Source of the DNA: Styela clava
Lineage: Eukaryota
Length of the DNA stretch: 64,000 nucleotides
Assembly: GCF_964204865.1 (NCBI RefSeq)
Contig: NC_135258.1
Location: 8,866,001 to 8,930,000 of the forward strand
Reading direction: 5' to 3'
This document shows, piece after piece, positions 1 to 64,000 of the stretch; position 1 is the stretch's first letter; each line of letters starts with the position of its first letter. Under the pieces are notes generated by a model that saw only the letters and a program-made list of their open reading frames with translations, did no database searches and had not been told where the DNA came from. Both the position numbers and the translations under genes were made by a program.

Positions 1-3000
1 TATATAAAAAGTCAAATCACTGAAAGAAAAATAATGATAATTGTAAAGCTGAGAGGTAGAAGATAGCGTCCTTTTACCATCGCTTGTCCATTTTCCAGTG
101 AAACTAATCATTAAAATTTATATTTTTCACCTTTTTATGCCATATATGCATATATGACATTAAAAAAACGTTTATTTTTCAATATGTGGTTATTTAAAAA
201 TCAGAATACTAATATCACACATAATGATCAATAGACTTTGGTTAAAAACAAATTCCAGACTTCAAATTTGTACATTGTGGCCTATTGACGCGTACGACTT
301 CAGCGAAATGGGTGCCGACATGTCTCCCATTTTTGGTTTCGTTCATACCGGCAACCCAACCTTGTTAATTAAATTCAGTTCATGTTATTTTAACCCATCA
401 ACACCCAGTTCAAGTGGCTCCAGGATGTCAATAATTTTTTTGAACGAGGTTAAATCCTAAGGTTGGGACATATCTAGATCAAGTATGGCCTTTCTCTTAA
501 GCCTTGTATTTAAACCCAATGCTTGGCGGTAAAGAAATAATTATCTATTCGAAAATTATTTGGTGAAATTACTCGACTCTATCAATGAGTATAGTATGTT
601 AAGTATTTCATATGAATATATAATATTTTTGAAATTCTTTTTGAGAAAAACGTGTCTGTTGAACTTTTTTCTTATAATATCTCATTCTTCATAAAACGTA
701 ATTTAAGATTATATTATTCGTATATTCAAATTAAACTCATTTAATTTTCATTCCCAGACTTTCTGAGTGAAGAGAAGATTTTTATTTACCTAAGTAATTT
801 ACTTCATTTTAAAGACAAACTTTTAACCTTATGAACTCCCACACACACATATTTTGAAAACATAAAATAGAATTTTGTGGAGGTTTAAATCCAATATGAC
901 CCAAGTTCATGTTCAGTTCACAGTATTTTACGTTTGTATGATGGCATGTATTTTTCGTCTCGGAATTGGTAGCAGAATCAATACCAAAGTATTGCGAGAT
1001 TGATATAAATTGCTACTTTTGACGAAAAAATTCCCAATCCGACCTATTCAACTTTTGCAATAGTATAACTCACGACTTTTATTGTCAAAGCCACCTACGA
1101 CCGTACTATTAGGTGTTGTCATAGCGATACGTGGTACACATTGCGTGCTCACGGTGAGGACCAGGACACACAGGGTATGATTACAAAACACATTCGTAAT
1201 GGCAGAACACATTTGCAATGACAAAATCGTATTTGAACAGCGGTGTATAATTAATTAGTAATAGTAAGATTTTCGAGTGAAAATTAAGAATACTGATTTT
1301 TAATTTAATTAACATTTTAGGTTTGGTTGAATAAATAGACACAATAGTTTGTCAATTTGAGTGCAAGAATATAGACTGGAAAACAAGTTCATTGGTAACT
1401 ACGTGAAAATTTTTCCCACAATAAAATATTAGGACATTTATAGTTTCTTTTTTATTTCTTCGTATTATATGAAATTAGTGATGATTACTCTCATCGAAAC
1501 GCGATGAAATTACAACTTCAACCAAACTGCTTTTTAAAAATTAAACTGGTAGCCTGACCCATCTCAATTAAATTTTTTCTTCGTCGTCGGTCATACGGTG
1601 TCCACTCTGACTCATCTATAACGGGCAGTGTAGAAATGATCAGTCCAGTACTACATTTATCGCATGTTTATGATGATCTACGCAGGTGAAGAATTGGTAC
1701 GGGGAAGTTAAAAATCAATTTGCTATGTTTTGGGTATAAACATGCACCCAGCCACCTCTTACTTTTGACTCGGCTTTTTGATGGAGTTAACTCACCATTT
1801 TGCAAGCAAGGTCCTAAGATTTTACAAGTCTACGGAAACAATTAACAACCGTCGCACATGCTTGTTTTGTATCGTAGGGAAGGGAAAATATCGTGTACGG
1901 CGCCACACGGTGTTTTCGAAAATAGCCTCCATGCTATCTATCATACGCGACCGAAGCTTTAATTACTTTAATTTGACATGTTCAAATTTTAATTTTCAAT
2001 AAATTACGGTAATATTTTTACCGGAATCGACCATACGTATTTTCTTCAAAACAGAGTTTCTTGCACGCTATACTTCTATGTTCTTTTTTCAGTGCGTCAT
2101 GGGGAGATTTTTTATTGAATTTACAAAGCTATTAAATGATGATATAGTATCACAAAATATTTTTAGTGTCGCGTTAAAGCTGATGTAAAACTAGTCGCCC
2201 GTGATGTTATATATCGACAACTGCGTCATTGGAAACTGTATCGTGGAAAAATAATCGATGCTAAGTGCTTTTCATGTATATGTTTTTTGTGGAAACTTCT
2301 ATTCGACAAGTCAATATGATATGCACAAAGCATTGTACGTTTCATTCATTTTGCGAGATACACGTGCCAGTTTTCTTAAAGATTCAAAAATAAAAATAGA
2401 AACGAAATTTAACTATCCAAAGCTATTGGAAATATTATTTATGTATCATTAGACAATGAATAACAAAAAATTTATGTATGAATAATATCGTCTTATATTA
2501 ATGTATTTGAAAATTTCAAAGCATTGTTTCCGCACTCAATTTTGCTCCAAATAGACTCTGAAAATGGATAAAGTTACCCGAACAAAAAGTAAAAGAAATC
2601 TTTTCAAATGAAAATCTCCTATTTTTTATTTTACCGACAAAATCTGCTTCAAAATTGCAATTTATGCTTTGTTTGTTGAGTGCGTTTTACATGTATTCAC
2701 ACTGTATAGACCCGATGATGTATATATAATTACCTTCCCAAAAGCACCCAAAGCGTTTCTTTGTTGTTTAGTACAACTGCATTGAATGCCTCAATATCGA
2801 CCGGAAGCAATGATCACACACACAACGGATTATTTTGATTTATTTTTGGTTTTAAACTTTTTTGCTTCGAAATATATTGGTAAAAAAATCAAAACAACAT
2901 TTACAAGTCAAAAAGAATTAACCCATACATTATTCAATATTATTTTACACTTTTTATATTAGTTTTTTAAACAACAACTACTTTTATTGTTTGCTTTTAA

Positions 3001-6000
3001 ATGAAGGGTGACCAGGTTATGGCGACTTTACTTCCGCGATTAGACAGCTCAGTGTCAAGTGATGCAAATGTTTCTGGTGATCATTATTAGATTGTTTAAA
3101 TAACTAATCCTAACTAATACCCCCAAGAAGTTAAGTGTAAAAGTGTGGTTTGTGCCAAGATTTCTTCGGTCTATTTGCGGCAAATGAGGGCATGCTATTG
3201 CAAAATTTAACTAAACATATACTTGAGCCAATCGCTATTTCACGAAAATTCATAAGTCTCAAAGATATAATATAATTGAGCGTGTAACGCACGCCCTATT
3301 CGCTATAAGTAATTGATTGGTTATTAATTTTTTCAAACTTTAGTAAGACTGAAAACACAGTATCATATTCACGTTTTAGTAGATATGAACTTGCGGAATC
3401 GACCTTGAAAGATCAGTTTATTGCTGGATATTAACTGAAAAACCTGCGGCAAAAAGGCAAGATCACAGATTCAATTTATTCAAAAGATGTTCTCAACTGT
3501 TTCACATTATACAACAAGAAAAAATAATACATCAGAACAAACTTTCACCACAACTGTGGGTATGCGAAATGCTTCAACAACACTCAGTTGTAGTATTTGT
3601 TCTTTTTTAGGCTTATGTGGATATCCACAATCTTCTAAAATGCTGGGCATATATATGGTATACATATTAAACCTGTTCAGTATTTGTTAGTTGGGTGATC
3701 TAGTAGAGCAATGTGTTGCATTTATATGACTTTATGCGCGCAAAGGGGGACATTCAATGAAAAAGCAGAGACGAAAACCTTCAACTGGATCTTGATTTGC
3801 TGACTGCACCATCAGAATAGGTTTTTTGTAGAACTTTTCCCAATTTATTTAGTGACTGTGTGTGTGTGTGCTGTACTTATACTACAAGTGGTGTTTAGAA
3901 AAGAGAGATTAAATTTAACAACTGCTATCACAGTTATAAGTAGTTATTGTGAGTGAAGACTATGCATTGTGCCTTGACTGCATATTTAGTAAGATACATC
4001 GGGCGACAGAGTGTTGTTGTAACTCTTCGATTTTTCGATCATATAGAAGTTCCCTTAATGAGTACAGCTGGACTGCTACGCATACGCGTCATCTTTACTT
4101 CAGTGACATCTAGCGGCCAGTTGATTTTGATTTCTAGACCCATTTTGATGTGTAATGTCTGTATCGTACAAGTCCTATTCATTTTTCTCGTGAAAATATC
4201 ATATATAAAAACTTTTAGGAGTCCAAAAAGGAGATGCCACAAAGTATAAATTGGAAAACCTTACCGATTTTATTAGATTATGAACATGGATTGAAACAAC
4301 TTCATTCGAGTTCTTCCGTTCAACCCACTATATCATTTCAGAATCTTGTAAAACGGGCCGCATCTTTATTTAAGATACCCTAGTAGTTTCAGACAGGTAA
4401 AAAAAAATGTTTCCATTTTTATTGATTTTACGGTGTGTTAGGGGTACTTGCAGACATGGTGATTTAAAACGCATAGATTTCTAAAGAAAAATGCTATTCA
4501 AATTTATTGTCACACCAACTTTAAACAAATTCAGTGAGAAACATGTTTTTATAACATTGTAAACTTGGCAACAGGATTTTGCTAGCTAGTTTCGCTTATA
4601 TGACAGTGGCACTCAGATTCCACAGTTTGCACACGCCTGGTCTAACGTATAAAAAAACAATAACGAGTTCGCTGACTATCACGGCATTCCAAGAACACCC
4701 AACACTAGATTTAAACGACCAATCGAAAACATGCTAACATAATTTTGTTAATTTACCAATTAAGCATTTTGAAAAAGAGGTAAAAAAAAATTGAAGACAT
4801 CTCTGAAATGCTAGTAAACAATACTTAACATTGAAATTACACGGGAATGGAAATGAGCTAAGTTTTACTCAACTAGGCCTTTTTTTCCCTGAACGTGTCT
4901 GTATATTCCTAACTAAAACCGTTGATGACAAGTAAATCAGTGAAAGTATGTACACTGTCATTGGTAAATAAAAATGCATAATCAAAACATATTTTTTCTT
5001 AATCTTGAATTTTTGAAGTCTTTCTGACAACGCAATTCGATACTCATTTAAAAATGTTAATTCACGTGAAGATGGGAACCGGTCCTTACGTTTTAAATGC
5101 GTGCAAATTGTTAGTTAAGAATGCTGCAAACTGCAACATACCAATGACATACATACTACTTTATGACGCGAGGAACTTACGGCTGGATTAGTTACGTGAT
5201 GAAAATAAAGCGGAATATTTACATACTGGTGATTGCTTTGCTGTTTTCGTTTTGTCGACTGAAACTTGAATGCCCTTACGCATTTGCGGTAAGGAGAAAA
5301 GGTCTGGAGTATAGAGTACGATATATATTCGCTTTAGCTGAGATGAGCTCTCCATTTTAGGTAATATTGCTTTCGCAATTCCCTTTTTGAGTTATTTTGT
5401 TTTATATTTCGTCCAACTATTTGTACAACTCAGTGAAATACATTATACAACCTTTATATAAAGGTGACATAAAGGGTATCATATTACAACATTTGTACCA
5501 ATAATAGAAACAAGCATCTACGTATCAGTTAATTTCACTTTGGTATTTTAGCTCTATGAAAGCCAAAAGAGTAAATTGATCAAACTATTTGATTTTTGCC
5601 GCCCACGAGAACGTTTCGGGATCACGACTCACGAGCTGGGCGATTCATTATCGTGATATGGTCCGGTAAACATTTAGTGGATTTTAAAACACTTTGTATC
5701 CAAGCTTTTGTTTGATTAAGTACGATGTTTCCATCCTCTACAAATCACCCGGGTGTGACGGCAATAATACCCATGAATTCAATGCGAACCTGCTTGCAGT
5801 CACGTAGAAAAATCGGAGACAAATAGTATATACCCCTTTTATTTGTTACAGAGTCATAAACATGAGTACCGTTCGTTTGGTCAGTGGTGCTTGTTGACAA
5901 TGTGCGCGTAACAAAAGTAAACAATTTTTCTCAGTAAACATGATTGCACTCGAATGTATATGTAATGTGCGGGCAGGTTATGTATGAGTATTGGATTCAG

Positions 6001-6647
6001 TTTATATTAATTGAGGTGCTGAAAGAGATATTACTTCAAGCAACTAATCGATTTCTCCTAGTAGTAGTATATTCAGTACTATATGTGTTAAGTTAATTTG
6101 AAATTTAAGAGTAATACAAATTTCATATGTAATATAAATTTCAAAGCAATATCACTAAATAGTCAGAGGAATAAAATTCGAATTCTTATTTTCAAGTCAA
6201 AAATCGCCGAGACATACATTCCATGTACATTACTAGAGGTGTATATCCTCGTAAGGGACGGGACAAGTGTTGATGGAAAACTACTTGTGCACATAAATGC
6301 CCTGAGGGAAATATGCTTCTATCCTTTATCTCGATGCCTCACGTGACTATTGATGACATTATCTGTACGTGATCAAGTGTGAATCATTTGGTCACACGTT
6401 TAACTTAAAAACAAGTCGCTAATATAAGTTTTGTATAACACAGGATACACACAGAGCACGAATATATAAAGCACAAACAATGCTTGCATTGCATTTATTT
6501 TTATAAATTTCATCGTTTCGCTAACATCTGTTTTAGTCTATATATCGTCGACGAAAGATACTTGTTTACAAGCATATAGGTTTTTTTATTAGGTGAAAAG
6601 TGAATTTTTTATAACACTTCACAGAAAGTATATTCTAAAATTCAATC

Positions 6648-9600
6648 ATGGGAAAAATTGTTTCATTTGGATTTGTATTTTCTGACAACAAGACAGTATA
6701 CTTTCCAGGCGATTTTGTAAGTGGACATCTTGTCGTGGATATTCTCCGACCGATGAAAATTAAGGGTGAGAATATTTAATGGTATTTGTAGGGCATTTAC
6801 GTTTGATTTGTCAAAATCAGAAAAGAAATATTTTCATGTACGGAAATTTTTAATGAGTAGGCCTAGTTTGTCTAACACATGTTACTATTTTTTGTTTTCT
6901 TATTTATAAGTTTTTGTTTCACCCCGAAAAAGAAACTTCTGAATGAGCTAATATTGGCTTATGGCTTATGGCCCTGTGCATTAGATCATAGGTTCTCAAA
7001 GTGCTCCGTACGGAGCCCCAGGGCTCCGCGAGAGAAACCCAGGGGCTCCGCGAGCTATTCGATTACTTTTCAAAATACTGACTAATTTTGTAACTGTTCA
7101 AAGAAGCAATAACAGCTTTGATAAAATCTGACAACAATATAGCCTCGAAATATGGCACAGAGGCGGAATTTAAAAATGACATTATTTATAAGCAGGAGCG
7201 CAGCCAGGATTCTTAAGAGGGAGGTGGTTCAAAATTAGAATCGAAAAACGGATAACGGGATTTCTGTTGCGTAAAATATTCAATCCATGACCGATGCCAG
7301 CATTTAAAGTGTCTCGTCGTTATAATGTAATTGTGTTCATCTTTACTCACCTTTGATTCGAAATTACTATTAGGATTACTAAAATGAAAGAATACTATTC
7401 TAAAATAACATAAAATATGTGATAAACTGCCAACTATAAATAAATTGGAGTCGTATTTTTGCGATCTTGGGGTTTGTCAAACTTGATTTGTTCTTTCGCA
7501 CTTGAGAATATATTTAAGCAAGATATCGCCGTTTAAAAAATCACAATGTCTGGGCAAAATACGAACAATTGAAATCTATTTTATTGCATTCGGCTCCATC
7601 GGTAGTTTTAGAATGAAAATGGTACATCGCGGATCGCGCGCACAATTGATTGCGAGCGGTTCCGTCGGCAGTTTCAAAATGGGGAAAAAAAATACATCGC
7701 ACGCACAATTGACTGTGTTTCGATTTTGCAGTTACTACGATGAAAATCTAACATAACAGCAAATTTTGTGATTTACAATGTCTATAAAAGCGTTTTCAAT
7801 CTACGGTGAGTCTGCTGAAACCAAACGTGTGATCTTCCATTTTAAGTTTTAGTTTTAATATTTTAGAATGCCGCTTTTCAATCAAGAAATTTGAGTTGCG
7901 GATCTACCTCTTCATTAATTATTATTTTTAGCAGTTCGTCGCCGATGACTATAAAATGGTAACATATTTTTCACATTGAACTCATAATTCCCCACGAGAA
8001 CAAAAAAGCAATTAACGTCGTCATTGTGTAACAATACATGTATATGCCGAGGGAATTTTTGATATAGGGAGAATAAACAACGGCGTAAAGATGTAGGTTC
8101 AAAAACACGCCGCCATGCTGAGGAAAAAAATCGGCGATTGTAACAAAATGCAATCTCGCACATTATTAGCGGCATTTTGGGTCTTCCAAAAATGTCAAAA
8201 GGGAGAAGATTCGACCCCTAATTTATTAGTATGTTTGTCAAGTGTCAAATTTACAGCTTTAGTATATATAATTTATGTTTGAAATTTAGATTTATTTATA
8301 ACTTGTATTAACCCTATCAAAAAAGGTTCAGCATTTAAATTGAGTAAAGTACTTTTAACTTGCTCAGGAATATTAATCAGAAAGTAACAATTTTAACATT
8401 TATTTTGGGGCTCCGTGAGTAATAGTCAACAATTTCAAGGGCTCCGCGACACCAAAAGTTTGAGAACCCCTGCATTAGATAATACTATTTGTACAAATCT
8501 AAATTTTTTGGCAATGCCCAAGTAGCTTATGATACCCCGAATAAGATAGATAGGGCTGTGGTAGGATATAACCCTTGGAATCTGAAACGACACGTAGCCA
8601 TTCTCGTCAAGCAATACTGGCATTTGTGCATGTTTAGAATAATAAAGTCGCATATCAGTTTCTTCGTTAATAAATTATCTCTTCATGTATTTTTGTCTAG
8701 AAATCAAAATAAGATTTTTCGGCAAAGCTCTTGTTCGTTGGAAAACTACAGAGATGGTGAATGTTTCCAATCTGCACGAAAGCATACATGCCAGCCAAAC
8801 AAATAGGCAATCTGTTACTAGAAATTACTCCGCTACACAAAACCTTTTTAACCAACATATGTTGTTGTATGGAAGAGGTGGGTATTATAAAACGCCTTTT
8901 TAAGTTTGTTTAGTAGTTTGATTTTGGTTTGATCAATCTGGATATGAAATGTTTGTCAAATTTTAAACCCTACAATTCAACCAATTAATAAAGCAATATT
9001 ATTAAGAAACGAAAAATAAATCGGAGATTGGGTAGGTCGAGACTATGATTTTTTTTGTGTGTTATTTCATCATTGAGTAATTATGTTGTTGCAGAAGTGA
9101 ATGGCGAACATAGCTTACCACAGGGACAGACTATTTTACCATTTGAATGCCAACTGCCACATCCTCTACCGTCATCGTTTGAAGGTAAATCTTCACTGAT
9201 TTGCATGAAAATAGACTCGACTTGAAAATCAGTTAGATTACGCAAAGATTAACTACATACCATTCCTCTATGCATTTTTTGATTCCGCATGCGTAAAATT
9301 CAGGAACACTGTAACAAGAATAAATTTGGCTAATTCATGTGATTCTGATAGAATACTTTCAATACAGTCATTTACTAATTATGTTTGATGAATTTATATT
9401 TCTTATAATATTTATATTATATATATTATTTATTATAAATACTTGATTGGCAATTGAATGTTATCGCCAGCATTATTTTATCCTTATGCCTAGAATATTC
9501 AATTTTATATAGATAATATTTAACACGCAAAATTTGTTTCAAATTTAAAAATACATTCCTATAGATAAACCTATTATGGTGAAACCAAAGTAACTAAATA

Positions 9601-12600
9601 GTATCAAAAACTCTGAAACCATTCATAACTAAGTCCTGCTTTCGTTCGATTTCTGTTACGTTTCGCAAAATTTTCATTTTTTGATATTAAATGTTTCATT
9701 GATAGCATTGAGTAATTCACTTTCAATTTGTAAGGGAAATTATGCTACAGAGAAACATGTTGAGATTAGGGTTGTTCAATACATATTGGTTTCAAAATAT
9801 TAAAGTGTTGGATATTCTATACTGTATTATAATTTTTCTAATCTTGCTTGTATAAAATATGACATAACAAACCATTTTTACACTCGCATTATTAGATTAC
9901 AGTTGCTCATTTTGTAAGAAATTGTGACAGATGAGCAAATTTGAAATTTTAAAACAATTATATATATATCTAACTACAATACAATAAGCAATATTATGTA
10001 ATATATATATATATGAGACTTGATTTGAGTTTTTTTTTATATTTTAGGAGAATTCGGATACATACGATACTCTGTTAAAGCAACAATAGTTAGAGAATGG
10101 AGGCTCGATTGTACAACGAAAAAATCTTTTACAGTTCTTGATAGTCTTGATCTAAATCGTATACAAGATATTACGGTCAGTATTTGATATTCGAGCCTTT
10201 GAACTATTTTAGTTATGTCACGTTATTTTCGATTTTATATTATATTACATTAGAATATTATAATTCCCTCTCACGTTTGATAGTCTGGTTATAAGAATGT
10301 TTTTGAGTGATTAAATATGTCCATGAAATAAAAGAGTATGAATGTTTGAAGAGACCAAATCAAACCAAATCTCACTTAACTGTACAAATTACCAACGGAA
10401 AATAATGTTAAACTTCATTTTTATGCAGCGTTTTCGAAGTTTTTTTTATCCGAAAAAGACGTTGTTCAAGCAGCCACCGATTCGTATTATTTTTGCAAGA
10501 CTGGTATTTTCGAGATTTGAAATTGTCAGCAAATTATGCGAAAATATTTTGTGCCCATTTATTCCGTTTTTTAAATCCTAGATCCATTGAGTTTAAAATA
10601 CCTCATTTTTTATTGTTCATATCAGAATCCGTCACAAAATTATGATTCACAGTCAATAGCGTGTTCGTGCTCAAGAAGTGGAATAATTGAAGTTGATTTT
10701 TCTTCAGACAGAACTGGTTACGTGCCAGGCGAATATATAAAAATAAATGCTAATATTTCTAATTCAAGGTAACCTAAAATCTTACGTTGAATATCCCTAA
10801 TTTAGATTACCTGATGATTTTCTATATTCCATACCTCGATGTAGAACTTTTAAAGGACAGTGTAATATACCATACAATCACATTCACAGTGTATGCCATA
10901 TGCTGAAGTTTGTTTAATTTTTTATTTATAAATAATTCTTTGCTTTTCGAATTGGTCGGTACATGGTTTACCATATGAACCTTTTCTCTCAAATCTGTCA
11001 TATTATTTGTTAGCTGTACCTGCCGCCATGAGATGTCTCATTTTCATCCCACTTGTCCCACACTTTTTGACTATTTTGAGTTCGGGTAGATATATATATT
11101 GTGAAGCAAATGGTTGAAGTAAGCATGTGAAATAGACTCATGCTGTGATTTGGAATGGATGTTGTAGCTTGGCAGAAGGCTTGGATATCAAATGAAGTGA
11201 GATTCGTCAGAAAGTGGGGATTAAGTTGGACAAGCTACACACGACCTTTTTTAGAACCCCCTATTCTACGGTGTCTTGCAAATTTCAAGCACAAAATTAT
11301 ACCATAGAATCACATTAAATAGAAATGTTCACAGCCAAGCACTCGAATACCATCAATGATTATTTATCTTTATTGTGATTCCTTATAGCTGTATATATGT
11401 ATAAAGGATTACTGTTTTAACGGGAATGATGTCTTGCGTTGTCTTAGACTTGTCAAAAAACCTACATTCAACTTTGAATCTCAGATAAATACTTCCTTTG
11501 TTAACAGTAACAGCAGAGTCAAATCAAGCTCAGTCAAACTTCTACAGACAGTGACGTTTTATGCTTCATCAAAAACACGGAGAAAAACTTACGTTATAAA
11601 TGATGTGACTGGTCCTTCAGTTCCAAAGCGTAAAACATTCAATTGGGCAGACGCAGTTCTTCACATACCTCCTCTTCCTCCGTCAGAATCTAGAAATTGC
11701 AGAATTATCGATATCGACTATTCGTTAGTTGTAAGCATTGTTGATGATTAAAATGCCGTATGGCTATTGAGGTTCTTCAATATAAATATTTGATTACGTT
11801 AAACAAGAGAGCAGTGCTTAAATATATAGTAACAAAGGCCAAACGAAGTGGTATGCATATCCAATGTTATACATAAGACTACTGTACCGTAGTCTTCCCG
11901 ACTTAGCAACGCCACAAGGTGTGCAATTTTTAATTTGATGACGTCATCGCACACAAAAAACGGATCTTGCAGACCCCACAGACATTTTTGAAGAAAAATA
12001 TAGCTTCCTAGCGACAACAGTCTTCAACAAATCTTCAATTTTGAAGCAATTGGTTAAGTAATCAAAAAGGAAATCAAATGTTTCGCGACGACAAAAAAAA
12101 TAATACCAACAAGAACAACAACATAATAACCAAACCTCACATAGAAAAATTTCGTTTCCGATAGAGATTTGGCCTAATTTGACCATGAAACACAAAATAA
12201 ATTAAATTCATAGAAGTTTCTATTATAATAAACAAAAATTTTTATTTTTCTGCAGTTCCATGCTAGACTCCGAGACTTCACACCAGATATTCGCATGTTT
12301 GTTCCAATCATACTAGGAACGGTGCCAATCGATAGTCTTGAAATGTACAGTAGAACAACATTAAATGGATATACAATGTCTTCAGTCATTCCGAGTGCCC
12401 CCACAAGAGATGCGATTTCAGCTGAAAACTCTGATCCTCCTCCAAACTATACGTCTCAGAGTAAGCTGAATTTGATAGTCTAGTTGGTCCCCCCTACTTA
12501 CTCGTTCTATGTTTGTGTCTGCTATCTAATTAACATACTTTATTACTTCAGAAAGTAGCGGTCTAATTACTCATAGCTTCGGTGTAGAAGTATATTTATC

Positions 12601-13098
12601 GCATAGTTATTGGGATATCAAGTTTGACCAAGATTCATTTCGCTTCATTTTTATTCCATAGTATTATATCCCGATGTATTCTATCCTATATTAACGTCAA
12701 ATTTAGAAAACGAATCATCGTTTATAAATAGTACAGATTTAGGACTATTAAATACATATAACTTTTTTTGTTGATATCATTTTCAATATGTTTTTATTTT
12801 GTATTTTGCCTAAATCTTGAGATTGCGTGTCACCAGCCATCGCTAATGAGTAGTAACATGTCACACCATCCTGCAAATATATATAATCACATGATACATC
12901 ATATTCCACAAAAAATGCATTAAAATTTACTTAACAGTTTCCTTTTTCACAGTGCCACCACCGCCATCGTATGCTGCTGCCACTGGGTCAATACCTATTT
13001 TAAGGGATGAAGAGGATGGCGAAGATGAACATTATAATGAAGAACACGAGGCATTTGCCCCCAGATACACATATTATGACTGGGATCATAATTCCTGA
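6648..13098 (+). CDS. ARRDC: Alpha-arrestin / arrestin domain-containing protein (ARRDC/TXNIP family), 8 coding exons
   Basis: Phase-consistent GT-AG exons: 6648-6765, 8701-8877, 9095-9184, 10048-10175, 10626-10768, 11508-11730, 12256-12460, 12953-13098. Arrestin_N motifs VYFPGDFVSG, FECQLPHPLPSSFEGEFGYIRYSVKA. Arrestin_C motifs DRTGYVPGE, IPPLPPS..NCRIIDIDY, PIILGTVP. C-terminal PPxY motifs PPNY and PPSY. Paralog number cannot be assigned. Confidence 0.93.
6987..8472. mobile_element. Non-autonomous hAT (Charlie-like) element in ARRDC intron 1
   Basis: TIRs CATAGGTTCTCAAA / TTTGAGAACCCCTG, perfect 8-bp TSD CATTAGAT (6979-6986 and 8473-8480), subterminal GGGCTCCG repeats. Confidence 0.85.
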
Positions 13099-13830
13099 GA
13101 AATCATCATAATATAAAATGTGATGTGGATGAGCCGAATGTGAAATGAAAAATCTAGAAACTCAACAAATAATCTGAATTGGCAAGCTGTTGAAGATGGC
13201 CAGAAAATATTCAAATAAATATGTATTTTAACATTCAATGCAACCTATATTTACTGTGCTTATTGTACTAAATGTTACGTATAAATGAAAGTGAAAAATT
13301 CAATTGAAACTGATTGATCATCGTTACAGTAATCTTTAACAAAGAAGTTCAAGAACAAGGAGTCTGTTTCATAGTGCGCTATTTTTTTAATTTAAAGATT
13401 TCTCGACAACCAATATGAAACAGTTATAATAAATGTTTCAAGCTTGGCGTTGTCATCAGTTACGAGTTGATCACGTGACCGAATCCTCATCATAAAGTTC
13501 AAACTGACATGCTCTAAAATTGTTCGAAAAAAAATGTAGTCATAACGATGTTTATCAAAATTTAAATCCCAATTCAAATGTAGCTACTCCATTGTCAAGT
13601 TCATCATCTGTCAGGGGATAGAAGTTGTTCGTCTTATAATACACTTTTTAAGTCTGTAACAATTCTCGGCAACTGATATATATATACTATATGTAAATCA
13701 ATTATGGGAAAGCTTATCGCAGTTTCTATTAGTAGAAAAGTCAGAAAATACGAGATTGGTTTCTTCGTGGAATGAGTTAATGCTGTAATCGGTTGTCAAT
13801 TTTGTGATATTGAATAATCTATTAAAAAGG

Positions 13831-14044
13831 GGTACTCCTGAAGTATGTGAACCGAGATGGTGGACAGGTTAGGGTCAGGCAATGGTTTTAATCTAATTTT
13901 CCGTATTTTAGTTCTATTACTAGTTTAGGGACTAGCCAAGTGACTCTCGTAGTAATTGTACCTGAGATTATTGCTTAACGATAACCTGGTACACATACTA
14001 CGTTCCGGTGTCCGCCATCTTGAATCGCATATTTCGGGAGTACC
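13831..14044. mobile_element. MITE with GG-initiated TIRs, same family as 20802-21037 in opposite orientation
   Basis: TIRs GGTACTCCTGAAGTATGTGAACCGAGATGG / CCATCTTGAATCGCATATTTCGGGAGTACC. The element is absent from the paralogous sequence near 16940. No clean TSD. Confidence 0.8.
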
Positions 14045-14083
14045 AAATAAATGCGATGAAAGGAATTTTAATTTATATAAAAC

Positions 14084-14135
14084 GTGGCAATTATGTGCGT
14101 TTCTCGAGTCACCATAAATGTAAGAGTTCATTTTC
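14084..14135 (+). promoter_or_regulatory. snRNA promoter, PSE-like element (GAGTCACCAYAAATG)
   Basis: TCACC core lies exactly 59 nt upstream of U4 +1 in three copies (14109/14168, 17003/17062, 17174/17233) and is also present at 14588. It is preceded by a conserved GTGGCAATTATG block. The position matches metazoan PSEs. Confidence 0.75.
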
Positions 14136-14167
14136 AATCCTATAAGAAATTTTCCCCTGGGATCGGT

Positions 14168-14309
14168 AGCTTTGCGCAGCGGCAGTATCGTAACCAATGA
14201 GGTTTATCCGAGGTGCGATTATTGCTAGTTGAAAACTATTACCAATACCCCGCCGTGGTGGCGCAAACGCGTCGCTTGTGGCAATTTCTGAAGGGTTGTA
14301 GGCAACCTG
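14168..14309 (+). ncRNA. U4: U4 spliceosomal snRNA, apparently intact
   Basis: AGCTTTGCGCAGCGGCAGTATCGTAACCAATGAGGTTTATCCGAGGTGCGATTATTGCTAGTTGAAAAC...CCAATACCCCGCCGTG closely matches the vertebrate U4 5' region. Sm site AATTTCTG at 14283, terminal hairpin GGGTTG-TAGG-CAACCT, length about 142 nt. Confidence 0.95.
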
Positions 14310-14642
14310 TACTGTTTGCAATTGTGGTTTTATTATTCGATCATTACCGTTGTTATCGCTACGCGAGTTGAGTTATGTCATACCCCTCCCCGTTATTAGC
14401 TGTTTATAAGCTCAACGCGAATCGACAACAACTTCATGACCTTCCAAAAATTGGTTTTCGTGGGGTACTAAAATCAGTTCCTGTTGTAATCGTCAGTTTT
14501 ATGGTTGATATTGGGTAATTTATTAAAATAATTCAATTGCGGGAATTTTAATTCACATTATTGTGGCAATTATGAGTGTTATTTGAGTCACCATAAATAC
14601 TAGGGTTTATTCATACTTTCATAAGAACATTTTTCTCTCTTC

Positions 14643-14751
14643 CGTAACCAATGAGGTTTATCCGAGGTGCGATTATTGCTAGTTGAAAACTATTACCCTG
14701 GTGATACAAACGCGTCGCCTGTGGCAATTTCTGAAGGTTTCTGCGAAACCT
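14643..14751 (+). pseudogene. U4: U4 snRNA pseudogene, about 21 nt missing at the 5' end plus an internal deletion
   Basis: CGTAACCAATGAGGTTTATCCGAGGTGCGATTATTGCTAGTTGAAAACTATTACC is identical to the intact copy. Sm site and terminal hairpin are retained, and a PSE-like block lies upstream. Confidence 0.85.
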
Positions 14752-14887
14752 ATCCTTTTACAAAATTGAGTTGCGACCAGCAGTATAGGTTGTACTAATC
14801 TATAAAGGTCCGCGAATTTACAAAACCTAACCTTCGATGTGAGCACGAGGCAGACGTTTATTTGTTCTTTTCTCGAGCTATGCAAAG

Positions 14888-15052
14888 CCAGTCAGTCAGT
14901 CAATCGTTTATTTGTCGTCACAAAAAAACAAATGCACAAAGATTGTTACAGAAAATATATAAAGCAGTAACGTTAATTGTGCGACAGGGGTCGAGAGGAA
15001 GCTCCTTAGGTCTTCAAGTAGCGACACCTATGGTATTGTTACTGGTTCAGTG
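14888..15052 (-). mobile_element. 3' end of an L2/CR1-type LINE or derived SINE
   Basis: Short tetranucleotide tail (CAGT)n next to CGTTTATT, and similarity to 26038-26206 (GACAGG.GTCG.GAGG...GGTCTTC.AG.AGCGACACC...CTGGTTCAG). Family assignment is inference. Confidence 0.5.
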
Positions 15053-15880
15053 TAAAAAATACAGACATTGACTATGCAATAGCCATGAGTGTGAACATAT
15101 CTTGACTATACCTCCAATATTTTGGGAACTTGAGAGCGAGCGCAACATTGGTAAGATATCTAATAAAATCAGTAAAAGCTATTACTAGATTGTTAACGGC
15201 TAAACTTCATAACATCTCTGTACGTGTTCACACAACTGGCGTGAGGAATTTGAAGTAATTGAATGTATGTTCCTGGTTCAGCATTGCTCGAATGAAATAA
15301 ATATAACCACTAAGCATATAGTAAATAAGATAACTTTAGATAAATTTTTATCACGCGACTAACTGTTCATCTCGACCTTGCTCCAACACGAATTGAAATA
15401 TTGATTCATCGTTACAGTAAAAAAACGCAAAGACAATTTAACTCAAAACAAAAAATGTTATATTAACATGTGTGAGGTAATGTCTGATTAAATCCTATTT
15501 ATGAATATTTAGGCGTGGAGAGTTTTAATGACACGACACGATAGTTCAGGTTTACTCGTTTCTTACTTTACCAACGATTACTGGTGGACTTGAGGAGGAA
15601 GGAAGGAAGTGAGAAGGAACACGAACGTATGGATAAATGGAATATTTGATAAATCGTTTCTGTGTTGAAATATTCACCAACGCTAATAACCTACTGATAA
15701 ATCACCAAAAGGACTTCTCGCATGTAGAATATTTTTATTTAAAAATTCTACTTGCCCGACAACAATTGTACATTTATCAATTATGGGAAAGCTTATTGCA
15801 AATTCTATTATTAGAAAGGTTAAAACATTTTTTGGCAAATTTTTCTCAATACTATTGCTAACCAAGCTATTTGTCTAGTT

Positions 15881-16677
15881 CAGTGGTTTTCAACCTTTTA
15901 CTGACCACTTTAATGTTTTTTTACTCTGGCCGCGTACCACTGAAAAAGCCATTTTTGGCGCGGAGAACAATGGCACAAGACACGCGCTATGGAAGTATTT
16001 CATAACGTGGCACAAGGACCTAATTCGCAGGACGGACGAAAACATGCCCATCTCAATCCGTTCGTGGACAATAGCAGGCGAGGGCGATCTCTAAAGACTG
16101 GACTGATTCATAAGACGTTTCCCCGACCCTTGACCCCAGAAAAAATCTTCCTATACTTCACTATTGCAAATTTTTTTTTCTTATTTTGAGAGTGTTTTGA
16201 TGTGTTGGCGCTTATAAACTGGTTTACGTGTTTGAAAGCCTTCTTTTTTATTAAAATTAATCAACCATGTGCCGCTTACAGGCACTGATAGTTTAGTTTA
16301 TATTAGTCTATCGCAGCATTTGCGAGACTCATTTTTTATTACCAAAACTAAATTAATGCTCCTTCGAAAACATAATTTGACAATTAAGATATTTAATTCA
16401 CTATTTTTTTTTTGAAACGCAACTGAAAACTGACAAATAACACGCAAAACTACAAAAACGAGGCAATGTTTACTGGTTGTTGCTGGTTACGGAATTGAAC
16501 AAGGAAATTCATGCACGGAGGAACATTCATAAAGGTCGTTCAGCAAATACAATCAGTATAGTAGATAAAGCGTTGTCGGCATATTTTGGCCAACTCAAAA
16601 GTTAATTGTTGCAATAATTCAAAGCTGCTCGCGTACCCCTTGATCAACTTCCGCGTACCACAAGTTGAGAACCACTG
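15881..16677. mobile_element. Non-autonomous hAT element
   Basis: TIRs CAGTGGTTTTCAAC / GTTGAGAACCACTG, perfect 8-bp TSD GTCTAGTT (15873-15880 and 16678-16685). Confidence 0.88.
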
Positions 16678-17061
16678 GTCTAGTTGAACGGATTTTCAAT
16701 TTTACTTTGAGTTTGTCATCATTCGAAGTGAATATGAAATCAAATTGCTTTAAGTCTAAATGACATCTTGATCAGTATTTTTCTATCTTCTGTTTCCAGC
16801 TTATTATACTCTGATGCTAATCGGAAACAACTCCATGATCTTCCTGAAATTCAAAATACGATTGGTTTCTTTGTGGTGGGCTTGAATGAGTTCATGCTGT
16901 AATCTGTTGTCAATTTTGTGATATTAAATAATTTATTACAAAAGGCGATTGTGGGAATTTTAATTTATATCAAAACGTGACAATTATGTGCGTTTTTTCG
17001 AGTCACCACAAATGATGGAGTTCATTTTCACTCCTTTAAAGCTTTTTCCTTCAAAATCGAT

Positions 17062-17074
17062 AGCTTTGCGCAGT
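17062..17074 (+). pseudogene. U4: U4 snRNA relic: promoter plus first 13 nt only
   Basis: AGCTTTGCGCAGT lies 59 nt downstream of a PSE-like TCACC, then similarity ends. Confidence 0.7.
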
Positions 17075-17232
17075 TGAAGTTTTATGAATGATATTGGATA
17101 ACTTTTTAAAAAAGGGAGAACACATGAATTTTAGTTTATATAAATATGTGGCAATTATGTGCGTATTCTCGAGTCACCACAAATGGTAGAATTCATTTTA
17201 AGTACTATAGGAACTTTTCCTCCTGAATCGGT

Positions 17233-17307
17233 AGCTTTGCGCAGTGGCAGTATCGTAACCAATGAGGTTTAATGAGGAAAAAAAAAAAAAAAAACCAATG
17301 AGGTTTA
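17233..17307 (+). pseudogene. U4: U4 snRNA gene interrupted after nt 39 by retrotransposon insertion(s)
   Basis: U4 nt 1-39 (17233-17271), then ATGAGG + A17, then a repeat of (AA)CCAATGAGGTTTA, then the LINE 5' UTR. Confidence 0.9.
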
Positions 17308-17428
17308 TTGGTGTAATTGGCTGTATCGAGCTAGTTGTTTGATTAAGATGAACATTTGCTATTGTTATTATCTATTGGAACACTTTGGATTGTAAACTAT
17401 ATGGAATATACATTCGTGGATACTAAAA

Positions 17429-18848
17429 ATGGATTACTCCGCAGCTCTTACAGGATCAATGGGGATTACAGGTAATCGCCCTCGATCGGTTGTCACAGAG
17501 GTGAGTGATTCGGTTCCATTACATTTGAACCCACGTACATTTGAACCCATGACAATTGCACCTGTATGCTATTGCACCTATGGATTTTTTTTTGGTTCAC
17601 GGATAGTTAAACCCATACTAACCCTAACCCATGGGTTTTAGCACCCGCATATAGATTGAACCCGTGGATATACGCATGTGTTCAAATGTACGTGGGTTCA
17701 AATGTACGGTCACCGAGTGATTCTATTGATATAAACCGATTTCTCTACATCTTGGGAGAAAACCTTGTAACAAAAAGATATGTCGAACAACTGTCAGGAA
17801 TTTTTGAAACTAGGCCGAAAATTTGGTTGATATCTTTCAAACAGTTGAATCCAACAAATCCAAGTGATTCAGTTAGAGACAAATTTATTGTAGAAACGCA
17901 AAATGGCATTAACGTAGATGATACAATAGTACGCTTTTTTCTACCCACAAAACCTTCAACAAGAATCAGCATTCGCGATGTGCCAGACGAATCACGACCA
18001 CAAGTCGTCCTTGAAGCTCTGAACAAGGCTGAATGCGGAAAAATTAAAAGCATGACCAAACTATACTACCGAAACACTCAACTATTCAACGGATATATAG
18101 CTGTATGGATAGATGGTTTTAAACAGAAAAAATTGCCCCCCTTTCTTGTCATTGACAAAGCTAGGTGCAAAGCCTACGTATCCACCGAGCTGTACAATCC
18201 AACGTGCATGAACTGTCTTAATCCTGGTCATAATGCAAGAAATTGCCGAAATAAAACAAAAATGTAGATCATGCAAAAGTGCCACGTTCAGGCAAATTGC
18301 CCCCTAAAATCCAAGGTAAGACCGAATAATATGGAATCGTGGCTTAAGGAATCAATATCTACAAAACCTGGGATAGTATCATATGTAGAAGAAAAAAAGA
18401 CGCAGCACCAAACAATAACACCATACCAGAAATAGGAGATAATCAAATTGCAGAGGCAGTGCTCCCAACTTCTCACTTCGACACAATACCTGATACGGAT
18501 TTGTTATACGAAGAAGTAAAAGATTGGTTTCTATCAAAAGACAATAGGATAACAACACCCCAAAAGCGCACGTCACCTCGCAAAACAGTACCGAAACATA
18601 AATTAAAACCTACATCTACAATAGGGAACACTCCAATTGGACCCCCAGTAATTGGCAAATCGTATATAAACATGGTAATTAACGACCTAGAGAATCCAAA
18701 TAGCACGTATGAAACTGACCCATCACAAACACTCACACTTGAGCCTACTATTAGCAAAACCGAAAAACAGATTGGAAAACGGGAAAGAGAAAATACCTCT
18801 TCGTCGACAACATCGATAATATCACCCTCACCAAGACCCAACATATGA
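17429..18848 (+). pseudogene. LINE ORF1 (gag-like CCHC zinc-knuckle protein), disrupted
   Basis: ORF fragments 17429-17641, 17656-18267 and 18459-18848. The first two join in frame once the 17512-17714 MITE and one TSD copy are removed. Confidence 0.8.
17512..17714. mobile_element. MITE inserted in LINE ORF1
   Basis: About 35-bp TIRs GGTTCCATTACATTTGAACCCACGTACATTTGAAC / GTTCAAATGTACGTGGGTTCAAATGTACGGTCACC, 9-bp TSD GAGTGATTC, internal CTAACCCTAACCC. Confidence 0.88.
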
Positions 18849-20801
18849 CTGAAACTCCATCACAATTAAAAATAATCTCACTGAACGTAAACGGACTAGA
18901 AAAAAATTGGAAAAAACTAAAAATCTTCATAACTTACCACAACCCAGACATTATTGCTTTACAAGAAGTCCACAGAGTTAAAAGCAACGTTTTCGAGAAA
19001 CGACTTAAAACATGGGGTACAGATTATTTATTAACTCACTGACCGACTTCGATAAAAGGGATGACCAAAGATTCTTCCAAGGCACCGCCACTGCAGTAAG
19101 AGAAAACCTATGTGCAACGCACAGCCTTGAATATGTAATATTCATACCTTGTAAAGCGTGATCGACATCAATGACGAACTTACAAACCAAAGACAAGCTA
19201 TCTCTAGTAAATGTTTATGCACCTCCCAGAAGAGGCGACAGAAAAACTAGAATGTTCTGCAAAAAGCTGATAAACTTTGTGAGAGAGATCAAGCATATTC
19301 CAATTTAACATGGTTCACCAAAAATAGACGTCAGCAACGAAAACTCATTTACACTAGGGAACCCAGAAAGAAAATGGAAAGACTTTATACAAGCTTACAA
19401 CTACATAGACACCTATAGATATCACTGGCCCGATAAAAGATTATATACAATTACCAGGAGGAGACAATCCCGACGAATAGATCGAATATATATTCCGTAC
19501 AACATTAGTCATGAATTAAAAAATACAGAATATTTAGTAAACACCGTTTCAGACCACCACTTGGCATCGCATATCACTTTCAAAAATATTAAGCAAGTTA
19601 AATGGGGATGGGGAACCTAGAAAAACAATACTGCTCATTTTAAGAATGAAAAAGTCAGATTTTTGATAAAAGAGATATACAAAAAAGAAAAACAGTTCAA
19701 CATCAAACCAAGAAATATATTTACTCAATAAAAACCTGCAGCAAGTAGAAAAAAAAAGTGACGTTCAAACAAAAAACAGCAAAAATCAAAGCATTAGAAC
19801 AAAACGAAAGACCAACTAAATATTTCTTTGACAAATTGAAAACTAGAAGACGGAAAACTACTATAGACAGCCTCCAAAACAAAGAAGGAAAGTATTTGAA
19901 AACAAAAAATGAAATACTGGATGAAGCGCAAAAATTTTACCAAACATTATGGAAACAAACGTAAGTAGGGGAGGAAAAAAGAATGGGGGAGTATCTCAAA
20001 ATATATGGAGAAACCATGCTTAGCACTGAGGAAAAAGAAGGAAGAACTATTCAGAACACTGAAACAAATGGACAATTTCAAAACTCCGGGACCAGATGGG
20101 TTATCAAAGGAATTTTACCTTGAATTCTGGGAAATTCTAAAGAATGACCTGCACCAGCTAGTAAACAATGCTATCGCTTTCGACACATTACCCAAAAGTA
20201 GCAAAGAATCGATAGTCACCCTTATCTTTAAAAAAGGAAACTCAAATCACCTAGCAAATTACCGGCCCATATCAAACTTAAATGTAGATTTTAAACTGAT
20301 ATCAAAAATAATAGCTAACCGATTGAAACTTATCTTGGATAAATATATAATGCCAACACAAAAAAGCGCGATTCCCAACCGATCCATATTTGATAGCTTA
20401 CGAAATATTCAAGAAATATGGAATTATACAACAAAATGGAACCTACCTTTATATATAATCAGTTTCGATCAGGAAAAAGCTTTTAATATGGTTAACCAAC
20501 GTTTTTTATTCAAAACCATGACTAAACTAAACTTCAACAAAAATATTATTAAGTTAATCAAAGAAATGTACAATTGTATATACAGCAGAATACAAATTAA
20601 CGGAGCTAAAACCAATAAAATCTTTTTGACCAGGGGAATTAGACAAGGCTGTCCTGCCCATTGAGCATGGCAATGTACACCTTAGCCATGACCCATTGGC
20701 AAGAAAAATCATCGCGAACCAAAAGATAAAAGGATTCAGTATCGGGAAATACAAAACCGTAATTGATCAATTTAGAGACGACAATACAACATACGCGCGA
20801 G
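18845..20801 (+). pseudogene. LINE ORF2 (AP endonuclease + reverse transcriptase), disrupted and truncated
   Basis: ORF fragments 18845-19042, 19758-19964 and 20005-20664 carry EN and RT motifs. Homology ends just after the catalytic-site motif. Confidence 0.9.
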
Positions 20802-21037
20802 GGGGCTTCCGAAGTATGCGAACCAAGATGGCGGACATCGTAATGTAACATGTGTACTAGGTTAGGTTTAGGCCATAATTTTAGGTATGAATACTACGGG
20901 AGGCTCTTGGCTAGTCTTCGAACTGATAATAGGACTAAAATAAGGAAAATTGGAAAAAAATTATCGCCTAACCCTAACCTGTTACCCATGTTACGTTCCG
21001 ATGTCCGCCATCTTGGTTCGCATACTTCGGGAGCACC
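20802..21037. mobile_element. MITE with GG-initiated TIRs and 8-bp TSD (Merlin-like signature)
   Basis: TIRs of 40 bp or more, GGGGCTTCCGAAGTATGCGAACCAAGATGGCGGACATCG / CGATGTCCGCCATCTTGGTTCGCATACTTCGGGAGCACC. TSD CGCGCGAG (20794-20801 and 21038-21045). Confidence 0.88.
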
Positions 21038-21472
21038 CGCGCGAGACATTTGGAATATTTGATAAATCGTTTGCGTGTTGGAATATTTACTATGACTAAT
21101 AACCTACTGACAAATCACCAAAAAGATTTCTCGCTTATAGAATATTTTATTCAAAAATTCGACTTGCCCGACAATTTCTTCTCACAATTGTACATTTGCA
21201 ACAAAATCAAAATTACAACTCAATGTTACTTTCGCAAAGTTTCGAAGTCACGATGAAGCGAATTTATGCCACGGCATACGATTTATTTCGTTGTTTATTC
21301 ATTTTTTGTTCCAAGCTTAACCGGTGCAAAAATTCCCGTATGAATACAATTATATATCAGAATTGGGATCAACAAAAATACTTTGTTGACATAAATCAAT
21401 GTTTGTCTCTTTTCATATACATAAGCAGAGCTTTTAGTGATGGTAGCAAAATAGGAGAATGGTTTAATTTGA

Positions 21473-24324
21473 TTATTTGCAAATGTATTTAGGAACCAAT
21501 CTATCACACTTGCACTCCAAGCCATTGATTGACACACAATCACACCTGCTTTGTCTCACTTTGATCAACTTTGTTCTGTAACCGCGACCGCAACATAGAT
21601 GCTCACAACTTCCGGGTCCAGTTCTGGTTACGTTACATTCTCTAGAACGTGTCCCGACAATACCAGCTTCTACATTTTCAATACAATAATCAGGAGATGC
21701 TGAGAGATACACAAGTTGGGAATTGTTGAGTGATATTTCTACCTCCCCGTGAAAAATTTCACGACCGGAAATCTCTATTTTGCATCCAACAAGATTTTAA
21801 GCCATTGTCTTTTCCATAATACCTGCACATTCGTTTTGATGTCTTCACCACTGTCTGTACAGAAAAATGAAGTTTTGTTCATCACATTTATATTTAATAA
21901 GTTCAAAGAATGAAATATTATCTTGTTAAAATTTGATAAAAATTAAGTAATTCAGTATTTATATGAAAAACATTTCAGAAGATCAGAGTTCTGTTTAAAA
22001 TTCGTTACAATTAACTTTTAATTTTCAAAATCCTATTGAATAAAAAGAGTAAAGAGCGTCTCACCAGTCTTCCTACTTTATTGTTATGAGCAAACATCAA
22101 TTGCTTTGGGTCAAGTTCTCGCATCTTTCTTTTTCCATCGAGAAAATATTTTACCAAATTGCTCACAAATCCGCTATATGAAGCGTATGTAGTCTACAAA
22201 AAATAAAATTTATGATAAGCTTATATAATTTTCAAAGTACAATAGGTGCAATTAGACTTGTGAAAATAAACACAATACCTTGGGGTACATTTTTCTTTTG
22301 AGTCGAATGAAATGTAAATTTTAACAAAAATTAAATATGATTTCAGGACGCCTATAATATTCATGTTGAAGGGAAATTTTCAATAATGAATCCGAGAACC
22401 TTGTTTTACCAAATATGCAACATTAGGGTGTAGCAATCAATTGTACCCAGCATTCGAAATTATATGCTATGGAAGTAATTTTATTTTTAACGTAATAATC
22501 ATAATCGATCACAATTGATATGATCCGTTTTCAAAAGATGTACAGTTTTATTAATTGATAACAATATGTTATATCATCCTCAAATATCTTACCAAATTTC
22601 CAGTGTAATTTGCAATTTCCGAATGCGGACAAAATTTGTTGTAAGGAAGAAGAAAGTCCTCACATGCCCTTGAAATAGAATGCACAACGCCAGCAGCAGT
22701 TATTGCTTGAGCGAATGCCATTTCTCTTGTACCTAAATAGAATGTTCACTAAATTTCAGAGTGACAACCAAATCACTTAAATGTCTCAGAGATCCACACA
22801 CTACAAATCCAAAACTCTACTGATATTAAATAAATATGATCTGGTGGTGGCTGTGGTGTCTAACGATGAACAATAACTCATTTAATCCTGAAGATATTAA
22901 TAAGATGATGAGCCTTTGAGTACGATGATACATGATTTGTAGCAAACATTGAATGCACCGTCTACTGTTCGAGCAAAATGCATTCAGCATTGATTATTGA
23001 AAAAGCAATACGACGAGTTACCAGGATCTAATACGCAATCAAACCTTAAGATTTTAAATAAAGAAAAGCAAAAAAAAGAGGAAAATATTTTACGCGAATC
23101 TGCGAATGTTCCAAAAATTGCTTTGTTCTTCACTGACGGACACTTCCAGCGATTGTTACGGAATTGATATTGACATTCAGAAATTCCGTTTCTCGCTCCC
23201 TCGCTTACATATTTCATGAGGGGTTTTCTTTTTCGCACCATTTTCTTTGATAGTTGGTAAATCTATCCATTAGATGACAATTTGGAACATCACTTTTCAG
23301 CATATCGTAAACAGAATCTTGAGCCACAGACCTGTACAAAGCAATGTATTATTGAAAAATTAGAAATCGAACAAAATGACATTAAAAATCGGATGTATTC
23401 CGTCGTATGGAGTTTATTTCCAATCACATAGAATTTAGAAGGAATTATAATTACTTCGAATAAGATCTTGCATTGTCAATAATAGGATTCATTATCCAAA
23501 ATTTAAAACAAAGGAAGAAACGCTCTATTTTTTTGTTATTATTGGACATGTTTAGTGGACATACGATCATTTCAATATTTTGTTGTTGTTCTTGTTAATT
23601 TTCGTCTTCATCATTATAAAATCGCTTTTCTATTCGACTACTGGACCAATTGCTTTGAAATTTTCAGTGAGTAAAGATTATATTTTTCGTTAGAAGGCTA
23701 TTACTTTCATTTATCGTTTTTGTGTGCTATGACGCCAACAAAATTTGCCAATATGTGGCGCAACGTGTCCATATATTTGAGCTCTGCTCTCTTGTTTGAT
23801 ATGTTATTAGACCCACAGAGTAGAGTGCGACATGCATGTTTCCCAACCGGGCAGGAATAACTCCTCATTTGCCATTGTTGTGGAGGAATTGTGTTTTGTA
23901 TTTGCTGTGGTATCATTGGTTTTCTTCAGTTCATAATTAATATAATATTTATGCCCACATTATAAACTACTTAAATTTTACAAAGGCAACTTGCGTACAA
24001 CCCTAGCTTAATACCCATTAATAATTGAATAAATGAATATTTTTATGTAGTGTGAGGGAGAAATAACAATTTAAAAGCAGGAGAAATTTGACAATAAAGG
24101 TCGGAAAGCACTGCGGTAATGCTATCCAAAATGAATAAATGTTTAATTATATATATATCATTTAGTATTAAATAGATTTTTGTCGGCGGTATTTTCAAAT
24201 ATAATACAGTTATTTGTCCATGAAAAAAAGCTTACCACCAACGGTCGTACACTCCGCTGCTCAAAATCAGGGGGAAGATGAGAACACATAGCAGGAAAAA
24301 ATAATTTTTGTTGGAATTTCCCAT
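21473..24324 (-). pseudogene. Wnt: Divergent Wnt-family gene copy A, 5 exons, two frameshifts
   Basis: Exons 24324-24236 (signal peptide ...YDRWW), 23331-23094 (ECQYQFRNNRWKC), 22732-22593 (TREMAFAQAITAAGVVHSISRAC), 22193-22065 (HNNKVGR), 21854-21473 (SPDYC...CCGRGY). Exon 2 is 238 nt against 239 nt in copy C (1-nt loss near 23225). Exon 5 has a frameshifting deletion near 21765. Confidence 0.85.
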
Positions 24325-26037
24325 CGTTTTTCGACCACCCTATCTCCTTAAGAAAAATCCTATAATTTGGTGAGAATAGCACAAGATCGAATATCATAAT
24401 TTTTATGTTTTATATTGCAAATACGTTTTTAGTGACAAATTCTATGTTTAAACTGTTCCAAAGCGTCAAGATAACATAATTCCATTGTTTAGCACTAAGC
24501 ATTTGTAGTTGCATGCAGTGTCGAGTTCTCAATTTCGAATAAAATTTTAGGATGGGTTTGGGAAGAAGTTTAAAACCAGTAAATGAACTATTTGTTTAAA
24601 ACATTATTCTGGTCATCAGTTGACAATAAACCTCGAGCGTTTCGTCGCGGATAGTCCGATATCCTCCTTATCTGTCGTTAAATCATTAGAAGTTTAACCG
24701 AAACGATTTATCTACCGATTGTTACACATCTCATTTATTTGCCTATGTAAAGTACGAACTCTCCTTTGATTGGGATACCTATAACATTTTCTAAGCTCTT
24801 GCTTTGCTAAGGCTGACCGAGACCTTCAAAATCACTATATGTTTTTATCCAGAAGATTTAATCCATATGTTCATTCTATTCCTATATGCCGATCACTCAT
24901 GTTAATCATCAATATACTGCGATTTTCTTATACCTTCCCTTCTACTTCCATCACTACCTATCTTTAGAAAAACCTGCTCATAATGTATAAATTCTCCTAA
25001 GTGTTGTTATTAATGTTGCTAATATTTGAATGATGTTATTTATCTACTGTAACTACATTAATATCTGGTGTTTAAGGATATGTAATACTACCCAATCTTT
25101 TTTTCACGAATATATCTAGCAATTTGTATGAGATATGGAAATATGCCACAATCATATTTTTGCAGCAATCACGTAACTCGACTTCGATTATTTCCGCAAA
25201 GAGATTTATTTTTCTGCTGAGCTTTTAAGCATACTCGTTTCAGGTTCACTCAATAAAAATATTATATGTTAGGAAGTCGATCTAAAAATTATCACGTCAA
25301 TTGTATATGTCCCAAACATAGTGATGCAAAATAGGTATTGCTTTTTTACTTTCATTTTTCCAATTATTGGCGATATTGCTTCCTGTATCATTTTATAATT
25401 TTATTCTGCAAATATTATATAATTTTCGACATTGCTGGAAAAAATGGTGCTGAGTCAGAAAAACAAGGGAATTTTTAAAGGAAAAGTTTTGTTTGCAAAA
25501 TTTTCCTGTCGCGTTTTATTTCTAATATGAATCTGAAAACTGTAATAAGATTCGTTTCTTTTGTTTAACCCAATATAAATTGACTTTGCGTTGTTATTCT
25601 ACAAAAAATAAAAACAATTTAATTCTGACCTGAAAAGTAAAGATGACGGTAACAAAGGTCATATTCCAAAATAACCCAATTATCCAGATTTTCAAGGCTT
25701 CATTATTTTATGGCTATTTAAAGTAGCACGTGTTTAACTAGTGCTCCTTTCCCTCTGTCTTTGCGTTAGTTGATCCATATGCAGTGAATATGGCAAGAGT
25801 GAAAACGTCTATATTAAATAGTTCATTTCAATTTCCCAAATTTTCTTTCGTATTGCTTCGTCTGGCCTAAATCATACTTCCCCAGACAAGAAATTTAAAA
25901 CAGTTATGTTGGAAACATATAAGAAAATGTATACTATAATATTTCCATGTTTATGAGTTATGTTACTTTGCTTGGAAATGCAATGATGCACTGACGACTC
26001 AGTGATGCACAGACAATTTGTACTTTGACGATATACT

Positions 26038-26206
26038 AATCAATCAATCAATCATCGTTTATTCGTCAACACAATTAATATAAATATATCACGGAAATAT
26101 GACAAGATATAAAGTAAATGAAAAAAGACGAACTTCATATCTGTGACAGGAGTCGCGAGGGACCACGAAAGGTCTTCGAGCAGCGACACCCACGATGCTG
26201 GTTCAG
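26038..26206 (-). mobile_element. Second LINE/SINE 3'-end fragment, same family as 14888-15052
   Basis: (CAAT)n tail and a core shared with 14888-15052. Confidence 0.5.
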
Positions 26207-28006
26207 CTTAATAAATAAAATTAGTTAACGCCTATGCTTTTAATTATTATTATTCATAAAACATAAAAAACGAGACACCAAAACAATTGAATAATATGTG
26301 TATATAATAAATTTGAAAAACATGAAAACCATCAAAGAGCTAAAGAACTAAAAGAAAACTTTTCCACTGCATTGACTTTGATCAGAACTGAACAAATATA
26401 GCACTCAGTTCAATTAATTTCAGGTCTGTAACCGACAAACTCGAACGTTATTTTATTGAATTGCTGAAGCAAAAAGATAAAATACCTCAAATACTCCAGG
26501 GGACTGTGAAACTGTGAATACGACCACGGCGTTTATCTATTAGTAAAATAAAAAAAACACGAGTACTGTATAACGTACATTCGTTCATTTCCAATTCAAG
26601 CTTGTATTCAACGGAGTCGTAAACAACGGCCAAACGTATAGCTTTCCTTCATAACTTAGGACTTTTCTGATTGCAGTTATATTGCTTCCTGAATACCTGT
26701 GTTTACCCAGAAACAATCTTGTATTAAAATTTTGCCCTTTTCAAAAATATAAAACATAAAAACACGGAGATTTCCAACGGTAGTTGTTGACATGTAATAG
26801 CCATTGATTTTTTTTTCAATGGAATTATTTGAAAAAACAAGAACAAGATTAACAACAATAATATAATAATAACAGAACGATCCATATGTAACTTTGTGTA
26901 CAAAAATGAAACAACAAATTATCAGTGTGAAAATCAGACGGTAGGCTAATCTGGGATTAAATTACTGACTGATATTAACCCAACTTGCGAGAGTACAGCA
27001 AAGTTTAAGAATCAAGTTCAGCAGCAATACAACCAAATTAAATTTGTTTGCAATCCTACATTTTTATTTTTCGAGACGGAAAAAGACAAACTATAATTGC
27101 AGACACAAGTAACCTCTTTTGGCGTTTGTGGTTTAATTGATATTCATAAAAATCGTTGGCAGTCCCACGACTCCCACATGACTTTCGTCTTTTGCTTTAG
27201 AAGTGATGCAGGCATTTGTTGGTAACAATTTCGAAATTGGGAAAAGTGTTTGAAATCTTCATTTACCGCATGATTTTTTTAAAGTTATTATACGGATTGA
27301 TTATTTGAATATTTTCGTTCCAAATTGAATTAAGCTATTGAATAATGCCAACATTGGAATGCGGATATAATTGTAGGCCGAATTGGGCAATTTCGTAAGT
27401 AGGTGTTGTACATTGAACATTTAAAACAAGTTTTCATTATTTGCCTTTAATTTATATTTACGATTTGGTGTAATTGTCAAGAATATGACTAAGCAGCCAT
27501 TTGGGGACAAATATAAAATATTCTTAGCCAACTCGTCCGACACAGACCGCAATTCTACATTGCGACACAGGCGTCGCACATAGGATACAAATTTAAAAAG
27601 ATTGCCGGGATTGCTGTAGAAAAATAAGTTGTATTTAGACTAGAATAATAGATATTAGAATTTTATATAAAGTAGATCATGCTTGGGGATAAGTTTTATA
27701 TTAATTTAATTACTTGGTTTTTATCTTAGAAACAAGGTCGTTATAGACTGTTACAATCGCTTCTGTCACGACTGATAGTGCTCGGTCCTGATGTCAGTTT
27801 CAGGGTCGACTGAATTTATTCTGGTTTACTCTGTCGCAAATAATAACAGTTCATATATCTCTAAACCAGTATATATTAAATTTTGATGTTCTTTTTTTAA
27901 TCGCATAATTGCTTTATGCTTAAATCAATTAGAAGCGAAATAAGCGTATTTATTTACCTCCTATTTACCATTTGAATCTGGTAGTAATTTTTTTCATGTG
28001 AGCACA

Positions 28007-31000
28007 ATGCCGAGTTTCTATTCAGCTTGTGTTGTTCTCATTCCTGTACTTCTATCCACAATGGTTTTGAGCAGAAACGTGCATGACCGTTGGTGGTAAG
28101 ATTTTTCTTTCTATAAATTTAAGAACCATTGCACTTAACTAGTTGCAGTGTACGTAATTAGTTGTTATGTTTTATTGGCGATGCAAAACAAAAACCTTCT
28201 TCTTTTAACCAATTCGTCACTGCTGGAGAGAAGAGCTCATACGACAATGTAAAGACATGATGACTATTTAGCTAATGTCGAATCGTATTTCACCTGCATG
28301 ACTATGAGCAAATATTATTTCGGACTATAAAAGTTAACAAATAGTTTTTTTTCGATCCATGGTTTTAATTGATAATTTTTTATTCAAGAAAAATTTCTTC
28401 AAACGACAAATCATATATAACCTACGGATATAATAAGTACAACTTACTTTATAAACACTTTTTTACAAAATAATTTTCAGGTCCGTCGCACAAGATTCCA
28501 TTCGCGATATGGTACAGAGAAATAGATCTATTTGTCAAAAAGTAGAAGGATTCACACAATACCAAAAGAGATGGTGTAAGACGAATAAAGCATTTATGAA
28601 GTTTGTAATCGAGGGAGCGAGACAAGGAATCTCGGAATGTAAATATCAGTTTCGCAATGATCGATGGAATTGCTCAACAGAAGAAAAAAAATGGATATTT
28701 TATGGAAAATTTATAAAATATCACGGTGACTATCTAGTGAAATATTTGAACATTTCTTTAGTTTCAACGCTTAAAACGCAACTGACACTGAGTTAAGTCG
28801 GCTGTGATGATATAATGTAACCTAATAACTAACACTATTCCAATTATTGGGAATGAAATTGACCCATATGAATCGTTTTGTTGTTATGTTGTTTTTGTGA
28901 AAAAATCGTCTTTTTTCTTCAACTACTCGACCATTGAAGATTGTTGTTGTCGCTAGAAGGGTATTTTGTTTTTTTAAAAATATTTGTTTGAATTTGTTTT
29001 TCACTTCAAAGTTTTATGTGATGAACTCATAAAAATTAGCCGTTTTCAAGCAGTCTGTTACATTCAATGAAAAAAATTGAATTTAAACTTAATTGAAATT
29101 AAATTTTAGTATAATAAATTTTTTAATTTCATTTTTTTGTTCTAATTTTTCCTATTCAAAATGATTTGCATTTCAGGATCTCGAGAAAGCGCATTTGCAC
29201 ATGCTATAACTGCTGCTGGCGTAGTACATGCCATATCTCAAGCTTGTGCAACTAATAGTCTTCCACCCGAAGCTTGTCCCGATGTAAGTTTAATTGGATT
29301 TAGTTTATGACATTTTCTATCGCCCCCTCTTTCACGATGAATGACAAAACAACATGCTATAGGTTATAAGTATCACAGATATCTACAAACCTACAATGTG
29401 ACTATAAATGACTTTCTTATCATTATTATTCTTTTACGAGTCTTTTAGCAATCAATTTTAGTGGACACGAAATGCGTCATCAAAATTAAAAATTGCGCAT
29501 TTTGTGGCGGTTCCGCGTTAGTGGCCGTGTCCATATAATTTGCTGCCTAGGAATATTTAACACAAATTCGAGTCATTCCGCTAACGAAGTTTTTTATTTA
29601 CATAAATTCAGTCTTGGATCAGTATTTAATTAAAAAAGGCGTGTTCGTGGAAAAATGATGTCATCCGACGTTTTGCCTTTTTTGGTTCATTTTCATAAAA
29701 AATCAAAAATAATCCATAATTCATAATAATATGGATTGATGTTAATTTACAAACGGTTGTATGTATGAATAAATCTCATATAACTATGCATAAATATTGC
29801 TTCAAAATAATAATAAAACAATTTATTATCAATTTCCATTAAGGATGGTCTGTACAGCAAATTCGCAAGTGGGTTAGTGAAATATTTTCTTAACAATAAA
29901 AGACACAGACGAGGACTGGATCGCCGACTAGTAATGGACGATCACAATAACAAAGTTGGGAGGATGGTATGTAATGTAAACACGTATATTTTTAGTTTTT
30001 ATTCTGATTTGCTGTCATTTCTATTAGTGAAATTTGCTCGTAAACAGGTGAGTAATTTGAAAATATTAGAAGATTTGAAAACTATTGTACTGTTTATGAA
30101 TATTTTATTACAAAATCCAGAAAAACAGCTGTTATGCTTTTTTTTTAATTCTTACTCAAATTAAACATCATCTCATTTGCTGACCTTCAACGTTTTTATG
30201 AAACCTCGAATAATAATACGAATGGCTCACGAATTTTGTTTCCTTTCTGGATTCCTATTCAAATGAAATGCAAAATTGGATAAACCTTTATAAACCGTTA
30301 GGATGTGAGATATTTACAGAATAATGAGTAAATATTGTTTCAAAAGTTCCAAGCTAAGCAGGGCTTATATGTAAAAATTACAGTCGTCTTTTGAAATTCG
30401 TAGAAGGCGAGAGACTACTTATCTGGCCAAGTTTTGACATTATAGAAAATAAGATTAAAAAAACTTTCTTTGTTAATGAAGGCGTTTTATATCTTTTCGA
30501 ATCAATTTTGGGCGCTCCAGAAGTGTGTGCGTAAAGGGACTGAAACCTATGGGCAGGGGTATATTCACTTGGTTAACACAGACAGCCACCGAACTTGTGA
30601 TAGAAATAAAATAAGGAAAATTGGAGAAAAATTATGGCCTAACCCTAACCTGGTACACACACTATACGGGAGTATCCAATTTTGGACGCGAAAAAACTCG
30701 GCAATCATTGAGTATAATTAGCTTATTATATTCGTCCGTCTGGTTTTGACAGGCTGTTGTAAATACGTCCGAGAAAAAGTGCAAATGTATCGATGTACCG
30801 GAAAATATGGAAATATGCAACAAAACATTCTGCTGGGAGGATGTTGAGGATTTTCGAGTAATTGGCAATACATTGAGAAAAGCATATTTTAATGCAAGTC
30901 AATTTTGGATACCGCGAGACGAAATTGCATCTGGGAATCTGAATACCAAACTCAAAACCGATCTCAAATCTAACACCGAGCTTGTATATTTTAATGGTTC

Positions 31001-31217
31001 TCCAGACCTTTGCTACCGTGTACCGAGAAACAACTATTATGGAACTCGCTCCCGTGTATGCAATGCTACAGGGTCGGAGTTCGGAAGCTGTGAGTATTTG
31101 TGCTGCGGTTATGGCTACGAAGCGAAAATGTTTGAAGTTGTCGAATTATGCAATTGTGACACTCAAAATAAATGCTTCAGATGTGTGCGCATGGAACAGC
31201 GCCATGTATGTAAATAA
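28007..31217 (+). CDS. Wnt: Divergent Wnt-family protein copy B, 5 exons, 342 aa, no acylation serine
   Basis: Exons 28007-28095, 28481-28725, 29177-29283, 29844-29966 and 30753-31217 sum to 1029 nt in frame. Signal peptide plus WW. Motifs ECKYQFRNDRWNC, SRESAFAHAITAAGVVHAISQAC, HNNKVGR, LVYFNGSPDLC, CCGYGY. Subfamily not assignable by eye. Confidence 0.92.
30511..30676. mobile_element. MITE derivative in Wnt B intron 4, related to 20802-21037
   Basis: Shares AAATAAGGAAAATTGGA.AAAAATTAT.GCCTAACCCTAACCTG. 8-bp TSD CAATTTTG. Confidence 0.75.
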
Positions 31218-32540
31218 TCAACCCCATCAAATATATATACCAAAATGTAAGAAATCCTACTACTCAATATCAATAATTTTTTCCGTTACAAATACAACTG
31301 CAACAAATTTTTTTTTTTCTGTTTACCTATATTTATTTTAAATTGATTTCATTCTCTCGATATATATATATTATTTGACCGACACCATGCAATATCAATA
31401 CACAAAAACACTCAGCACAGAAGGATTGAATGTATGTATTTAGGCAGAATAAAGTATCAATGGTATTGTTAACATCGTTCTGAAGTCGCCATTGTCATAA
31501 GAGTGATATATTGGCCACGTTGTGTGTGATAAATATCTATAAGATCTAATTAAATGTTTGAAACGTTTGATATTTGAAATGAAAAATTATCTTTTGCATA
31601 AAGAAAAATAAAATAATATTCGTGTATGATTCTGCATATGATGGTATGTAATATAGATTGAAATTGTTCATGACTTGCAGTTTTTTTTACGTACTGGTAT
31701 TGAGTAGCGGTTTTGAGTCACACCAGATTGAATCTGTCTCGTTCAATACAATAGGAATATAAATTTATGGATTAAATATATTTATATTAGCTTGGGAAAG
31801 AGTTAGAGCCAATTCAAAAGTTTCGTAAGACAAGATGGCAGTATCTATAATTCTATAACCTCTATTGAAGTCGACAACAAACTAATAAAAAAATAATTTT
31901 GGGCATCAAAAGGAATAGGGGAAATAATATTAGGGAAATGTTCTTCAGAGTATTCTAGCCAAATAGAATTCAATCATACACTTCTATAAGCTATGCTTAA
32001 AGCCTAAGGATTAAATGGTAGACAATTTTTTTTTTTTTTCAAAATCACCCATGCAAAATGAACCCAGAAAATCGGCCCAACAGGATAGGATTTTGATAGT
32101 AATTCAATTTTTGCCATCATCCTTAATTCGACCTCCCATACTCGCGTGACTTTGATATCGACCTAATGAACTAACTACTTTACTGTATCTATACTGCATC
32201 CTGATTGCGATACCATCATTACTTCCGTATGCCATATGATGAGATTGACTTATATATATAATAGATGGGAACGATTCCAATACCCTAATTTTAAGGCTAT
32301 CAGGAAGTGCGTCTATTCATTCATATAATGTCACTCATATTCAAACGCAATGTTTCGCGTATTACTTCATTCATTAGCGCTGTTAGAACAATAAAAGTCA
32401 ACTCGAATGGATTTTTGGACTATGCGCTGTATTAGCCATTAAGCCTCTTGTTTCTTAACACTGCCTAAGATTATGCATCAGCTGGATCCAACTAAAAATC
32501 AGCAATTTGCCTTTTATTAAGTAATTCTTTTTTCATCACA

Positions 32541-33887
32541 ATGACTGAAGAAGTGACAGAAGAAATGAGTGGCGACGACATGGATGATGGAAATGTCATG
32601 AAGAGTATTATGCATAGGGGAATAGCGGTGGAGTTCATATTATTGGTTTTAAACTTGTATCTTGCGGTGGCATTCGGATTGCACGGAAAAAAAGAAAAGA
32701 TGATGAAATGTCGTTCTAATAGAGATATGCATCGTGGTTTAGTGTATAAAAGTGCTCTTGCAGCCGTGATTTTACCATTCCTACGGTACGCATGTACCTT
32801 GGCGTTCATATTTGAAGGCCTTTTCTCAACTGGATTCAATGGATGTGAATGGTCTGCTGATTTTGCATATGTAGGTTTAATGCTGGGGCTTTTACCAACG
32901 TATACGTTTCTATGGGCCCGGCAGAGAGCATTCTACAGCCATCCTAGCCTTAGTGGAAAATACGGTGTCTGTATCAGTTTAACAAGCAAGTTTGTTTTTG
33001 TGCCCATAATTGTCCAAGGGTTGGTATCTGTAGTACTCGCTACATATACAAGAGAATACGAACTAGATATCAAAAACCATCAATGCGTTCTGTCAGATCA
33101 TGTACCCCATGTTGACTACAGAGAGTTTCTCTATGCCGGGGTGATGGTTTCAAGTCAAGTTGTATTACTGTTGCTCTTCATAAACCCGATCGTATCGCAT
33201 GTAAAATCACAGAATAAGCAATTCACGGTACGAAGAAATGCAAACGATGATACGGATTTCAAATCAACCACCGAGAGTAGCTCTCAGCACGATGTATCCA
33301 CGATAAATGTTGTTAACACTGTCAGCCAACAATCGGTATGCGGCGTGAGTTTGTCAACAAACCTGCCAGGCCACAATACCAACGAATTGGATGGCGAAAG
33401 GGTCAAGGGTCAAGATGAAAATACAACGAAAGAAATTATCATGCAAGTTTCCAACAAAGTACCAATTCAAACATACAAAAATCAAACTATGCTGGGTGTG
33501 GATAATCCAGCTGCAGATATTCCAGACTGCAAACCCAATAAAACATCAACCAAAATAGCTGATACGTTACGACGTCAGAGTACCCTCGCCACCAATTTTA
33601 TAAAACGAGCGACACGTGGCCGTGATACTGTCAGACGTGGAGGAAAAGTTTTCAGGCTTATGAAACGAACACTCTATCTTGCCTTGACATCAGTTTTATC
33701 CGATATCTCGGTTTTATTGATCTCGGTTATTTGGAGCAATGAGATTCCTCAATCTATGCTGTTTGTGCTATACGACATAAGCATGTTTATCAACGTAGTT
33801 ACCGTTACTGCTTCTTTTGAAAATTGGTGCAAGATATTGAGGCTCCCGTGCACCGTGCCTTTCAAGTGTTTGGATACTCAAGCTTGA
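32541..33887 (+). CDS. Intronless orphan 7-transmembrane (GPCR-like) protein, 448 aa
   Basis: Long uninterrupted ORF with seven hydrophobic segments, Cys at the top of TM3 (GCEW) and in ECL2 (HQCVL), WARQRAFY at the DRY-equivalent position, and a roughly 150-aa Ser/Thr-rich loop between TM5 and TM6. Confidence 0.8.
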   Translation: MTEEVTEEMSGDDMDDGNVMKSIMHRGIAVEFILLVLNLYLAVAFGLHGKKEKMMKCRSNRDMHRGLVYKSALAAVILPFLRYACTLAFIFEGLFSTGFNGCEWSADFAYVGLMLGLLPTYTFLWARQRAFYSHPSLSGKYGVCISLTSKFVFVPIIVQGLVSVVLATYTREYELDIKNHQCVLSDHVPHVDYREFLYAGVMVSSQVVLLLLFINPIVSHVKSQNKQFTVRRNANDDTDFKSTTESSSQHDVSTINVVNTVSQQSVCGVSLSTNLPGHNTNELDGERVKGQDENTTKEIIMQVSNKVPIQTYKNQTMLGVDNPAADIPDCKPNKTSTKIADTLRRQSTLATNFIKRATRGRDTVRRGGKVFRLMKRTLYLALTSVLSDISVLLISVIWSNEIPQSMLFVLYDISMFINVVTVTASFENWCKILRLPCTVPFKCLDTQA

Positions 33888-36800
33888 ATTAAAAAATTGC
33901 GCAAATTAATCAATTGCGCAGGTCTCGCTCAAATGAAGAAGGAATTTACACGAAATTGGTTTTTGATATCTTTCAAATAATCCAATCTATAAATTCCAAA
34001 GTCCTAAGAATAAGTCTTTTCCACTTGTACATGAAAATGTCCTGAGGTCACATCTCAGATGATGCTTCGTTTGTACGTGATCTTTGTCAATTGCAGTATA
34101 ATGTACATTCGGTCACATTATTTTGTGTTTCTTATACTAGTAATTTATCAGTTGTACTTACGTAGTTAGCCAATAAATAAATTATCACTAACCAAGTGTA
34201 AACACTGTTTGTTCATTCTGTGTGTAATACTGTAACTTTTACGCATATATTTTCTGATAAACTATGATGTGATGAATGTGATACATGCGAAATTTGCAGC
34301 ATTTTCTTTTTGTTATATTTTTGTTATTGCCTTTTCTGATTTTACTTATTCAGTTTACTTTTCATTAATAGCGAGCATACAATCTAAGAATTTAATTTGC
34401 TAAATGACACAAGAGGAATCAATAAACTTTACATATCTCAAATGTTAGATTAGTTCAGTCTCGGAATTACCTAGCTAGCTGATCCGTTTGACGACATTTA
34501 CTGATAAACGGGAAAAAGGGTCGTTGCCCGGCAAACAATTCAAGTTAACTTTGAACATTTTATGTCTCTTGAAATGAATAGAGAAAGTTTTTTCTATCTC
34601 AATCTCACTATGGTCGGCTGCAAAGTTTACGATTGGTTCTTGTCGAAAACGAGACAATAACTGACCACATTGAAGTTCAAATGATTTGTTTATCAAAGTG
34701 AAATCGTTAATGGTTTTTGACGAATTATGATATGATGTTCTAGAGCTGTCACTGATCAAAATTTCACTTACAAGTCACTCGCGATCTATTGAAATACAGT
34801 TCTGTACTCGTCAACTTCACTTGTCATTGTCAGTCAAATTAAATACATCTTTTAATATATTTTTCGATGGGCTTGGGTATCGTAATCGAGGGAATCGCAG
34901 AATTCTACTAGCAAGCATTTTACAAATGGTTGTATGGTTTGAAAAGGTGTTGGAGCTTAATATTAATAACTAACGCATACTATAATCACAGACATGTAGC
35001 AGGTCATCATTGATAAATAGCTATAATGTAGTGAGTCCCACATAACTAAAGTTCTTGGAGAAAACTTTTCACTTCGAAAATTTTGATATATATATGTTCA
35101 TTTTCAACATTTGAGTTATTCGATTCACATTCATTTTAAAAACAAAGATATGTCCGCATCGACTCCACTTAGCATGATTTAGAGCTAGATTTTTTAGAGC
35201 CACTCGTTCATGAGACGGGATATTAAAGTTAGAAGCAGATTACCAATTTTTATAATATCTCTGTAACGCAAACGTGGTATCTAACGAGTTAAAACTATAT
35301 CATCCCCACATAATAACCCTTCGGTGCTACTATAACGTGAGTTCTGCCACATCATAGCGTGAGATCTATCCGAGGATCACAATATATAGTGATATCCATA
35401 GTGGTCTACTGGGCCTACACTATATCGTGAGACCTATTTTAAGGAGGTCTACCGCACTATAGAGTGGGATATACTCCAGGCTGGTAGGCATACTATATTG
35501 TAAGGTCTCCGATGTATTTTTTCATTTCCGTATCCAGATGACCCCACTCTGTCGTACCATCAACTGATCTTATTTATATTGTTTTATATCTCATAAAACA
35601 CGACCCACATCCTCACCCAGCATTAAAATTATTGTTCGACGCATTTATATTTACTTTATCCTAATACTAAATTTGCTTTGATTGGCAGGACTGAACATTC
35701 GAGAAATTGATTTGGGTAATTACCGACTCTATAGGAGTGGTGTCAGTCAGCTTGTCGTGTGTGTGTGTTGTCAGGTGGCCCAGAAGCTCTGTTTGCGTTT
35801 TATTTTGGTGGCAAGTCTCAAGCAATCGTCTGCATGTAATAAGATGGTATTGAGAGAGATATAGGAAAAAAGAAGTTTTATCCTGTGTTAATATGTCGTA
35901 CATAATTCCGTTCAGATATTAGTGATGATGATCAGAAAGTATTTGCGATGCGTAGCTAACTATAGTAGGATAAATTTAGCTTTTGCCAATAAAAAACCGG
36001 TATTGTTTAAAAAGGCTTGTTGCGAAAGTGTTGGGAAATTTATGATCTCGCACCCCTTTGGATTTTGCGAGTTCGATCTTATGTTTCTGTATCACAAGAC
36101 GTTCACCTTCCGTCGTACTTAATTATATAGCCAATGATATGACATAAAAGTTCAAATGCATTTCTTATATCTTATACATTTTTCTCGCTGAAGTACAGCT
36201 TTTAGATGAATGAGGCCGGCGTAAAAGTTGAAAGTCGCTCAGGCACTTTTTCAATAAAAAAAATATTTGTAGTAACAATGGTTGATAGCAGTAACTATTC
36301 TTTATAGTTTCGAGTGCGAAAAATTTAGTTGTAAATCGAATTAGCCTACTTAGTAATCGTTTTGTCGCTGGGAGAGTTTTAGTTAAATCAGAAAATGTTT
36401 CAGAAATATCTTTTCAATTCCAAGGGGTTGAATATTTTGAAACCAACCAACTCGCGAAAACGCTCACAAAATAGCACTAATAATCTTATAATGGGAAAGG
36501 ATAGAAAGAATTTTTCCGGGATCAAAGGTTGCTTGAGGTTGAGGATCATGCATGTCATCGGTTTTCGTTTTCCCGCGGTAACCAACGCCCGAGCAAAATA
36601 CATCAATTTTTAGGCAAAGTTACATTCGCAATTGAAACAAACTGCGAATATTAGGAAAGTTTGTTACTTTGGAATCTGCCCTAGCACCATTTCATTATTA
36701 TTAAAACAGTAATATATAAGTTATTAAAATTTACAACAGATACCGAAGAAGAATACATATAGTACTACGAATCTGGGATCTGAGTTGAAATTTTTGTCGT

Positions 36801-37229
36801 GCATGTTACGTTATCACTTCTGTCAAATACGTCATCGACTTAGAAAAGATACTTTGAAACTATTGATCGTTTTACTTAATTGCTGCTTATGCTGTTATTG
36901 TTTGTATCAAATTAGCTAATGAGAAATTTGAATCAATATCTTTATGCCACAGTCATTTTTATATGATGCATTTTTATATATTAATAAATGTTATACCTAA
37001 TGCCATATTCAGCCATTGATCCAGTGATTCAGTATAGCATTATGCAAATATGACAAGAGTCCGTAGAATTATTTTCATACGGTGTAAGTAGTATCTTCTC
37101 TAAACAAAATGGAGAAGCATTTATCGCCTCCAAATGTTATTTCTTTCGTATATGTCATTTACTTAGCAACTCAGAAACTTCAAAATAATATTAAATCTGT
37201 AGTCAGTTAACTACTGCTTACTTTAACAG

Positions 37230-37660
37230 GCCGTTGTCAAGACATCGCAAACCATGTGTAAATGCCATGGTTTAAAGGAATCTTGTAATTTTAAAACATG
37301 CTGGAAACAAGTGCGCGATTTTCGTGTTGTATCAGACGAATTGAAAGAGGCATACGACAGAGCAATCGAAGTTGAAAAGTGGGGAACTAGTCGCTAAAAG
37401 ATTGATGAGAAATCCAACAGATTCTGATCGTATATACTGATCATATAGAATAGACTATCGTGAACGGAATGCCGAAAGTGGAATATTTGGAACAGTCGGA
37501 CGCGAATGCGATGTCAGAACCATTGGAATGCACGATTGCAACATAATCTGTTGTGGGCGCTGATACAAAACCACCAAGTTTCGTGTTGATGGAATTTGTA
37601 TTGGCAGCACAACTGGCAGACCCTAAATTTGCAGTCGTATTGACACTGGACTCATTTTTT
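37230..37660 (+). pseudogene. Wnt: Wnt relic: inverted copy of the last exon of Wnt copy C
   Basis: AVVKTSQTMCKCHGLKESCNFKTCWKQVRDFRVVSDELKEAYDRAIEV followed by frameshifts and stops. Flanking intron sequence (about 36900-37229) matches the reverse complement of about 56443-56770. Confidence 0.9.
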
Positions 37661-37875
37661 GCTCACCAAAATTCAGTTTTGAAATTCTTCCAACACAAAA
37701 TTATCGACTTTGGGTTTTGTCTAATTCCTACATTTCAGTTGACAGATAAATGTTATTGGAACTCTGAATTTTAACCTAAACCTCATTTAATTGGCACAAT
37801 AGTTCTATGTTGTTGATATATATCAGAAAATAGATGACAACCAGTGATACAGTATTTCCTCTTCCTGAATTGTTG

Positions 37876-38210
37876 TCGTGTTTCCCCGAAAATAAGACCT
37901 AGCCTGATTTTTAGAAAATGATTTTAATATAAGCCCTCAAAATAAGACATATTCGATAGCAAGAAATCTCTCCTACACGTTTTAAATGATTGATAATCTA
38001 TGTTTTGCAGTTATTTTGAATAAAAACGTGTTATTTATAAGTAAATGGATATCAGTTTTCATATTTTGTTTATTTTGAAATCTCCTAATTCTCTACTTTG
38101 TAATTTTGTTTTCAATAAATGAAAAATAAGACATCCCCAAAATAAGCCGCAGTGTTATTTTTCAGAAAATAATTCGAATAAGACCCAGTCTTATTTTCGG
38201 GGAAACACGG
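37876..38210. mobile_element. Tc1/mariner (pogo/Tigger-like) MITE
   Basis: TIRs CGTGTTTCCCCGAAAATAAGAC / GTCTTATTTTCGGGGAAACACGG followed by TA. Internal repeats of the AAATAAGMC motif. Confidence 0.8.
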
Positions 38211-38789
38211 TAATAGTATATATATTTTTCTACTCTACTGTACTATCTGATTACCTGGGCATGTTGGGGGATTGAATATAACATGCAACTACAGTTACTG
38301 ATCGTTCGATTGAGCTCTGGACAGATGGCATTAAATTCGAAAATGTTTTAACATTGATTTTTAAGTTTGTAACTTCAGCGATAGTTTGTCTTTTAAAAAG
38401 AAGTTTACTTGAACGTCTTTAACAACCGAATGGGGAAATCAACCGAACCAACTAAATCACTGGGGAAGTTGCAGTTAAAAGATCATTGGGTCTCTTATGA
38501 TTTACGAACCAACTTGCTTACTTTAAAATCTATAAATCATTTTCTAAATTGCGATCCCAATATGCCCTAATAGAACAAATGTCTCCAACATCTGCTTTTC
38601 GCGATATATATTCTAATACGGGTAAGATATATTTTAATGTACACAGTTTAAAACAATTGATGTAGTTAAAAAACTAATTCAGTCTAATTGTTATGAACGT
38701 TTGAAAATTTGTCCGAAAATCGTCTATTGATATATAAGGGATATATGTTGAGATGCAATCATTCAACTTCTTCATCAAATACCATATGA

Positions 38790-39404
38790 CAGGGGTGGCC
38801 AACAAGTCGATCGCCATCGCCACGTCTCGAGTAGTCGATCGCCTCTGATGTTGAGTGAATGTCATAACATAACCCAAATATAACCAGTTTCATGCAGCGT
38901 CTGTTGTGCGCTTTAAAACAGGAGAAATACAACATACGGTATTTGAGGTATTATTACGTAACAAATGCAAGTTTCGCTGCTGCGAAGGTTTATAGCCTGC
39001 ATGCGCAAAATACCATGAACACAAATATTGAAACATTTACTCTGGGTACAATTACATATTCATAAACCGCTTGAACCCTGTAAGCCGTCTTTTCAGAGAA
39101 CGCTTTTTCACGTGGCAAACCGGTTTTCCGTATTGCTCCTCGTTTCAGAAGCAATCAATTTTATGCTCTCATATCTCAGAGACGTCAGGGTTCAAAGAAA
39201 TTTTTGCGGCTATTTTGTTAACAATGCGGCTCTGTGAGCTTATTGGCAGCGATGGAAGTTGTGTAAGCGTGTGTTACTGTTCAGTTATCTGCATAATCGA
39301 TGGGTCTACTCGTTCGTTATCGTGTATGACCTTATTACCTATCAGTCGATCGCGAGCTACTTTGGAGGTTTCAGTCGATTGCGGAAGCAGGTTGACCACC
39401 CCTA
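38790..39404. mobile_element. Non-autonomous hAT element
   Basis: TIRs CAGGGGTGGCCAAC / GTTGACCACCCCTA, TSD CCATATGA / CCATATGG, subterminal GTCGATCGC repeats. Confidence 0.82.
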
Positions 39405-42304
39405 CCATATGGTATTATATATAAGTTCTATTATTATATTAAAACAGAAAGAGATTTTGCTATGATCGTGCTGATAATTTAATGAATTTAGTACTCAATC
39501 ATTTCCGTATGATTATGACTCAATGTTTCTTTAAACATTCACAACAGAGAAATTTCTTCAACAAATTTATATATTTTTCATAAACGTAAGCATGATATGA
39601 TATACGCGTACATGATATCACTTACATAATTATAAGTTAGAATATTATAAACACAACTACACTGAACGTTGTTTGAAATTTTCAATAATGTGTTGTTGGT
39701 TATTTTAGGTACAAACTGTAAATTAAAAAAGAAACATTGATGAAGATTTTAAAAATTCAATATTATATTTTGAACAGATAAAAACGTTACTATACCATGC
39801 AGATTGGTAATTGATGTTTTGAGCAAAGATTCCCTCGTACTGAAAACGTAAATCCATCACTCAGTTAGTTTGCAGAGCGTTCAACACTATGTTAAACATG
39901 TTTCAGCGATAACTAAATGAAAAAAGTCATATGTCCAAATTGCCCTTCAAATATATGACTTCAATAAACAAAATTGTAGAATTCCCCTCGATCTTTGGCG
40001 GACAGAAAAAAAAACAAGATGGCGGAGATTCAAAATCTTCGTCTGTACCGATTCGAATGATTTACTATTCGATTCTATTTGAATATTCGATTCAGAATGT
40101 CCATCCCCAGAAACCAGAGATTCGAATCTACCGCAATACAATGTACTGCTGATCAAAAAAATGTGAGCGACGACCAATAACGTTTGTGGAGACCGTTCGG
40201 CCAGCAAATATTCAACCTTTGAAACATGCATTGCTTTAAAATTAAATTATAGTTTAAGTGCAATTATATATTATATTATAATTATAGTGCAGTTTGAAAA
40301 TTTGGCCCAAAAGTAAAATTGTAAATAAAACCCGTTTTACGAATAGATTTAACTTTGTCTTCAAATTCCATATGGCAGCGATTTTCAAAAGGTGCGCCTC
40401 GGTGATTTGCTAAGCGATTCCCGAAAATTACCAGAATTGTGTTAAACATAACTAATACAGGATTAAATATTTTACATATTGTATTTATTATATATGCTTC
40501 ATTGTTTTCTATTTCAACTACTGTTTATATAAACCAGTGAATACATATCCGGTTTTTGTCGTTCACTTTCTGCTTCCAAGTGTCTGCAATATTGTTACGT
40601 AACGTAAAGATAAAGGTAAATACAACTTGCTGCAATTTCGCGAGCTGTAGTTTCTTTATCTGCTGAGCCAAGGTTAGCAAACATGAGTGATTTTTTAGTA
40701 CAGTAGTTCAAAGGATAATCAGGCAGAGATGTGGAAGAAGACTTGACATTGCATATATAGGCCTACATGTGTACAAACTTTAAGAAGCATACAGTACAAA
40801 TTAACCTTAACAAAATTGAATTTTAATTGAAGGCAGCAAATTTTTTCGTGTGCGTGCAACTTGAGTTTTTCTCTCATCAGTCGGCGCCGCACAAACAAAA
40901 AGTTTGGAAATCGCTTCCTTATGATCCTTATATCACACATAAGTTATTTTATTATATTAAAACCGGAAGAAACTTTGTTAACACCGTGCTGGAAATTTTC
41001 ATGAGCAATTACCTGTTTTTAGTCGGAGACAATACAGCTTAGTTCTTAATCACTTTCCTGATATTATGACTCAATGTTTCTCTAAACATTCCCAACAGAG
41101 AAATTTCATAAACAAGATTCAGTTATTTTTTCATAAACGCAAGCATGATGTCCATTTATCACTTACATAATTAGAAGTTAAAAATCTTACAAACACAATT
41201 GCACTGAACGTTGTTTGTGGATTTTTGATAATGGGTTGGTCATTTTAATTACAAACTGTAAATTAAAAATGAAAGATTGATGAAGATTTTAGTTATTACA
41301 GTGCAGATTTGGTAATGGATGTTTCGAGCAAAGATTCCTGCGAATGAAATTAATATATTGGTAATAATATAATTGCTGACAAATAAATTGCCATGGAACT
41401 TGTAAAAACTGTTGCAACTCATGTGGTGAAAGTTGTTATCTATACTTGTAGACACATTTGGCGAATAATAAAAGTAAAGTGTTCACCGTTGCTTTGACTC
41501 TGTTTTTGCAAATCTGTACAAGCGTATTCAGAAGTCATGACTCGGCCACATCCAGCAAACATTTCTATTAGAACAAACTTTTTTGACATTTCTCCCTCGA
41601 CGTGTTTTTATGCTCTTATTTCCTTTCCTGCTACAGATAAAAACTGTTCGTATAAGGTATTTAATATTCAACGGAGCATTTGCTCTAGATATGTGTAAAC
41701 TGCATTTTTCTAGAAGAGAACTGAAATAAAAATATTAATAATACCACATACTAATAAATAGTTAAGTTTCTTACCCGAAAACATTCCCGATCGAAAAGTG
41801 TTGTATTAGAATAGTCAGCTTTACTGTTAAATATGTCAATATATTTTTACTTAACTATATTGGCAAAATAAGTTGAATTCACGTGAGGTATAATATTGAT
41901 CCGAGGTCTTTGAGTAAATTTTAGAGCACCATATGGCTGTTTGCTAATGAAAAGCCTAATTAAATCATAACTAGTCATCTCATTTTACACAATGTAACAA
42001 AAGTATGGAGCACAAGCGAGCCCACGATCAAAATGAGTCAGTGTGATTTCAGTAGAAACAAACAAACAAAAAATCGTGTAATGTTTATGTGGTTACAGAG
42101 TCTCATATTTCACAAAACGGAACACGAAATATCTCGCCATAACCGTATGGAAAACATTAGGAGCAAATTTTCTTTATCCGCATATCATTACGCATTACAT
42201 TATCCACACTGAATTCCTTCCTGTCTTAAAATTTCTTAAAGCGATTAAAGAAAAATCGTGATGGATTTTCAAAGACGAATTTTCCGAGATCGAATACGGA
42301 ATTC

Positions 42305-42312
42305 TATAAAAA
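42305..42312 (+). promoter_or_regulatory. TATA box of the peptide gene
   Basis: TATAAAAA about 30 nt before a probable short non-coding exon that ends at a GTGAGA donor (42368). AP-1-type TGAGTCA at 42034. Confidence 0.55.
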
Positions 42313-42678
42313 GGGTGAATAAACATCTTTAGCATCACTTCACTTTACGAAGACGAAGAAGATTCGGGTGAGATTTTTGAAAATTCGTATTTTCTATGTA
42401 ATAATTTCTATGTGAGTTTATCATTGTTTTTACCTTTGTTAACACGAATCTTACAAACAGCCATCACAATAAAGAATTTCAAATTCGAATTTATTTTTCT
42501 GTTTTTATCACGAAGTCCGTAATATTCCGAGTTGTTTTTAATTGGAATTCGTTTTACTTCCAAAAATTAACAAGGATTATTTTCTAAGAGCCAAACAAAC
42601 CTTGCTTTTTCGAGTTTAATTATCTAAAACGAAAATTCTTATTTAATTTAATATCATTCAATTTCAGAAAACAAAATC

Positions 42679-43895
42679 ATGAAAACCGCAATCATTCTAG
42701 CTTTGGTAGCATTATTTGTTGCTGATGTCTCAGGAGGATGGGGAAGCTTTACAAAGGCCATGAAAAAAGCAGGTTCAACCGCGCTCAAAGCAGCGACAAG
42801 TCCGTAAGTAATTTATTCACACTTTCAATACGCATTCATGTAATAACATATTGACTATTTTTGCATTCAGATATTTCCAAAAGTTAATATCACCATTTTG
42901 AAATTGTAAATAAAAAGCATTTATGGATAAATATATATTTTTAATGACATTTTTTATGCTTTACCAAATCTCGAGATTTTAGTTATCCACCGTCCACGAT
43001 CTCTGATTTATTCACATTCTCTTTTTAGAACTGGTCAAACATTAATGAAATATGGACTACGAATGGCTCTAGGTGATGTTCGTGCAATTAGAGAAATGGT
43101 GAGATTCAATTTATGGCCTTTTATATTTGTGTACAACAACAGTGTAAAAACCTACACAAAACTGGGAAAATAAATATACACAGATACCAGATTCTTCAAA
43201 TATTTGTTTATTCAGCAATAGCGAATGATCAAAAGTTGAAAAATGATTTAAAGAATTTATTTGTAAAAAAATCGAAATTTCACCTTTGCGACAATTTTTT
43301 TATACATTCAAATATTTGAAATTGATTAAAATAATATTTAGTGTCCTTGATTTTATAAAAACTCAAGCGATTGATAATCCATGCATTTATTTTTACAATT
43401 AGAAGTTTTCAACTGTAAAACTAGATCATATTAGTTACATTCGCAATTAAACAATGCATTCATATTTTTCCAGGACGATGCTGAAGTCAGTCAAATGTTT
43501 GATGCAATTCAAATGATCAGAGAAATGGACGACGGTATGTTTTTTAGATAGTATCAAAAAAACTAATAAAACAAACACAGAAAAATACCCATTTTAAAGC
43601 ATTCTTTATCTAGTTAAAATTTATCTTGCCAGAAATTTAAAAAATTATCAACGAATATTTTAACTCCCAAGATTATGAAGATATATAAGTAAGACACTTA
43701 ACTGTCCACCCTGCCGTTATTTGATGGACATTTTCTCTATTTTATATACATTTTCGAATGTATTATTTCACTATATATTCATCAGTGAATCTAGTAAAAT
43801 ATTCAACTATTTAGAAAGTATCATTGAATTGTAATACCGTTTCAGACGAGTTCCGCACCTTCGCAAAAGCAGCGAGCCTGGAAGATTTTGAATAG
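42679..43895 (+). CDS. Styelin/cecropin-like antimicrobial peptide precursor, 101 aa, 4 coding exons
   Basis: Exons 42679-42803, 43029-43098, 43474-43534 and 43846-43895 (306 nt, phases 2/0/1 consistent) give MKTAIILALVALFVADVSG-GWGSFTKAMKKAGSTALKAATSPTGQTLMKYGLRMAL-G-DVRAIREMDDAEVSQMFDAIQMIREMDDDEFRTFAKAASLEDFE. AATAAA at 44076 and 44115. Confidence 0.88.
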
Positions 43896-44710
43896 GGAGT
43901 GATGACGAAGAGTGACGACGAAGAGTGAAAAAATACATGTCATAATATTAATTTGCCAAACACATCTTGTCTGATCATTATATATATTTTAAATAAGTTG
44001 ACAAATAACAAATATAAATTATCAATATTGATTTCGTTTTGTTAGCTGTTGTTTTGTCTCACTCTTTGTTGTTTGAATAAATGAAAGTAATCTGAAGATA
44101 CGTGTTTATCAATCAATAAAATATTCGAGTTTTACAACATTTTAAACAGGTAACACTCACAGTAGCAAAAAGTAATAACGGCGTTTTTTGTTGTTGTTGC
44201 ACGACTCTATTTCATATAGCTAACGCGAGAATATCAATTGACACTACATTGGATCGCCATTAGGAATAATATCAACGCGCACTGAAAATTAAGTCGAACA
44301 ACCAAAGACGCACAAAGTAAATCGAAAAAAGTGTTTATTGCTCAGAAAAACTTGCTACTGGGGTCAAAAAAGTGTATTTCAATTTAGCTTTGCCATGTAA
44401 TCCAAAAATCTCGCAAGGCAAAATTAAATACCGGTAATAAAAAACCTATTTAGTTTTTTCACTGTAAGTATTGCACTATTTTGAATGTTTGCTGGAAATG
44501 CACGAACAAACCTGCGCCAATTCTCTATGCATTATACCGCCATTTCAAATATTTTTACCGCGATATCTCACGAAGACAAGATTGAATCTGCTCCAGATTT
44601 TGCATGTACATTCATCATATGTCGTACCAGAAGCCTATTGATTCGTATAATTAGCGAGTTATTAATTAATTAATGATGGGACACAAGGTGTCACTATGGA
44701 GTAAGAGCGC

Positions 44711-47700
44711 TGTTTTGGGGTATCCCCTAACTTTCGATCGATAAGTCTTCGGTCTCTGACCGATATTCTCCTTTAGCCAATTGATATGATATCCAAGCTT
44801 TGAGCATACAAAACATCTGTTGTCTTCTACATGTGAAAACCTGAGTGAACTCAGAGTTTTCTTATAGAGTAAAATTGTCATCAGCTACCTAGCATTCCTC
44901 AAATGTTTGTCACATACCAAACGTGAACTTAGACTACCATGATGTGAAACAGCTCCACGGAACCAAGGAATACATGGTAGCCAAAGTTTAATGGGTAAAG
45001 AACCATATATACCAACGGTGGGCAATTATACGGCTCCTCTCGCTAACATATAATTTTATCCAAATTCCACTATTGCAGAATCTGTAGTGTAACAGTTTTT
45101 TTTAAATTTATCAAGCGATTGAAGGAGTTTTCATTTATGATTGAGACAAATTATGTCTTAGTATGAAAATTGTTGTAGCGTGGACTTCAAATTTAAATCA
45201 GTCATGCGACAAATCTCAGGTGACAATGGTCACATGTTTATTGCTGCGTTGGCAGTATTACAAAAAACAATATGTCGGCAATTCAACATTTTCGTCTGAA
45301 CCGATCCGAATAATTCACTATTCGATTCTATTTAAATATTCGATTCGAAATTCTCAATTACAGGAACCAGATATTCGAATCTACCACAATACTATGTGCT
45401 CATTAAAAAGTGTGTGCGACGATCAATGACTTTTGTGGAGACCATTAGGCCAGCAAATATTCAACCTTTTAAACATGCATTGTTTTAAAATTACAATATA
45501 GTTATTGCAGTTTGAAAATTAAACTCTAAAAGTCAAACTGTTAATAAAACCCGTTTACGAATAAATGTAACTTTGTCATCAAATACCATATGGCAGCGAT
45601 TTCCAACGGGTGCGCCTCGGCGATTTGCTCATCGAGCTCCGAAAATTACCAGTATTGTGTTAAGCATAACTAATATAGGATTAAATATTTTACACATTGT
45701 ATTTATGAAATATCTTTTATTGTTTTTTAATTTCAACTGCTGTGTATATGAACTAGTGAATTCATTCCCGTTTTTTGTCGTTTACTTTCTGTTACATGAT
45801 GTCTGCTTTATTGTTTCGAAACGTAACGTTATAGGTAAATGCAACTTGTTGCAGTTTTTTTATATGCTGAGCCGAGGCTACCGAACTTGAGTGATTTTTA
45901 GTATAGTGATTCAGAGGAAAATCAGGAAGAGATGTGGAAAAAGAGTTAAAATCGCGTTTATTCTTTAGGCATACATGTTTACCAACTTTAAGATGCATAT
46001 GATACACATTAACCATTACAAAATTGCAATTTAATTAAAAGCAGCAAATTTTTTCATGTAAGTGCCCCTTAATTTTTCTTCCCTCGTAATTTGGCGCACG
46101 AACAAAAGTTGATAGACTACTTCCATACGGTATTACTTATAAGTTCGTTTATTATATTAAAATCGGAAGAAACTTTGTTATCACCGTGTTTACAATTTAA
46201 TGGGCAATTTCCCGTAATTAGTCGGAGACAATACAACTTTGTACTCAACCACTTCCGTAAGATTATGACTCGGTGTTACGTTACTTATTTTGGGTATTTA
46301 TAAATTCACAATATGGAAATTTCTTAACACGATTTGTTTTTGTTTTTTTCTATAATGCCAAGCATGATTATCAGTTCATCACTTACAGTCTTACATAATT
46401 GGAAGTTATCTCACAAACACAACTTCATGCACTGAACGTTGGAGATTTTGGTTATTTTAATTACAAGCTGTAACTTAAACATAAACATTGATGAAGATTT
46501 TAGTTAAAATAAAATAAATTGAATATTATATTTTGATCAAACGAAAATTTTACTACCATATTGATTGGTAATGGGTGTTTCGAGCAAAAATTTGTGCGAA
46601 TAAAATTATTTCACTGGTGGTAATACAATTGCTAACAAATAAATTGCCATGGAACTTGTAAAAGCAGTTGTAACTTATGTGGTGAAAGTTGTTATCTATA
46701 CTTGTAGACACATTTGGTGAATAATAAAAGTAAGGTGCGCTCCGTTGCTAAGACTCTGTTTTTGCAAATCTGCGCAGGCGTATTCAGAAGTCATAAAGCA
46801 GAATAACATTTTTATTAGAACGATGGTTCCCAAACTTTTTTGATATTTCTTCCCCGACGTATTTTTAAGGTCTCAATTTAACGGAGCATTTGCTCTAGCT
46901 TTGTGTAACTTGCACTCTGTTATAATGGAACTAAAATAAAAATATTAATAATATCACATGCTAACAGGAGAGCTATGCTTAAATATATGGACACGTAACA
47001 GCAAATACTACAGTCTACAAATATATTGACACCAAGCGAAGCAGTACTGCAGTAGTTCACCTTATCTTTAGCATTTCCAGTACCGGTAAACTCAAAATAC
47101 TTCCGAGTTTCGAGTAGCGAGGATAAGCAATCTGTCTGAGTGATGTATTTTACGTTTCCAGTAATTTATGTATCTGGAGGACCAAATACAAGAAAAAAGT
47201 TACATACAATTATATATCTCCCAAGTATTCGAGATTCGATTCGATTCGAAAAAAATATTTGATCTGATTCTGAAATCATCAGGTATTCGAAAATGCCCAG
47301 CCCTAACAACTAGTCATGTCAACCCCCCGATCTAAACGAGACAATAACAAACAAAAAATTTCATGTTATGTTTATGTGCTTACAGAGTCTCATATTTCAC
47401 AAAACGGAACACGAAATATCTCCCCATAACTGTTTTGGGGTATCCCCCTAACTTTCGATCGATAAGTCTTCGGTCTCTGACCGATATTCTCCTTTAGCCA
47501 ATTGATATGATATCCAAGCTTTGAGCATACAAAACATCTGTTGTCTTCTACATGTGAAAACCTGTGTGAACTCAGAGTTTTCTTATAGAGTAAAATTGTC
47601 ATCAGCTACCTAGCATTCCTCAAATGTTTGTCACATACCAAACGTGAACTTAGACTACCATGATGTGAAACAGCTCCACGGAACCAAGGAATACATGGTA

Positions 47701-50700
47701 GCCAAAGTTTAATGGGTAAAGAACCATATATACCAACGGTGGGCAATTATACGGCTCCTCTCGCTAACATATAATTTTATCCAAATTCCACTATTGCAGA
47801 ATCTGTAGTGTAACAGTTTTTTTTTAATTTATCAAGCGATTGAAGAAGTTTTCATTTATGATTGAGACAAATTATGTTTTAGTATGAAAATTGTTGTAGC
47901 GTGGACTTCAAATTTAAATCAGTCATGCGACAAATCTCAGGTGACAATGGTCACATGTTTATTGCTGCGTTGGCAGTATTACAAAAAACAATATGTCGGC
48001 AATTCAACATTTTCGTCTGAACCGATCCGAATAATTCACTATTCGATTCTATTTAAATATTCGATTCGAAATTCTCAACTACAGGAACCAGATATTCGAA
48101 TCTACCACAATACTATGTGCTCATCAAAAAGTGTGTGCGACGATCAATGACTTTTGTGGAGACCATTAGGCCAGCAAATATTCAACCTTTTAAACATGCA
48201 ATGATTTAAAATTACAATATAGTTATTGCAGTTTGAAAATTAAACTCTAAAAGTTAAACTGTTAATAAAACCCGTTTACGAATAGATGTAACTTTGTCAT
48301 CAAATACCATATGGCAGCGATTTCCAACGGGTGCGCCTCGGCGATTTGCTCATCGAGCTCCGAAAATTACCAGTATTGTGTTAAGCATAACTAATATAGG
48401 ATTAAATATTTTACACATTGTATTTATGAAATATATTTTATTGTTTTTTAATTTCATCTGCTGTGTATATGAACCAGTGAATTCATTCCCGTTTTTTGTC
48501 GTTTACTTTCTGTTACATGATGTCTGCTTTATTGTTTCGAAACGTAACGTTATAGGTAAATATATGCTGAGCCGAGGCTACCGAACTTGAGTGATTTTTA
48601 GTACAGGGATTCAGAGGAAAATCAGGAAGAGATGTGGAAAAAGAGTTAAAATCGCTTTTATTCTTTAGGCATACATGTTTACCAACTTTAAGAAGCATAT
48701 GATACACATCAACCATTACAAAATTGCAATTTAATTAAAAACAGCAAATTTTTTCATGTAAGTGCCCCTTAAGTTTTTTTCCTTCGTAATTCGGCGCACG
48801 AACAAAAGTTGATAGACTGCTTCCATACGGTATTACTTATAAGTTTGTTTATTATATTAAAATCGGAAGAAACTTTGTTATCACCGTGTTTACAATTTAA
48901 TGGGCAATTTCCCGTAATTAGTCGGAGACAATACAACTTTGTACTCAACCACTTCCGTAAGATTATGACTCGGTGTTACGTTACTTATTTTGGGTATTCA
49001 TAAATTCACAATATGGAAATTTCTTAACACGATTTGTTTTTGTTTTTTTCTATAATGCCAAGCATGATTATCAGTTCATCACTTACAGTCTTACATAATT
49101 GGAAGTTTTCTCACAAACACAACTTCATGCACTGAACGTTGGAGATTTTGGTTATTTTAATTACAAGCTGTAACTTAAACATAAACATTGATGAAGATTT
49201 TAGTTAAAATAAAATAAATTGAATATTATATTTTGATCAAATAAAAATTTTACTACCATATTGATTGGTAATGGGTGTTCCGAGCAAAACTTCGAGCGAA
49301 TGAAATTATTACACTGGTAATAATACAGTTGCTAACAAATAAATTGCCATAGAACTTGTAAAAGCAGTTGTAACTCATGTGGTGAAAGTTGTTATCTATA
49401 CTTGTAGACACATTTGGTGAATAATAAAAGTAAGGTGCGCTCCGTTGCTAAGACTCTGTTTTTGCAAATCTGCGCAGGCGTATTCAGAAGTCATAAAGCA
49501 GACTAACATTTCTATTAGAACAATGGTTCCCAACCTTTTTTGATATTTCTCTCTCGACGTATTTTTAAGCTCTTAATTTTTTCCCCGCTACATATAAAAA
49601 CTGTTTGTATAAGGTATATATATATTTAACGGAGCATTTGTTCTAGCTTTGTGTAACCTGCACTCTGTTATAATGGAACTAAAATAAAAATATTAATAAT
49701 ACCACATGCTAACAGGAGAGCTATGCTTAAATATATGGACACGTAACAGCAAATACTACAGTCTACAAATATATTGACACCAAGCGAAGCAGTACTGCAG
49801 TAGTTCACCTTATCTTTAGCATTTCCGGTACCGGTAAACTCAAAATACTTCCGAGTTTCGAGTAGCGAGGATAAGCAATCTGTCTGAGTGATGTATTTTA
49901 CGTTTCCAGTAATTTATGTATCTGGAGGACCAAATACAAGAAAAAAGTTACATACAATTATATATCTCCCAAGTATTCGAGATTCGATTCGATTCGAAAA
50001 AAATATTTGATCTGATTCTGAAATCATCAGGTATTCGAAAATGCCCAGCCCTAACAACTAGTCATGTCAACCCCCCGATCTAAACGAGACAAAAACAAAC
50101 AAAAAATTTCATGTTATGTTTATGTGCTTACAGAGTCTCATATTTCACAAAACGGAACACGAAATATCTCCCCATAACCGTTTTGGGGTATCCCCCTAAC
50201 TTTCGATCGATAAGTCTTCGGTCTCTGACCGATATTCTCCTTTAGCCAATTGATATGATATCCAAGCTTTGAGCATACAAAACATCTGTTGTCTCCTACA
50301 TGTGAAAACCTGAGTGAACTCAGAGTTTTCTTATAGAGTAAAATTGTCATCAGCTACCTAGCATTCCTCACATGTTTGTCACATACCAAACGTGAACTTA
50401 AACTACCATGATGTGAAACAGCTCCACGGAACCAAGAGAATACATGGCAGCCAAAGTTTAATGGGAGAAGAACCATATATAACAACGATGGGCAATTATA
50501 CTGCTCCTCTCGCTAACATAGAATTTTATCCAAATTCCACTATTGGAGAATCTGTAGTGTAGAAGTTTTTTTTTAATTCATCAAGCGATTGAAGAAGTTT
50601 TCATTTATGATTGAGACAAATTATGTTTTAGTATGAAAATCGTTGTAGCGTGGACTTCAAATTTAAATCAGTCAAGCGACAAAAACAGGTCACAATGGTC

Positions 50701-51986
50701 ACATGTTTATTGCTGCGTTGGCAGTATTACAGCTTGGTTGCGGTTAGTCTCAGTCACAGTGCGATATGTCCCGCACCGCTTGGTCTACGTATTGCCCACA
50801 CTTTCAAAAACTCACAGATAGGATGGAAACACGCAAGTCAAGTACTTTCGCATCAAATACTTCGTAATATCATTTGTTGTTATTATACGTTTGGGTAAAT
50901 TCTCTGTTCAAGGTATTCTAATATTAATAATTTCAAAAATTATGCGACTCTCACATATTTCTGACTTGATGCATGCGGCTGTTATACTGAAAAAATTTGC
51001 CCACCCCTGATATATATATAAATTCATGCATTTTTTTCATTATGTTCGCGTGTTTTATTATGTTAGCGTGTTATTATATTCATTTCAATTGTGAGGCATT
51101 TTGGGTTGCGAATGTGCGTTTGTGAGATTTAATAATAATTATCTGCCGATTGGTTGTTTCAGAATCGGATTGAATATTTTTTTTTCGAATCGAATCGAAT
51201 ATCTTATTTAATTTAACTCTATTATACTGTAATACTGAAAAGATAAAATCACTCAGTTACTTCGCTGAGCGTTAAAACATAATGATAAACATGTTTGAGC
51301 CATAACTAAATAAAAAAAATAAGTTTATTTGTCCAAATTGCTTTCTAAATATGAGGCTTCAATAAAGAAAATTGTGAAATTCCCCTCGATCTTTGGCGGA
51401 CAGAAAGAAAAAACAATATGTCGGCAATTCAAAATTTTCGTCTGAACCGATCCGAATAATTCACTACTCGATTCTATTTAAATATTCGATTCGAAATTCC
51501 CAGCCCAAGAAACCAGAGATTCAAATCTATCACAATACTTTGCGCTCATCAAAAAGTCTGTGCGACGTCCAATAACTTTTGTGGAGACTATTCGGCCCCA
51601 AATATTCAACGTTTGAAACATGCAATGTTTTAAAATTACGATGTAGTTATTGCAGTTTGAAAATTAGGCCTCCAAAGTAAAACTGTAAATAAACCCGTTT
51701 ACGAATAGATGTAACTTTGTCATCAAATACCATATGGCAGCGATTTCCAACGGATGCGCCTCGGCGATTTGCTCATCGAGCTCCTAAAATTACCAGTATA
51801 TGTGTTAAGCATAACTAATATAGGATTAAATATTTTACACATTGTATTTATGAAATATCTTTTATTGTTTTTTTTTTATTTCAACTGCTGTGTATATGAA
51901 CCAGTGAATTCATTTCCTATTTTTATTGTTGTTTACTTTCTGTTACATTGTGTCTGCTTTATTGTCACGAAACGTAACGTTATAGG
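44711..51986 (+). repeat. Tandem segmental repeat, about 2.7-kb unit, two full copies and one partial
   Basis: Units start at about 44711, 47431 and 50179 (periods 2720 and 2748) and are near-identical. Much of the unit is homologous to about 39830-42145. Confidence 0.93.
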
Positions 51987-53104
51987 CAGTGGTGGGATTC
52001 GGTATCCGCGTTCGTTGAAAATACCGGCTTTTTCGCGGTATAATTTTCTGTCTCGTAATATTCAATCTATGACAACTACAAGAATTCAAAATGTCTCTCT
52101 ATTTTAATTCATTTGTGTTCAAGGTAACTCGCGGTTGCGGCGACTCACGACAAAATAAACTCATTAGTCATTACCGATCTAAAATACCACGCCAATCCAC
52201 GGACATAATAATGTGTGATCAACTGCCCGATTATATTTAGTTTTGATATATATATATTAAGCTAATGCGAATTCGTTATCGTCGTTGGAAAGATCTGGTA
52301 TAATATCCCAGAAAGTATATTTAATTTAGTACAATAAAAATACATATATAGTATATTTGTAAATAAAAAATACATATTCATCGACTCGAAATCCCCGCGG
52401 TACGCTTTCCGTTTTATTTTTCGTACTTCATAATGCCGCTTTTTCAATCAAGAAATTTTTGGTTGTGGATTCACTTCTTTATTACATCTTTAGCATCTCG
52501 TAGCTGATGATTATATAATAAAACTAACTCGTTTTCCTCACAGCTGTCATAGTTCCATTCAAAAACAAAAAAAGTATCATCGTCTTCGCGGCACAAAAAT
52601 ATATCGAGGAAAATTTCTGATTACGGGAGAATAAACATCGAAATCAAGAATTTTACGACCTAAATAACACGTCACGCTGACGAAAACAATCGAGATTTAA
52701 AGAAAATGCAATCGCAAACGCCTTAGCGACTTAATTTTTCAGCGGTCAAGGGCCGGGAAAACGTCCACATGCATAATAACTATTAAAAATTGAACGCCTT
52801 TTAAATTTACATAAATTCATTTGCAATTCTCCATTTTGTAAACTGTAATTTTGAACTTGGTGGTTGTCCAAATGTATTGGTAGTGTAATTTGGAAACGTT
52901 AGGCAATAGGTCTGTAATTGTTACTTAGTAAATAAACATTAAAGTAAATAATTTTTGCTCAATCAATGCTCAATAGTGATGAAGTAAACAATTGATTGAA
53001 ATTTTACGTGTCTTATGTAAACGTTTAGGCAGAAAATACACCAATGCATAGGTTTATTGCGTATTTAGTTTTACTTAAAAAATAGTTAGACTTTACCAGG
53101 TATT

Positions 53105-53326
53105 GCAAACTGAGCGGAAAAACGAAAATGTATGATGACCACGACAGGCGAAGTGGTACTCCGATGCGTTTTATGCCTAAACAATCTGAGCAACCATGCT
53201 ATGAGACCAACACTCTTGCCCCATCACAAAAACATTTTTTCGAAGCAAAAAGAAGGGGGGCGCGAAGTTTGTAAAATTTTTCAAAGGTGGGGGGGGGGGT
53301 GGCTCAAAAAGTTTAAAAACCACTGC
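53105..53326 (+). mobile_element. hAT Buster/Charlie deletion derivative with a BED-finger remnant
   Basis: Translation RCVLCLNNLSNHAMRPTLL resembles the Buster-type N-terminal motif CVxCxxxLSNxxMKPSKL. Ends in hAT-like AAAGTTTAAAAACCACTG. Left end not located. Confidence 0.55.
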
Positions 53327-53339
53327 TCTATAGCTTCAT

Positions 53340-54525
53340 GAACATAACATGAAATTTATTTGTTTTTTTTTCCTGAAATCACACAGACTCAAATTGATCG
53401 TGCGAATGCTTATGCTCCAATTTATTGTTGTTGCATTGTGTAAACGAGATGACTAGTTGTGATTTAATTAGGATTTTCAATAGCAAACAGTCAAATCGTG
53501 CTCTAAAATTTACTCCAAGACGTCGGATGAATATTATACCTTCCGTGAATCTAAGGAAGGAATTAAGAGCTTAAAAATACGTCAATGGGGAAATATCAAA
53601 AATAGTTGGAAACCATTGTTCAAATAGAAATGTTTGTCTGCTTTATGTGGCAGAGTCATGACTTGACTGACTACGCTTGCACAGTTTGCAAAAACAGAGT
53701 CTTAGCAACGGAGAGCACTTTATTTTCCTTATTCACCAAATGTGTCTACAAGTATATATAACAACTTTCACCACATGGGTTGCAACTGCTGTATAAAATC
53801 ACATCTTGAATGCCTAAAGGCTCAAAATACGGAATGTAACACTGAGTTAAAATCGGGGCACTTGCACGAAAAAATTTGTTGCCTTAATTAAAACGCAATT
53901 TTGTGATGATAGTCAATGTGTATTTTATGCCTCTTAGAGTTTGTAAACATAGGGACTTAAAAAATAGCGGCGATGTCAACATTTCTTCTACATCTTTGCC
54001 GGATTTTTCTTTGAAATAATGTAGTCAAAAATCACTCATGTTCGCTAAATTCGGCTCAGCATATACAGAAACTGCAGCTCGCGAAATTGCATCGTTTGGT
54101 AACAATAAAGACAGACATTATGTAACAGAAAGTGAACGACATAGAGAGGGAGATGAATTTATTGGTTTATATACACAGCATTCAAAATAGGAAACAATAA
54201 AACATTTATTGTAGATGCAATATGTCAAATATTTAATCTTATAAAGTTATTTTTTAACACAATTCTGTTAATTTTCGGGCCTCTTTTAGCAGATCGCCGC
54301 ACTCTTTGGGAACCGCTGCCATAATGATATTTGATGACAAAGTTTTGTGCGAGTTGAATGTACTCGTTAAAACGAGTTTTATTTACAGTTTTATTTTTGG
54401 GACCGTATTTTGAAACTGCAATAACTATATTGTAGTTTCGATGCATTGTATGTGTTGAAGATTGAATTATTGCGGGCCTAATATGCTCCACAATTACGTC
54501 GCACAAGCTTTTTGATGGGTGCATA
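53340..54525 (-). repeat. Inverted, internally deleted copy of the peptide-gene upstream region (about 40150-42090)
   Basis: For example, the reverse complement of 53340-53420 matches 42005-42090 (GGAGCA...CACGATCAA.TGAGTC.GTGTGATTTCAG). Confidence 0.8.
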
Positions 54526-55998
54526 GTTATGGGATAAGTTTGAATGTTTGAATCGGTGGTTTCTCCGTGAACAAAACAACATGCTTGTCAAGTGTGATGA
54601 CCTGTTCTCAATGTTAGGTAATGTAATTTAAAATTTTACAATCTGTTTAACCATGAATTAAAATCTCAATTTTCCACATCATTAGGAAACACACTTGAAA
54701 TCAAAAGTGTGGAATAAAATATTTCCAAGTATTGTCAAAGCTGTGCTTTAGCTATTCTGAAAGGGTAAAATTGAATCTCAAAACTTGGACCACTCATCTC
54801 GACCAAGTGGGATAAAAAGAAGAGATTTTTTGCTAGTTTGGCCAAACACAAAAATATGTTATCCCGGCACATGTACTCCGTGATATAACCGAATGCAATA
54901 TAGACTCTAGATTGTCAAATGTATAATAAAGAAAAAGATTTGCAGATAAAACTTTTTTAAATTTTATGGCCGATTGAAGACTAGTGTCAGTCATGAAAAT
55001 ATGGCAAAATGATTTATGAATTGATATTTATTTATTCAAGCTTTCGCGGGTTGCAAAAAAACTCGCCACGGGCCGCGGTTTGCCCGTTGTATACTAACGT
55101 CATTCAATAGTATACATACTCCACACCGGTCACGAGCTTGCTAGAAAATACATATGGTCACACTGTAATTTATTAATATTGGAATCATGTGTGCAAGATA
55201 ACGCTAATTATCGCTATTGGTTAGATATGTTTACCTGCACATATTACCGAGTGGGTTAAATATTTGACGAGCCTAAATCTACTAAATCTTGCTTAAGTCA
55301 TGGATTCTGATAATCTAGGGCAAATTTGCATAACGCCTGCCAAATTGTTGTTCAATATACTGATCGATTGAAAACTACCGTCATTCATTGACTACCTTCA
55401 GTCATTGCAGTCTGGCGAAATGAATTGTGAAATATTTTTTATCAATTGCGTTTATTTTTTTTCATTTATTTTCGCAGACGAAAAAAAATCGTTGCCCATT
55501 GTCGTACCAATGTCACTCGTATACTTAATACACACTAACTTGAGCTTGCCGGAATGATCCCTAAAAAATCCACATGTGATCAGAAATTCACGAAGACCAG
55601 TATAATCCAATGAGCTACTGAGTCGTGGGTTATATCTCAAACAAGAATCTTTTGGCCAATAAACATAATCAGTTTGTTCCTACGCTACAACATTTTGAAT
55701 TAACTTGAATCGGATACTTTGATCAGAAATAGCGGAAAAGAAATTCAAGCAGAGTAAATGGATTGCATCTCAATCATTTATTGAAACCTATATATCAACA
55801 GGCGGTTTCCGGTCAAATTTCCAACTGTTGAGTGTTTTAACTACATCAATTGTTTCAAACTGTCTGTGTACAATGAAATTTATATACTTACGTGTATTGA
55901 AAATATATATCTATATGTAGGCATCAGACAATACCCCAGGTCGACAATTGGTGTTTCAAAGTTCTTGAAAGCTGAATTTTGGTGAGCAAATAATGAGT

Positions 55999-58900
55999 TC
56001 AATTGCATTCATGTCTAATGTCAATACGACTACAAATTTCGGGTTTGCCAGTTGTGCTGCCGTTACAAATTTCATCAACACGAAACTTGGTGGTTTTGTA
56101 TCCGCGTCCACAGCACATTATGTTGCAATCGTGCATTCCAATGGTTCTCACATCGCATTCGCGTCCGACTGTTCCCAATATTCCTCTTTCGGCATTCCGT
56201 TCACAATAGTTTGGCGATGCTTGCAAGTATATAAGCTCGGAATCGGTTGGTTTTCTCATCAATCTTCTGGCGACTAGTTCACCATTTTTCAACTGTTCAA
56301 CTTCGATCGCTCTGTCGTATGCCTTTTTCAATTCATCTGCTACAACACGAAAATCGCGAACTTGCTTCCAGCATGTTTTTAAATCACAAGAATCCTTTAA
56401 ACCATGGCATACACAAATGGTTTGCGATGTCCTGACAACGGCCTGTTAAAGTAACCAGTATTTAGTTGACTAAAGATTCAATATTATTTTTATGAGTTGC
56501 TGAGTAAATGATATATACAAAAGAAACAATATTTGAGTGCGATTCATGCTTCTCCATTTTATTTAGAGACGATACTACTACTTACGCCGTGAAAAATAAA
56601 ATGAAAATAATTCTACTATTTTGGACTCTATTGTTATAGTTGCATACTGCTGTGTTGAACCCTGCTCTTCGCCTAGGCTGGATGTGACAATAGGTGTAAC
56701 ATTTATCAATATATAAAATGACTGTGGCATATAAACATCGATTCAAATTATTCTTATCTTATTAGCTAATAATAATTGAGTTCTTCAAATAAAATCTTCT
56801 GAGAAGTAGTTAATAAAATGAATAACATCTAGTTCTTTTGAGTAATATACAAAAATATATTATATATACTATCAACCTTTTTTTCTGGCTAAATCAGTGA
56901 ATATGCTGTTGTAAGACATCTAGTTGATATCAAAGTAGTTATCCCTCGTAGCTGATGAAAGCCACTGAATTTTATAAAACAACACCTTCCGCCAAACGAC
57001 ATTGTGTTAGTTATTCTATAATCCATATTATGTGAAATGAACATATCTAAGACAGTATGTGAGATCTAAGACAGACTGATACCAACCATTCTTCCGATGT
57101 TATTGTTGTGAATGTTCATTATTTGTCTCTTTCTTGATGATTTTTTTCGTTTCTGACTATTTATAAAATCCTTCAGCAACTCGCTGGCATGAGAGGCATA
57201 AGGACTATTCTCTCCCCAGTCCTAATAAATACCACATACATAATATTACGTTTTTATACATATCTGGCGAAATCGCTCCGGGAATTATTGAAGATATTAA
57301 CATGTATAATATATTCTGTTTTGATTCATATATATAAATATATATATATAAAATAATTATATGTATATAGGCTCCATTCTCGACAGGGTAAGTTGGGTAA
57401 TTTACGTAGTCACGATAATAATGTTTCATTATTGATGATACAACATTTCAAGAAAAAACTATAAATGTATTGCCCAAGTTCATAGTAGAATTATGAATAT
57501 GAGCCAAGTCCCGACATTTTGCACCCGATGTTTCATACTTTTTTCCATTTTCTACATTCAAAGCAACTATCTTTAAAACGAATGGTCAAGCATTCTAAAA
57601 TGACATTGTTTGTTTTAAGTCAGGATTGCAAGTAGAAGATATTAGGTTTTCCGCTTACACGAAGTTAAGAAGCGAAGGCGATACAATTTTTCTGCCTACA
57701 GTCAATGCTTGCATTAAAAATATATTAACAAAAAAAAACATACCAATACTGCACCCGAATAAACAAGCGGTTTTGGGCATCGACGCTTTGGTAGAAGACC
57801 TTGTTGACAAGCTCTTGCAATTGAATGTACAGCTCCAGCAGCTGTTATTGCACGAACAAACGCCATTTCTCTTGTGTCTGGAATAATTGTAGACTTCAAA
57901 TTGAAGGCAGACATAATTCAAATACAATTTGGTAATCTACAATTTCCGGTCATGTTCAGTTAAATTTATTTATTTGAACTTTTCCCTAGCCATGATTACC
58001 TGGAGTCTACCACTCTACCACTTATACAGAATTCGATTCGTAAATATTTGCTACTCAGAGTAAGTTTGTATGACCTTGTGCGTGACGAAGCTGGTCTTGT
58101 GAGTGATAATCAAAGATTGTTGAGATTTCTTTAGAATTTTCTCGTAAATTTCCAATTAAATTGTATTTATTAAGATAGTTAAATAGTGTGATTGATTAGG
58201 ACTATTGGGCACGGTAGTTCGACGCCCTATATATATATGGCTCTACTCGGGCATTAGAACGTAAATAAAGGCAATAAATTGACACCGACACTGTAGCATT
58301 CCATATCGATGTGCCCCGTGATATCTTCAGGGGAAGTTAGATTATCAGAATACTGAAAGTTTGACTAGTCAATTATTCCATATTAAATAATTGTTATCAA
58401 AGGATTCAGAGTGCCGGATGGTATAGGATCATATTATTCTAATACCAGAGGTTTGGCAATCAGATTTGATTAAAAAATGAAATTGAAATAGCCATAGGGA
58501 AGGAAACAAAAAATAAGAATTTTTTTTTTATAAATTAAGGAAAAGTTATATGAACACACCCAAATCTGTTAGTTTTCCAAACACTGAGCTATCGTTAAAA
58601 GTTGGACAATTCCATCTATGATTGCGAAACTGGTATTGACATTCCGATATTCCCTTTCTGGCCCCTTCACTGACAAAGATCATAAAACTGTCTTTTCGTT
58701 TGCACCACTTCTTTTGAAAATTAGTAAATCCGTTCATGCCATCACATATTGAATCGTTATTTTGAAGCGAGTTGTAGGGTCCATCTCGTGCAACAGACCT
58801 TATAAGAAAATGTACAAATGTTACAAACGCCTGTTACGCACTAATCACTAATTGCAGAGATACAATGGGACTAATTGCGTTTTTTGAAGTCGCAACCTCC

Positions 58901-59069
58901 GTCTGAAGTGTAATGAAGATCATTCAATCTTAAACAATTGTTACACTGTATTATCCATTAGGAAACATAATATTACTTACCACCATTGGCAATGTCCGCT
59001 TTCGCTCAAAATTAAAACAAAAAGAATAGCAGACAGTATAAGCCAACAACCTTCTCGAATAAATCCCAT
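55999..59069 (-). CDS. Wnt: Divergent Wnt-family protein copy C, 5 exons, 346 aa, Lys at the acylation position
   Basis: Exons 59069-58981, 58798-58560, 57877-57744, 57221-57087 and 56442-55999 sum to 1041 nt in frame. Signal peptide. Motifs ECQYQFRNHRWNC, TREMAFVRAITAAG, HNNNIGR, CVCHGLKDSCDLKTCW, LIYLQASPNYC, CCGRGY. Confidence 0.93.
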
Positions 59070-61655
59070 TTTAGTTCTGCAATTACCTTGCGAATAATAG
59101 GCCTGTTGAGAGCACAATAGAGATATTTACTTTAACTGTAGTGATATCCAGCAACAACCTATTTTATCTTCGGAAGCAAAAACTACTTAATCTGATTAAT
59201 AAAAATTCATTTCCAAGACCAGATGGCGGAGCAAACTTAAATGGGCCACTCGAAGGTCATTAAGCGAAGAGATTAGAGTAAATTAGGAGCAATACAAATG
59301 TCAAATATACGCTAAGATGCGTGATATTACAAATAAAAAAATCCTCTAAACTTCTCATACGTTCTTATCCAACTGGCTATGCGATAGGAATTTGATTCCA
59401 TGCCTCAATTGTTATTTAGCAACTGTTTTAACCCAAAGAATGCGTTCTTGCAAAGTGATTAAAAATTACAAAGGTGAAACGCTGTTCAGTTTGAATTAAG
59501 CTATTTAAAGCATCGCTCAATATTAGTGAAAAACACCTAATTCGAAAATTTGTGACGTATTCTCTTCAATTACATCCTCAATTAGAAAAGAATATCTCGT
59601 GAATATGAGCTGTTCAAAGAAAAACAGTTTTGCCTGAACATCATTTCAATCCTAAAGGATTACTATCTTGGGATAATTTCTAGTGCCTTTTCAAACAGAA
59701 TTCAAGATCTAAAGTCGACTTTGCACATAATTCGCATTTTGCGAATTTTATTGATATTGCAATACGAGATGATAAATTTTCTCTCGAAAATTAATTTCAA
59801 TCCGAAGATGTAGTACGTCAACAATATGCTTAGTTTAAAATGTTTGCTGTGTACAACAAGGTCCTGATCAGGAATGATAATCCGCTGAAACGCGAATCCC
59901 AAAGTGATCTAGACCGACCAAATTTCCGATTTTTTAAACAAAAAACATACAAATGTTTCAGAGATATAAAAACTGATAAAGAAGTGACCTACTATAGTAG
60001 TTCTAATCAACCGCTATGTAGCTATTGGCAACAATACTGTTACAACGTTTATGGCATATCAGTACAATTCATTCCGCATTTCATGCAACTTTTGTAGGTT
60101 GGTACCTCTTCGAGACGATTTCTCCTGTTCATCACTTAGCAGCTCATCTAATTTCGCATACATTGTCGTTTACCCAATTTAAAATCTAATGGAAATTAAG
60201 TTTTAGAAAACAACAAATAAAAAGATCCGGATGGTAGTGATTTCATCACGGTTAGAAGCAGGACAGAAAATATTTCCTCGCCAGTGAAATTGCCTTCCAA
60301 ACTTTACAAACGTCACGGAGGAGGTGTTTCTGCCCACAATTCTTACGCGAGCTACGTCCACTCTAATATGCTTTGTTTGTTCAGAGGTAGTAAATACTAA
60401 TGCTAAGGTGAAGGTCGGGGAAGAGCACAGCCAATGTGAAACAAATACCACCACAAAAATAATATTCTTATTCTCAGTAGTTTTTTTTTATAGAGTCAAA
60501 AAATACAGCACGAGAGAATTGAGCAAAAAAAATGCTGTAATCCGTACACACACAGCTGGACACTCTTTGATTTTCCTTCAAAAGTCGAAAACAATTTATT
60601 CTAAAAGATGAATTAGGCTTATTCAGCTTTGTCAACAGTAAAATCTAACAATAAAACCGCACATAGCCATCAAAAGCAATTAGTCTCAAAATCCCTGAAA
60701 ATAAATAGCGACAACGAGCATCCAGAAAATATTATGCTTGTCTATTTGATTCACAAAAATATGAATCCCCGATAAAACGAGTATAACAGCATAGAGTATA
60801 ACAAAAACGATAGTAAATGGGAAGATGTCAAAAAGAAATAACCGATCGTATTGTACGGTTGTAAACTGTAAGAGTTATATAATTCGACACGTAGTGGACA
60901 TAGGAATCGTTTTGTTGTTGTTCTTGTTATTTGACACGTTTTTAAAAAATCTTCGATTACTGGACCAATTGCTTTGACATTTTCAGTGGTTGAAGATAAA
61001 ATTTTTCTCCAGAAGGCTATTACTTTTATTTATTTCTAAATTTTCTATGAAATCTGATTATTCATTCAAAATTTTGCTGTTTTAAAATTTACTCATGGGA
61101 ACACTGTTTTGAAACCTATTTCAAGCGGTTGCGGGATCAAGCCTGCAGCTACGGCTCCGTTACTGTAAGTTACCGTACCACAGCAAAATTGACTTATTCC
61201 TTACGCGATACGATAATGTTCTCAAGACGTGTTGATAGTCTAACCAAGAGTCTCAGAACCAGGGTAGACGTTAATATTCCAACAAGGAGTCCCTGATTCT
61301 AGTTGTTAGATTGTTGAAATTAGAAGCTCAAATGTTCCTCGATTTTGATTTCAGTTGAGATCATAAATAAATGACCTAGCGAGAACAGTATTTAGATCGT
61401 GGTAGGCACTTCGATGCATTGTAAAAAAAATCGACCTGTAAAAAAAATATATTATTTTTATGATTACGAGGGGATAAGTTACCTAATAATATACAAGAGC
61501 AAATATTAAGTGCCCAAGACCAAGCATGTGAAAATATTTTAGACATAATACATTTATTACTGCTCTGCGTTGGGAATTCGACAAACATAAGGTAATTTAT
61601 CATAATTTTTTTACCTGTTCAGTTTTTTTCAATCGTTTATCAGTAGATTTGATGT

Positions 61656-61843
61656 TAAGTAATTCCTTTTTCATCACAATGATTGAAGAAGAGACTGAAG
61701 AAATGAGTGGCGACGACATGGATGATGGAAATATAATTAAGAGTATTATGTTTAAGGGAAAAGCGGTAGAGTTCATATTATTGGTTTCAAATTTGTATCT
61801 TGCGGTGGCATTCGGATTGCTCGGAAAAAAGGCTGACAAATAA
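61656..61843 (+). pseudogene. 5' fragment of the orphan 7TM gene (N-terminus and TM1 only)
   Basis: EEMSGDDMDDGN...AVEFILLVSNLYLAVAFGL matches 32517-32691, then homology stops. Confidence 0.88.
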
Positions 61844-62470
61844 AAAATATAAAAGAAAAGGGAAATATGAGCAATAAACCAAAACTGGTGATCCTTGGGA
61901 GTGCAAACTGTCTATGGAAATCACAGTTGCTTAATGTGGTTTAATACTACGATGAACAGAAGAGAGTAGCCACATCGAGTATTTATAAAGGTAATCTAAT
62001 CTAAAGTATGTTCATTTTGACGTGTTATTCAAATGCAAGAGGTGGGAGTTGTTTGCAAGCAGAAAACTAATTAAATCCTTTTGGCTACCCTTTTAAATTT
62101 AATTCAAATCAATTCCCCTTGTTTTCCTTTGTATAGGTTTGCACTATGGAGAAATGATTATCGATATTATTTGGCAAGAGACTTCACCATGTTATCGTAA
62201 TATAAAGTATTCATCAAACGACACACTACTGATATGAAACACACTGATAAGCAAGTATTTAATGCTTCTCAAACAACTTAATTAACTTTCGGAGTGAATC
62301 CTAAAAGTTATTCAAATAGAGATCCTATAAATACAATATATATATCGATTCGCGGACTTTAGTAACTGCACAAACAAATGCAAATGCTTTTGGTGCAGAA
62401 AACGGAATATTGCTTATTCAATTTCTACAGGAATGGGGGAAGCGTTGTGAAACGGTTAATACAATTCAAG

Positions 62471-63195
62471 ATTGCTGGTTTTTAGTTGTATCCAGGTGAT
62501 GCATGATCTTAGGCAGTGTCAATGAAACAAGAGGCTTAAATTGCTAATACAGCATATGGTCCAAAAATCTTGCATTCGAGTTGACTTTTATTGTTCTAAC
62601 AGCGCTTGTAAATAAAGTAATACGCAAAAACTGAGTTTGAATATGAGTGACGTTATATGAATGAATAGACACACTTCCTGATAGCCTTAAAATTAGGGTA
62701 TTGGAATCGTTCCTATCTAATATATATGTCAATCTCATCATCGGATAAGGACATGATGACGGCAACGCAATCAGGTTGCAGTATACAATAAATACAATAA
62801 AGTGGTTCATTAAGTCGATACCAAAGACACGCGAGTATGGGAGATTGAATAACGGTTGACAATGTCAAAAATAAATTGCTGTTAAAACTCTATTCAGGCT
62901 GATTTTCTGAATTCATTGTGCACGGGTGATTTTCAAAAAAAAAAATCGTTCACCATTTGACACTTAAGCTTCAATCATGACTTCTTAGAATTGTATTCTT
63001 GAGTTCTATTCGGCTAGAATACTCTTAAGATCACTTCCCCAATATTTTTTCCATATGCGACCTGACGCCTAAAATTATTTTTTTTTAAATTTGTTGTCGA
63101 CTCCAAAAGATGTTATAGATCTCGACATCCTGTCTCCCAATTCATTTATACGCCAATATAAAGACATTTCAGCCATAAATTTATATTCCAATTGG
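62471..63195 (-). repeat. Inverted duplicate of the Wnt B-7TM intergenic region (about 31750-32507)
   Basis: The reverse complement matches, for example, TTAAGGCTATCAGGAAGTG, GTTAGAACAATAAAAGTCAACTCGAATG and CTCCCATACTCGCGTG. Confidence 0.88.
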
Positions 63196-63689
63196 TATGG
63201 TGGCCCATCGTTGTCACGTGTAAAATTTAAAAAAAAAATGAAAAAATAAAATGAAAAAGCAAAAATAAAAAAATAGTTGTGAAAAAACATAAAAATAATT
63301 GAAAAAAAAGAAATAAAAAAAAATTTAAATTAAAAAAAAAAATTGAAAAATAAAACAAACAAAAAAATTTAAAAAAAAATTGAAAAAAAAAAAAAAATTT
63401 GAAAAAAAAAATTGGATAAAAAGAAAATAAAAAGGTTGACAACGATGGTCCGCCTCGTGGCCCATCGTTGTCACGCGTTTTTATTTTTAGAAAATTTGAT
63501 GCTGCTTGGGACCAACGTTGTCAGACTTAATCCTACACGCACAAATGTGTTTCCTGGGTTTCTAACTCACTACTGATTTTCATGACCAATATCCAATAAA
63601 TTCAACATGAAAATGTTCTACAAATTCTCCATGCTACAAGTTCAACCACAAGCAATATATTTATAATAAGGATAAGAGAATATAGAATT

Positions 63690-64000
63690 GGATACGAAAA
63701 TTTGTTTTTACGTGTAGAAGGTAATTTAATTGGAAAATGCTGCTTAACTGCTCAGACACTCGTGCGATGCCGGTACGGTATCGTCTGACCGTACCGGTAC
63801 CCATGCAATCACTCGTGAAAGAATGGGAGATGATGAGTGATTGTATGGCTACCGGTACGGTCAGACGCAAAGCGACTATAACCGACTACCGGTATTTGGT
63901 AAGACGGTACGGTACCGGCATCGCGAGTGTCCAGACAACTGAGTAGTTAAGCAGCATTCTCCAAATTACCTTATACACGTAAAAACAAATTTTCCGAATT
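63690..64000. repeat. Nested palindrome / foldback element running off the window edge
   Basis: GAAAATTTGTTTTTACGTGTAGAAGGTAATTT...ATGCTGCTTAAC pairs with GTTAAGCAGCAT...AAATTACCTTATACACGTAAAAACAAATTTTC. Inner stem CGTCTGACCGTACCGGTA / TACCGGTACGGTCAGACG. Confidence 0.75.

What the first reader, a model, noticed from the sequence alone, without database searches (positions are those of the whole stretch)
17257..17307. Second insertion at the same U4 site: poly(A) micro-insertion with a 13-15 bp TSD
Seen: AACCAATGAGGTTTA - ATGAGG - A-run - AACCAATGAGGTTTA - LINE, with 17 consecutive A in total. This looks like target-primed reverse transcription that copied little beyond a poly(A) tail and duplicated U4 nt 25/27-39. 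Inference: two events at one position support target specificity and predict nicks near nt 25-27 (bottom strand) and nt 39 (top strand).
Basis: partly seen in the sequence, partly recalled or inferred. Interest (0 to 1): 0.7.

Follow-up and report, generated by a model that had tools for sequence, protein, structure and literature searches.

The report
Aborted retrotransposon re-insertion in U4 gene
A short run of A bases flanked by a duplicated target sits inside a U4 splicing-RNA gene, at the spot where a family of jumping genes has inserted repeatedly in this genome; it is likely the footprint of an aborted second insertion, a known kind of event, by a U4-targeting family that I did not find described.

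Summary
Observation confirmed base for base. The order is U4 nt 1-39, six bases copying U4 nt 30-35, a 17-A run, U4 nt 25-39 again, 18 extra bases, then an old, broken L1/Tx1-like LINE.

The genome holds 8 young full-length relatives with poly(A) tails. Five lie in U4 genes after nt 39, three of them as a tandem stack joined by poly(A) plus U4 27-39. Three lie elsewhere yet start with U4 nt 2/3-39, so the element is likely transcribed from U4 promoters. Two off-target sites resemble U4 around the nt 24/25 step, favouring a 15-bp duplication; three C4 events give 12 bp. Two more micro-insertions sit at this site in other U4 genes, one with a sister family's tail.

Best reading: a poly(A)-only, aborted re-insertion into the retained upstream half-site (0.6). 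An off-target copy carries a similar poly(A) stutter, so one integration episode may leave both (0.22). Reads across the A-run were not examined.

Solitary poly(A) inserts and tandem re-insertion are known. U4 as a target was not found in five paper searches, but this scan noted U4-associated LINEs in two other genomes.

The parts
17126..17232 (+). upstream (promoter-side) region of the split U4 gene
   Evidence: 17126-17271 is 87.7% identical to 14063-14206, the upstream region and start of the intact U4
17233..17271 (+). U4 snRNA nt 1-39, 5' half of the split gene
   Evidence: 38/39 to the intact U4; no difference from the commonest allele
17257..17271 (+). first copy of the duplicated target (U4 nt 25-39)
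   Evidence: sequence
17272..17277 (+). six junction bases copying U4 nt 30-35; likely templated during joining
   Evidence: P = 0.014 for a random 6-mer to lie in U4 1-39 on either strand; absent from the family 3' end
17278..17292 (+). poly(A) insert, 15 A (run of 17 to 17294 including two target A)
17293..17307 (+). second copy of the duplicated target (U4 nt 25-39; 13 bp unambiguous, 15 bp favoured)
   Evidence: 15/15 identical; register from off-target sites
17308..17325 (+). 18 extra bases before the family's usual 5' end; templated junction patch or an older 5' end
   Evidence: absent from 8 of 8 young copies; 10/11 match to U4 nt 13-23 with the first three LINE bases, P = 0.003, or P = 0.15 without them; present in an X1 contig
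17326..20800 (+). old, broken L1/Tx1-like LINE: first ~3.58 kb of a ~5.15 kb element; 3' end and downstream U4 half not found in the window
   Evidence: 87-91% blastn identity to young copies; 8.3-8.8% substitutions; 14 indels, 3 in-frame stops; EN and RT Pfam hits
17503..17714 (.). 212-bp high-copy element nested in ORF1
   Evidence: contigs of X1, X2 and X5 skip these 212 bases, with 9 bases fitting either side; depth far above the flanks
20796..21043 (.). palindromic repeat at which the LINE match ends
   Evidence: self inverted match; end of the LINE alignment
14168..14306 (+). intact U4 gene, the empty-site reference
   Evidence: Rfam RF00015, 120.9 bits

Best explanation
The 36 added bases lie at the U4 site used by a LINE family of this genome and are likely the footprint of a second, aborted target-primed reverse transcription that copied only a poly(A) tail. 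Shown: an APE-endonuclease LINE family sits after U4 nt 39 in several U4 genes, ends in poly(A), stacks in tandem with U4 27-39 between copies, and its off-target copies begin with U4 nt 2/3-39. Inferred: (1) the element is transcribed from the host U4 promoter; (2) its endonuclease reads DNA around U4 nt 15-40 and nicks the bottom strand at the T/A step between nt 24 and 25, leaving two T to pair with poly(A); (3) after the old LINE inserted, the upstream half-site (nt 1-39) stayed whole and was cut again; (4) synthesis stopped after about 15 nt, and the end was joined at nt 39 after a false start that copied nt 30-35. The donor RNA cannot be named; it may have been this family or any polyadenylated RNA handled by its protein.
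For: Tandem stack of three full-length copies in one U4 gene at C10:7.40 Mb, joined by poly(A)+U4 27-39. The three differ by 0.55-0.86%, and the first shares 10 variants with the C9 copy, so they come from different source elements. Two stand-alone micro-insertions at the same site in C4 U4 genes: one with a ~25-nt sister-family tail plus poly(A), one decayed A-rich insert of 29 nt with a degenerate duplicate. Genome-wide, poly(A) followed within 10-18 nt by U4 nt 40-50 occurs at 5 places, control 0. Off-target sites match U4 nt 15-39 in the 24/25 register at 12/25 (C9) and 11/25 (C3), joint P = 0.015 against random T/A steps; C3 also has a 10/12 match to U4 29-40, P = 0.002. Precedent: tandem R1 arrays form by insertion into the duplicate at the 5' end of resident R1 (PMC2718515, passages); solitary poly(A) tracts are a recognised class of severely truncated L1 events (bioRxiv 2024.08.27.596794, passages).
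Against: The off-target C3 copy has poly(A)-duplicate-poly(A)-duplicate on its 3' side; two independent hits on one off-target site are improbable, so one episode can probably leave such a stutter. The two events cannot be dated apart: most of the LINE's divergence arose under selection (pN/pS 0.24-0.40), so post-insertion decay is only a few percent by my rough estimate, and an unmutated junction proves little. The window copy lacks its 3' junction. Three C4 events resume at nt 28, which a 24/25 nick does not explain. The third off-target copy (C10:16.89 Mb) shows no duplication. No U4 was found in the 20 loci of other fragments and relatives scanned, so specificity is not strict. The decayed C4 insert differs from U4 at about 7 of 27 duplicate positions and is only probable.
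Confidence: 0.6

Rival explanations
1. One integration episode with re-priming. After copying the LINE, the enzyme jumps to the top-strand overhang and copies the duplicate, which recreates its primer; it then starts again on a poly(A) tail, aborts and joins. Both duplicates and the A-run would be the same age.
For: The C3 off-target copy has two poly(A) tracts and three copies of its duplicate (15 bp left, 18 bp middle and right), hard to get from independent events at a non-U4 site. R2 proteins jump templates and snap back at 5' junctions (PMC11371274, passages). Both window junctions carry locally templated bases.
Against: In C3 the stutter is on the side made first (abort, then restart); in the window it is on the side made last and needs a second free poly(A) tail. 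Stand-alone micro-insertions and a stack from different sources show that separate events at U4 do occur.
Confidence: 0.22
2. Single insertion of a read-through transcript from a tandem stack. Reverse transcription ran through one element and the duplicate and stopped in the upstream neighbour's poly(A), so A-run plus second duplicate were imported from another locus.
For: Tandem stacks with this junction exist, and the family carries 5' flanking sequence to new sites (3 of 3 off-target copies). Drosophila R1 shows such 5' carry-over and rearranged junctions (PMC2718515, passages and section 14).
Against: 2 of 2 inner junctions of the stack are precise, without the 18 bases. No other copy with those 18 bases appeared among the 46 matches (40 of 98 candidates scored). 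Synthesis would have to stop in a 15-45 nt stretch after more than 5 kb.
Confidence: 0.1
4. Assembly artefact: a chimeric path between this locus and the tandem stack.
For: The A-run was not checked in reads; the listed X2 pieces do not cover 17308-17323.
Against: The six junction bases occur in none of the three stack junctions; locus-specific upstream sequence runs cleanly into U4; the downstream junction is in an X1 contig with 0 differences.
Confidence: 0.03

Closest known systems
Keno (Tx1-clade, APE-type, U2 snRNA-specific; PMC4494074, PMC4640811 and PMC6136364, passages)
   Same: APE endonuclease plus RT, insertion at one site near nt 37-40 of a spliceosomal snRNA gene, low copy number.
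   Different: The target here is U4 nt 39/40, not U2. PMC4640811 lists only U2 (Keno, Utopia), U1 and U6 (Dada) as snRNA targets; the PMC4494074 Fig. 3 legend adds U5. Relationship to Keno was not tested by tree.
R1 of Drosophila (PMC2718515, passages and section 14)
   Same: APE-type site-specific element with ~14-bp duplications, tandem arrays by re-insertion into the 5' duplicate, off-target copies at target-like sites, upstream target sequence carried at 5' ends.
   Different: R1 targets 28S rDNA and is a separate clade; poly(A)-only footprints were not mentioned in the passages seen.
Solitary poly(A) insertions of L1 (bioRxiv 2024.08.27.596794, passages)
   Same: A poly(A) tract as the only product of a severely 5'-truncated event.
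   Different: Those are scattered somatic human events; here the tract is at a fixed multicopy target, directly upstream of a resident element.
Tandem SINEU-3 insertions of crocodilians (PMC4494074, passages)
   Same: Sequential insertions sandwiching one duplicate, driven by a Tx1-type element.
   Different: The target is a Mariner element and the inserted unit is a whole SINE.

Membership tests
Target-specific APE-type non-LTR retrotransposon (Tx1-like) | N-terminal apurinic-like endonuclease and RT in ORF2 | tested here: met
   Intact copy: Pfam Exo_endo_phos 49.5 bits, RVT_1 107.9 bits; best PDB match human L1 ORF2p, E 9e-71
Target-specific APE-type non-LTR retrotransposon (Tx1-like) | One sequence type in more than 20% of flanks (criterion in PMC4494074) | tested here: met
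   6 of 9 copies with a 5' end lie in U4 genes after nt 39; no U4 in 20 loci of other fragments and relatives
Tx1 clade | ORF1 with zinc knuckle (recalled as typical, not from a call) | tested here: met
   zf-CCHC 21.4 bits, cut-off 20.8
Tx1 clade | RT groups with named Tx1 references | not testable with these tools
   No curated references on hand; the tree (70 sequences) groups it with own-genome sisters and unnamed proteins; one automatic 'TX1' name at 29% identity
Keno | Insertion in U2 snRNA about nt 37 | tested here: not met
   Target is U4
Solitary poly(A) TPRT insertion | Pure A tract between duplicated target copies, absent from empty sites | tested here: met
   88 of 93 U4 5'-half hits run straight into nt 40
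Solitary poly(A) TPRT insertion | Left edge of the duplicate at the element's nick site | tested here: inconclusive
   Fits the C10 stack and two off-target sites; three C4 events resume at nt 28; no biochemical test
Solitary poly(A) TPRT insertion | Structure present in raw reads | not tested
   One search covered only 17308-17900
R1-type tandem re-insertion | Later copy enters the 5' duplicate of the resident copy | tested here: inconclusive
   The stack exists and comes from different sources, but 12 private variants in each of its three copies give no order

The most novel reading that the evidence does not exclude
A LINE family that rides the U4 promoter, carries U4 1-39 as its RNA leader and re-primes within one integration episode, leaving poly(A)+duplicate stutters on either side of the insert; its protein also delivers sister-family RNA ends to U4. 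It belongs to a local radiation with a shared 3' motif that has retargeted to U4, tRNA, histone H3 and other gene arrays, a natural series for how APE endonucleases change targets.
Probability: 0.3. Interest if true: 0.7.

Novelty: new member of a known kind. Interest (0 to 1): 0.48.

Why it matters
The micro-insertion is a known kind of product, but because it holds no element sequence it marks both cut positions more directly than full-length copies, whose U4 leader hides the upper cut. With the off-target sites it gives a testable cleavage map (bottom 24/25, top about 38-41) for an apparently recently active, sequence-specific LINE with near-intact copies. U4 as a target was not found in the papers searched. 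Site-specific retrotransposons are of interest for targeted gene insertion and for how elements persist in small multicopy gene families.

Tried and rejected
Family 3' tail as source of the six bases: rejected, 8 of 8 tails end in a different motif before poly(A).

The 12-mer tail pattern was not specific (14 matches, 17 control) and was not used.

The nt-36 mismatch between the two duplicates of copy C4a as proof of leader-derived 5' junctions: inconclusive, because its upstream and downstream flanks resemble different unit classes, so flank exchange explains it as well.

Dating the insert against the LINE: no power.

Reads: no RNA holder listed. X22 raw reads were too shallow (about 6 in 100 read, no coverage of 17308-17327). 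The 29 unshown letters left of the X1 contig fit both the presence and the absence of the insert. The A-run and upstream half remain unexamined in reads.

A U4 3' half for the window copy was not found in the window, by the poly(A)-anchored patterns or in the 10 kb after the window.

Tx1 placement by tree failed for lack of named references.

Paper searches for a U4 target gave none. Kojima and Fujiwara 2004 and Repbase were not available, and no supplements were opened; either could list a U4 family.

Full report
Observation. Rfam finds an intact U4 at 14168-14306 and a defective one at 14626-14748. A third U4 starts at 17233 and breaks after nt 39. It is followed by six bases equal to U4 nt 30-35, a run of exactly 17 A (17278-17294), U4 nt 25-39 again (17293-17307), 18 extra bases, and from 17326 a LINE. 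The LINE is old and broken: 8.3-8.8% from young copies, 14 indels and 3 stops, a 212-bp nested element, and no 3' end beyond about 20800. Earlier scan notes call the host a sea squirt (not checked here).

The family. Searches of the own genome gave 8 young full-length copies of about 5.15 kb, 0.55-1.5% apart. An intact copy has a 440-aa ORF1 with a zinc knuckle and a 1172-aa ORF2 with APE endonuclease and RT, closest among solved structures to human L1 ORF2p. All 8 end in the same motif plus poly(A), with no trace of the six bases. Five lie in U4 genes directly after nt 39: three stacked in one gene at C10:7.40 Mb, each junction being poly(A)+U4 27-39 (the two preceding A are ambiguous), and two single copies in the C4 cluster whose 3' side resumes at nt 28. 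In 200 kb of the two clusters plus the window, 88 of 93 U4 5'-half hits run straight into nt 40 and 5 do not (the count is approximate for degenerate units). Twenty loci of other fragments and relatives held no U4, so the preference is strong but not strict.

U4 leader. The three young copies outside U4 genes begin with U4 sequence back to nt 2, 3 and 3, in unrelated flanks. On-target copies keep locus-specific upstream sequence. I infer transcription from the host U4 promoter, with nt 1-39 as RNA leader. This matters for the finding: in full-length on-target copies the 5' duplicate may come from the leader, and such annealed junctions do not reveal the upper cut (PMC11371274, passages). A test using the nt-36 polymorphism was inconclusive. 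No RNA holder was listed.

Cut sites. Two off-target copies have true duplicates, 11 bp (C9) and 15-18 bp (C3); the third has none. Both start at a T/A step and match U4 nt 15-39 in the 24/25 register at 12/25 and 11/25 (joint P = 0.015 against 9,764 random T/A steps); C3 also matches U4 29-40 at 10/12, one base out of register (P = 0.002). This favours a bottom nick at 24/25 and a 15-bp duplicate in the window, and recognition that extends upstream of the nick, so the upstream half-site should remain a target after insertion. Against a single fixed nick, three C4 events resume at nt 28; this is unexplained.

Other micro-insertions. Poly(A) followed within 10-18 nt by U4 nt 40-50 occurs at 5 places genome-wide, control 0. 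Three are ends of full elements. One (C4:20,152,495) is about 25 nt of tail plus poly(A) after U4 nt 26, without a duplicate; its tail resembles the 3' end of sister families, not this one, suggesting delivery of a foreign RNA. One (C4:20,153,150) is a 29-nt A-rich insert with a degenerate duplicate, probable only. The off-target C3 copy has a second poly(A) tract and a third duplicate on its 3' side.

Mechanism. The best reading (0.6) is an aborted, poly(A)-only re-insertion upstream of the resident LINE. Separate events at an occupied U4 site are indicated by the stack, whose first copy shares 10 variants with the C9 copy and differs from its neighbours by 0.85-0.86%, and by the stand-alone micro-insertions. 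The six bases are probably templated from the target (P = 0.014). The 18 bases match U4 13-23 at 10/11 only if the first three LINE bases are counted (P = 0.003, or 0.15 without), so they may instead be an older 5' end. The main rival (0.22) is re-priming in one episode, prompted by C3. Read-through from a stack (0.1), repair without RT (0.05) and artefact (0.03) follow. Age cannot separate them, since pN/pS of 0.24-0.40 shows that most divergence predates insertion.

Reads. Only 17308-17900 was laid. An X1 contig matches 17308-17434 with 0 differences at depth 217 against 2,367 for the young-family contig; X1 may be the assembly's own sample. The listed pieces of X2 show only the young form. 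X5, under another organism label, holds family pieces without the nested element. The A-run is unverified.

Known and new. Tandem R1 arrays arise by insertion into the 5' duplicate, and some R1 carry upstream target sequence to target-like off-target sites (PMC2718515, passages and section 14). Solitary poly(A) tracts are a recognised L1 product (bioRxiv 2024.08.27.596794, passages). Known snRNA targets in the papers read are U2, U1, U6 and U5 (PMC4640811, PMC8869645 and PMC6136364, passages; PMC4494074, passages and section 15). Five searches found no U4 target; Repbase, Kojima and Fujiwara 2004 and supplements were not seen. The scan's unchecked notes report U4-associated LINEs in two other genomes, by their wording at a different position, and Keno copies that borrow the U2 promoter. 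Tx1 membership is likely but untested.

Verdict. A real feature in the assembly and an ordinary kind of product, informative for the cut sites of a new U4-targeting member of a known class. Interest 0.48.

Noticed in passing
L135:4141-8160 (C8, 7.83 Mb); also L057, L058: Closest sister family (61% ORF2 identity; sister in the tree): one copy's poly(A) ends about 19 nt before a histone H3 start codon, and three C8 loci have histone stem-loops nearby. Candidate histone-targeting family.
   Followed up: partly
L099-L103, L142 (C2, 15.9 Mb): A more distant relative (36% ORF2) with the same 3' motif sits in a tRNA gene array, its poly(A) followed by what looks like a tRNA 3' half in the copies viewed.
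   Followed up: partly
genome-wide; L139-L141: The 3' motif plus poly(A) has 162 overlapping matches (control 1), clustered on C4, C6 and C8; several are followed by one repeated sequence, possibly the spliced-leader arrays of note e1-9363206. Suggests a radiation of site-specific families with a shared tail.
   Followed up: partly
L136-L138 (C5, 7.92-7.95 Mb): Copies of another relative (34% ORF2) repeated at 6-9 kb spacing; target not identified.
   Followed up: partly
L040:6532-6620 (C3): Off-target copy with a second poly(A) tract and three copies of its duplicate; 2.1 kb downstream lies another tail of a different family.
   Followed up: yes
window 14626-14748 and 17062-17073: Two more damaged U4 units: one lacks nt 1-21 and 10 internal bases; one keeps only nt 1-12 behind a U4-type upstream region.
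   Followed up: no
window 21473-21796 and 22984-23262, minus strand: Exons of a Wnt-family gene next to the U4 cluster.
   Followed up: no
window 44710-50731: Tandem duplication of about 2.7 kb at 95.6% identity, with older related copies from 39,400 to 54,500.
   Followed up: no
window 63222-63433: About 200 bp of low-complexity A-rich sequence near the window end, possibly poor assembly.
   Followed up: no

Follow-up and report, generated by a model that had tools for sequence, protein, structure and literature searches.

An L1/Tx1-type retrotransposon family of Styela clava that appears to target U4 snRNA genes and to use their promoter

The genome of Styela clava harbors a family of L1/Tx1-type LINEs that very probably integrates sequence-specifically, in sense orientation, into U4 snRNA genes and that, judging from the structure of its copies, appears to rely on the external U4 promoter for its transcription. 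An old member of this family lies in the window analyzed here (64,000 nucleotides of contig NC_135258.1, positions 8,866,001 to 8,930,000). Eight relatives of about 5.16 kb were found in the genome. They share 98.5-99.4% identity among themselves and 91.5% with the window copy; both reading frames are open in two of these young copies, and ORF2 is open in four. Five of the eight reside in U4 genes, all of them promoter-bearing and all occupied in the sense orientation. All eight young full-length copies have one and the same 5' junction, at about U4 nt 41, while at every array-terminal 3' end (C10:7.415 Mb, C4:20.122 Mb and C4:20.145 Mb) a poly(A) tract directly adjoins the U4 sequence from nt 27/28 onward, with target-site duplications (TSDs) of 13-17 bp. 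The flanks of the genomic copies thus look as the original prediction of a site-specific U4 family had anticipated, with 5' flanks ending at U4 and 3' ends reading from poly(A) into U4. Since the U4 genes, of which there are at least 42, make up only about 6 kb of the 377-Mb genome, repeated insertion at one nucleotide cannot be due to chance, and it is these other genomic copies that exclude a chance origin of the association between U4 and the LINE. About one in ten U4 gene units of the genome is disrupted. The occupied genes retain the promoter block of the intact ones, which precedes each of the 12 U4 starts compared, whether these are occupied or empty.

One U4 gene on C10 holds three copies arranged head to tail. 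The two internal junctions of this trio contain only U4 nt 27-41; the element 5' end follows U4 nt 39-41 throughout, and U4 nt 27-41 are duplicated. The same nick is marked in another U4 gene (L048) by a tail of about 30 nt with A16, and in the window by a micro-insertion, which we read as an extremely 5'-truncated retrotransposition event. As the U4 genes are arrayed, one might suppose that the endonuclease has no specificity at all, and that a single chance insertion into U4 was multiplied by duplication of the array and unequal crossing-over; the C10 trio could have grown in this way, and the two C4 copies, 22 kb apart and with similar promoter flanks, could be one insertion duplicated together with the array unit. 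However, the flanks of the occupied genes at C10:7.40 Mb, at C4:20.1 Mb and in the window differ from each other, the window copy represents a subfamily 8.5% diverged from the young copies and has a different filler at its junction, the nick was used by two separate micro-insertions, and the tandem junctions combine poly(A) and TSD in the way that fresh insertions do. Considering this, we regard the duplication of a single insertion as highly improbable.

The other three young copies are located at non-U4 sites, and each of them begins with a leader that consists of U4 nt 2/3-41. In two of these (L033 and L036) the leader, the element and the poly(A) tract are together enclosed by non-U4 TSDs, of 14 bp and 10 bp, respectively, which indicates that the mobilized RNA would have begun at the U4 start site; L037 shows no clear-cut TSD. 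Because three ectopic full-length copies keep the U4 leader, we infer that the family is probably transcribed from the U4 promoter, an idea which the original prediction had offered as a possibility. Reverse transcriptases of LINEs are known to switch templates onto snRNAs, as in the mammalian U6-L1 chimeras, and the leader could in principle have been acquired from mature U4 snRNA in this manner and not by co-transcription. In that case, however, copying should begin at the U4 3' end, so that the 3' part of U4 would be included and the joints would vary, whereas all three chimeras have U4 nt 41 joined to the first base of the element, exactly as in the U4-resident copies. Instead of the variable joints and 5'-truncated copies of the U6-L1 type, we found one fixed joint and full-length copies, and template switching seems a most improbable source of the leader.

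A somewhat less remote alternative, still quite unlikely in our opinion, is that the U4-like head belongs to the element itself, which would have a promoter of its own, and that the link to U4 genes arose through homology-driven recombination with this head. The presence of the head in three copies outside U4 genes would agree with it, and Tx1 and SINEU families with U1/U2-derived heads have been described (PMC4494074). Nevertheless, the tandem copies contain U4 nt 27-41 without nt 1-26, the 3' junctions, with poly(A) adjoining U4 nt 27/28 and a TSD, are like those of target-primed insertion, and no internal promoter is known for snRNA genes (PMC4494074). As to the strictness of target choice, unrelated flanks of other copies would have spoken against a site-specific family; five of the eight young copies proved to lie in U4 genes, but the remaining three lie elsewhere, and so does each of the seven older fragments that were examined (72-90% identity; L038, L040-L045). 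This means either that the specificity is leaky or that only ectopic copies survive the turnover of the U4 arrays. Sequence-specific insertion into U4 genes thus appears strong, although not absolute.

The following scheme of insertion would account for these structures. The APE endonuclease should nick the bottom strand opposite U4 nt 26/27, where reverse transcription would be primed, and the top strand would be cleaved 13-17 bp further downstream, within the loop of the U4 5' stem-loop. Being situated 41 nt behind the U4 start, the inserted element could make use of the external U4 promoter and yield a chimeric U4(1-41)-element RNA. At a U4 target the leader is not duplicated, presumably because the end of the cDNA pairs with the resident U4 5' half, which would also make the 5' junction exact. 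Re-created targets may then be struck again, and such repeated insertion would result in the head-to-tail arrays and the micro-insertions consisting of little but poly(A). A processing ribozyme at the 5' junction was considered and rejected, as no Rfam match was obtained in L033, L036 and L037 (E<=0.01). The 3'UTR of the U4 family nearly repeats the U4 5' stem-loop (k-turn), that is, its own target segment; this could help to localize the RNP or could assist annealing at the nick. Such homology between 3'UTR and target is not a general rule: the histone H3 family described below has none, 79 of 200 shuffled sequences scoring equally.

The window copy itself (Table 1) is an inactive, old family member, to judge by its decay. 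The original prediction that an L1/Tx1-type LINE follows a promoter-bearing U4 gene in the same orientation was correct, the element lying downstream of the U4 5' half on the same strand; however, it does not directly adjoin nt 39-40, as had been thought, since positions 17272-17324 intervene, and the first window base common to other copies is 17325/17326. Position 20801, formerly taken for the end of the element, is the insertion point of a TIR element, behind which five more element bases follow, so that the decayed APE- and RT-encoding LINE comprises 17325-20801 plus 21046-21050. The loss of the 3' junction noted earlier is real: ORF2 and the 3'UTR have together lost about 1.58 kb, the poly(A) tract and the U4 3' half are missing, and the U4-cluster spacer that begins at 21051 is homologous to 15638-15775. 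Relative to the intact copies, five internal deletions of 14-152 bp and a number of indels of 1-5 bp have accumulated in the window copy, and every frame contains at least 29 stops. The MITE within it has many copies of 96-99% identity elsewhere in the genome.

Table 1. Features of the occupied U4 gene, the inserted element and the neighboring U4 cluster in the window.
Feature	Position	Strand	Basis or remark
Intact, unoccupied U4 gene, same cluster as the window copy	14168..14306	+	Rfam RF00015, 120.9 bits
U4 pseudogene without about nt 1-21, internal deletion	14626..14748	+	Rfam 62.9 bits; BLAST match begins at U4 nt 22
Conserved promoter block (PSE-like), -62 to -47 of the occupied U4 gene	17171..17186	+	Sequence comparison
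U4 snRNA gene nt 1-39, 5' half of target	17233..17271	+	38/39 identical to intact U4 14168-14306
Micro-insertion, 6 nt + A17, between two copies of U4 nt 27-39	17272..17294	+	Direct reading
Second copy of U4 nt 27-39, target-site duplication	17295..17307	+	Sequence comparison
17 unexplained bases at 5' junction, possibly beginning with U4 nt 40	17308..17324	+	Missing from the eight young copies
Element 5'UTR	17325..17428	+	About 90% identical to reference positions 1-103
ORF1 remnant, split by MITE and broken by indels; two RRMs and two CCHC knuckles in intact copies	17429..18832	+	
203-bp MITE within the element	17512..17714	.	9-bp TSD 17503-17511 and 17715-17723
ORF2 remnant with many frameshifts and stops, covering the APE endonuclease and the RT as far as its catalytic aspartates	18845..20801	+	
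237-bp TIR element, 7-bp TSD	20802..21038	.	Related copy at 13864-14044
Last five element bases, reference 3583-3587	21046..21050	+	Followed by deletion junction to U4-cluster spacer

By its encoded proteins the family can be assigned to the L1 group of non-LTR retrotransposons (L1/Tx1 type). ORF1 encodes 431 aa with two RRMs and two CCHC knuckles; the predicted fold of residues 20-180 is that of two RRMs (pLDDT 73-91; Foldseek E=2.6e-6 to hnRNP A1 UP1, probability 1.00 against two-RRM proteins). The ORF1 protein is accordingly predicted to be of Type I (RRM and CCHC knuckles) and not a Transposase_22 protein; when found in non-mammalian animals, such variants are described as consistent with Tx1 (PMC5203782). 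ORF2 (1172 aa) contains APE (PF03372, aa 12-243, E=1e-12) and RT (PF00078, aa 527-775, E=3e-30) domains and a C-terminal CX2CX8HX4C motif near aa 1036-1053. Of the relatives with solved structures, human L1 ORF2p ranks first (E=6e-71 over aa 1-881), whereas R2 proteins match at E=1e-25 or weaker and in the RT region only. Poly(A) tails and TSDs of 10-17 bp are present, as expected for the L1 group. Relatives in the databases are at most 39% identical, the nearest being P0001 and P0002 (37-38%). For ORF1, proteins of 45% identity are encoded by Styela clava. Membership in the Tx1 clade is consistent with the architecture, on which it rests together with L1-group similarity and with target-specific insertion as a trait of the clade.

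R2, the inhabitant of 28S rDNA, is a single-ORF element with a restriction-like endonuclease, and its 28S leader is taken off by a self-cleaving ribozyme; in contrast, the U4 family is APE-type, has two ORFs and no Rfam ribozyme match, and keeps the leader in its daughter copies. What the two appear to share, in our case judging from the insertion structures, is co-transcription with the target gene: according to work cited in PMC4494074, R2 shows no sign of its own promoter and is co-transcribed with its target, and upstream target sequence is thought there to aid formation of the 5' junction. A close parallel is Keno of the Tx1 clade, likewise an APE-type LINE specific to a multicopy Pol II snRNA gene (PMC4494074, PMC4640811). 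Its target is, however, U2, whereas the flanks in our case are U4 (Rfam RF00015), and by its target the present family differs from Keno. The same general architecture and life style are found in the Tx1-clade U5 snRNA family, Mutsu (5S rRNA), Kibi and Koshi (microsatellites) and Tx1 (a DNA transposon). The Tx1-Mar LINEs and SINEU of crocodilians also have snRNA-derived 5' sequence in retrotransposed copies, and transcription from flanking or target promoters has been discussed (PMC4494074). In these, however, U1/U2-derived heads are fixed in dispersed families targeting a Mariner transposon, while the leader of the U4 family is the exact 5' half of its current target and source copies still reside inside U4. 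Utopia (U2) and Dada (U1, U6, tRNA) are specialists of snRNA genes too, but the former is an RLE-type LINE, the latter a DNA transposon, and neither targets U4.

U4 as a LINE target appears not to have been reported before in the searchable literature. The Tx1 targets in Fig. 3 of PMC4494074 are U2, U5, 5S, satellites and transposons, U4 being absent from them, and the only snRNA-gene-targeting transposons named in 2015 were Keno, Utopia (U2), Dada-U1 and Dada-U6 (PMC4640811). Literature searches combining U4 snRNA with Tx1 or with target-specific non-LTR elements returned no named U4-targeting LINE, Repbase being outside their scope, and no poly(A)-U4 junction occurred in the metagenome collection, which is poor in animal DNA. 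If the RNA does start at the U4 start site, an snRNA-type promoter can give a translatable, polyadenylated LINE RNA, which is unexpected in view of the coupling of snRNA promoters to a 3'-end processing of their own.

The nearest sister family in the genome, with 62% ORF2 identity, is found in the histone H3 5'UTR. ORF2 of the two families can be aligned without gaps, and aa 41-120 are only 32-38% identical, versus 75-85% in the RT. As the proteins align gap-free although the genes they are aimed at differ, the determinants of specificity can be sought within a small part of the endonuclease. We tentatively offer, with considerable doubt, a joint reading of both families as a clade of promoter-less APE-type LINEs that would insert in sense orientation, ride on the promoters of their targets and switch targets through fast change in this one endonuclease part, ORF2 aa 41-120. 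Their sites would lie a few dozen bases behind the starts of Pol II genes that are tandemly repeated, highly transcribed and non-polyadenylated, namely U4 snRNA, as documented above, and, in the sister family, the histone H3 5'UTR. Sequence-specific LINEs are natural tools for inserting DNA at defined sites, and, to our knowledge, the acquisition of new specificities by APE-type endonucleases is poorly understood; a young U4-aimed family with open reading frames and a sister on a different gene provide material for its study. More distant families are also present in the genome, one of 50% identity on C16 and a cluster of intact relatives of 35-38% identity at C8:4.24-4.48 Mb.

To judge from its genomic copies, the LINE found within a U4 snRNA gene of the window belongs to a real, recently active and U4-gene-specific family. 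A search of the whole genome (377 Mb, 380 contigs) retrieved eight full-length relatives of 5.12-5.16 kb, which share 98.5-99.4% identity among themselves and 91.5% with the window copy; two of these young copies keep both ORFs open, and four keep ORF2 open. ORF1 encodes 431 aa with two CCHC knuckles. Its AlphaFold model, obtained from a five-sequence alignment, is confident for residues 20-180 only, and this region is predicted to form two RRMs, the top Foldseek matches being two-RRM proteins (probability 1.00). ORF2 (1172 aa) combines an APE endonuclease (aa 12-243) with a reverse transcriptase (RT, aa 527-775) and, towards its C-terminus, a Cys-His motif; among solved structures, human L1 ORF2p comes closest to it (E=6e-71, aa 1-881), with R2 far behind. 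A search of 15 billion public proteins gave nothing with more than 39% identity. The protein-database relatives of the family include a match from Phallusia, and full-length ORF1 relatives, 45% identical, are annotated in the ascidian Styela clava; together these point to a tunicate as the probable host.

The original prediction had proposed that insertion is specific for U4 genes, and both ends of the element uphold this. All eight young copies pass from U4 nt ~41 to the first element bases in the same way, and five of them reside inside promoter-bearing U4 genes; the array-terminal 3' ends each consist of poly(A) followed by U4 nt 27/28 through the gene end. U4 nt 27-41 are therefore present twice, as a TSD of 13-17 bp; the range is due to the A's at nt 25-26 together with three bases that U4 and the element have in common where they meet at the 5' end. 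Since U4 genes (at least 42 of them intact) make up only ~6 kb of the 377 Mb, chance does not account for insertions that recur at a single nucleotide. The independence of the insertions is supported by the promoter flanks, which differ among the C10, C4 and window loci, by the window copy, set apart from the young ones by 8.5% divergence and a different junction, and by two more events at the same bottom-strand position, namely the poly(A) micro-insertion of the window and the LINE tail at locus L048, which lies in a different array unit. The two C4 copies may represent a single event duplicated with the array unit. The L048 insertion has no TSD, and its tail is closer to the 3' end of the histone-H3 sister family (see below) than to that of the U4 family; it may result from trans-mobilisation by U4 family proteins or belong to a third subfamily.

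Features of the U4 family, its relatives and the U4 genes (five-digit positions without a contig are those of the window)
Feature	Location	Remarks
Intact U4 gene	14168-14306	Rfam, 120.9 bits
Damaged U4 gene	14626-14748	Rfam; lacks about nt 1-21, internal deletion
Third U4 start, nt 1-39	17233-17271	38/39 positions matching
Poly(A) micro-insertion, 6 nt + A17	17272-17294	directly after U4 nt 39
U4 nt 27-39, second copy	17295-17307	
17 bases	17308-17324	between the second U4 copy and the LINE sequence
Start of LINE-family sequence	17325/17326	shared with family copies
5'UTR of window copy		104 nt
ORF1 remnant	from 17429	window copy
MITE-like element	17512-17714	203 bp, 9-bp TSD; dozens of genome-wide copies, 96-99% identical
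ORF2 remnant	from 18845	window copy
MITE-like TIR element	20802-21038	237 bp, long terminal inverted repeats, 7-bp TSD
Last five bases of window copy	21046-21050	beyond the 237-bp TIR element
Three copies head to tail in one U4 gene	C10:7.40 Mb	separated by poly(A) + U4 nt 27-41 only
Two copies in main U4 array	C4, 20.117 and 20.139 Mb	
~30-nt LINE tail + A16	L048 (G000:C4:20151014-20154041), 1437-1512	between nt 27/28 of a promoter-bearing U4 gene
Ectopic copy	L033	non-U4 TSD of 14 bp (GATTAATTAGGGTT) encloses leader, element and poly(A)
Ectopic copy	L036	non-U4 TSD of 10 bp (ACTTATTCTT) encloses leader, element and poly(A)
Sister ORF2, intact, 62% identical	C8:7.83 Mb	L039 (G000:C8:7829000-7838999)
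ORF2 relative, 50% identical	C16	

This specificity has exceptions, since three young copies are found outside U4 genes, as are all the older fragments that were examined (72-90% identity). The ectopic copies probably outlive those in the arrays, which turn over. Aligned by eye, the L033 target and U4 nt 25-41 agree at 11 of 17 positions, which would be consistent with an off-target cut at a look-alike site in this one case. Past the poly(A) of the L033 copy (7537-7610), the 17-bp target recurs after a second poly(A) of ~25 nt, a poly(A)-only micro-insertion resembling that at window 17272-17307.

As to the suggestion that the element may be transcribed from the U4 promoter, it gains genomic support from the ectopic full-length copies (C3, C9 and C10:16.89 Mb). 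All three are headed by U4 nt 2/3-41 without the U4 promoter, none begins with the first element base, and an enclosing non-U4 TSD is readable in two of them (L033 and L036, not L037). These leaders point to a mobilised RNA that would be a co-transcript from a U4-resident copy, begun at the U4 start site or within two bases of it and reading through the junction. Were the leader acquired by template switching onto mature U4, the same nt-41 joint would not be expected three times. Processing of the leader is argued against by its retention in daughter copies, and an Rfam search of L033, L036 and L037 found no ribozyme match at E<=0.01. The leader is not duplicated in the tandem and U4-resident copies; there the cDNA end would pair with the 5' half of the resident U4, leaving no leader duplication, and such pairing with the upstream target has been proposed for R2 and R1 in work cited in PMC4494074. 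Four runs, which are RNA by guess only, hold 33-46% of the element's words.

The 3'UTR contains one more U4-like stretch. In L033 (7489-7503), 32-46 nt before the poly(A), 15 nt equal U4 nt 29-42 plus one extra base; this part of U4 is the segment that the family itself targets and forms the k-turn stem-loop of U4. The flanking bases could close a hairpin. The stretch is present in seven of the eight young copies but only partly kept in older tails, and a score as high was reached by 3 of 200 shuffled UTRs. Homology to the target, mimicry of a k-turn, a remnant of 3' transduction or chance might each explain it.

Searching the genome at the protein level also located related ORF2 genes. At L039, two copies of the 62% identical family stand head to tail (junctions 1580-1640 and 7095-7160); a histone H3 start codon follows the last poly(A) by ~20 nt, with H3 3' stem-loops downstream (7582-7627 and 7686-7731, Rfam RF00032), and therefore this family occupies the H3 5'UTR in the sense orientation. 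Its ORF2 aligns with that of the U4 family without gaps, at 75-85% identity in the RT and 32-38% in endonuclease aa 41-120, which would fit an endonuclease that has changed its target specificity. Many further intact ORF2 relatives are 35-38% identical, and at least ten of these genes lie on one strand of a 240-kb region (C8:4.24-4.48 Mb), which suggests another colonised tandem gene array.

Target-specific LINEs of the Tx1 type include Keno on U2, one family on U5, Mutsu on 5S and others (PMC4494074), and the U4 family matches them in architecture and life style. For animals other than mammals, PMC5203782 describes Type I ORF1p as consistent with Tx1. The transposons that PMC4640811 (2015) lists as targeting snRNA genes are Keno, Utopia, Dada-U1 and Dada-U6 only, and our literature search found no paper linking U4 to target-specific elements of the Tx1 type. 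We file the family as an L1-group element that works like a site-specific LINE of the Tx1 clade on a new target; it is of solid interest for transposon biologists and possibly for the engineering of site-specific insertion, but it is no new principle.

The window copy itself is a dead, old wreck of the family. Compared with its intact relatives, it has five internal deletions (14-152 bp) and several indels of 1-5 bp; there are at least 29 stops in every frame, and the 203-bp MITE and the 237-bp TIR element interrupt it. After 21050, a deletion junction joins it to U4-cluster spacer resembling that at 15638. The original prediction described this copy and its coordinates correctly overall, with two exceptions: additional sequence stands at the 5' junction, and the copy actually breaks off just past the second MITE. 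Elsewhere in the window, a 448-aa open reading frame (32541-33887, +) has no Pfam match. The local U4 cluster is decaying as well, with a functional-looking gene only at 14168-14306. A conserved block at -62 to -47 of the U4 start at 17233 precedes every U4 gene compared. The cluster also contains a 13-nt U4 stub joined to spacer (17064-17076), and the 237-bp TIR element occurs in it twice (20802-21038 and 13864-14044).

What the first reader, a model, noticed from the sequence alone, without database searches (positions are those of the whole stretch)
21473..59069. Cluster of predicted lipid-free Wnts lacking both canonical Frizzled-contact sites
Seen: the canonical thumb CKCHGxSGSC is replaced by CKCIDVPENMEIC (B), CVCHGLKDSC (C), CKCHGLKESC (relic) and CRYYGKDNG (A). 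The index-finger CxCxFxWCCxVxC is replaced by CNCDTQNKC (B), CNGSTTGKPEIC (C) and CDCVSINGLEC (A). The WxWGGC motif is also gone. B and C are full-length with signal peptides. Known: the Ser (Wnt3a S209 / XWnt8 S187) is palmitoleoylated by Porcupine, and the lipid plus the F/W/CC fingertip form Frizzled sites 1 and 2. Drosophila WntD is the classic non-acylated exception. Inference: a lineage-specific family of soluble, Porcupine/Wntless-independent Wnt-fold proteins that act as decoys or use another receptor.
Basis: partly seen in the sequence, partly recalled or inferred. Interest (0 to 1): 0.87.

Follow-up and report, generated by a model that had tools for sequence, protein, structure and literature searches.

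The report
Divergent lipid-site-less Wnt5 paralogs, sea squirt
Inside the known tandem array of Wnt5 genes of the sea squirt Styela clava sits a mirror-duplicated block of fast-evolving Wnt5 copies, three still intact, that have lost the serine where every ordinary Wnt receives its lipid and the fingertip that touches Frizzled, so they are candidates for naturally lipid-free Wnt-fold signals in a chordate.

Summary
The genome is Styela clava. Gene C is identical to RefSeq XP_039264427.2, 'Wnt-5a-like'.

The window lies inside the Wnt5 tandem array on one contig. Five flanking paralogs are canonical. The divergent genes form an inverted duplication: A(-), B(+), C-relic(+) mirror C(-), D(-), A2(+). 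D and A2 lie just past the window's right edge.

B, C and D are intact five-exon genes with GT-AG introns and hydrophobic N-termini. A, A2 and the relic are broken.

All six form one clade (100/100) that is sister to tunicate Wnt5. The clade shares three losses:
- the acyl serine
- the disulfide that uses the WGGC cysteine
- the vicinal fingertip cysteines

Cysteines are always lost as known partner pairs.

B and D differ with omega 0.28 (p about 1e-6) and no indel. Gene C folds as a confident Wnt.

Loss of lipidation and of Frizzled contact is inferred from sequence only. The Wnt5 expansion itself is published. The loss of the lipid site in part of it appears not to be.

The parts
21473..24324 (-). 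Gene A, A-type divergent Wnt5 paralog, pseudogene. Exon 1 about 24324-24235, exon 2 about 23330-23110, exon 3 about 22740-22600, exon 4 22187-22065, exon 5 21878-21473. Frame changes within 23217-23262 and 21762-21796. About 60 nt of exon 5 are missing relative to A2.
   Evidence: Open frames; Pfam wnt on the exons; comparison with mirror copy A2
28007..31217 (+). Gene B, intact B-type paralog, 342 codons. Exons 28007-28095, 28481-28725, 29177-29283, 29844-29966, 30753-31214, stop 31215-31217. Thumb loop without Ser or Thr at 30780-30818. Shortened finger at 31149-31175.
   Evidence: Splice model with GT-AG at all four introns; Pfam; fold of exon 5 with pLDDT 83.7; omega 0.28 against D
36911..37733 (+). 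C-relic: a copy of the end of intron 4 plus exon 5 of the C type. It has frame changes and a stop, and exons 1-4 are absent. It keeps Lys at the acyl position (37257-37286).
   Evidence: Open frames; 78% identical inverted match to 56770-55915; sister to C in the tree at 100/99
55999..59069 (-). Gene C, intact C-type paralog, 346 codons, identical to RefSeq XP_039264427.2. Exons 59069-58980 (plus a split codon), 58797-58561, 57878-57744, 57221-57087, 56442-56002, stop 56001-55999. Lys replaces the acyl Ser at 56386-56415. Finger without four cysteines at 56032-56067.
   Evidence: Exact mapping of P0151 onto the window; Pfam 1.5e-82; AlphaFold pLDDT 90.9; Foldseek best match Wnt3, E 2.7e-21
21051..32520 (.). 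Left arm of the inverted duplication, carrying A and B. Its mirror runs from 62456 to about 73147 in window numbering, so it leaves the window at 64000 and carries D and A2.
   Evidence: blastn of the region against itself, 81-91% identity, all matches inverted
55915..64000 (.). Part of the right arm that lies inside the window. It carries C and the start of the sequence mirrored from 31852-32520.

Best explanation
The region is a Styela clava-lineage sub-cluster of very divergent Wnt5-derived genes. It is arranged as an inverted segmental duplication inside the Wnt5 tandem array that is typical of stolidobranch ascidians.

Before the A, B and C types split, their common ancestor had lost four things:
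- the serine that Porcupine acylates
- the second cysteine of the CGC motif together with its partner in WGGC
- the vicinal Cys-Cys of the index fingertip
- the aromatic residues of the index fingertip

Three copies (B and C in the window, D just outside) are kept as intact genes for secreted proteins with the Wnt fold. Three copies (A, A2, C-relic) have decayed.

Inferred mechanism. The proteins enter the secretory pathway through a signal peptide and fold as a Wnt held by 9 (C) or 10 (B, D) disulfides instead of 12. They carry no palmitoleate, so they cannot place a lipid in the Frizzled CRD groove (site 1). They also present a remodelled, shorter fingertip at site 2. Like Drosophila WntD, they would then be secreted without Porcupine and Wntless. 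They would act through some surface other than the classical two-point Frizzled grip, either as modulators of the neighbouring canonical Wnt5 ligands or as ligands of another receptor.

Shown here: gene structure, descent, motif and cysteine losses, constraint on B/D, and the predicted fold. Inferred: no lipid, secretion route, receptor use.
For: Organism and identity: gene C equals XP_039264427.2 'Wnt-5a-like' of Styela clava.

Position: the window is C10:8866001-8930000. Canonical Wnt genes lie at 8.81, 8.82, 8.86, 8.97 and 8.99 Mb on the same contig. All five carry the standard thumb, WGGC and finger motifs.

Descent:
- A careful ML tree puts C+relic with (B+D, A+A2) at 100/100. This clade is sister to Styela and Ciona Wnt5 at 82/66.
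- An AU test does not reject one clade with all named Wnt5 (p 0.165).
- Intron positions and phases match those of the canonical neighbours.
- The best solved relative of C exon 5 is Wnt5a, E 2.6e-31.

Losses:
- In an alignment of 100 full-length Wnts the acyl column holds 96 Ser, 2 Thr, 1 Cys, and Lys only in gene C.
- B and D have no Ser or Thr anywhere in the thumb loop.
- Every lost cysteine is lost together with its partner in the XWnt8 disulfide map. Mature proteins keep 20 (B, D) or 18 (C) cysteines against 24.

Constraint:
- B against D gives dN 0.040, dS 0.14, omega 0.28, Fisher p 1.4e-6.
- There is no indel in 1026 nt, while three of the four introns differ in length by hundreds of bases (intron 2 by only 5).
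- All 21 cysteines are shared.
- B and C are only 41% identical, yet both keep open five-exon frames.
- Three allelic forms of C in public records are all intact and all have Lys at the site.

Fold:
- C has pLDDT 90.9 and pTM 0.88. Its best matches are Wnt3, Wnt7a, Wnt3a and XWnt8 at TM 0.64-0.81.
- B exon 5 has pLDDT 83.7, with the finger hairpin at 93-97.

Precedent: WntD is not lipid-modified and is secreted and active without Porcupine or Wntless (PMC2427328). The lipid on Ser187 of XWnt8 fills site 1 of the Frizzled CRD (PMC8251975).
Against: - No expression evidence could be obtained. No transcript-derived copy of C appeared in the protein collections.
- Half of the copies are already dead.
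- The two pairs that include broken copies give omega values like that of the intact pair: A/A2 about 0.35, C/relic about 0.4. Omega alone therefore does not prove present-day function.
- The placement as sister to all tunicate Wnt5, rather than nested among the Styela paralogs, has modest support and sits on a long branch of 0.87.
- Absence of lipid, secretion route and receptor use are untested.
- C keeps the CxCHG frame and a serine two residues further on.
Confidence: 0.72

Rival explanations
1. The whole block is non-functional. These are redundant Wnt5 duplicates that lost essential features and are on the way to pseudogenes. B, C and D simply have not yet been hit by a disabling mutation.
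For: - Three of the six copies are broken.
- The pairs that include broken copies show omega of 0.35-0.4, no higher than the intact pair.
- No RNA evidence was obtained.
- A Wnt5 pseudogene inside the array is also reported for botryllid ascidians (PMC10542563).
Against: - The losses are ancestral to the three types. Since then the types have diverged to 41-48% identity while B, C and D kept 342-346 open codons and all splice sites.
- In a genome with about 33% G+C a random frame meets a stop about every 13 codons.
- B and D have no indel in the coding sequence, against large intron indels, and omega is 0.28 with p about 1e-6.
- Cysteines were lost only as partner pairs, leaving even numbers.
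- The predicted folds are confident.
Confidence: 0.13
2. The proteins are still acylated and still use Frizzled in the ordinary way. Porcupine would modify another hydroxyl residue in the thumb, for example the serine kept before the third thumb cysteine in C.
For: - C keeps CxCHG and that serine.
- Other Styela Wnts carry Thr instead of Ser at the site, so the position tolerates some change.
Against: - B and D have no Ser or Thr in the thumb loop and have lost the His-Gly.
- The retained serine of C is the second one of the standard motif. It is present in 93 of 100 Wnts beside the acylated one and, to my knowledge, has never been reported as an acyl site.
- The fingertip residues that make site 2 are deleted in all types.
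Confidence: 0.07
3. The duplication is an assembly artefact: uncollapsed haplotypes or a mis-joined palindrome. On this view the family is half as large as it looks.
For: S. clava is highly polymorphic. An older annotation listed two near-identical C proteins.
Against: - The arms are 9-22% diverged and carry different large indels and different disabling lesions. That is far more than the roughly 2% difference between C alleles.
- The A, B and C types differ by more than 50% in protein, so the family exists whatever the status of the mirror copies.
Confidence: 0.03

Closest known systems
Stolidobranch ascidian Wnt5 tandem expansion (Somorjai et al. 2018, PMC6060547; botryllids, PMC10542563)
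   Same: It shares the order of ascidians, the subfamily, the tandem arrangement, and even a pseudogene inside the array. The five flanking Styela genes are ordinary members of this expansion.
   Different: The main text of the 2018 paper mentions neither palmitoleoylation nor cysteines. Its alignments hold none of six thumb strings I searched for (three taken from the variants seen here and three similar strings). Styela clava was not among its six stolidobranch species. The sub-clade here is far more divergent: 36-41% identical to canonical Wnt5, against 59-72% among the canonical copies.
Drosophila WntD (Ching, Hang and Nusse 2008, PMC2427328)
   Same: It is a natural Wnt without the acylated serine. 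It is not lipid-modified, is secreted efficiently, and works without Porcupine and Wntless.
   Different: It is not an ortholog. WntD is the weakest Wnt match in both sequence and fold searches. It is a single arthropod gene, whereas this is a chordate Wnt5-derived multigene clade. The combined loss of the WGGC disulfide and the fingertip Cys-Cys seen here was not compared with WntD.
Canonical Wnt5a/Wnt5b
   Same: Shared ancestry, exon structure, the signal peptide followed by a WW motif at the end of exon 1, the overall fold, and 18-20 of the 24 cysteines.
   Different: These genes have no acyl serine, no WGGC cysteine and no fingertip Cys-Cys. The aromatic fingertip residues are deleted. A six-residue deletion is shared in the linker before the thumb, and B and D have a further deletion of about 15 residues.

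Membership tests
Wnt family (Pfam PF00110) | Significant match to the family profile | tested here: met
   Exons score E 1.6e-25 to 3e-7. Whole C protein scores 1.5e-82 and 278 bits against a cut-off of 20.3. The match stops at profile position 281 of 305, before the finger.
Wnt family (Pfam PF00110) | Two-domain Wnt fold with thumb and index-finger hairpins | tested here: met
   C has pLDDT 90.9, with hairpins at residues 206-226 and 314-345. Foldseek finds Wnt3, Wnt7a, Wnt3a and Wnt8 at E 1e-16 to 1e-21. B exon 5 shows both hairpins.
Wnt family (Pfam PF00110) | Serine in the thumb loop that Porcupine palmitoleoylates | tested here: not met
   C and the relic have Lys. B and D have no Ser or Thr in the loop. 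In A the loop has degenerated. The column is Ser in 96 of 100 Wnts.
Wnt family (Pfam PF00110) | Full set of 22-24 conserved cysteines | tested here: not met
   Mature C has 18 and mature B and D have 20, against 24 in the flanking Wnt5 genes. The losses are whole disulfide pairs.
Wnt5 subfamily | Groups with Wnt5 in a phylogeny | tested here: inconclusive
   The clade is sister to tunicate Wnt5 at 82/66, inside a weakly supported Wnt5-bearing half of the tree. An AU test does not reject one clade with named Wnt5 (p 0.165). The stem branch is long.
Wnt5 subfamily | Lies in the Wnt5 tandem array and shares its intron positions | tested here: met
   Canonical Wnt5 paralogs lie on both sides on one contig. 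Junction positions and phases are the same.
WntD-type lipid-independent Wnt | No lipid on the protein, and secretion independent of Porcupine and Wntless | not testable with these tools
   This needs expression, labelling or mass spectrometry, and inhibitor or mutant tests.
WntD-type lipid-independent Wnt | Orthology with WntD | tested here: not met
   WntD is the most distant Wnt hit: E 6e-7 by sequence and last among the Wnt folds. The genes here derive from Wnt5.

The most novel reading that the evidence does not exclude
A chordate has evolved, and kept under selection, a small family of naturally lipid-free Wnt-fold proteins that no longer grip the Frizzled CRD at either classical site. 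They would act as secreted modulators of the adjacent Wnt5 ligands or through a non-Frizzled receptor. This would be a second, independent origin of WntD-like biology and a natural experiment on what a Wnt scaffold can do without its lipid.
Probability: 0.35. Interest if true: 0.78.

Novelty: new variant of a known kind. Interest (0 to 1): 0.6.

Why it matters
Lipidation by Porcupine is treated as nearly universal for Wnt secretion and Frizzled binding, and WntD is the textbook exception. A set of chordate Wnt5 derivatives that lost the acyl site, one core disulfide and the site-2 fingertip, yet kept an open frame, a confident Wnt fold and purifying selection, would give three things:
- a second natural system for asking what a lipid-free Wnt does
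- a concrete functional hypothesis for part of the unexplained Wnt5 expansion in stolidobranch ascidians
- soluble, detergent-free Wnt scaffolds for biochemistry

It also warns that counts of 'Wnt5 paralogs' in ascidians mix canonical ligands with something mechanistically different.

Tried and rejected
- A word-based protein search with B exon 5 found nothing. With C exon 5 it found nothing above 48% identity. With the whole C protein it found nothing above 38% except C itself. These blanks do not show that other ascidians lack orthologs, because even Styela's own exon-sized ORFs are missing from that collection.
I redid the step with coordinates only.
- The spliced B and D models have no reference, so they were sent to no search or fold tool. 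They were joined only inside local scripts, from window and locus coordinates, for alignment, tree and dN/dS. Searches and the B fold used single exons by reference.
- I considered a complex prediction of C with a Styela Frizzled CRD but did not run it. A pass would largely reflect memorised Wnt-Frizzled geometry, and a fail is uninformative by the tool's own statement.
- I expected omega near 1 for the pseudogene pairs as a contrast to B/D. It came out at 0.35-0.4, so that contrast does not exist and is reported as evidence against.
- The hemichordate tandem Wnt that was the best foreign hit owes its score to two domains and was not pursued as a relative.
Full report
**Observation.**
Ten exon-sized open frames on the appropriate strands were scanned against Pfam. 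Eight match the wnt family, with E-values down to 1.6e-25. The window has about 33% G+C and no N runs.

**Organism and annotation.**
A search of protein representatives with C's last exon returned a 346-residue protein at 99% identity and nothing else above 48%. Its cluster holds Styela clava RefSeq records named Wnt-5-like or Wnt-5a-like. One of them, XP_039264427.2, sits on a contig of the same length as the window's contig. That protein maps onto the window without a mismatch, as five exons with GT-AG introns. Two other allelic forms differ at one to six residues. All are intact and all keep Lys at the acyl position.

**Gene models.**
- B gives a 342-codon model with the same four intron positions and phases as C, and consensus splice sites.
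- A changes frame in exon 2 and again in exon 5, where about 60 nt present in its mirror copy are missing.
- The relic near 37.2 kb is an exon-5 copy of the C type with frame changes and a stop. It has no upstream exons.
- The joined B and D models have no reference. They were used only inside local scripts. All database searches and the B fold used single exons by reference.

**Genomic setting.**
A Pfam-profile scan of the whole assembly places the window at C10:8866001-8930000. It shows Wnt exons at 8.81, 8.82, 8.86, 8.97 and 8.99 Mb on the same contig, plus ten Wnt loci elsewhere. The five neighbours were fetched. They encode canonical Wnt5-type proteins with the standard thumb, WGGC and finger.

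Just past the right edge lie two further copies:
- D, an intact gene 92% identical in protein to B.
- A2, a broken copy of A.

Self-comparison shows that 21051-32520 and 36911-37733 are inverted copies of 73147-62456 and 56770-55915 (window numbering), at 78-91% identity. The order A(-), B(+), relic(+) is therefore mirrored by C(-), D(-), A2(+). The spacer between the arms contains 2.7-kb direct repeats.

**Descent.**
- A careful maximum-likelihood tree used 41 rows: the eleven cluster genes, ten other Styela Wnts and twenty named references. It unites the six divergent copies at 100/100.
- Within that clade, C+relic, B+D and A+A2 form pairs, and B+D groups with A+A2 at 99/93.
- The clade is sister to Styela plus Ciona Wnt5 at 82/66, on a stem of 0.87 changes per site.
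- Forcing one clade with all named Wnt5 costs 1.8 log-likelihood units (AU p 0.165).
- C exon 5 is closest to Wnt5a among solved structures.
- Together with the position inside the array and the shared intron positions, this makes a Wnt5 origin the best reading. Whether the clade arose before or within the Styela expansion is open.

**What was lost.**
In the alignment with the canonical neighbours, all three types share these changes:
- a changed motif between the first two cysteines
- a single cysteine in place of CGC
- no WGGC cysteine
- a six-residue deletion before the thumb
- a four-residue deletion that removes the fingertip Cys-Cys and the aromatic residues beside it

At the acyl position C and the relic have Lys, A has a Lys-Asp remnant, and B and D have a loop three residues longer with no hydroxyl residue.

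Further type-specific losses:
- C has also lost the second cysteine of the finger CxC and its partner.
- A has also lost the inner thumb pair.

Measured against the XWnt8 disulfide map (my knowledge of Janda et al. 2012), every loss removes both partners of one bond. This leaves 20, 18 and 20 mature cysteines in B, C and D, against 24. Among 100 full-length Wnts the acyl column holds 96 Ser, 2 Thr, 1 Cys, and Lys only in C.

**Constraint.**
B and D differ at 61 of 1026 coding positions with no indel. Their introns are 9-28% diverged, and three of the four differ in length by hundreds of bases. Nei-Gojobori counts are 31.7 non-synonymous changes over 816 sites and 29.3 synonymous changes over 210 sites. 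That gives omega 0.28 with Fisher p 1.4e-6. All 21 cysteines are shared. Three of the nine residues between the two inner thumb cysteines differ between B and D, while the finger is identical.

As a caution, A/A2 and C/relic give omega of about 0.35 and 0.4 over 171 and 133 codons. So those copies were constrained for much of the time since the duplication. A low omega does not by itself prove present-day function.

The stronger argument is depth. The shared losses predate the split of three types that are now 41-48% identical, and three open five-exon frames have survived since.

**Fold.**
With a 100-sequence alignment, C is predicted at mean pLDDT 90.9 and pTM 0.88, with both hairpins in place. 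Its best matches are Wnt3, Wnt7a, Wnt3a and XWnt8, at TM 0.64-0.81. B exon 5 alone reaches pLDDT 83.7, with the finger hairpin at 93-97.

**Comparison with the literature.**
The tandem expansion of Wnt5 in Stolidobranchia is published (PMC6060547). A Wnt5 pseudogene inside the array is reported for botryllids (PMC10542563). The main text of the first paper does not mention lipidation or cysteines. Its alignments contain none of six thumb strings searched for: three from the variants seen here and three similar ones. WntD shows that a Wnt without the serine can be unlipidated, well secreted, and independent of Porcupine and Wntless (PMC2427328). The lipid on Ser187 of XWnt8 fills site 1 of the Frizzled CRD (PMC8251975).

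**Limits.**
- Orthologs in other ascidians could not be sought with the collections on hand.
- Lack of lipid, secretion route and receptor use are inferences.

**Verdict.**
The genes are divergent Wnt5 derivatives in a mirror-duplicated block, with three intact and three dead copies. The lipid-free reading is well founded in sequence but functionally untested.

Noticed in passing
window 32541-33887 (+): An intronless 448-codon ORF with several hydrophobic segments. It sits between B and the relic, exactly where the left arm's homology to the right arm stops, and it has no mirror copy. It has no Pfam match. The protein-atlas lead is chordate clusters auto-named serpentine receptor, score 0.95.
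   Followed up: partly
window 44710-52000: Direct tandem repeats of about 2.7 kb, roughly three units at 90-96% identity, in the spacer between the two arms. More diverged copies lie at 39.4-41.8 kb, and inverted pieces at 53.9-54.5 kb.
   Followed up: no
L009, L010, L013, L016 (other Wnt loci of the same genome): Four other Styela Wnt genes carry Thr instead of Ser at the acyl position of the thumb.
   Followed up: no
L005:1715-2197: In the canonical Wnt5 paralog at 8.97 Mb the second intron is short, in frame and free of stops, so exons 2 and 3 read through as one ORF.
   Followed up: no
P0002 (Glandiceps talaboti, XP_077998206.1): A hemichordate 692-residue model made of two tandem Wnt units. 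Both lack the acyl serine (the thumb is one residue shorter), yet both keep the fingertip Cys-Cys. This may be another independent loss of the lipid site in a deuterostome.
   Followed up: no
window 17656-20664 (+): A fragment of a non-LTR retrotransposon with a reverse transcriptase domain, PF00078, E 9e-20. It lies just left of the duplicated block.
   Followed up: no

Follow-up and report, generated by a model that had tools for sequence, protein, structure and literature searches.

The 64,000-nucleotide stretch of Styela clava DNA analysed here (the window; positions 8,866,001 to 8,930,000 of NC_135258.1) carries on its forward strand a gene with four coding exons, separated by introns of 225, 375 and 311 bases that are all bounded by GT-AG (Table 1). 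Joined together, the exons form an open coding sequence of 306 bases that specifies 101 residues, with a GC content of 43%; that of the introns is 25-26%. The RefSeq protein XP_039264430.2 (P0005) has exactly this sequence and is annotated as 'uncharacterized protein LOC120340203 [Styela clava]'. A preliminary description of the window, made from the letters alone, had presented the gene as hidden. Its exons are indeed short, but the locus is annotated and is one of 17 of its kind in the genome.

The same description had proposed looking for the splice junctions in transcripts. Each of the three coding introns is absent from contigs in all four sequencing runs compared, which belong to three studies. 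This comparison used contigs of 4 of the 19 runs listed, presumed to be RNA; matching at 90% likeness also admits reads from close paralogs, and the contigs carry no expression level or tissue. No intronless copy was present among at least 10 genomic matches to exon 2 and at least 14 to exon 4, and only these genome searches speak against a spliced copy in the DNA itself. The X1 contig additionally lacks a 300-base intron in the 5' UTR (one of the four runs); the shorter flank of this joint, between 42366/7 and 42667/8, comprises 31 letters. A TATA-like element lies at an equal distance from the 5' exon in 5/5 of the related genes on C10. At the other end, an X5 contig shows a run of A residues behind 44093, 12 bases past AATAAA. 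One contig from X5 matches exons 2 to 4 without any mismatch, the variable exon included, and its opening stretch is the type of 5' exon that belongs to the next paralog; it is either a recombinant allele or an assembly chimera.

Table 1. Features of the peptide gene and its surroundings (positions are those of the window)
Feature	Positions	Strand	Basis or remark
Reverse transcriptase fragment, probably of a non-LTR retrotransposon	19969..20661	+	PF00078
Inverted duplicated block	21-32 kb		partner beyond the window end, ~87-90% identity
Wnt C-terminal exon	30750..31214	+	PF00110, E 1e-27
Intronless open frame of 463 codons	32496..33884	+	hydrophobic stretches; no Pfam match at E 0.01
TATA box-like element	42305..42311	+	~30 bases 5' of the first exon; sequence, with function inferred
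Non-coding exon 1 (approximate start)	42336..42367	+	joint in X1 contig; GT donor at 42368
5' UTR intron, 300 bases, GT-AG	42368..42667	+	missing from contigs of 1/4 runs
Coding exons 2 to 5	42679..42803, 43029..43098, 43474..43534, 43846..43895	+	joined frame open
Signal peptide, residues 1-19 (predicted cut after Gly19)	42679..42735	+	GRAVY 1.87; aligns with styelin signal
First predicted helix, amphipathic and cationic (residues 20-41), and the first bases of the Pro hinge codon, where exon 2 ends	42736..42803	+	hydrophobic moment; low-confidence model
Intron, phase 2, within the mature peptide at the hinge	42804..43028	+	absent from contigs of 4/4 runs
Second predicted helix, more hydrophobic (residues 43-56); hypervariable part of exon 3	43029..43071	+	paralog comparison
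Gly-Asp junction, predicted to supply the amide and to be cleaved	43072..43077	+	family conservation; analogy with styelins and clavanins
Last part of exon 3, in which the acidic propiece begins; phase-0 donor after Met	43078..43098	+	sequence
Exon 4, first acidic helix of the propiece	43474..43534	+	61/61 bases identical to nearest paralog
Exon 5, coding part: second acidic unit and stop codon	43846..43895	+	internal repeat of the first unit, p 0.0015
3' UTR with AATAAA at 44076-44081	43896..44093	+	A-run in X5 contig
Unit of ~2.7 kb, tandemly duplicated	44710..50731		95-97% identity; just 3' of the peptide gene
Wnt C-terminal exon	56002..56445	-	PF00110, E 3e-40

The gene is flanked by two Wnt C-terminal exons in opposite orientation, and part of the window forms one arm of a pair of inverted duplicated blocks. 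A reverse transcriptase fragment and a long intronless frame lie upstream, and a tandem duplication follows on the 3' side.

The encoded precursor has three parts: a signal of 19 residues, a cationic peptide of 37 residues (net charge +6) and, after a Gly-Asp junction, an acidic tail of 44 residues (net -9). The peptide (residues 20-56) holds five Lys, one Arg and no Asp or Glu, has Ser-Pro-Thr-Gly at its centre and is directly followed by Gly57-Asp58. The preliminary description had read the same order and composition, and the four-exon frame bears it out. There is one Phe among three aromatic residues, with no His and no Cys. By analogy with the styelins, we infer that the signal is cut after Gly19, a cut after Gly20 being possible too, and the composition of the signal makes secretion of the precursor likely.

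The hydrophobic moment of the first helix exceeds that of shuffled sequences (p 0.0004 for residues 20-39; moment 0.40 for residues 20-41, with H 0.24). The second helix (43-56), which Pro separates from the first, is more hydrophobic (H 0.51). For the whole 37-mer the moment is only 0.19, as against 0.38-0.45 for two styelins, because its two helices are out of register. A structure model of low overall confidence (mean pLDDT 55.8) places a helix at residues 21-39, a break at 40-41 and acidic helices at 67-81 and 85-94. With its charge, its amphipathic first helix, the lack of Cys and a predicted secretion, the product has the properties of a short secreted Cys-free cationic amphipathic helical peptide. 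Within the tail there is a repeat (p 0.0015) whose two units each resemble the styelin unit, and this suggests that the longer tail arose by duplication. Pfam searches with single exons and whole precursors gave no family above cut-off and no antimicrobial family at E up to 10, and a PDB search with the precursor and an eight-row profile returned only designed TIM barrels and chance matches. The membrane-lytic helix of adenovirus protein VI was considered as a look-alike and dropped, as it was missing from the PDB search results.

The family comprises 17 loci in two clusters, five within 180 kb of C10 (8.84-8.95 Mb) and 12 within 200 kb of C4 (4.84-4.97 Mb). Intact four-exon models could be built at 14 of the 17 loci; they specify 13 distinct proteins, share intron phases 2/0/1 and have 61 and 50 coding bases in exons 4 and 5. 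The three loci left out, all on C4, have AGG in place of the ATG start, no recognisable exon 4 and an exon 3 that could not be modelled, respectively. All 14 intact members encode a cationic peptide of 22-43 residues with a net charge of +4 to +11 and an acidic tail of 44 residues, and the best 11-residue hydrophobic moment is 0.58-0.83 in every predicted peptide. The Asp of the junction is invariant (14/14), preceded by Gly in 13 members and by Ala in one. Trp2 is found in 10/14 members, and a Tyr within the peptide in one.

Identity among the members averages 72% in the signal and 70% in the tail, and 41% in the peptide. A conserved signal and propiece around a variable peptide is a general pattern of antimicrobial peptide precursors (PMC10215159, excerpt). 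The pN/pS ratio is 0.29-0.39 in the signal and tail and 0.68-0.76 for the pooled peptides, which is below 1, and pS is raised in the peptide as well (0.43 versus 0.19-0.26).

Several members deviate in detail. A single Cys occurs in the predicted peptide of four of the nine intact C4 members (C4:4844732, 4853415, 4882349 and 4897606; L008, L007, L009 and L010), and these peptides could dimerise through a disulfide in the manner of dicynthaurin or halocidin (PMC2866484, excerpt). The member with the Ala-Asp junction (P0013, C4:4919788) has a net charge of +11, and for this protein a cut without an amide is predicted. The RefSeq models of two paralogs (P0002, P0004 and P0006-P0010) have N-terminal extensions of 20-36 residues. 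Since the start codon of P0002 lies between the TATA-like element and the probable start of the transcript, its extension is probably an annotation artefact.

Database searches returned no relatives from other ascidians, a weak indication of their absence since short spliced genes are poorly annotated. Searched against 1.84 billion representatives, the family profile gave seven matches, of which two were family members. Two of the other five, the proteins P0014 and P0018, were considered as relatives and rejected; they are unrelated repeat proteins, in which summed repeats inflate the profile score. Both contain cationic helices with a Ser-Pro-x-Gly-Gln hinge that resemble the Styela peptide, probably through convergence, and P0014 is a secreted tandem precursor that matches the Latarcin family.

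The nearest paralog is C10:8951155 (LOC120340204), and the differences from it are concentrated in one segment. The first 43 bases of exon 3 differ at 19 positions and the last 27 at none, so that 11 of the 14 residues of the second helix are changed, while exon 4 differs at 0/61 bases and the introns at 95 of 849 aligned bases. The excess in the exon-3 segment over the introns is pronounced in a comparison picked after the data had been seen (Fisher p 1.5e-7). In an earlier RefSeq version of this locus (P0001) six residues are different, five of them within this 14-residue segment, and the loose end of the X1 contig carries a further, intermediate version. Judged by these alignments, the divergence of the segment fits diversifying selection or segment exchange. 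A formal case for positive selection is not made, because the pooled pN/pS is below 1 and pS too is raised in the peptide.

Gly-Asp is equally present at the corresponding junction in styelin and clavanin genes. In the styelin precursor a signal is followed by the peptide, a Gly that serves as the amidation signal and a propiece of 26 residues (PMC8659048, excerpt), and both styelins and clavanins are cleaved before Asp (PMC7387483, excerpt). On this analogy we consider it quite probable that the gene encodes a secreted 101-residue precursor that is trimmed to an amidated cationic peptide of 37 residues, predicted to kill microbes by disrupting their membranes. The signal peptide would be removed before Gly-Trp, and during storage the acidic two-helix propiece (-9) would neutralise the +6 peptide. 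A protease would then cut on the N-terminal side of Asp58, and Gly57 would be converted to a C-terminal amide, as published for the styelins and clavanins of Styela clava. The Lys-rich first helix may lie on anionic membranes while the Ser-Pro-Thr-Gly hinge bends and the second helix inserts; by comparison with the closest assayed peptide in make-up, the microbicidal and salt-tolerant KH.S908.1 of Ciona, membrane disruption is the likely mode of killing.

By structure-activity rules a cationic, moderately hydrophobic helix favours anionic bacterial membranes. The strong positive charge of the first helix and its moderate hydrophobicity (H 0.24) are of this kind, and a peptide of similar make-up from Ciona is antibacterial (PMC7387483, excerpt). 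It is rather unlikely, against this background, that the peptide is membrane-active but directed mainly at eukaryotic cells (fungi, protists, fouling larvae or foreign ascidian cells), or serves to shape the resident microbiota, instead of acting as a broad antibacterial, even though styelin D is reported to be haemolytic and cytotoxic (PMC3039461, excerpt) and the fast change of the second helix among paralogs and alleles fits any race between host and antagonist. Slightly less credible again is a signalling peptide (a neuropeptide or a cytokine-like or chemotactic factor), or a structural or adhesive peptide of the tunic, in which the amphipathic charge would be incidental. Amidated secreted peptides are often receptor ligands, and the 1 kb upstream of the TATA box showed no excess of kappa-B-like sites in 5/5 C10 genes. 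At the junction, however, there is neither a dibasic nor a Gly-Lys/Arg site, conservation is lowest in the supposed ligand and high in signal and tail, and charge and amphipathicity are kept in 14/14 members despite the turnover of sequence. The probable kinship with styelins argues in the same direction.

The preferred reading, an amidated membrane-disrupting peptide, leaves room for further modification. The modified residues of styelin D, namely bromo-Trp2, hydroxylated Lys and Arg, and DOPA, help at high salt (PMC8659048, excerpt). DOPA chemistry of this type cannot be general in the present family, since Tyr occurs in only one of its 14 intact members. A search for the amidating enzyme with PF01082 (copper type II monooxygenase) gave 46 exon matches, which do not separate PAM from related monooxygenases. 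They lie in clusters, for example at C13:10.37-10.76 Mb and C5:14.99-20.99 Mb, and these expanded genes are candidates for the unusual peptide hydroxylations of Styela clava.

The preliminary description had likened the gene to the styelins. The likeness holds for the layout, the Gly-Asp junction and the acidic propiece and does not extend to membership. A first degenerate styelin pattern gave one match in the genome, which is attributable to chance (three in the control). A second pattern, based on the start of styelins A and B in an excerpt of PMC8719109, gave one site, at C10:16.34 Mb. Three styelin genes lie at C10 16.31-16.34 Mb, 7.4 Mb from the peptide gene. Database proteins for the styelin exon are styelin-C (P0026), styelin-D-like (P0027) and styelin-C-like (P0028), all of which carry PF17562; the peptide of the third gene (C10:16333887, P0028) mixes features of the other two. 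Against PF17562 (cut-off 27 bits) none of eight family proteins gave a match at E up to 10, whereas the three styelins scored 124-134 bits, and all nine matches to this domain genome-wide fall within the styelin cluster. The KHK motif, named as conserved in styelins (PMC9966394, excerpt), is absent from 14/14 intact members and present in 3/3 styelins. Styelins are rich in Phe and other aromatics and have 31-32 residues with a 26-residue propiece (PMC8659048, excerpt), in contrast to 37 residues with a single Phe and a 44-residue propiece here; they have five to seven aromatic residues, as against three, and the Pro hinge also sets the present peptide apart from them. In a tree the family forms a branch separate from the styelins with 100/100 support (midpoint root for drawing only). 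Identity as a styelin was rejected for these reasons: no PF17562 match, no KHK, a separate branch, no richness in Phe and separate loci.

Other features are common to both groups. Like the styelin precursor, that of the present family consists of a signal, a cationic peptide that starts with Gly-Trp, a Gly-Asp junction and an acidic propiece that starts with Asp. Pairwise BLASTP aligned P0005 with styelin C end to end, with 28/85 identical residues (33%, E 1e-5). Two of the three coding introns agree in place and phase, one of phase 2 inside the peptide and one of phase 0 that follows a Met near the start of the propiece; the third is in phase 1 here and in phase 0 in the styelins. Judged by sequence alone, the styelin genes seem to possess a non-coding first exon as well. 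The acidic exons of the two groups align from the splice site without a gap (score 22.2 versus -5.1 +/- 8.8, p 0.0013; at most 3.9 when slid).

The profile of the 14 members scored 29.3 bits against styelin C, with a maximum of 11.3 in 1000 region-wise shuffles. Once the signal was removed from this profile, styelin C scored 10.7 versus a shuffle maximum of 9.0, and the other two styelins only about 5 bits. A profile-profile alignment with the styelins (hhalign) covered 21 columns, comprising the signal and Gly-Trp only, and the local similarity of the peptide and the propiece taken alone is weak (p 0.003-0.04). As a control, the clavanin propiece shows no likeness (p 0.88). Clavanin signal and peptide also score above shuffles (peptide p 0.011), which indicates that part of the likeness is generic helix periodicity. 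Taken together, these comparisons give moderate support to common descent: the family and the styelins are probably sister branches, and the former probably lengthened its propiece by internal duplication and is without the KHK motif and the aromatic richness.

A more far-reaching reading is tentative, and we hold it to be possible without favouring it: the styelins may be the small known tip of a larger superfamily of peptide antibiotics in Styela clava, and in the present branch the short exon segment for the second helix may be a hypervariable cassette that selection diversifies and that moves between paralogs and between alleles, next to a propiece that does not change. If so, individual animals would differ in their repertoire of membrane-active peptides.

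The preliminary description had further named pleurocidin and cecropin types, and neither held up. The first 22 residues of the peptide match pleurocidin (PDB 6rsg, chain A) at 12 of 21 positions, and the first five residues are the same. In piscidin genes exon 1 is non-coding, exon 2 holds the signal and the prodomain is C-terminal (PMC10215159, excerpt), and the order of signal, peptide and prodomain is common to this teleost family and ours. Styelins, moreover, are called homologous to pleurocidin in an excerpt of the review PMC10608444. Common ancestry with fish pleurocidins and piscidins, as a chordate-wide family of helical defence peptides, is nevertheless very improbable. The match is not significant (E 0.21) and its matching start is lost in the paralogs. 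PF08107 has no match in the family proteins, and a genome search with it hit none of the 17 loci and gave two weak matches elsewhere. Exon use differs too: piscidin genes have four exons, with the peptide spread over exons 2-4 and the prodomain in exon 4 alone (PMC10215159, excerpt), as against five exons here.

With cecropins and dermaseptins the peptide shares a predicted helix-hinge-helix shape, in which a cationic first helix is followed by a more hydrophobic second one (Atlas 0.76-0.81). Cecropin and dermaseptin pro-regions are N-terminal. The Atlas look-alikes as a whole belong to the bombinin, cecropin and dermaseptin clusters at 0.75-0.83, a level often reached by shuffled proteins. 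PF00272 (cecropin) had no match in the family proteins scanned, and in the genome-wide search it had none anywhere, the controls included. The cecropin likeness is one of shape only, and both likenesses look convergent, as may arise among helices rich in Lys, Ala and Gly.

That the open frame arose by chance or belongs to a dead gene copy, as its short exons and runs only presumed to be RNA might allow, can be dismissed in view of the identical RefSeq model, the exon joints in 4/4 runs, the 14 intact paralogs with equal exon phases and the pN/pS of 0.29-0.39 in signal and propiece. What remains is a real gene of an apparently undescribed, probable sister family of the styelins, with a known layout and a likely known mode of action. 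The preliminary description had called the peptide possibly undescribed, and no paper naming it was found by accession or locus identifiers or by short peptide motifs in the searchable literature (subscription journals, supplements, theses, patents and APD/DBAASP lay outside this scope). An excerpt of a 2026 review gives clavanins A-E and styelins A-E as the only Styela clava peptides (PMC13518417). With this family the list would grow by at least 13 distinct precursors, compared with only three styelin genes in the genome, and the styelins would become part of a larger family whose gene history can be traced. Its natural variants, which differ almost only in one helix, would form a series for studying what determines how marine peptide antibiotics tolerate salt and which targets they reach. 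Neither the route of processing nor the likely mode of killing is new, so the gain lies in new molecules and their evolution and not in mechanism.

The expectation that the peptide differs from styelins and clavanins was correct, and the genes of both were located elsewhere in the genome. Clavanins (PF05452) also come from Styela clava and have a similar signal, a Gly-Asp junction and an acidic C-terminal piece. They differ in that the peptide is a His-rich 23-mer preceded by an N-terminal pro-region, the coding sequence is spread over three exons (phases 2 and 1) and the propiece is unrelated. Membership in this group was rejected, as the present peptide has no His, the PF05452 matches lie elsewhere and the gene structure is different. 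Two clavanin genes are at C1:10.54-10.57 Mb (L011 and L012), and L012 has three coding exons, among them a probable micro-exon of 20 bases.

Among peptides of other ascidians, the KH.S908.1 and LCAMP precursors of Ciona robusta share the order of signal, cationic amphipathic helix and anionic helix (PMC7387483, excerpt). KH.S908.1 is rich in Lys, Ala and Gly, has a charge of +6 and, as here, Ala-Leu before Gly-Asp; its hydrophobicity is 0.29 versus 0.35 for the Styela peptide, and it was bactericidal at low micromolar concentrations and also in the presence of 500 mM NaCl (PMC7387483, excerpt). With 25 residues and no Pro hinge it is likened by make-up, and no Ciona protein was among the database matches. 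Botryllin, compared by description only, is an ascidian styelin-like peptide that equals the present one in its 37 residues and in being released from a longer precursor, and differs from it in having KHK, a charge of about +11 and a precursor of 158 residues (PMC9966394, excerpt).
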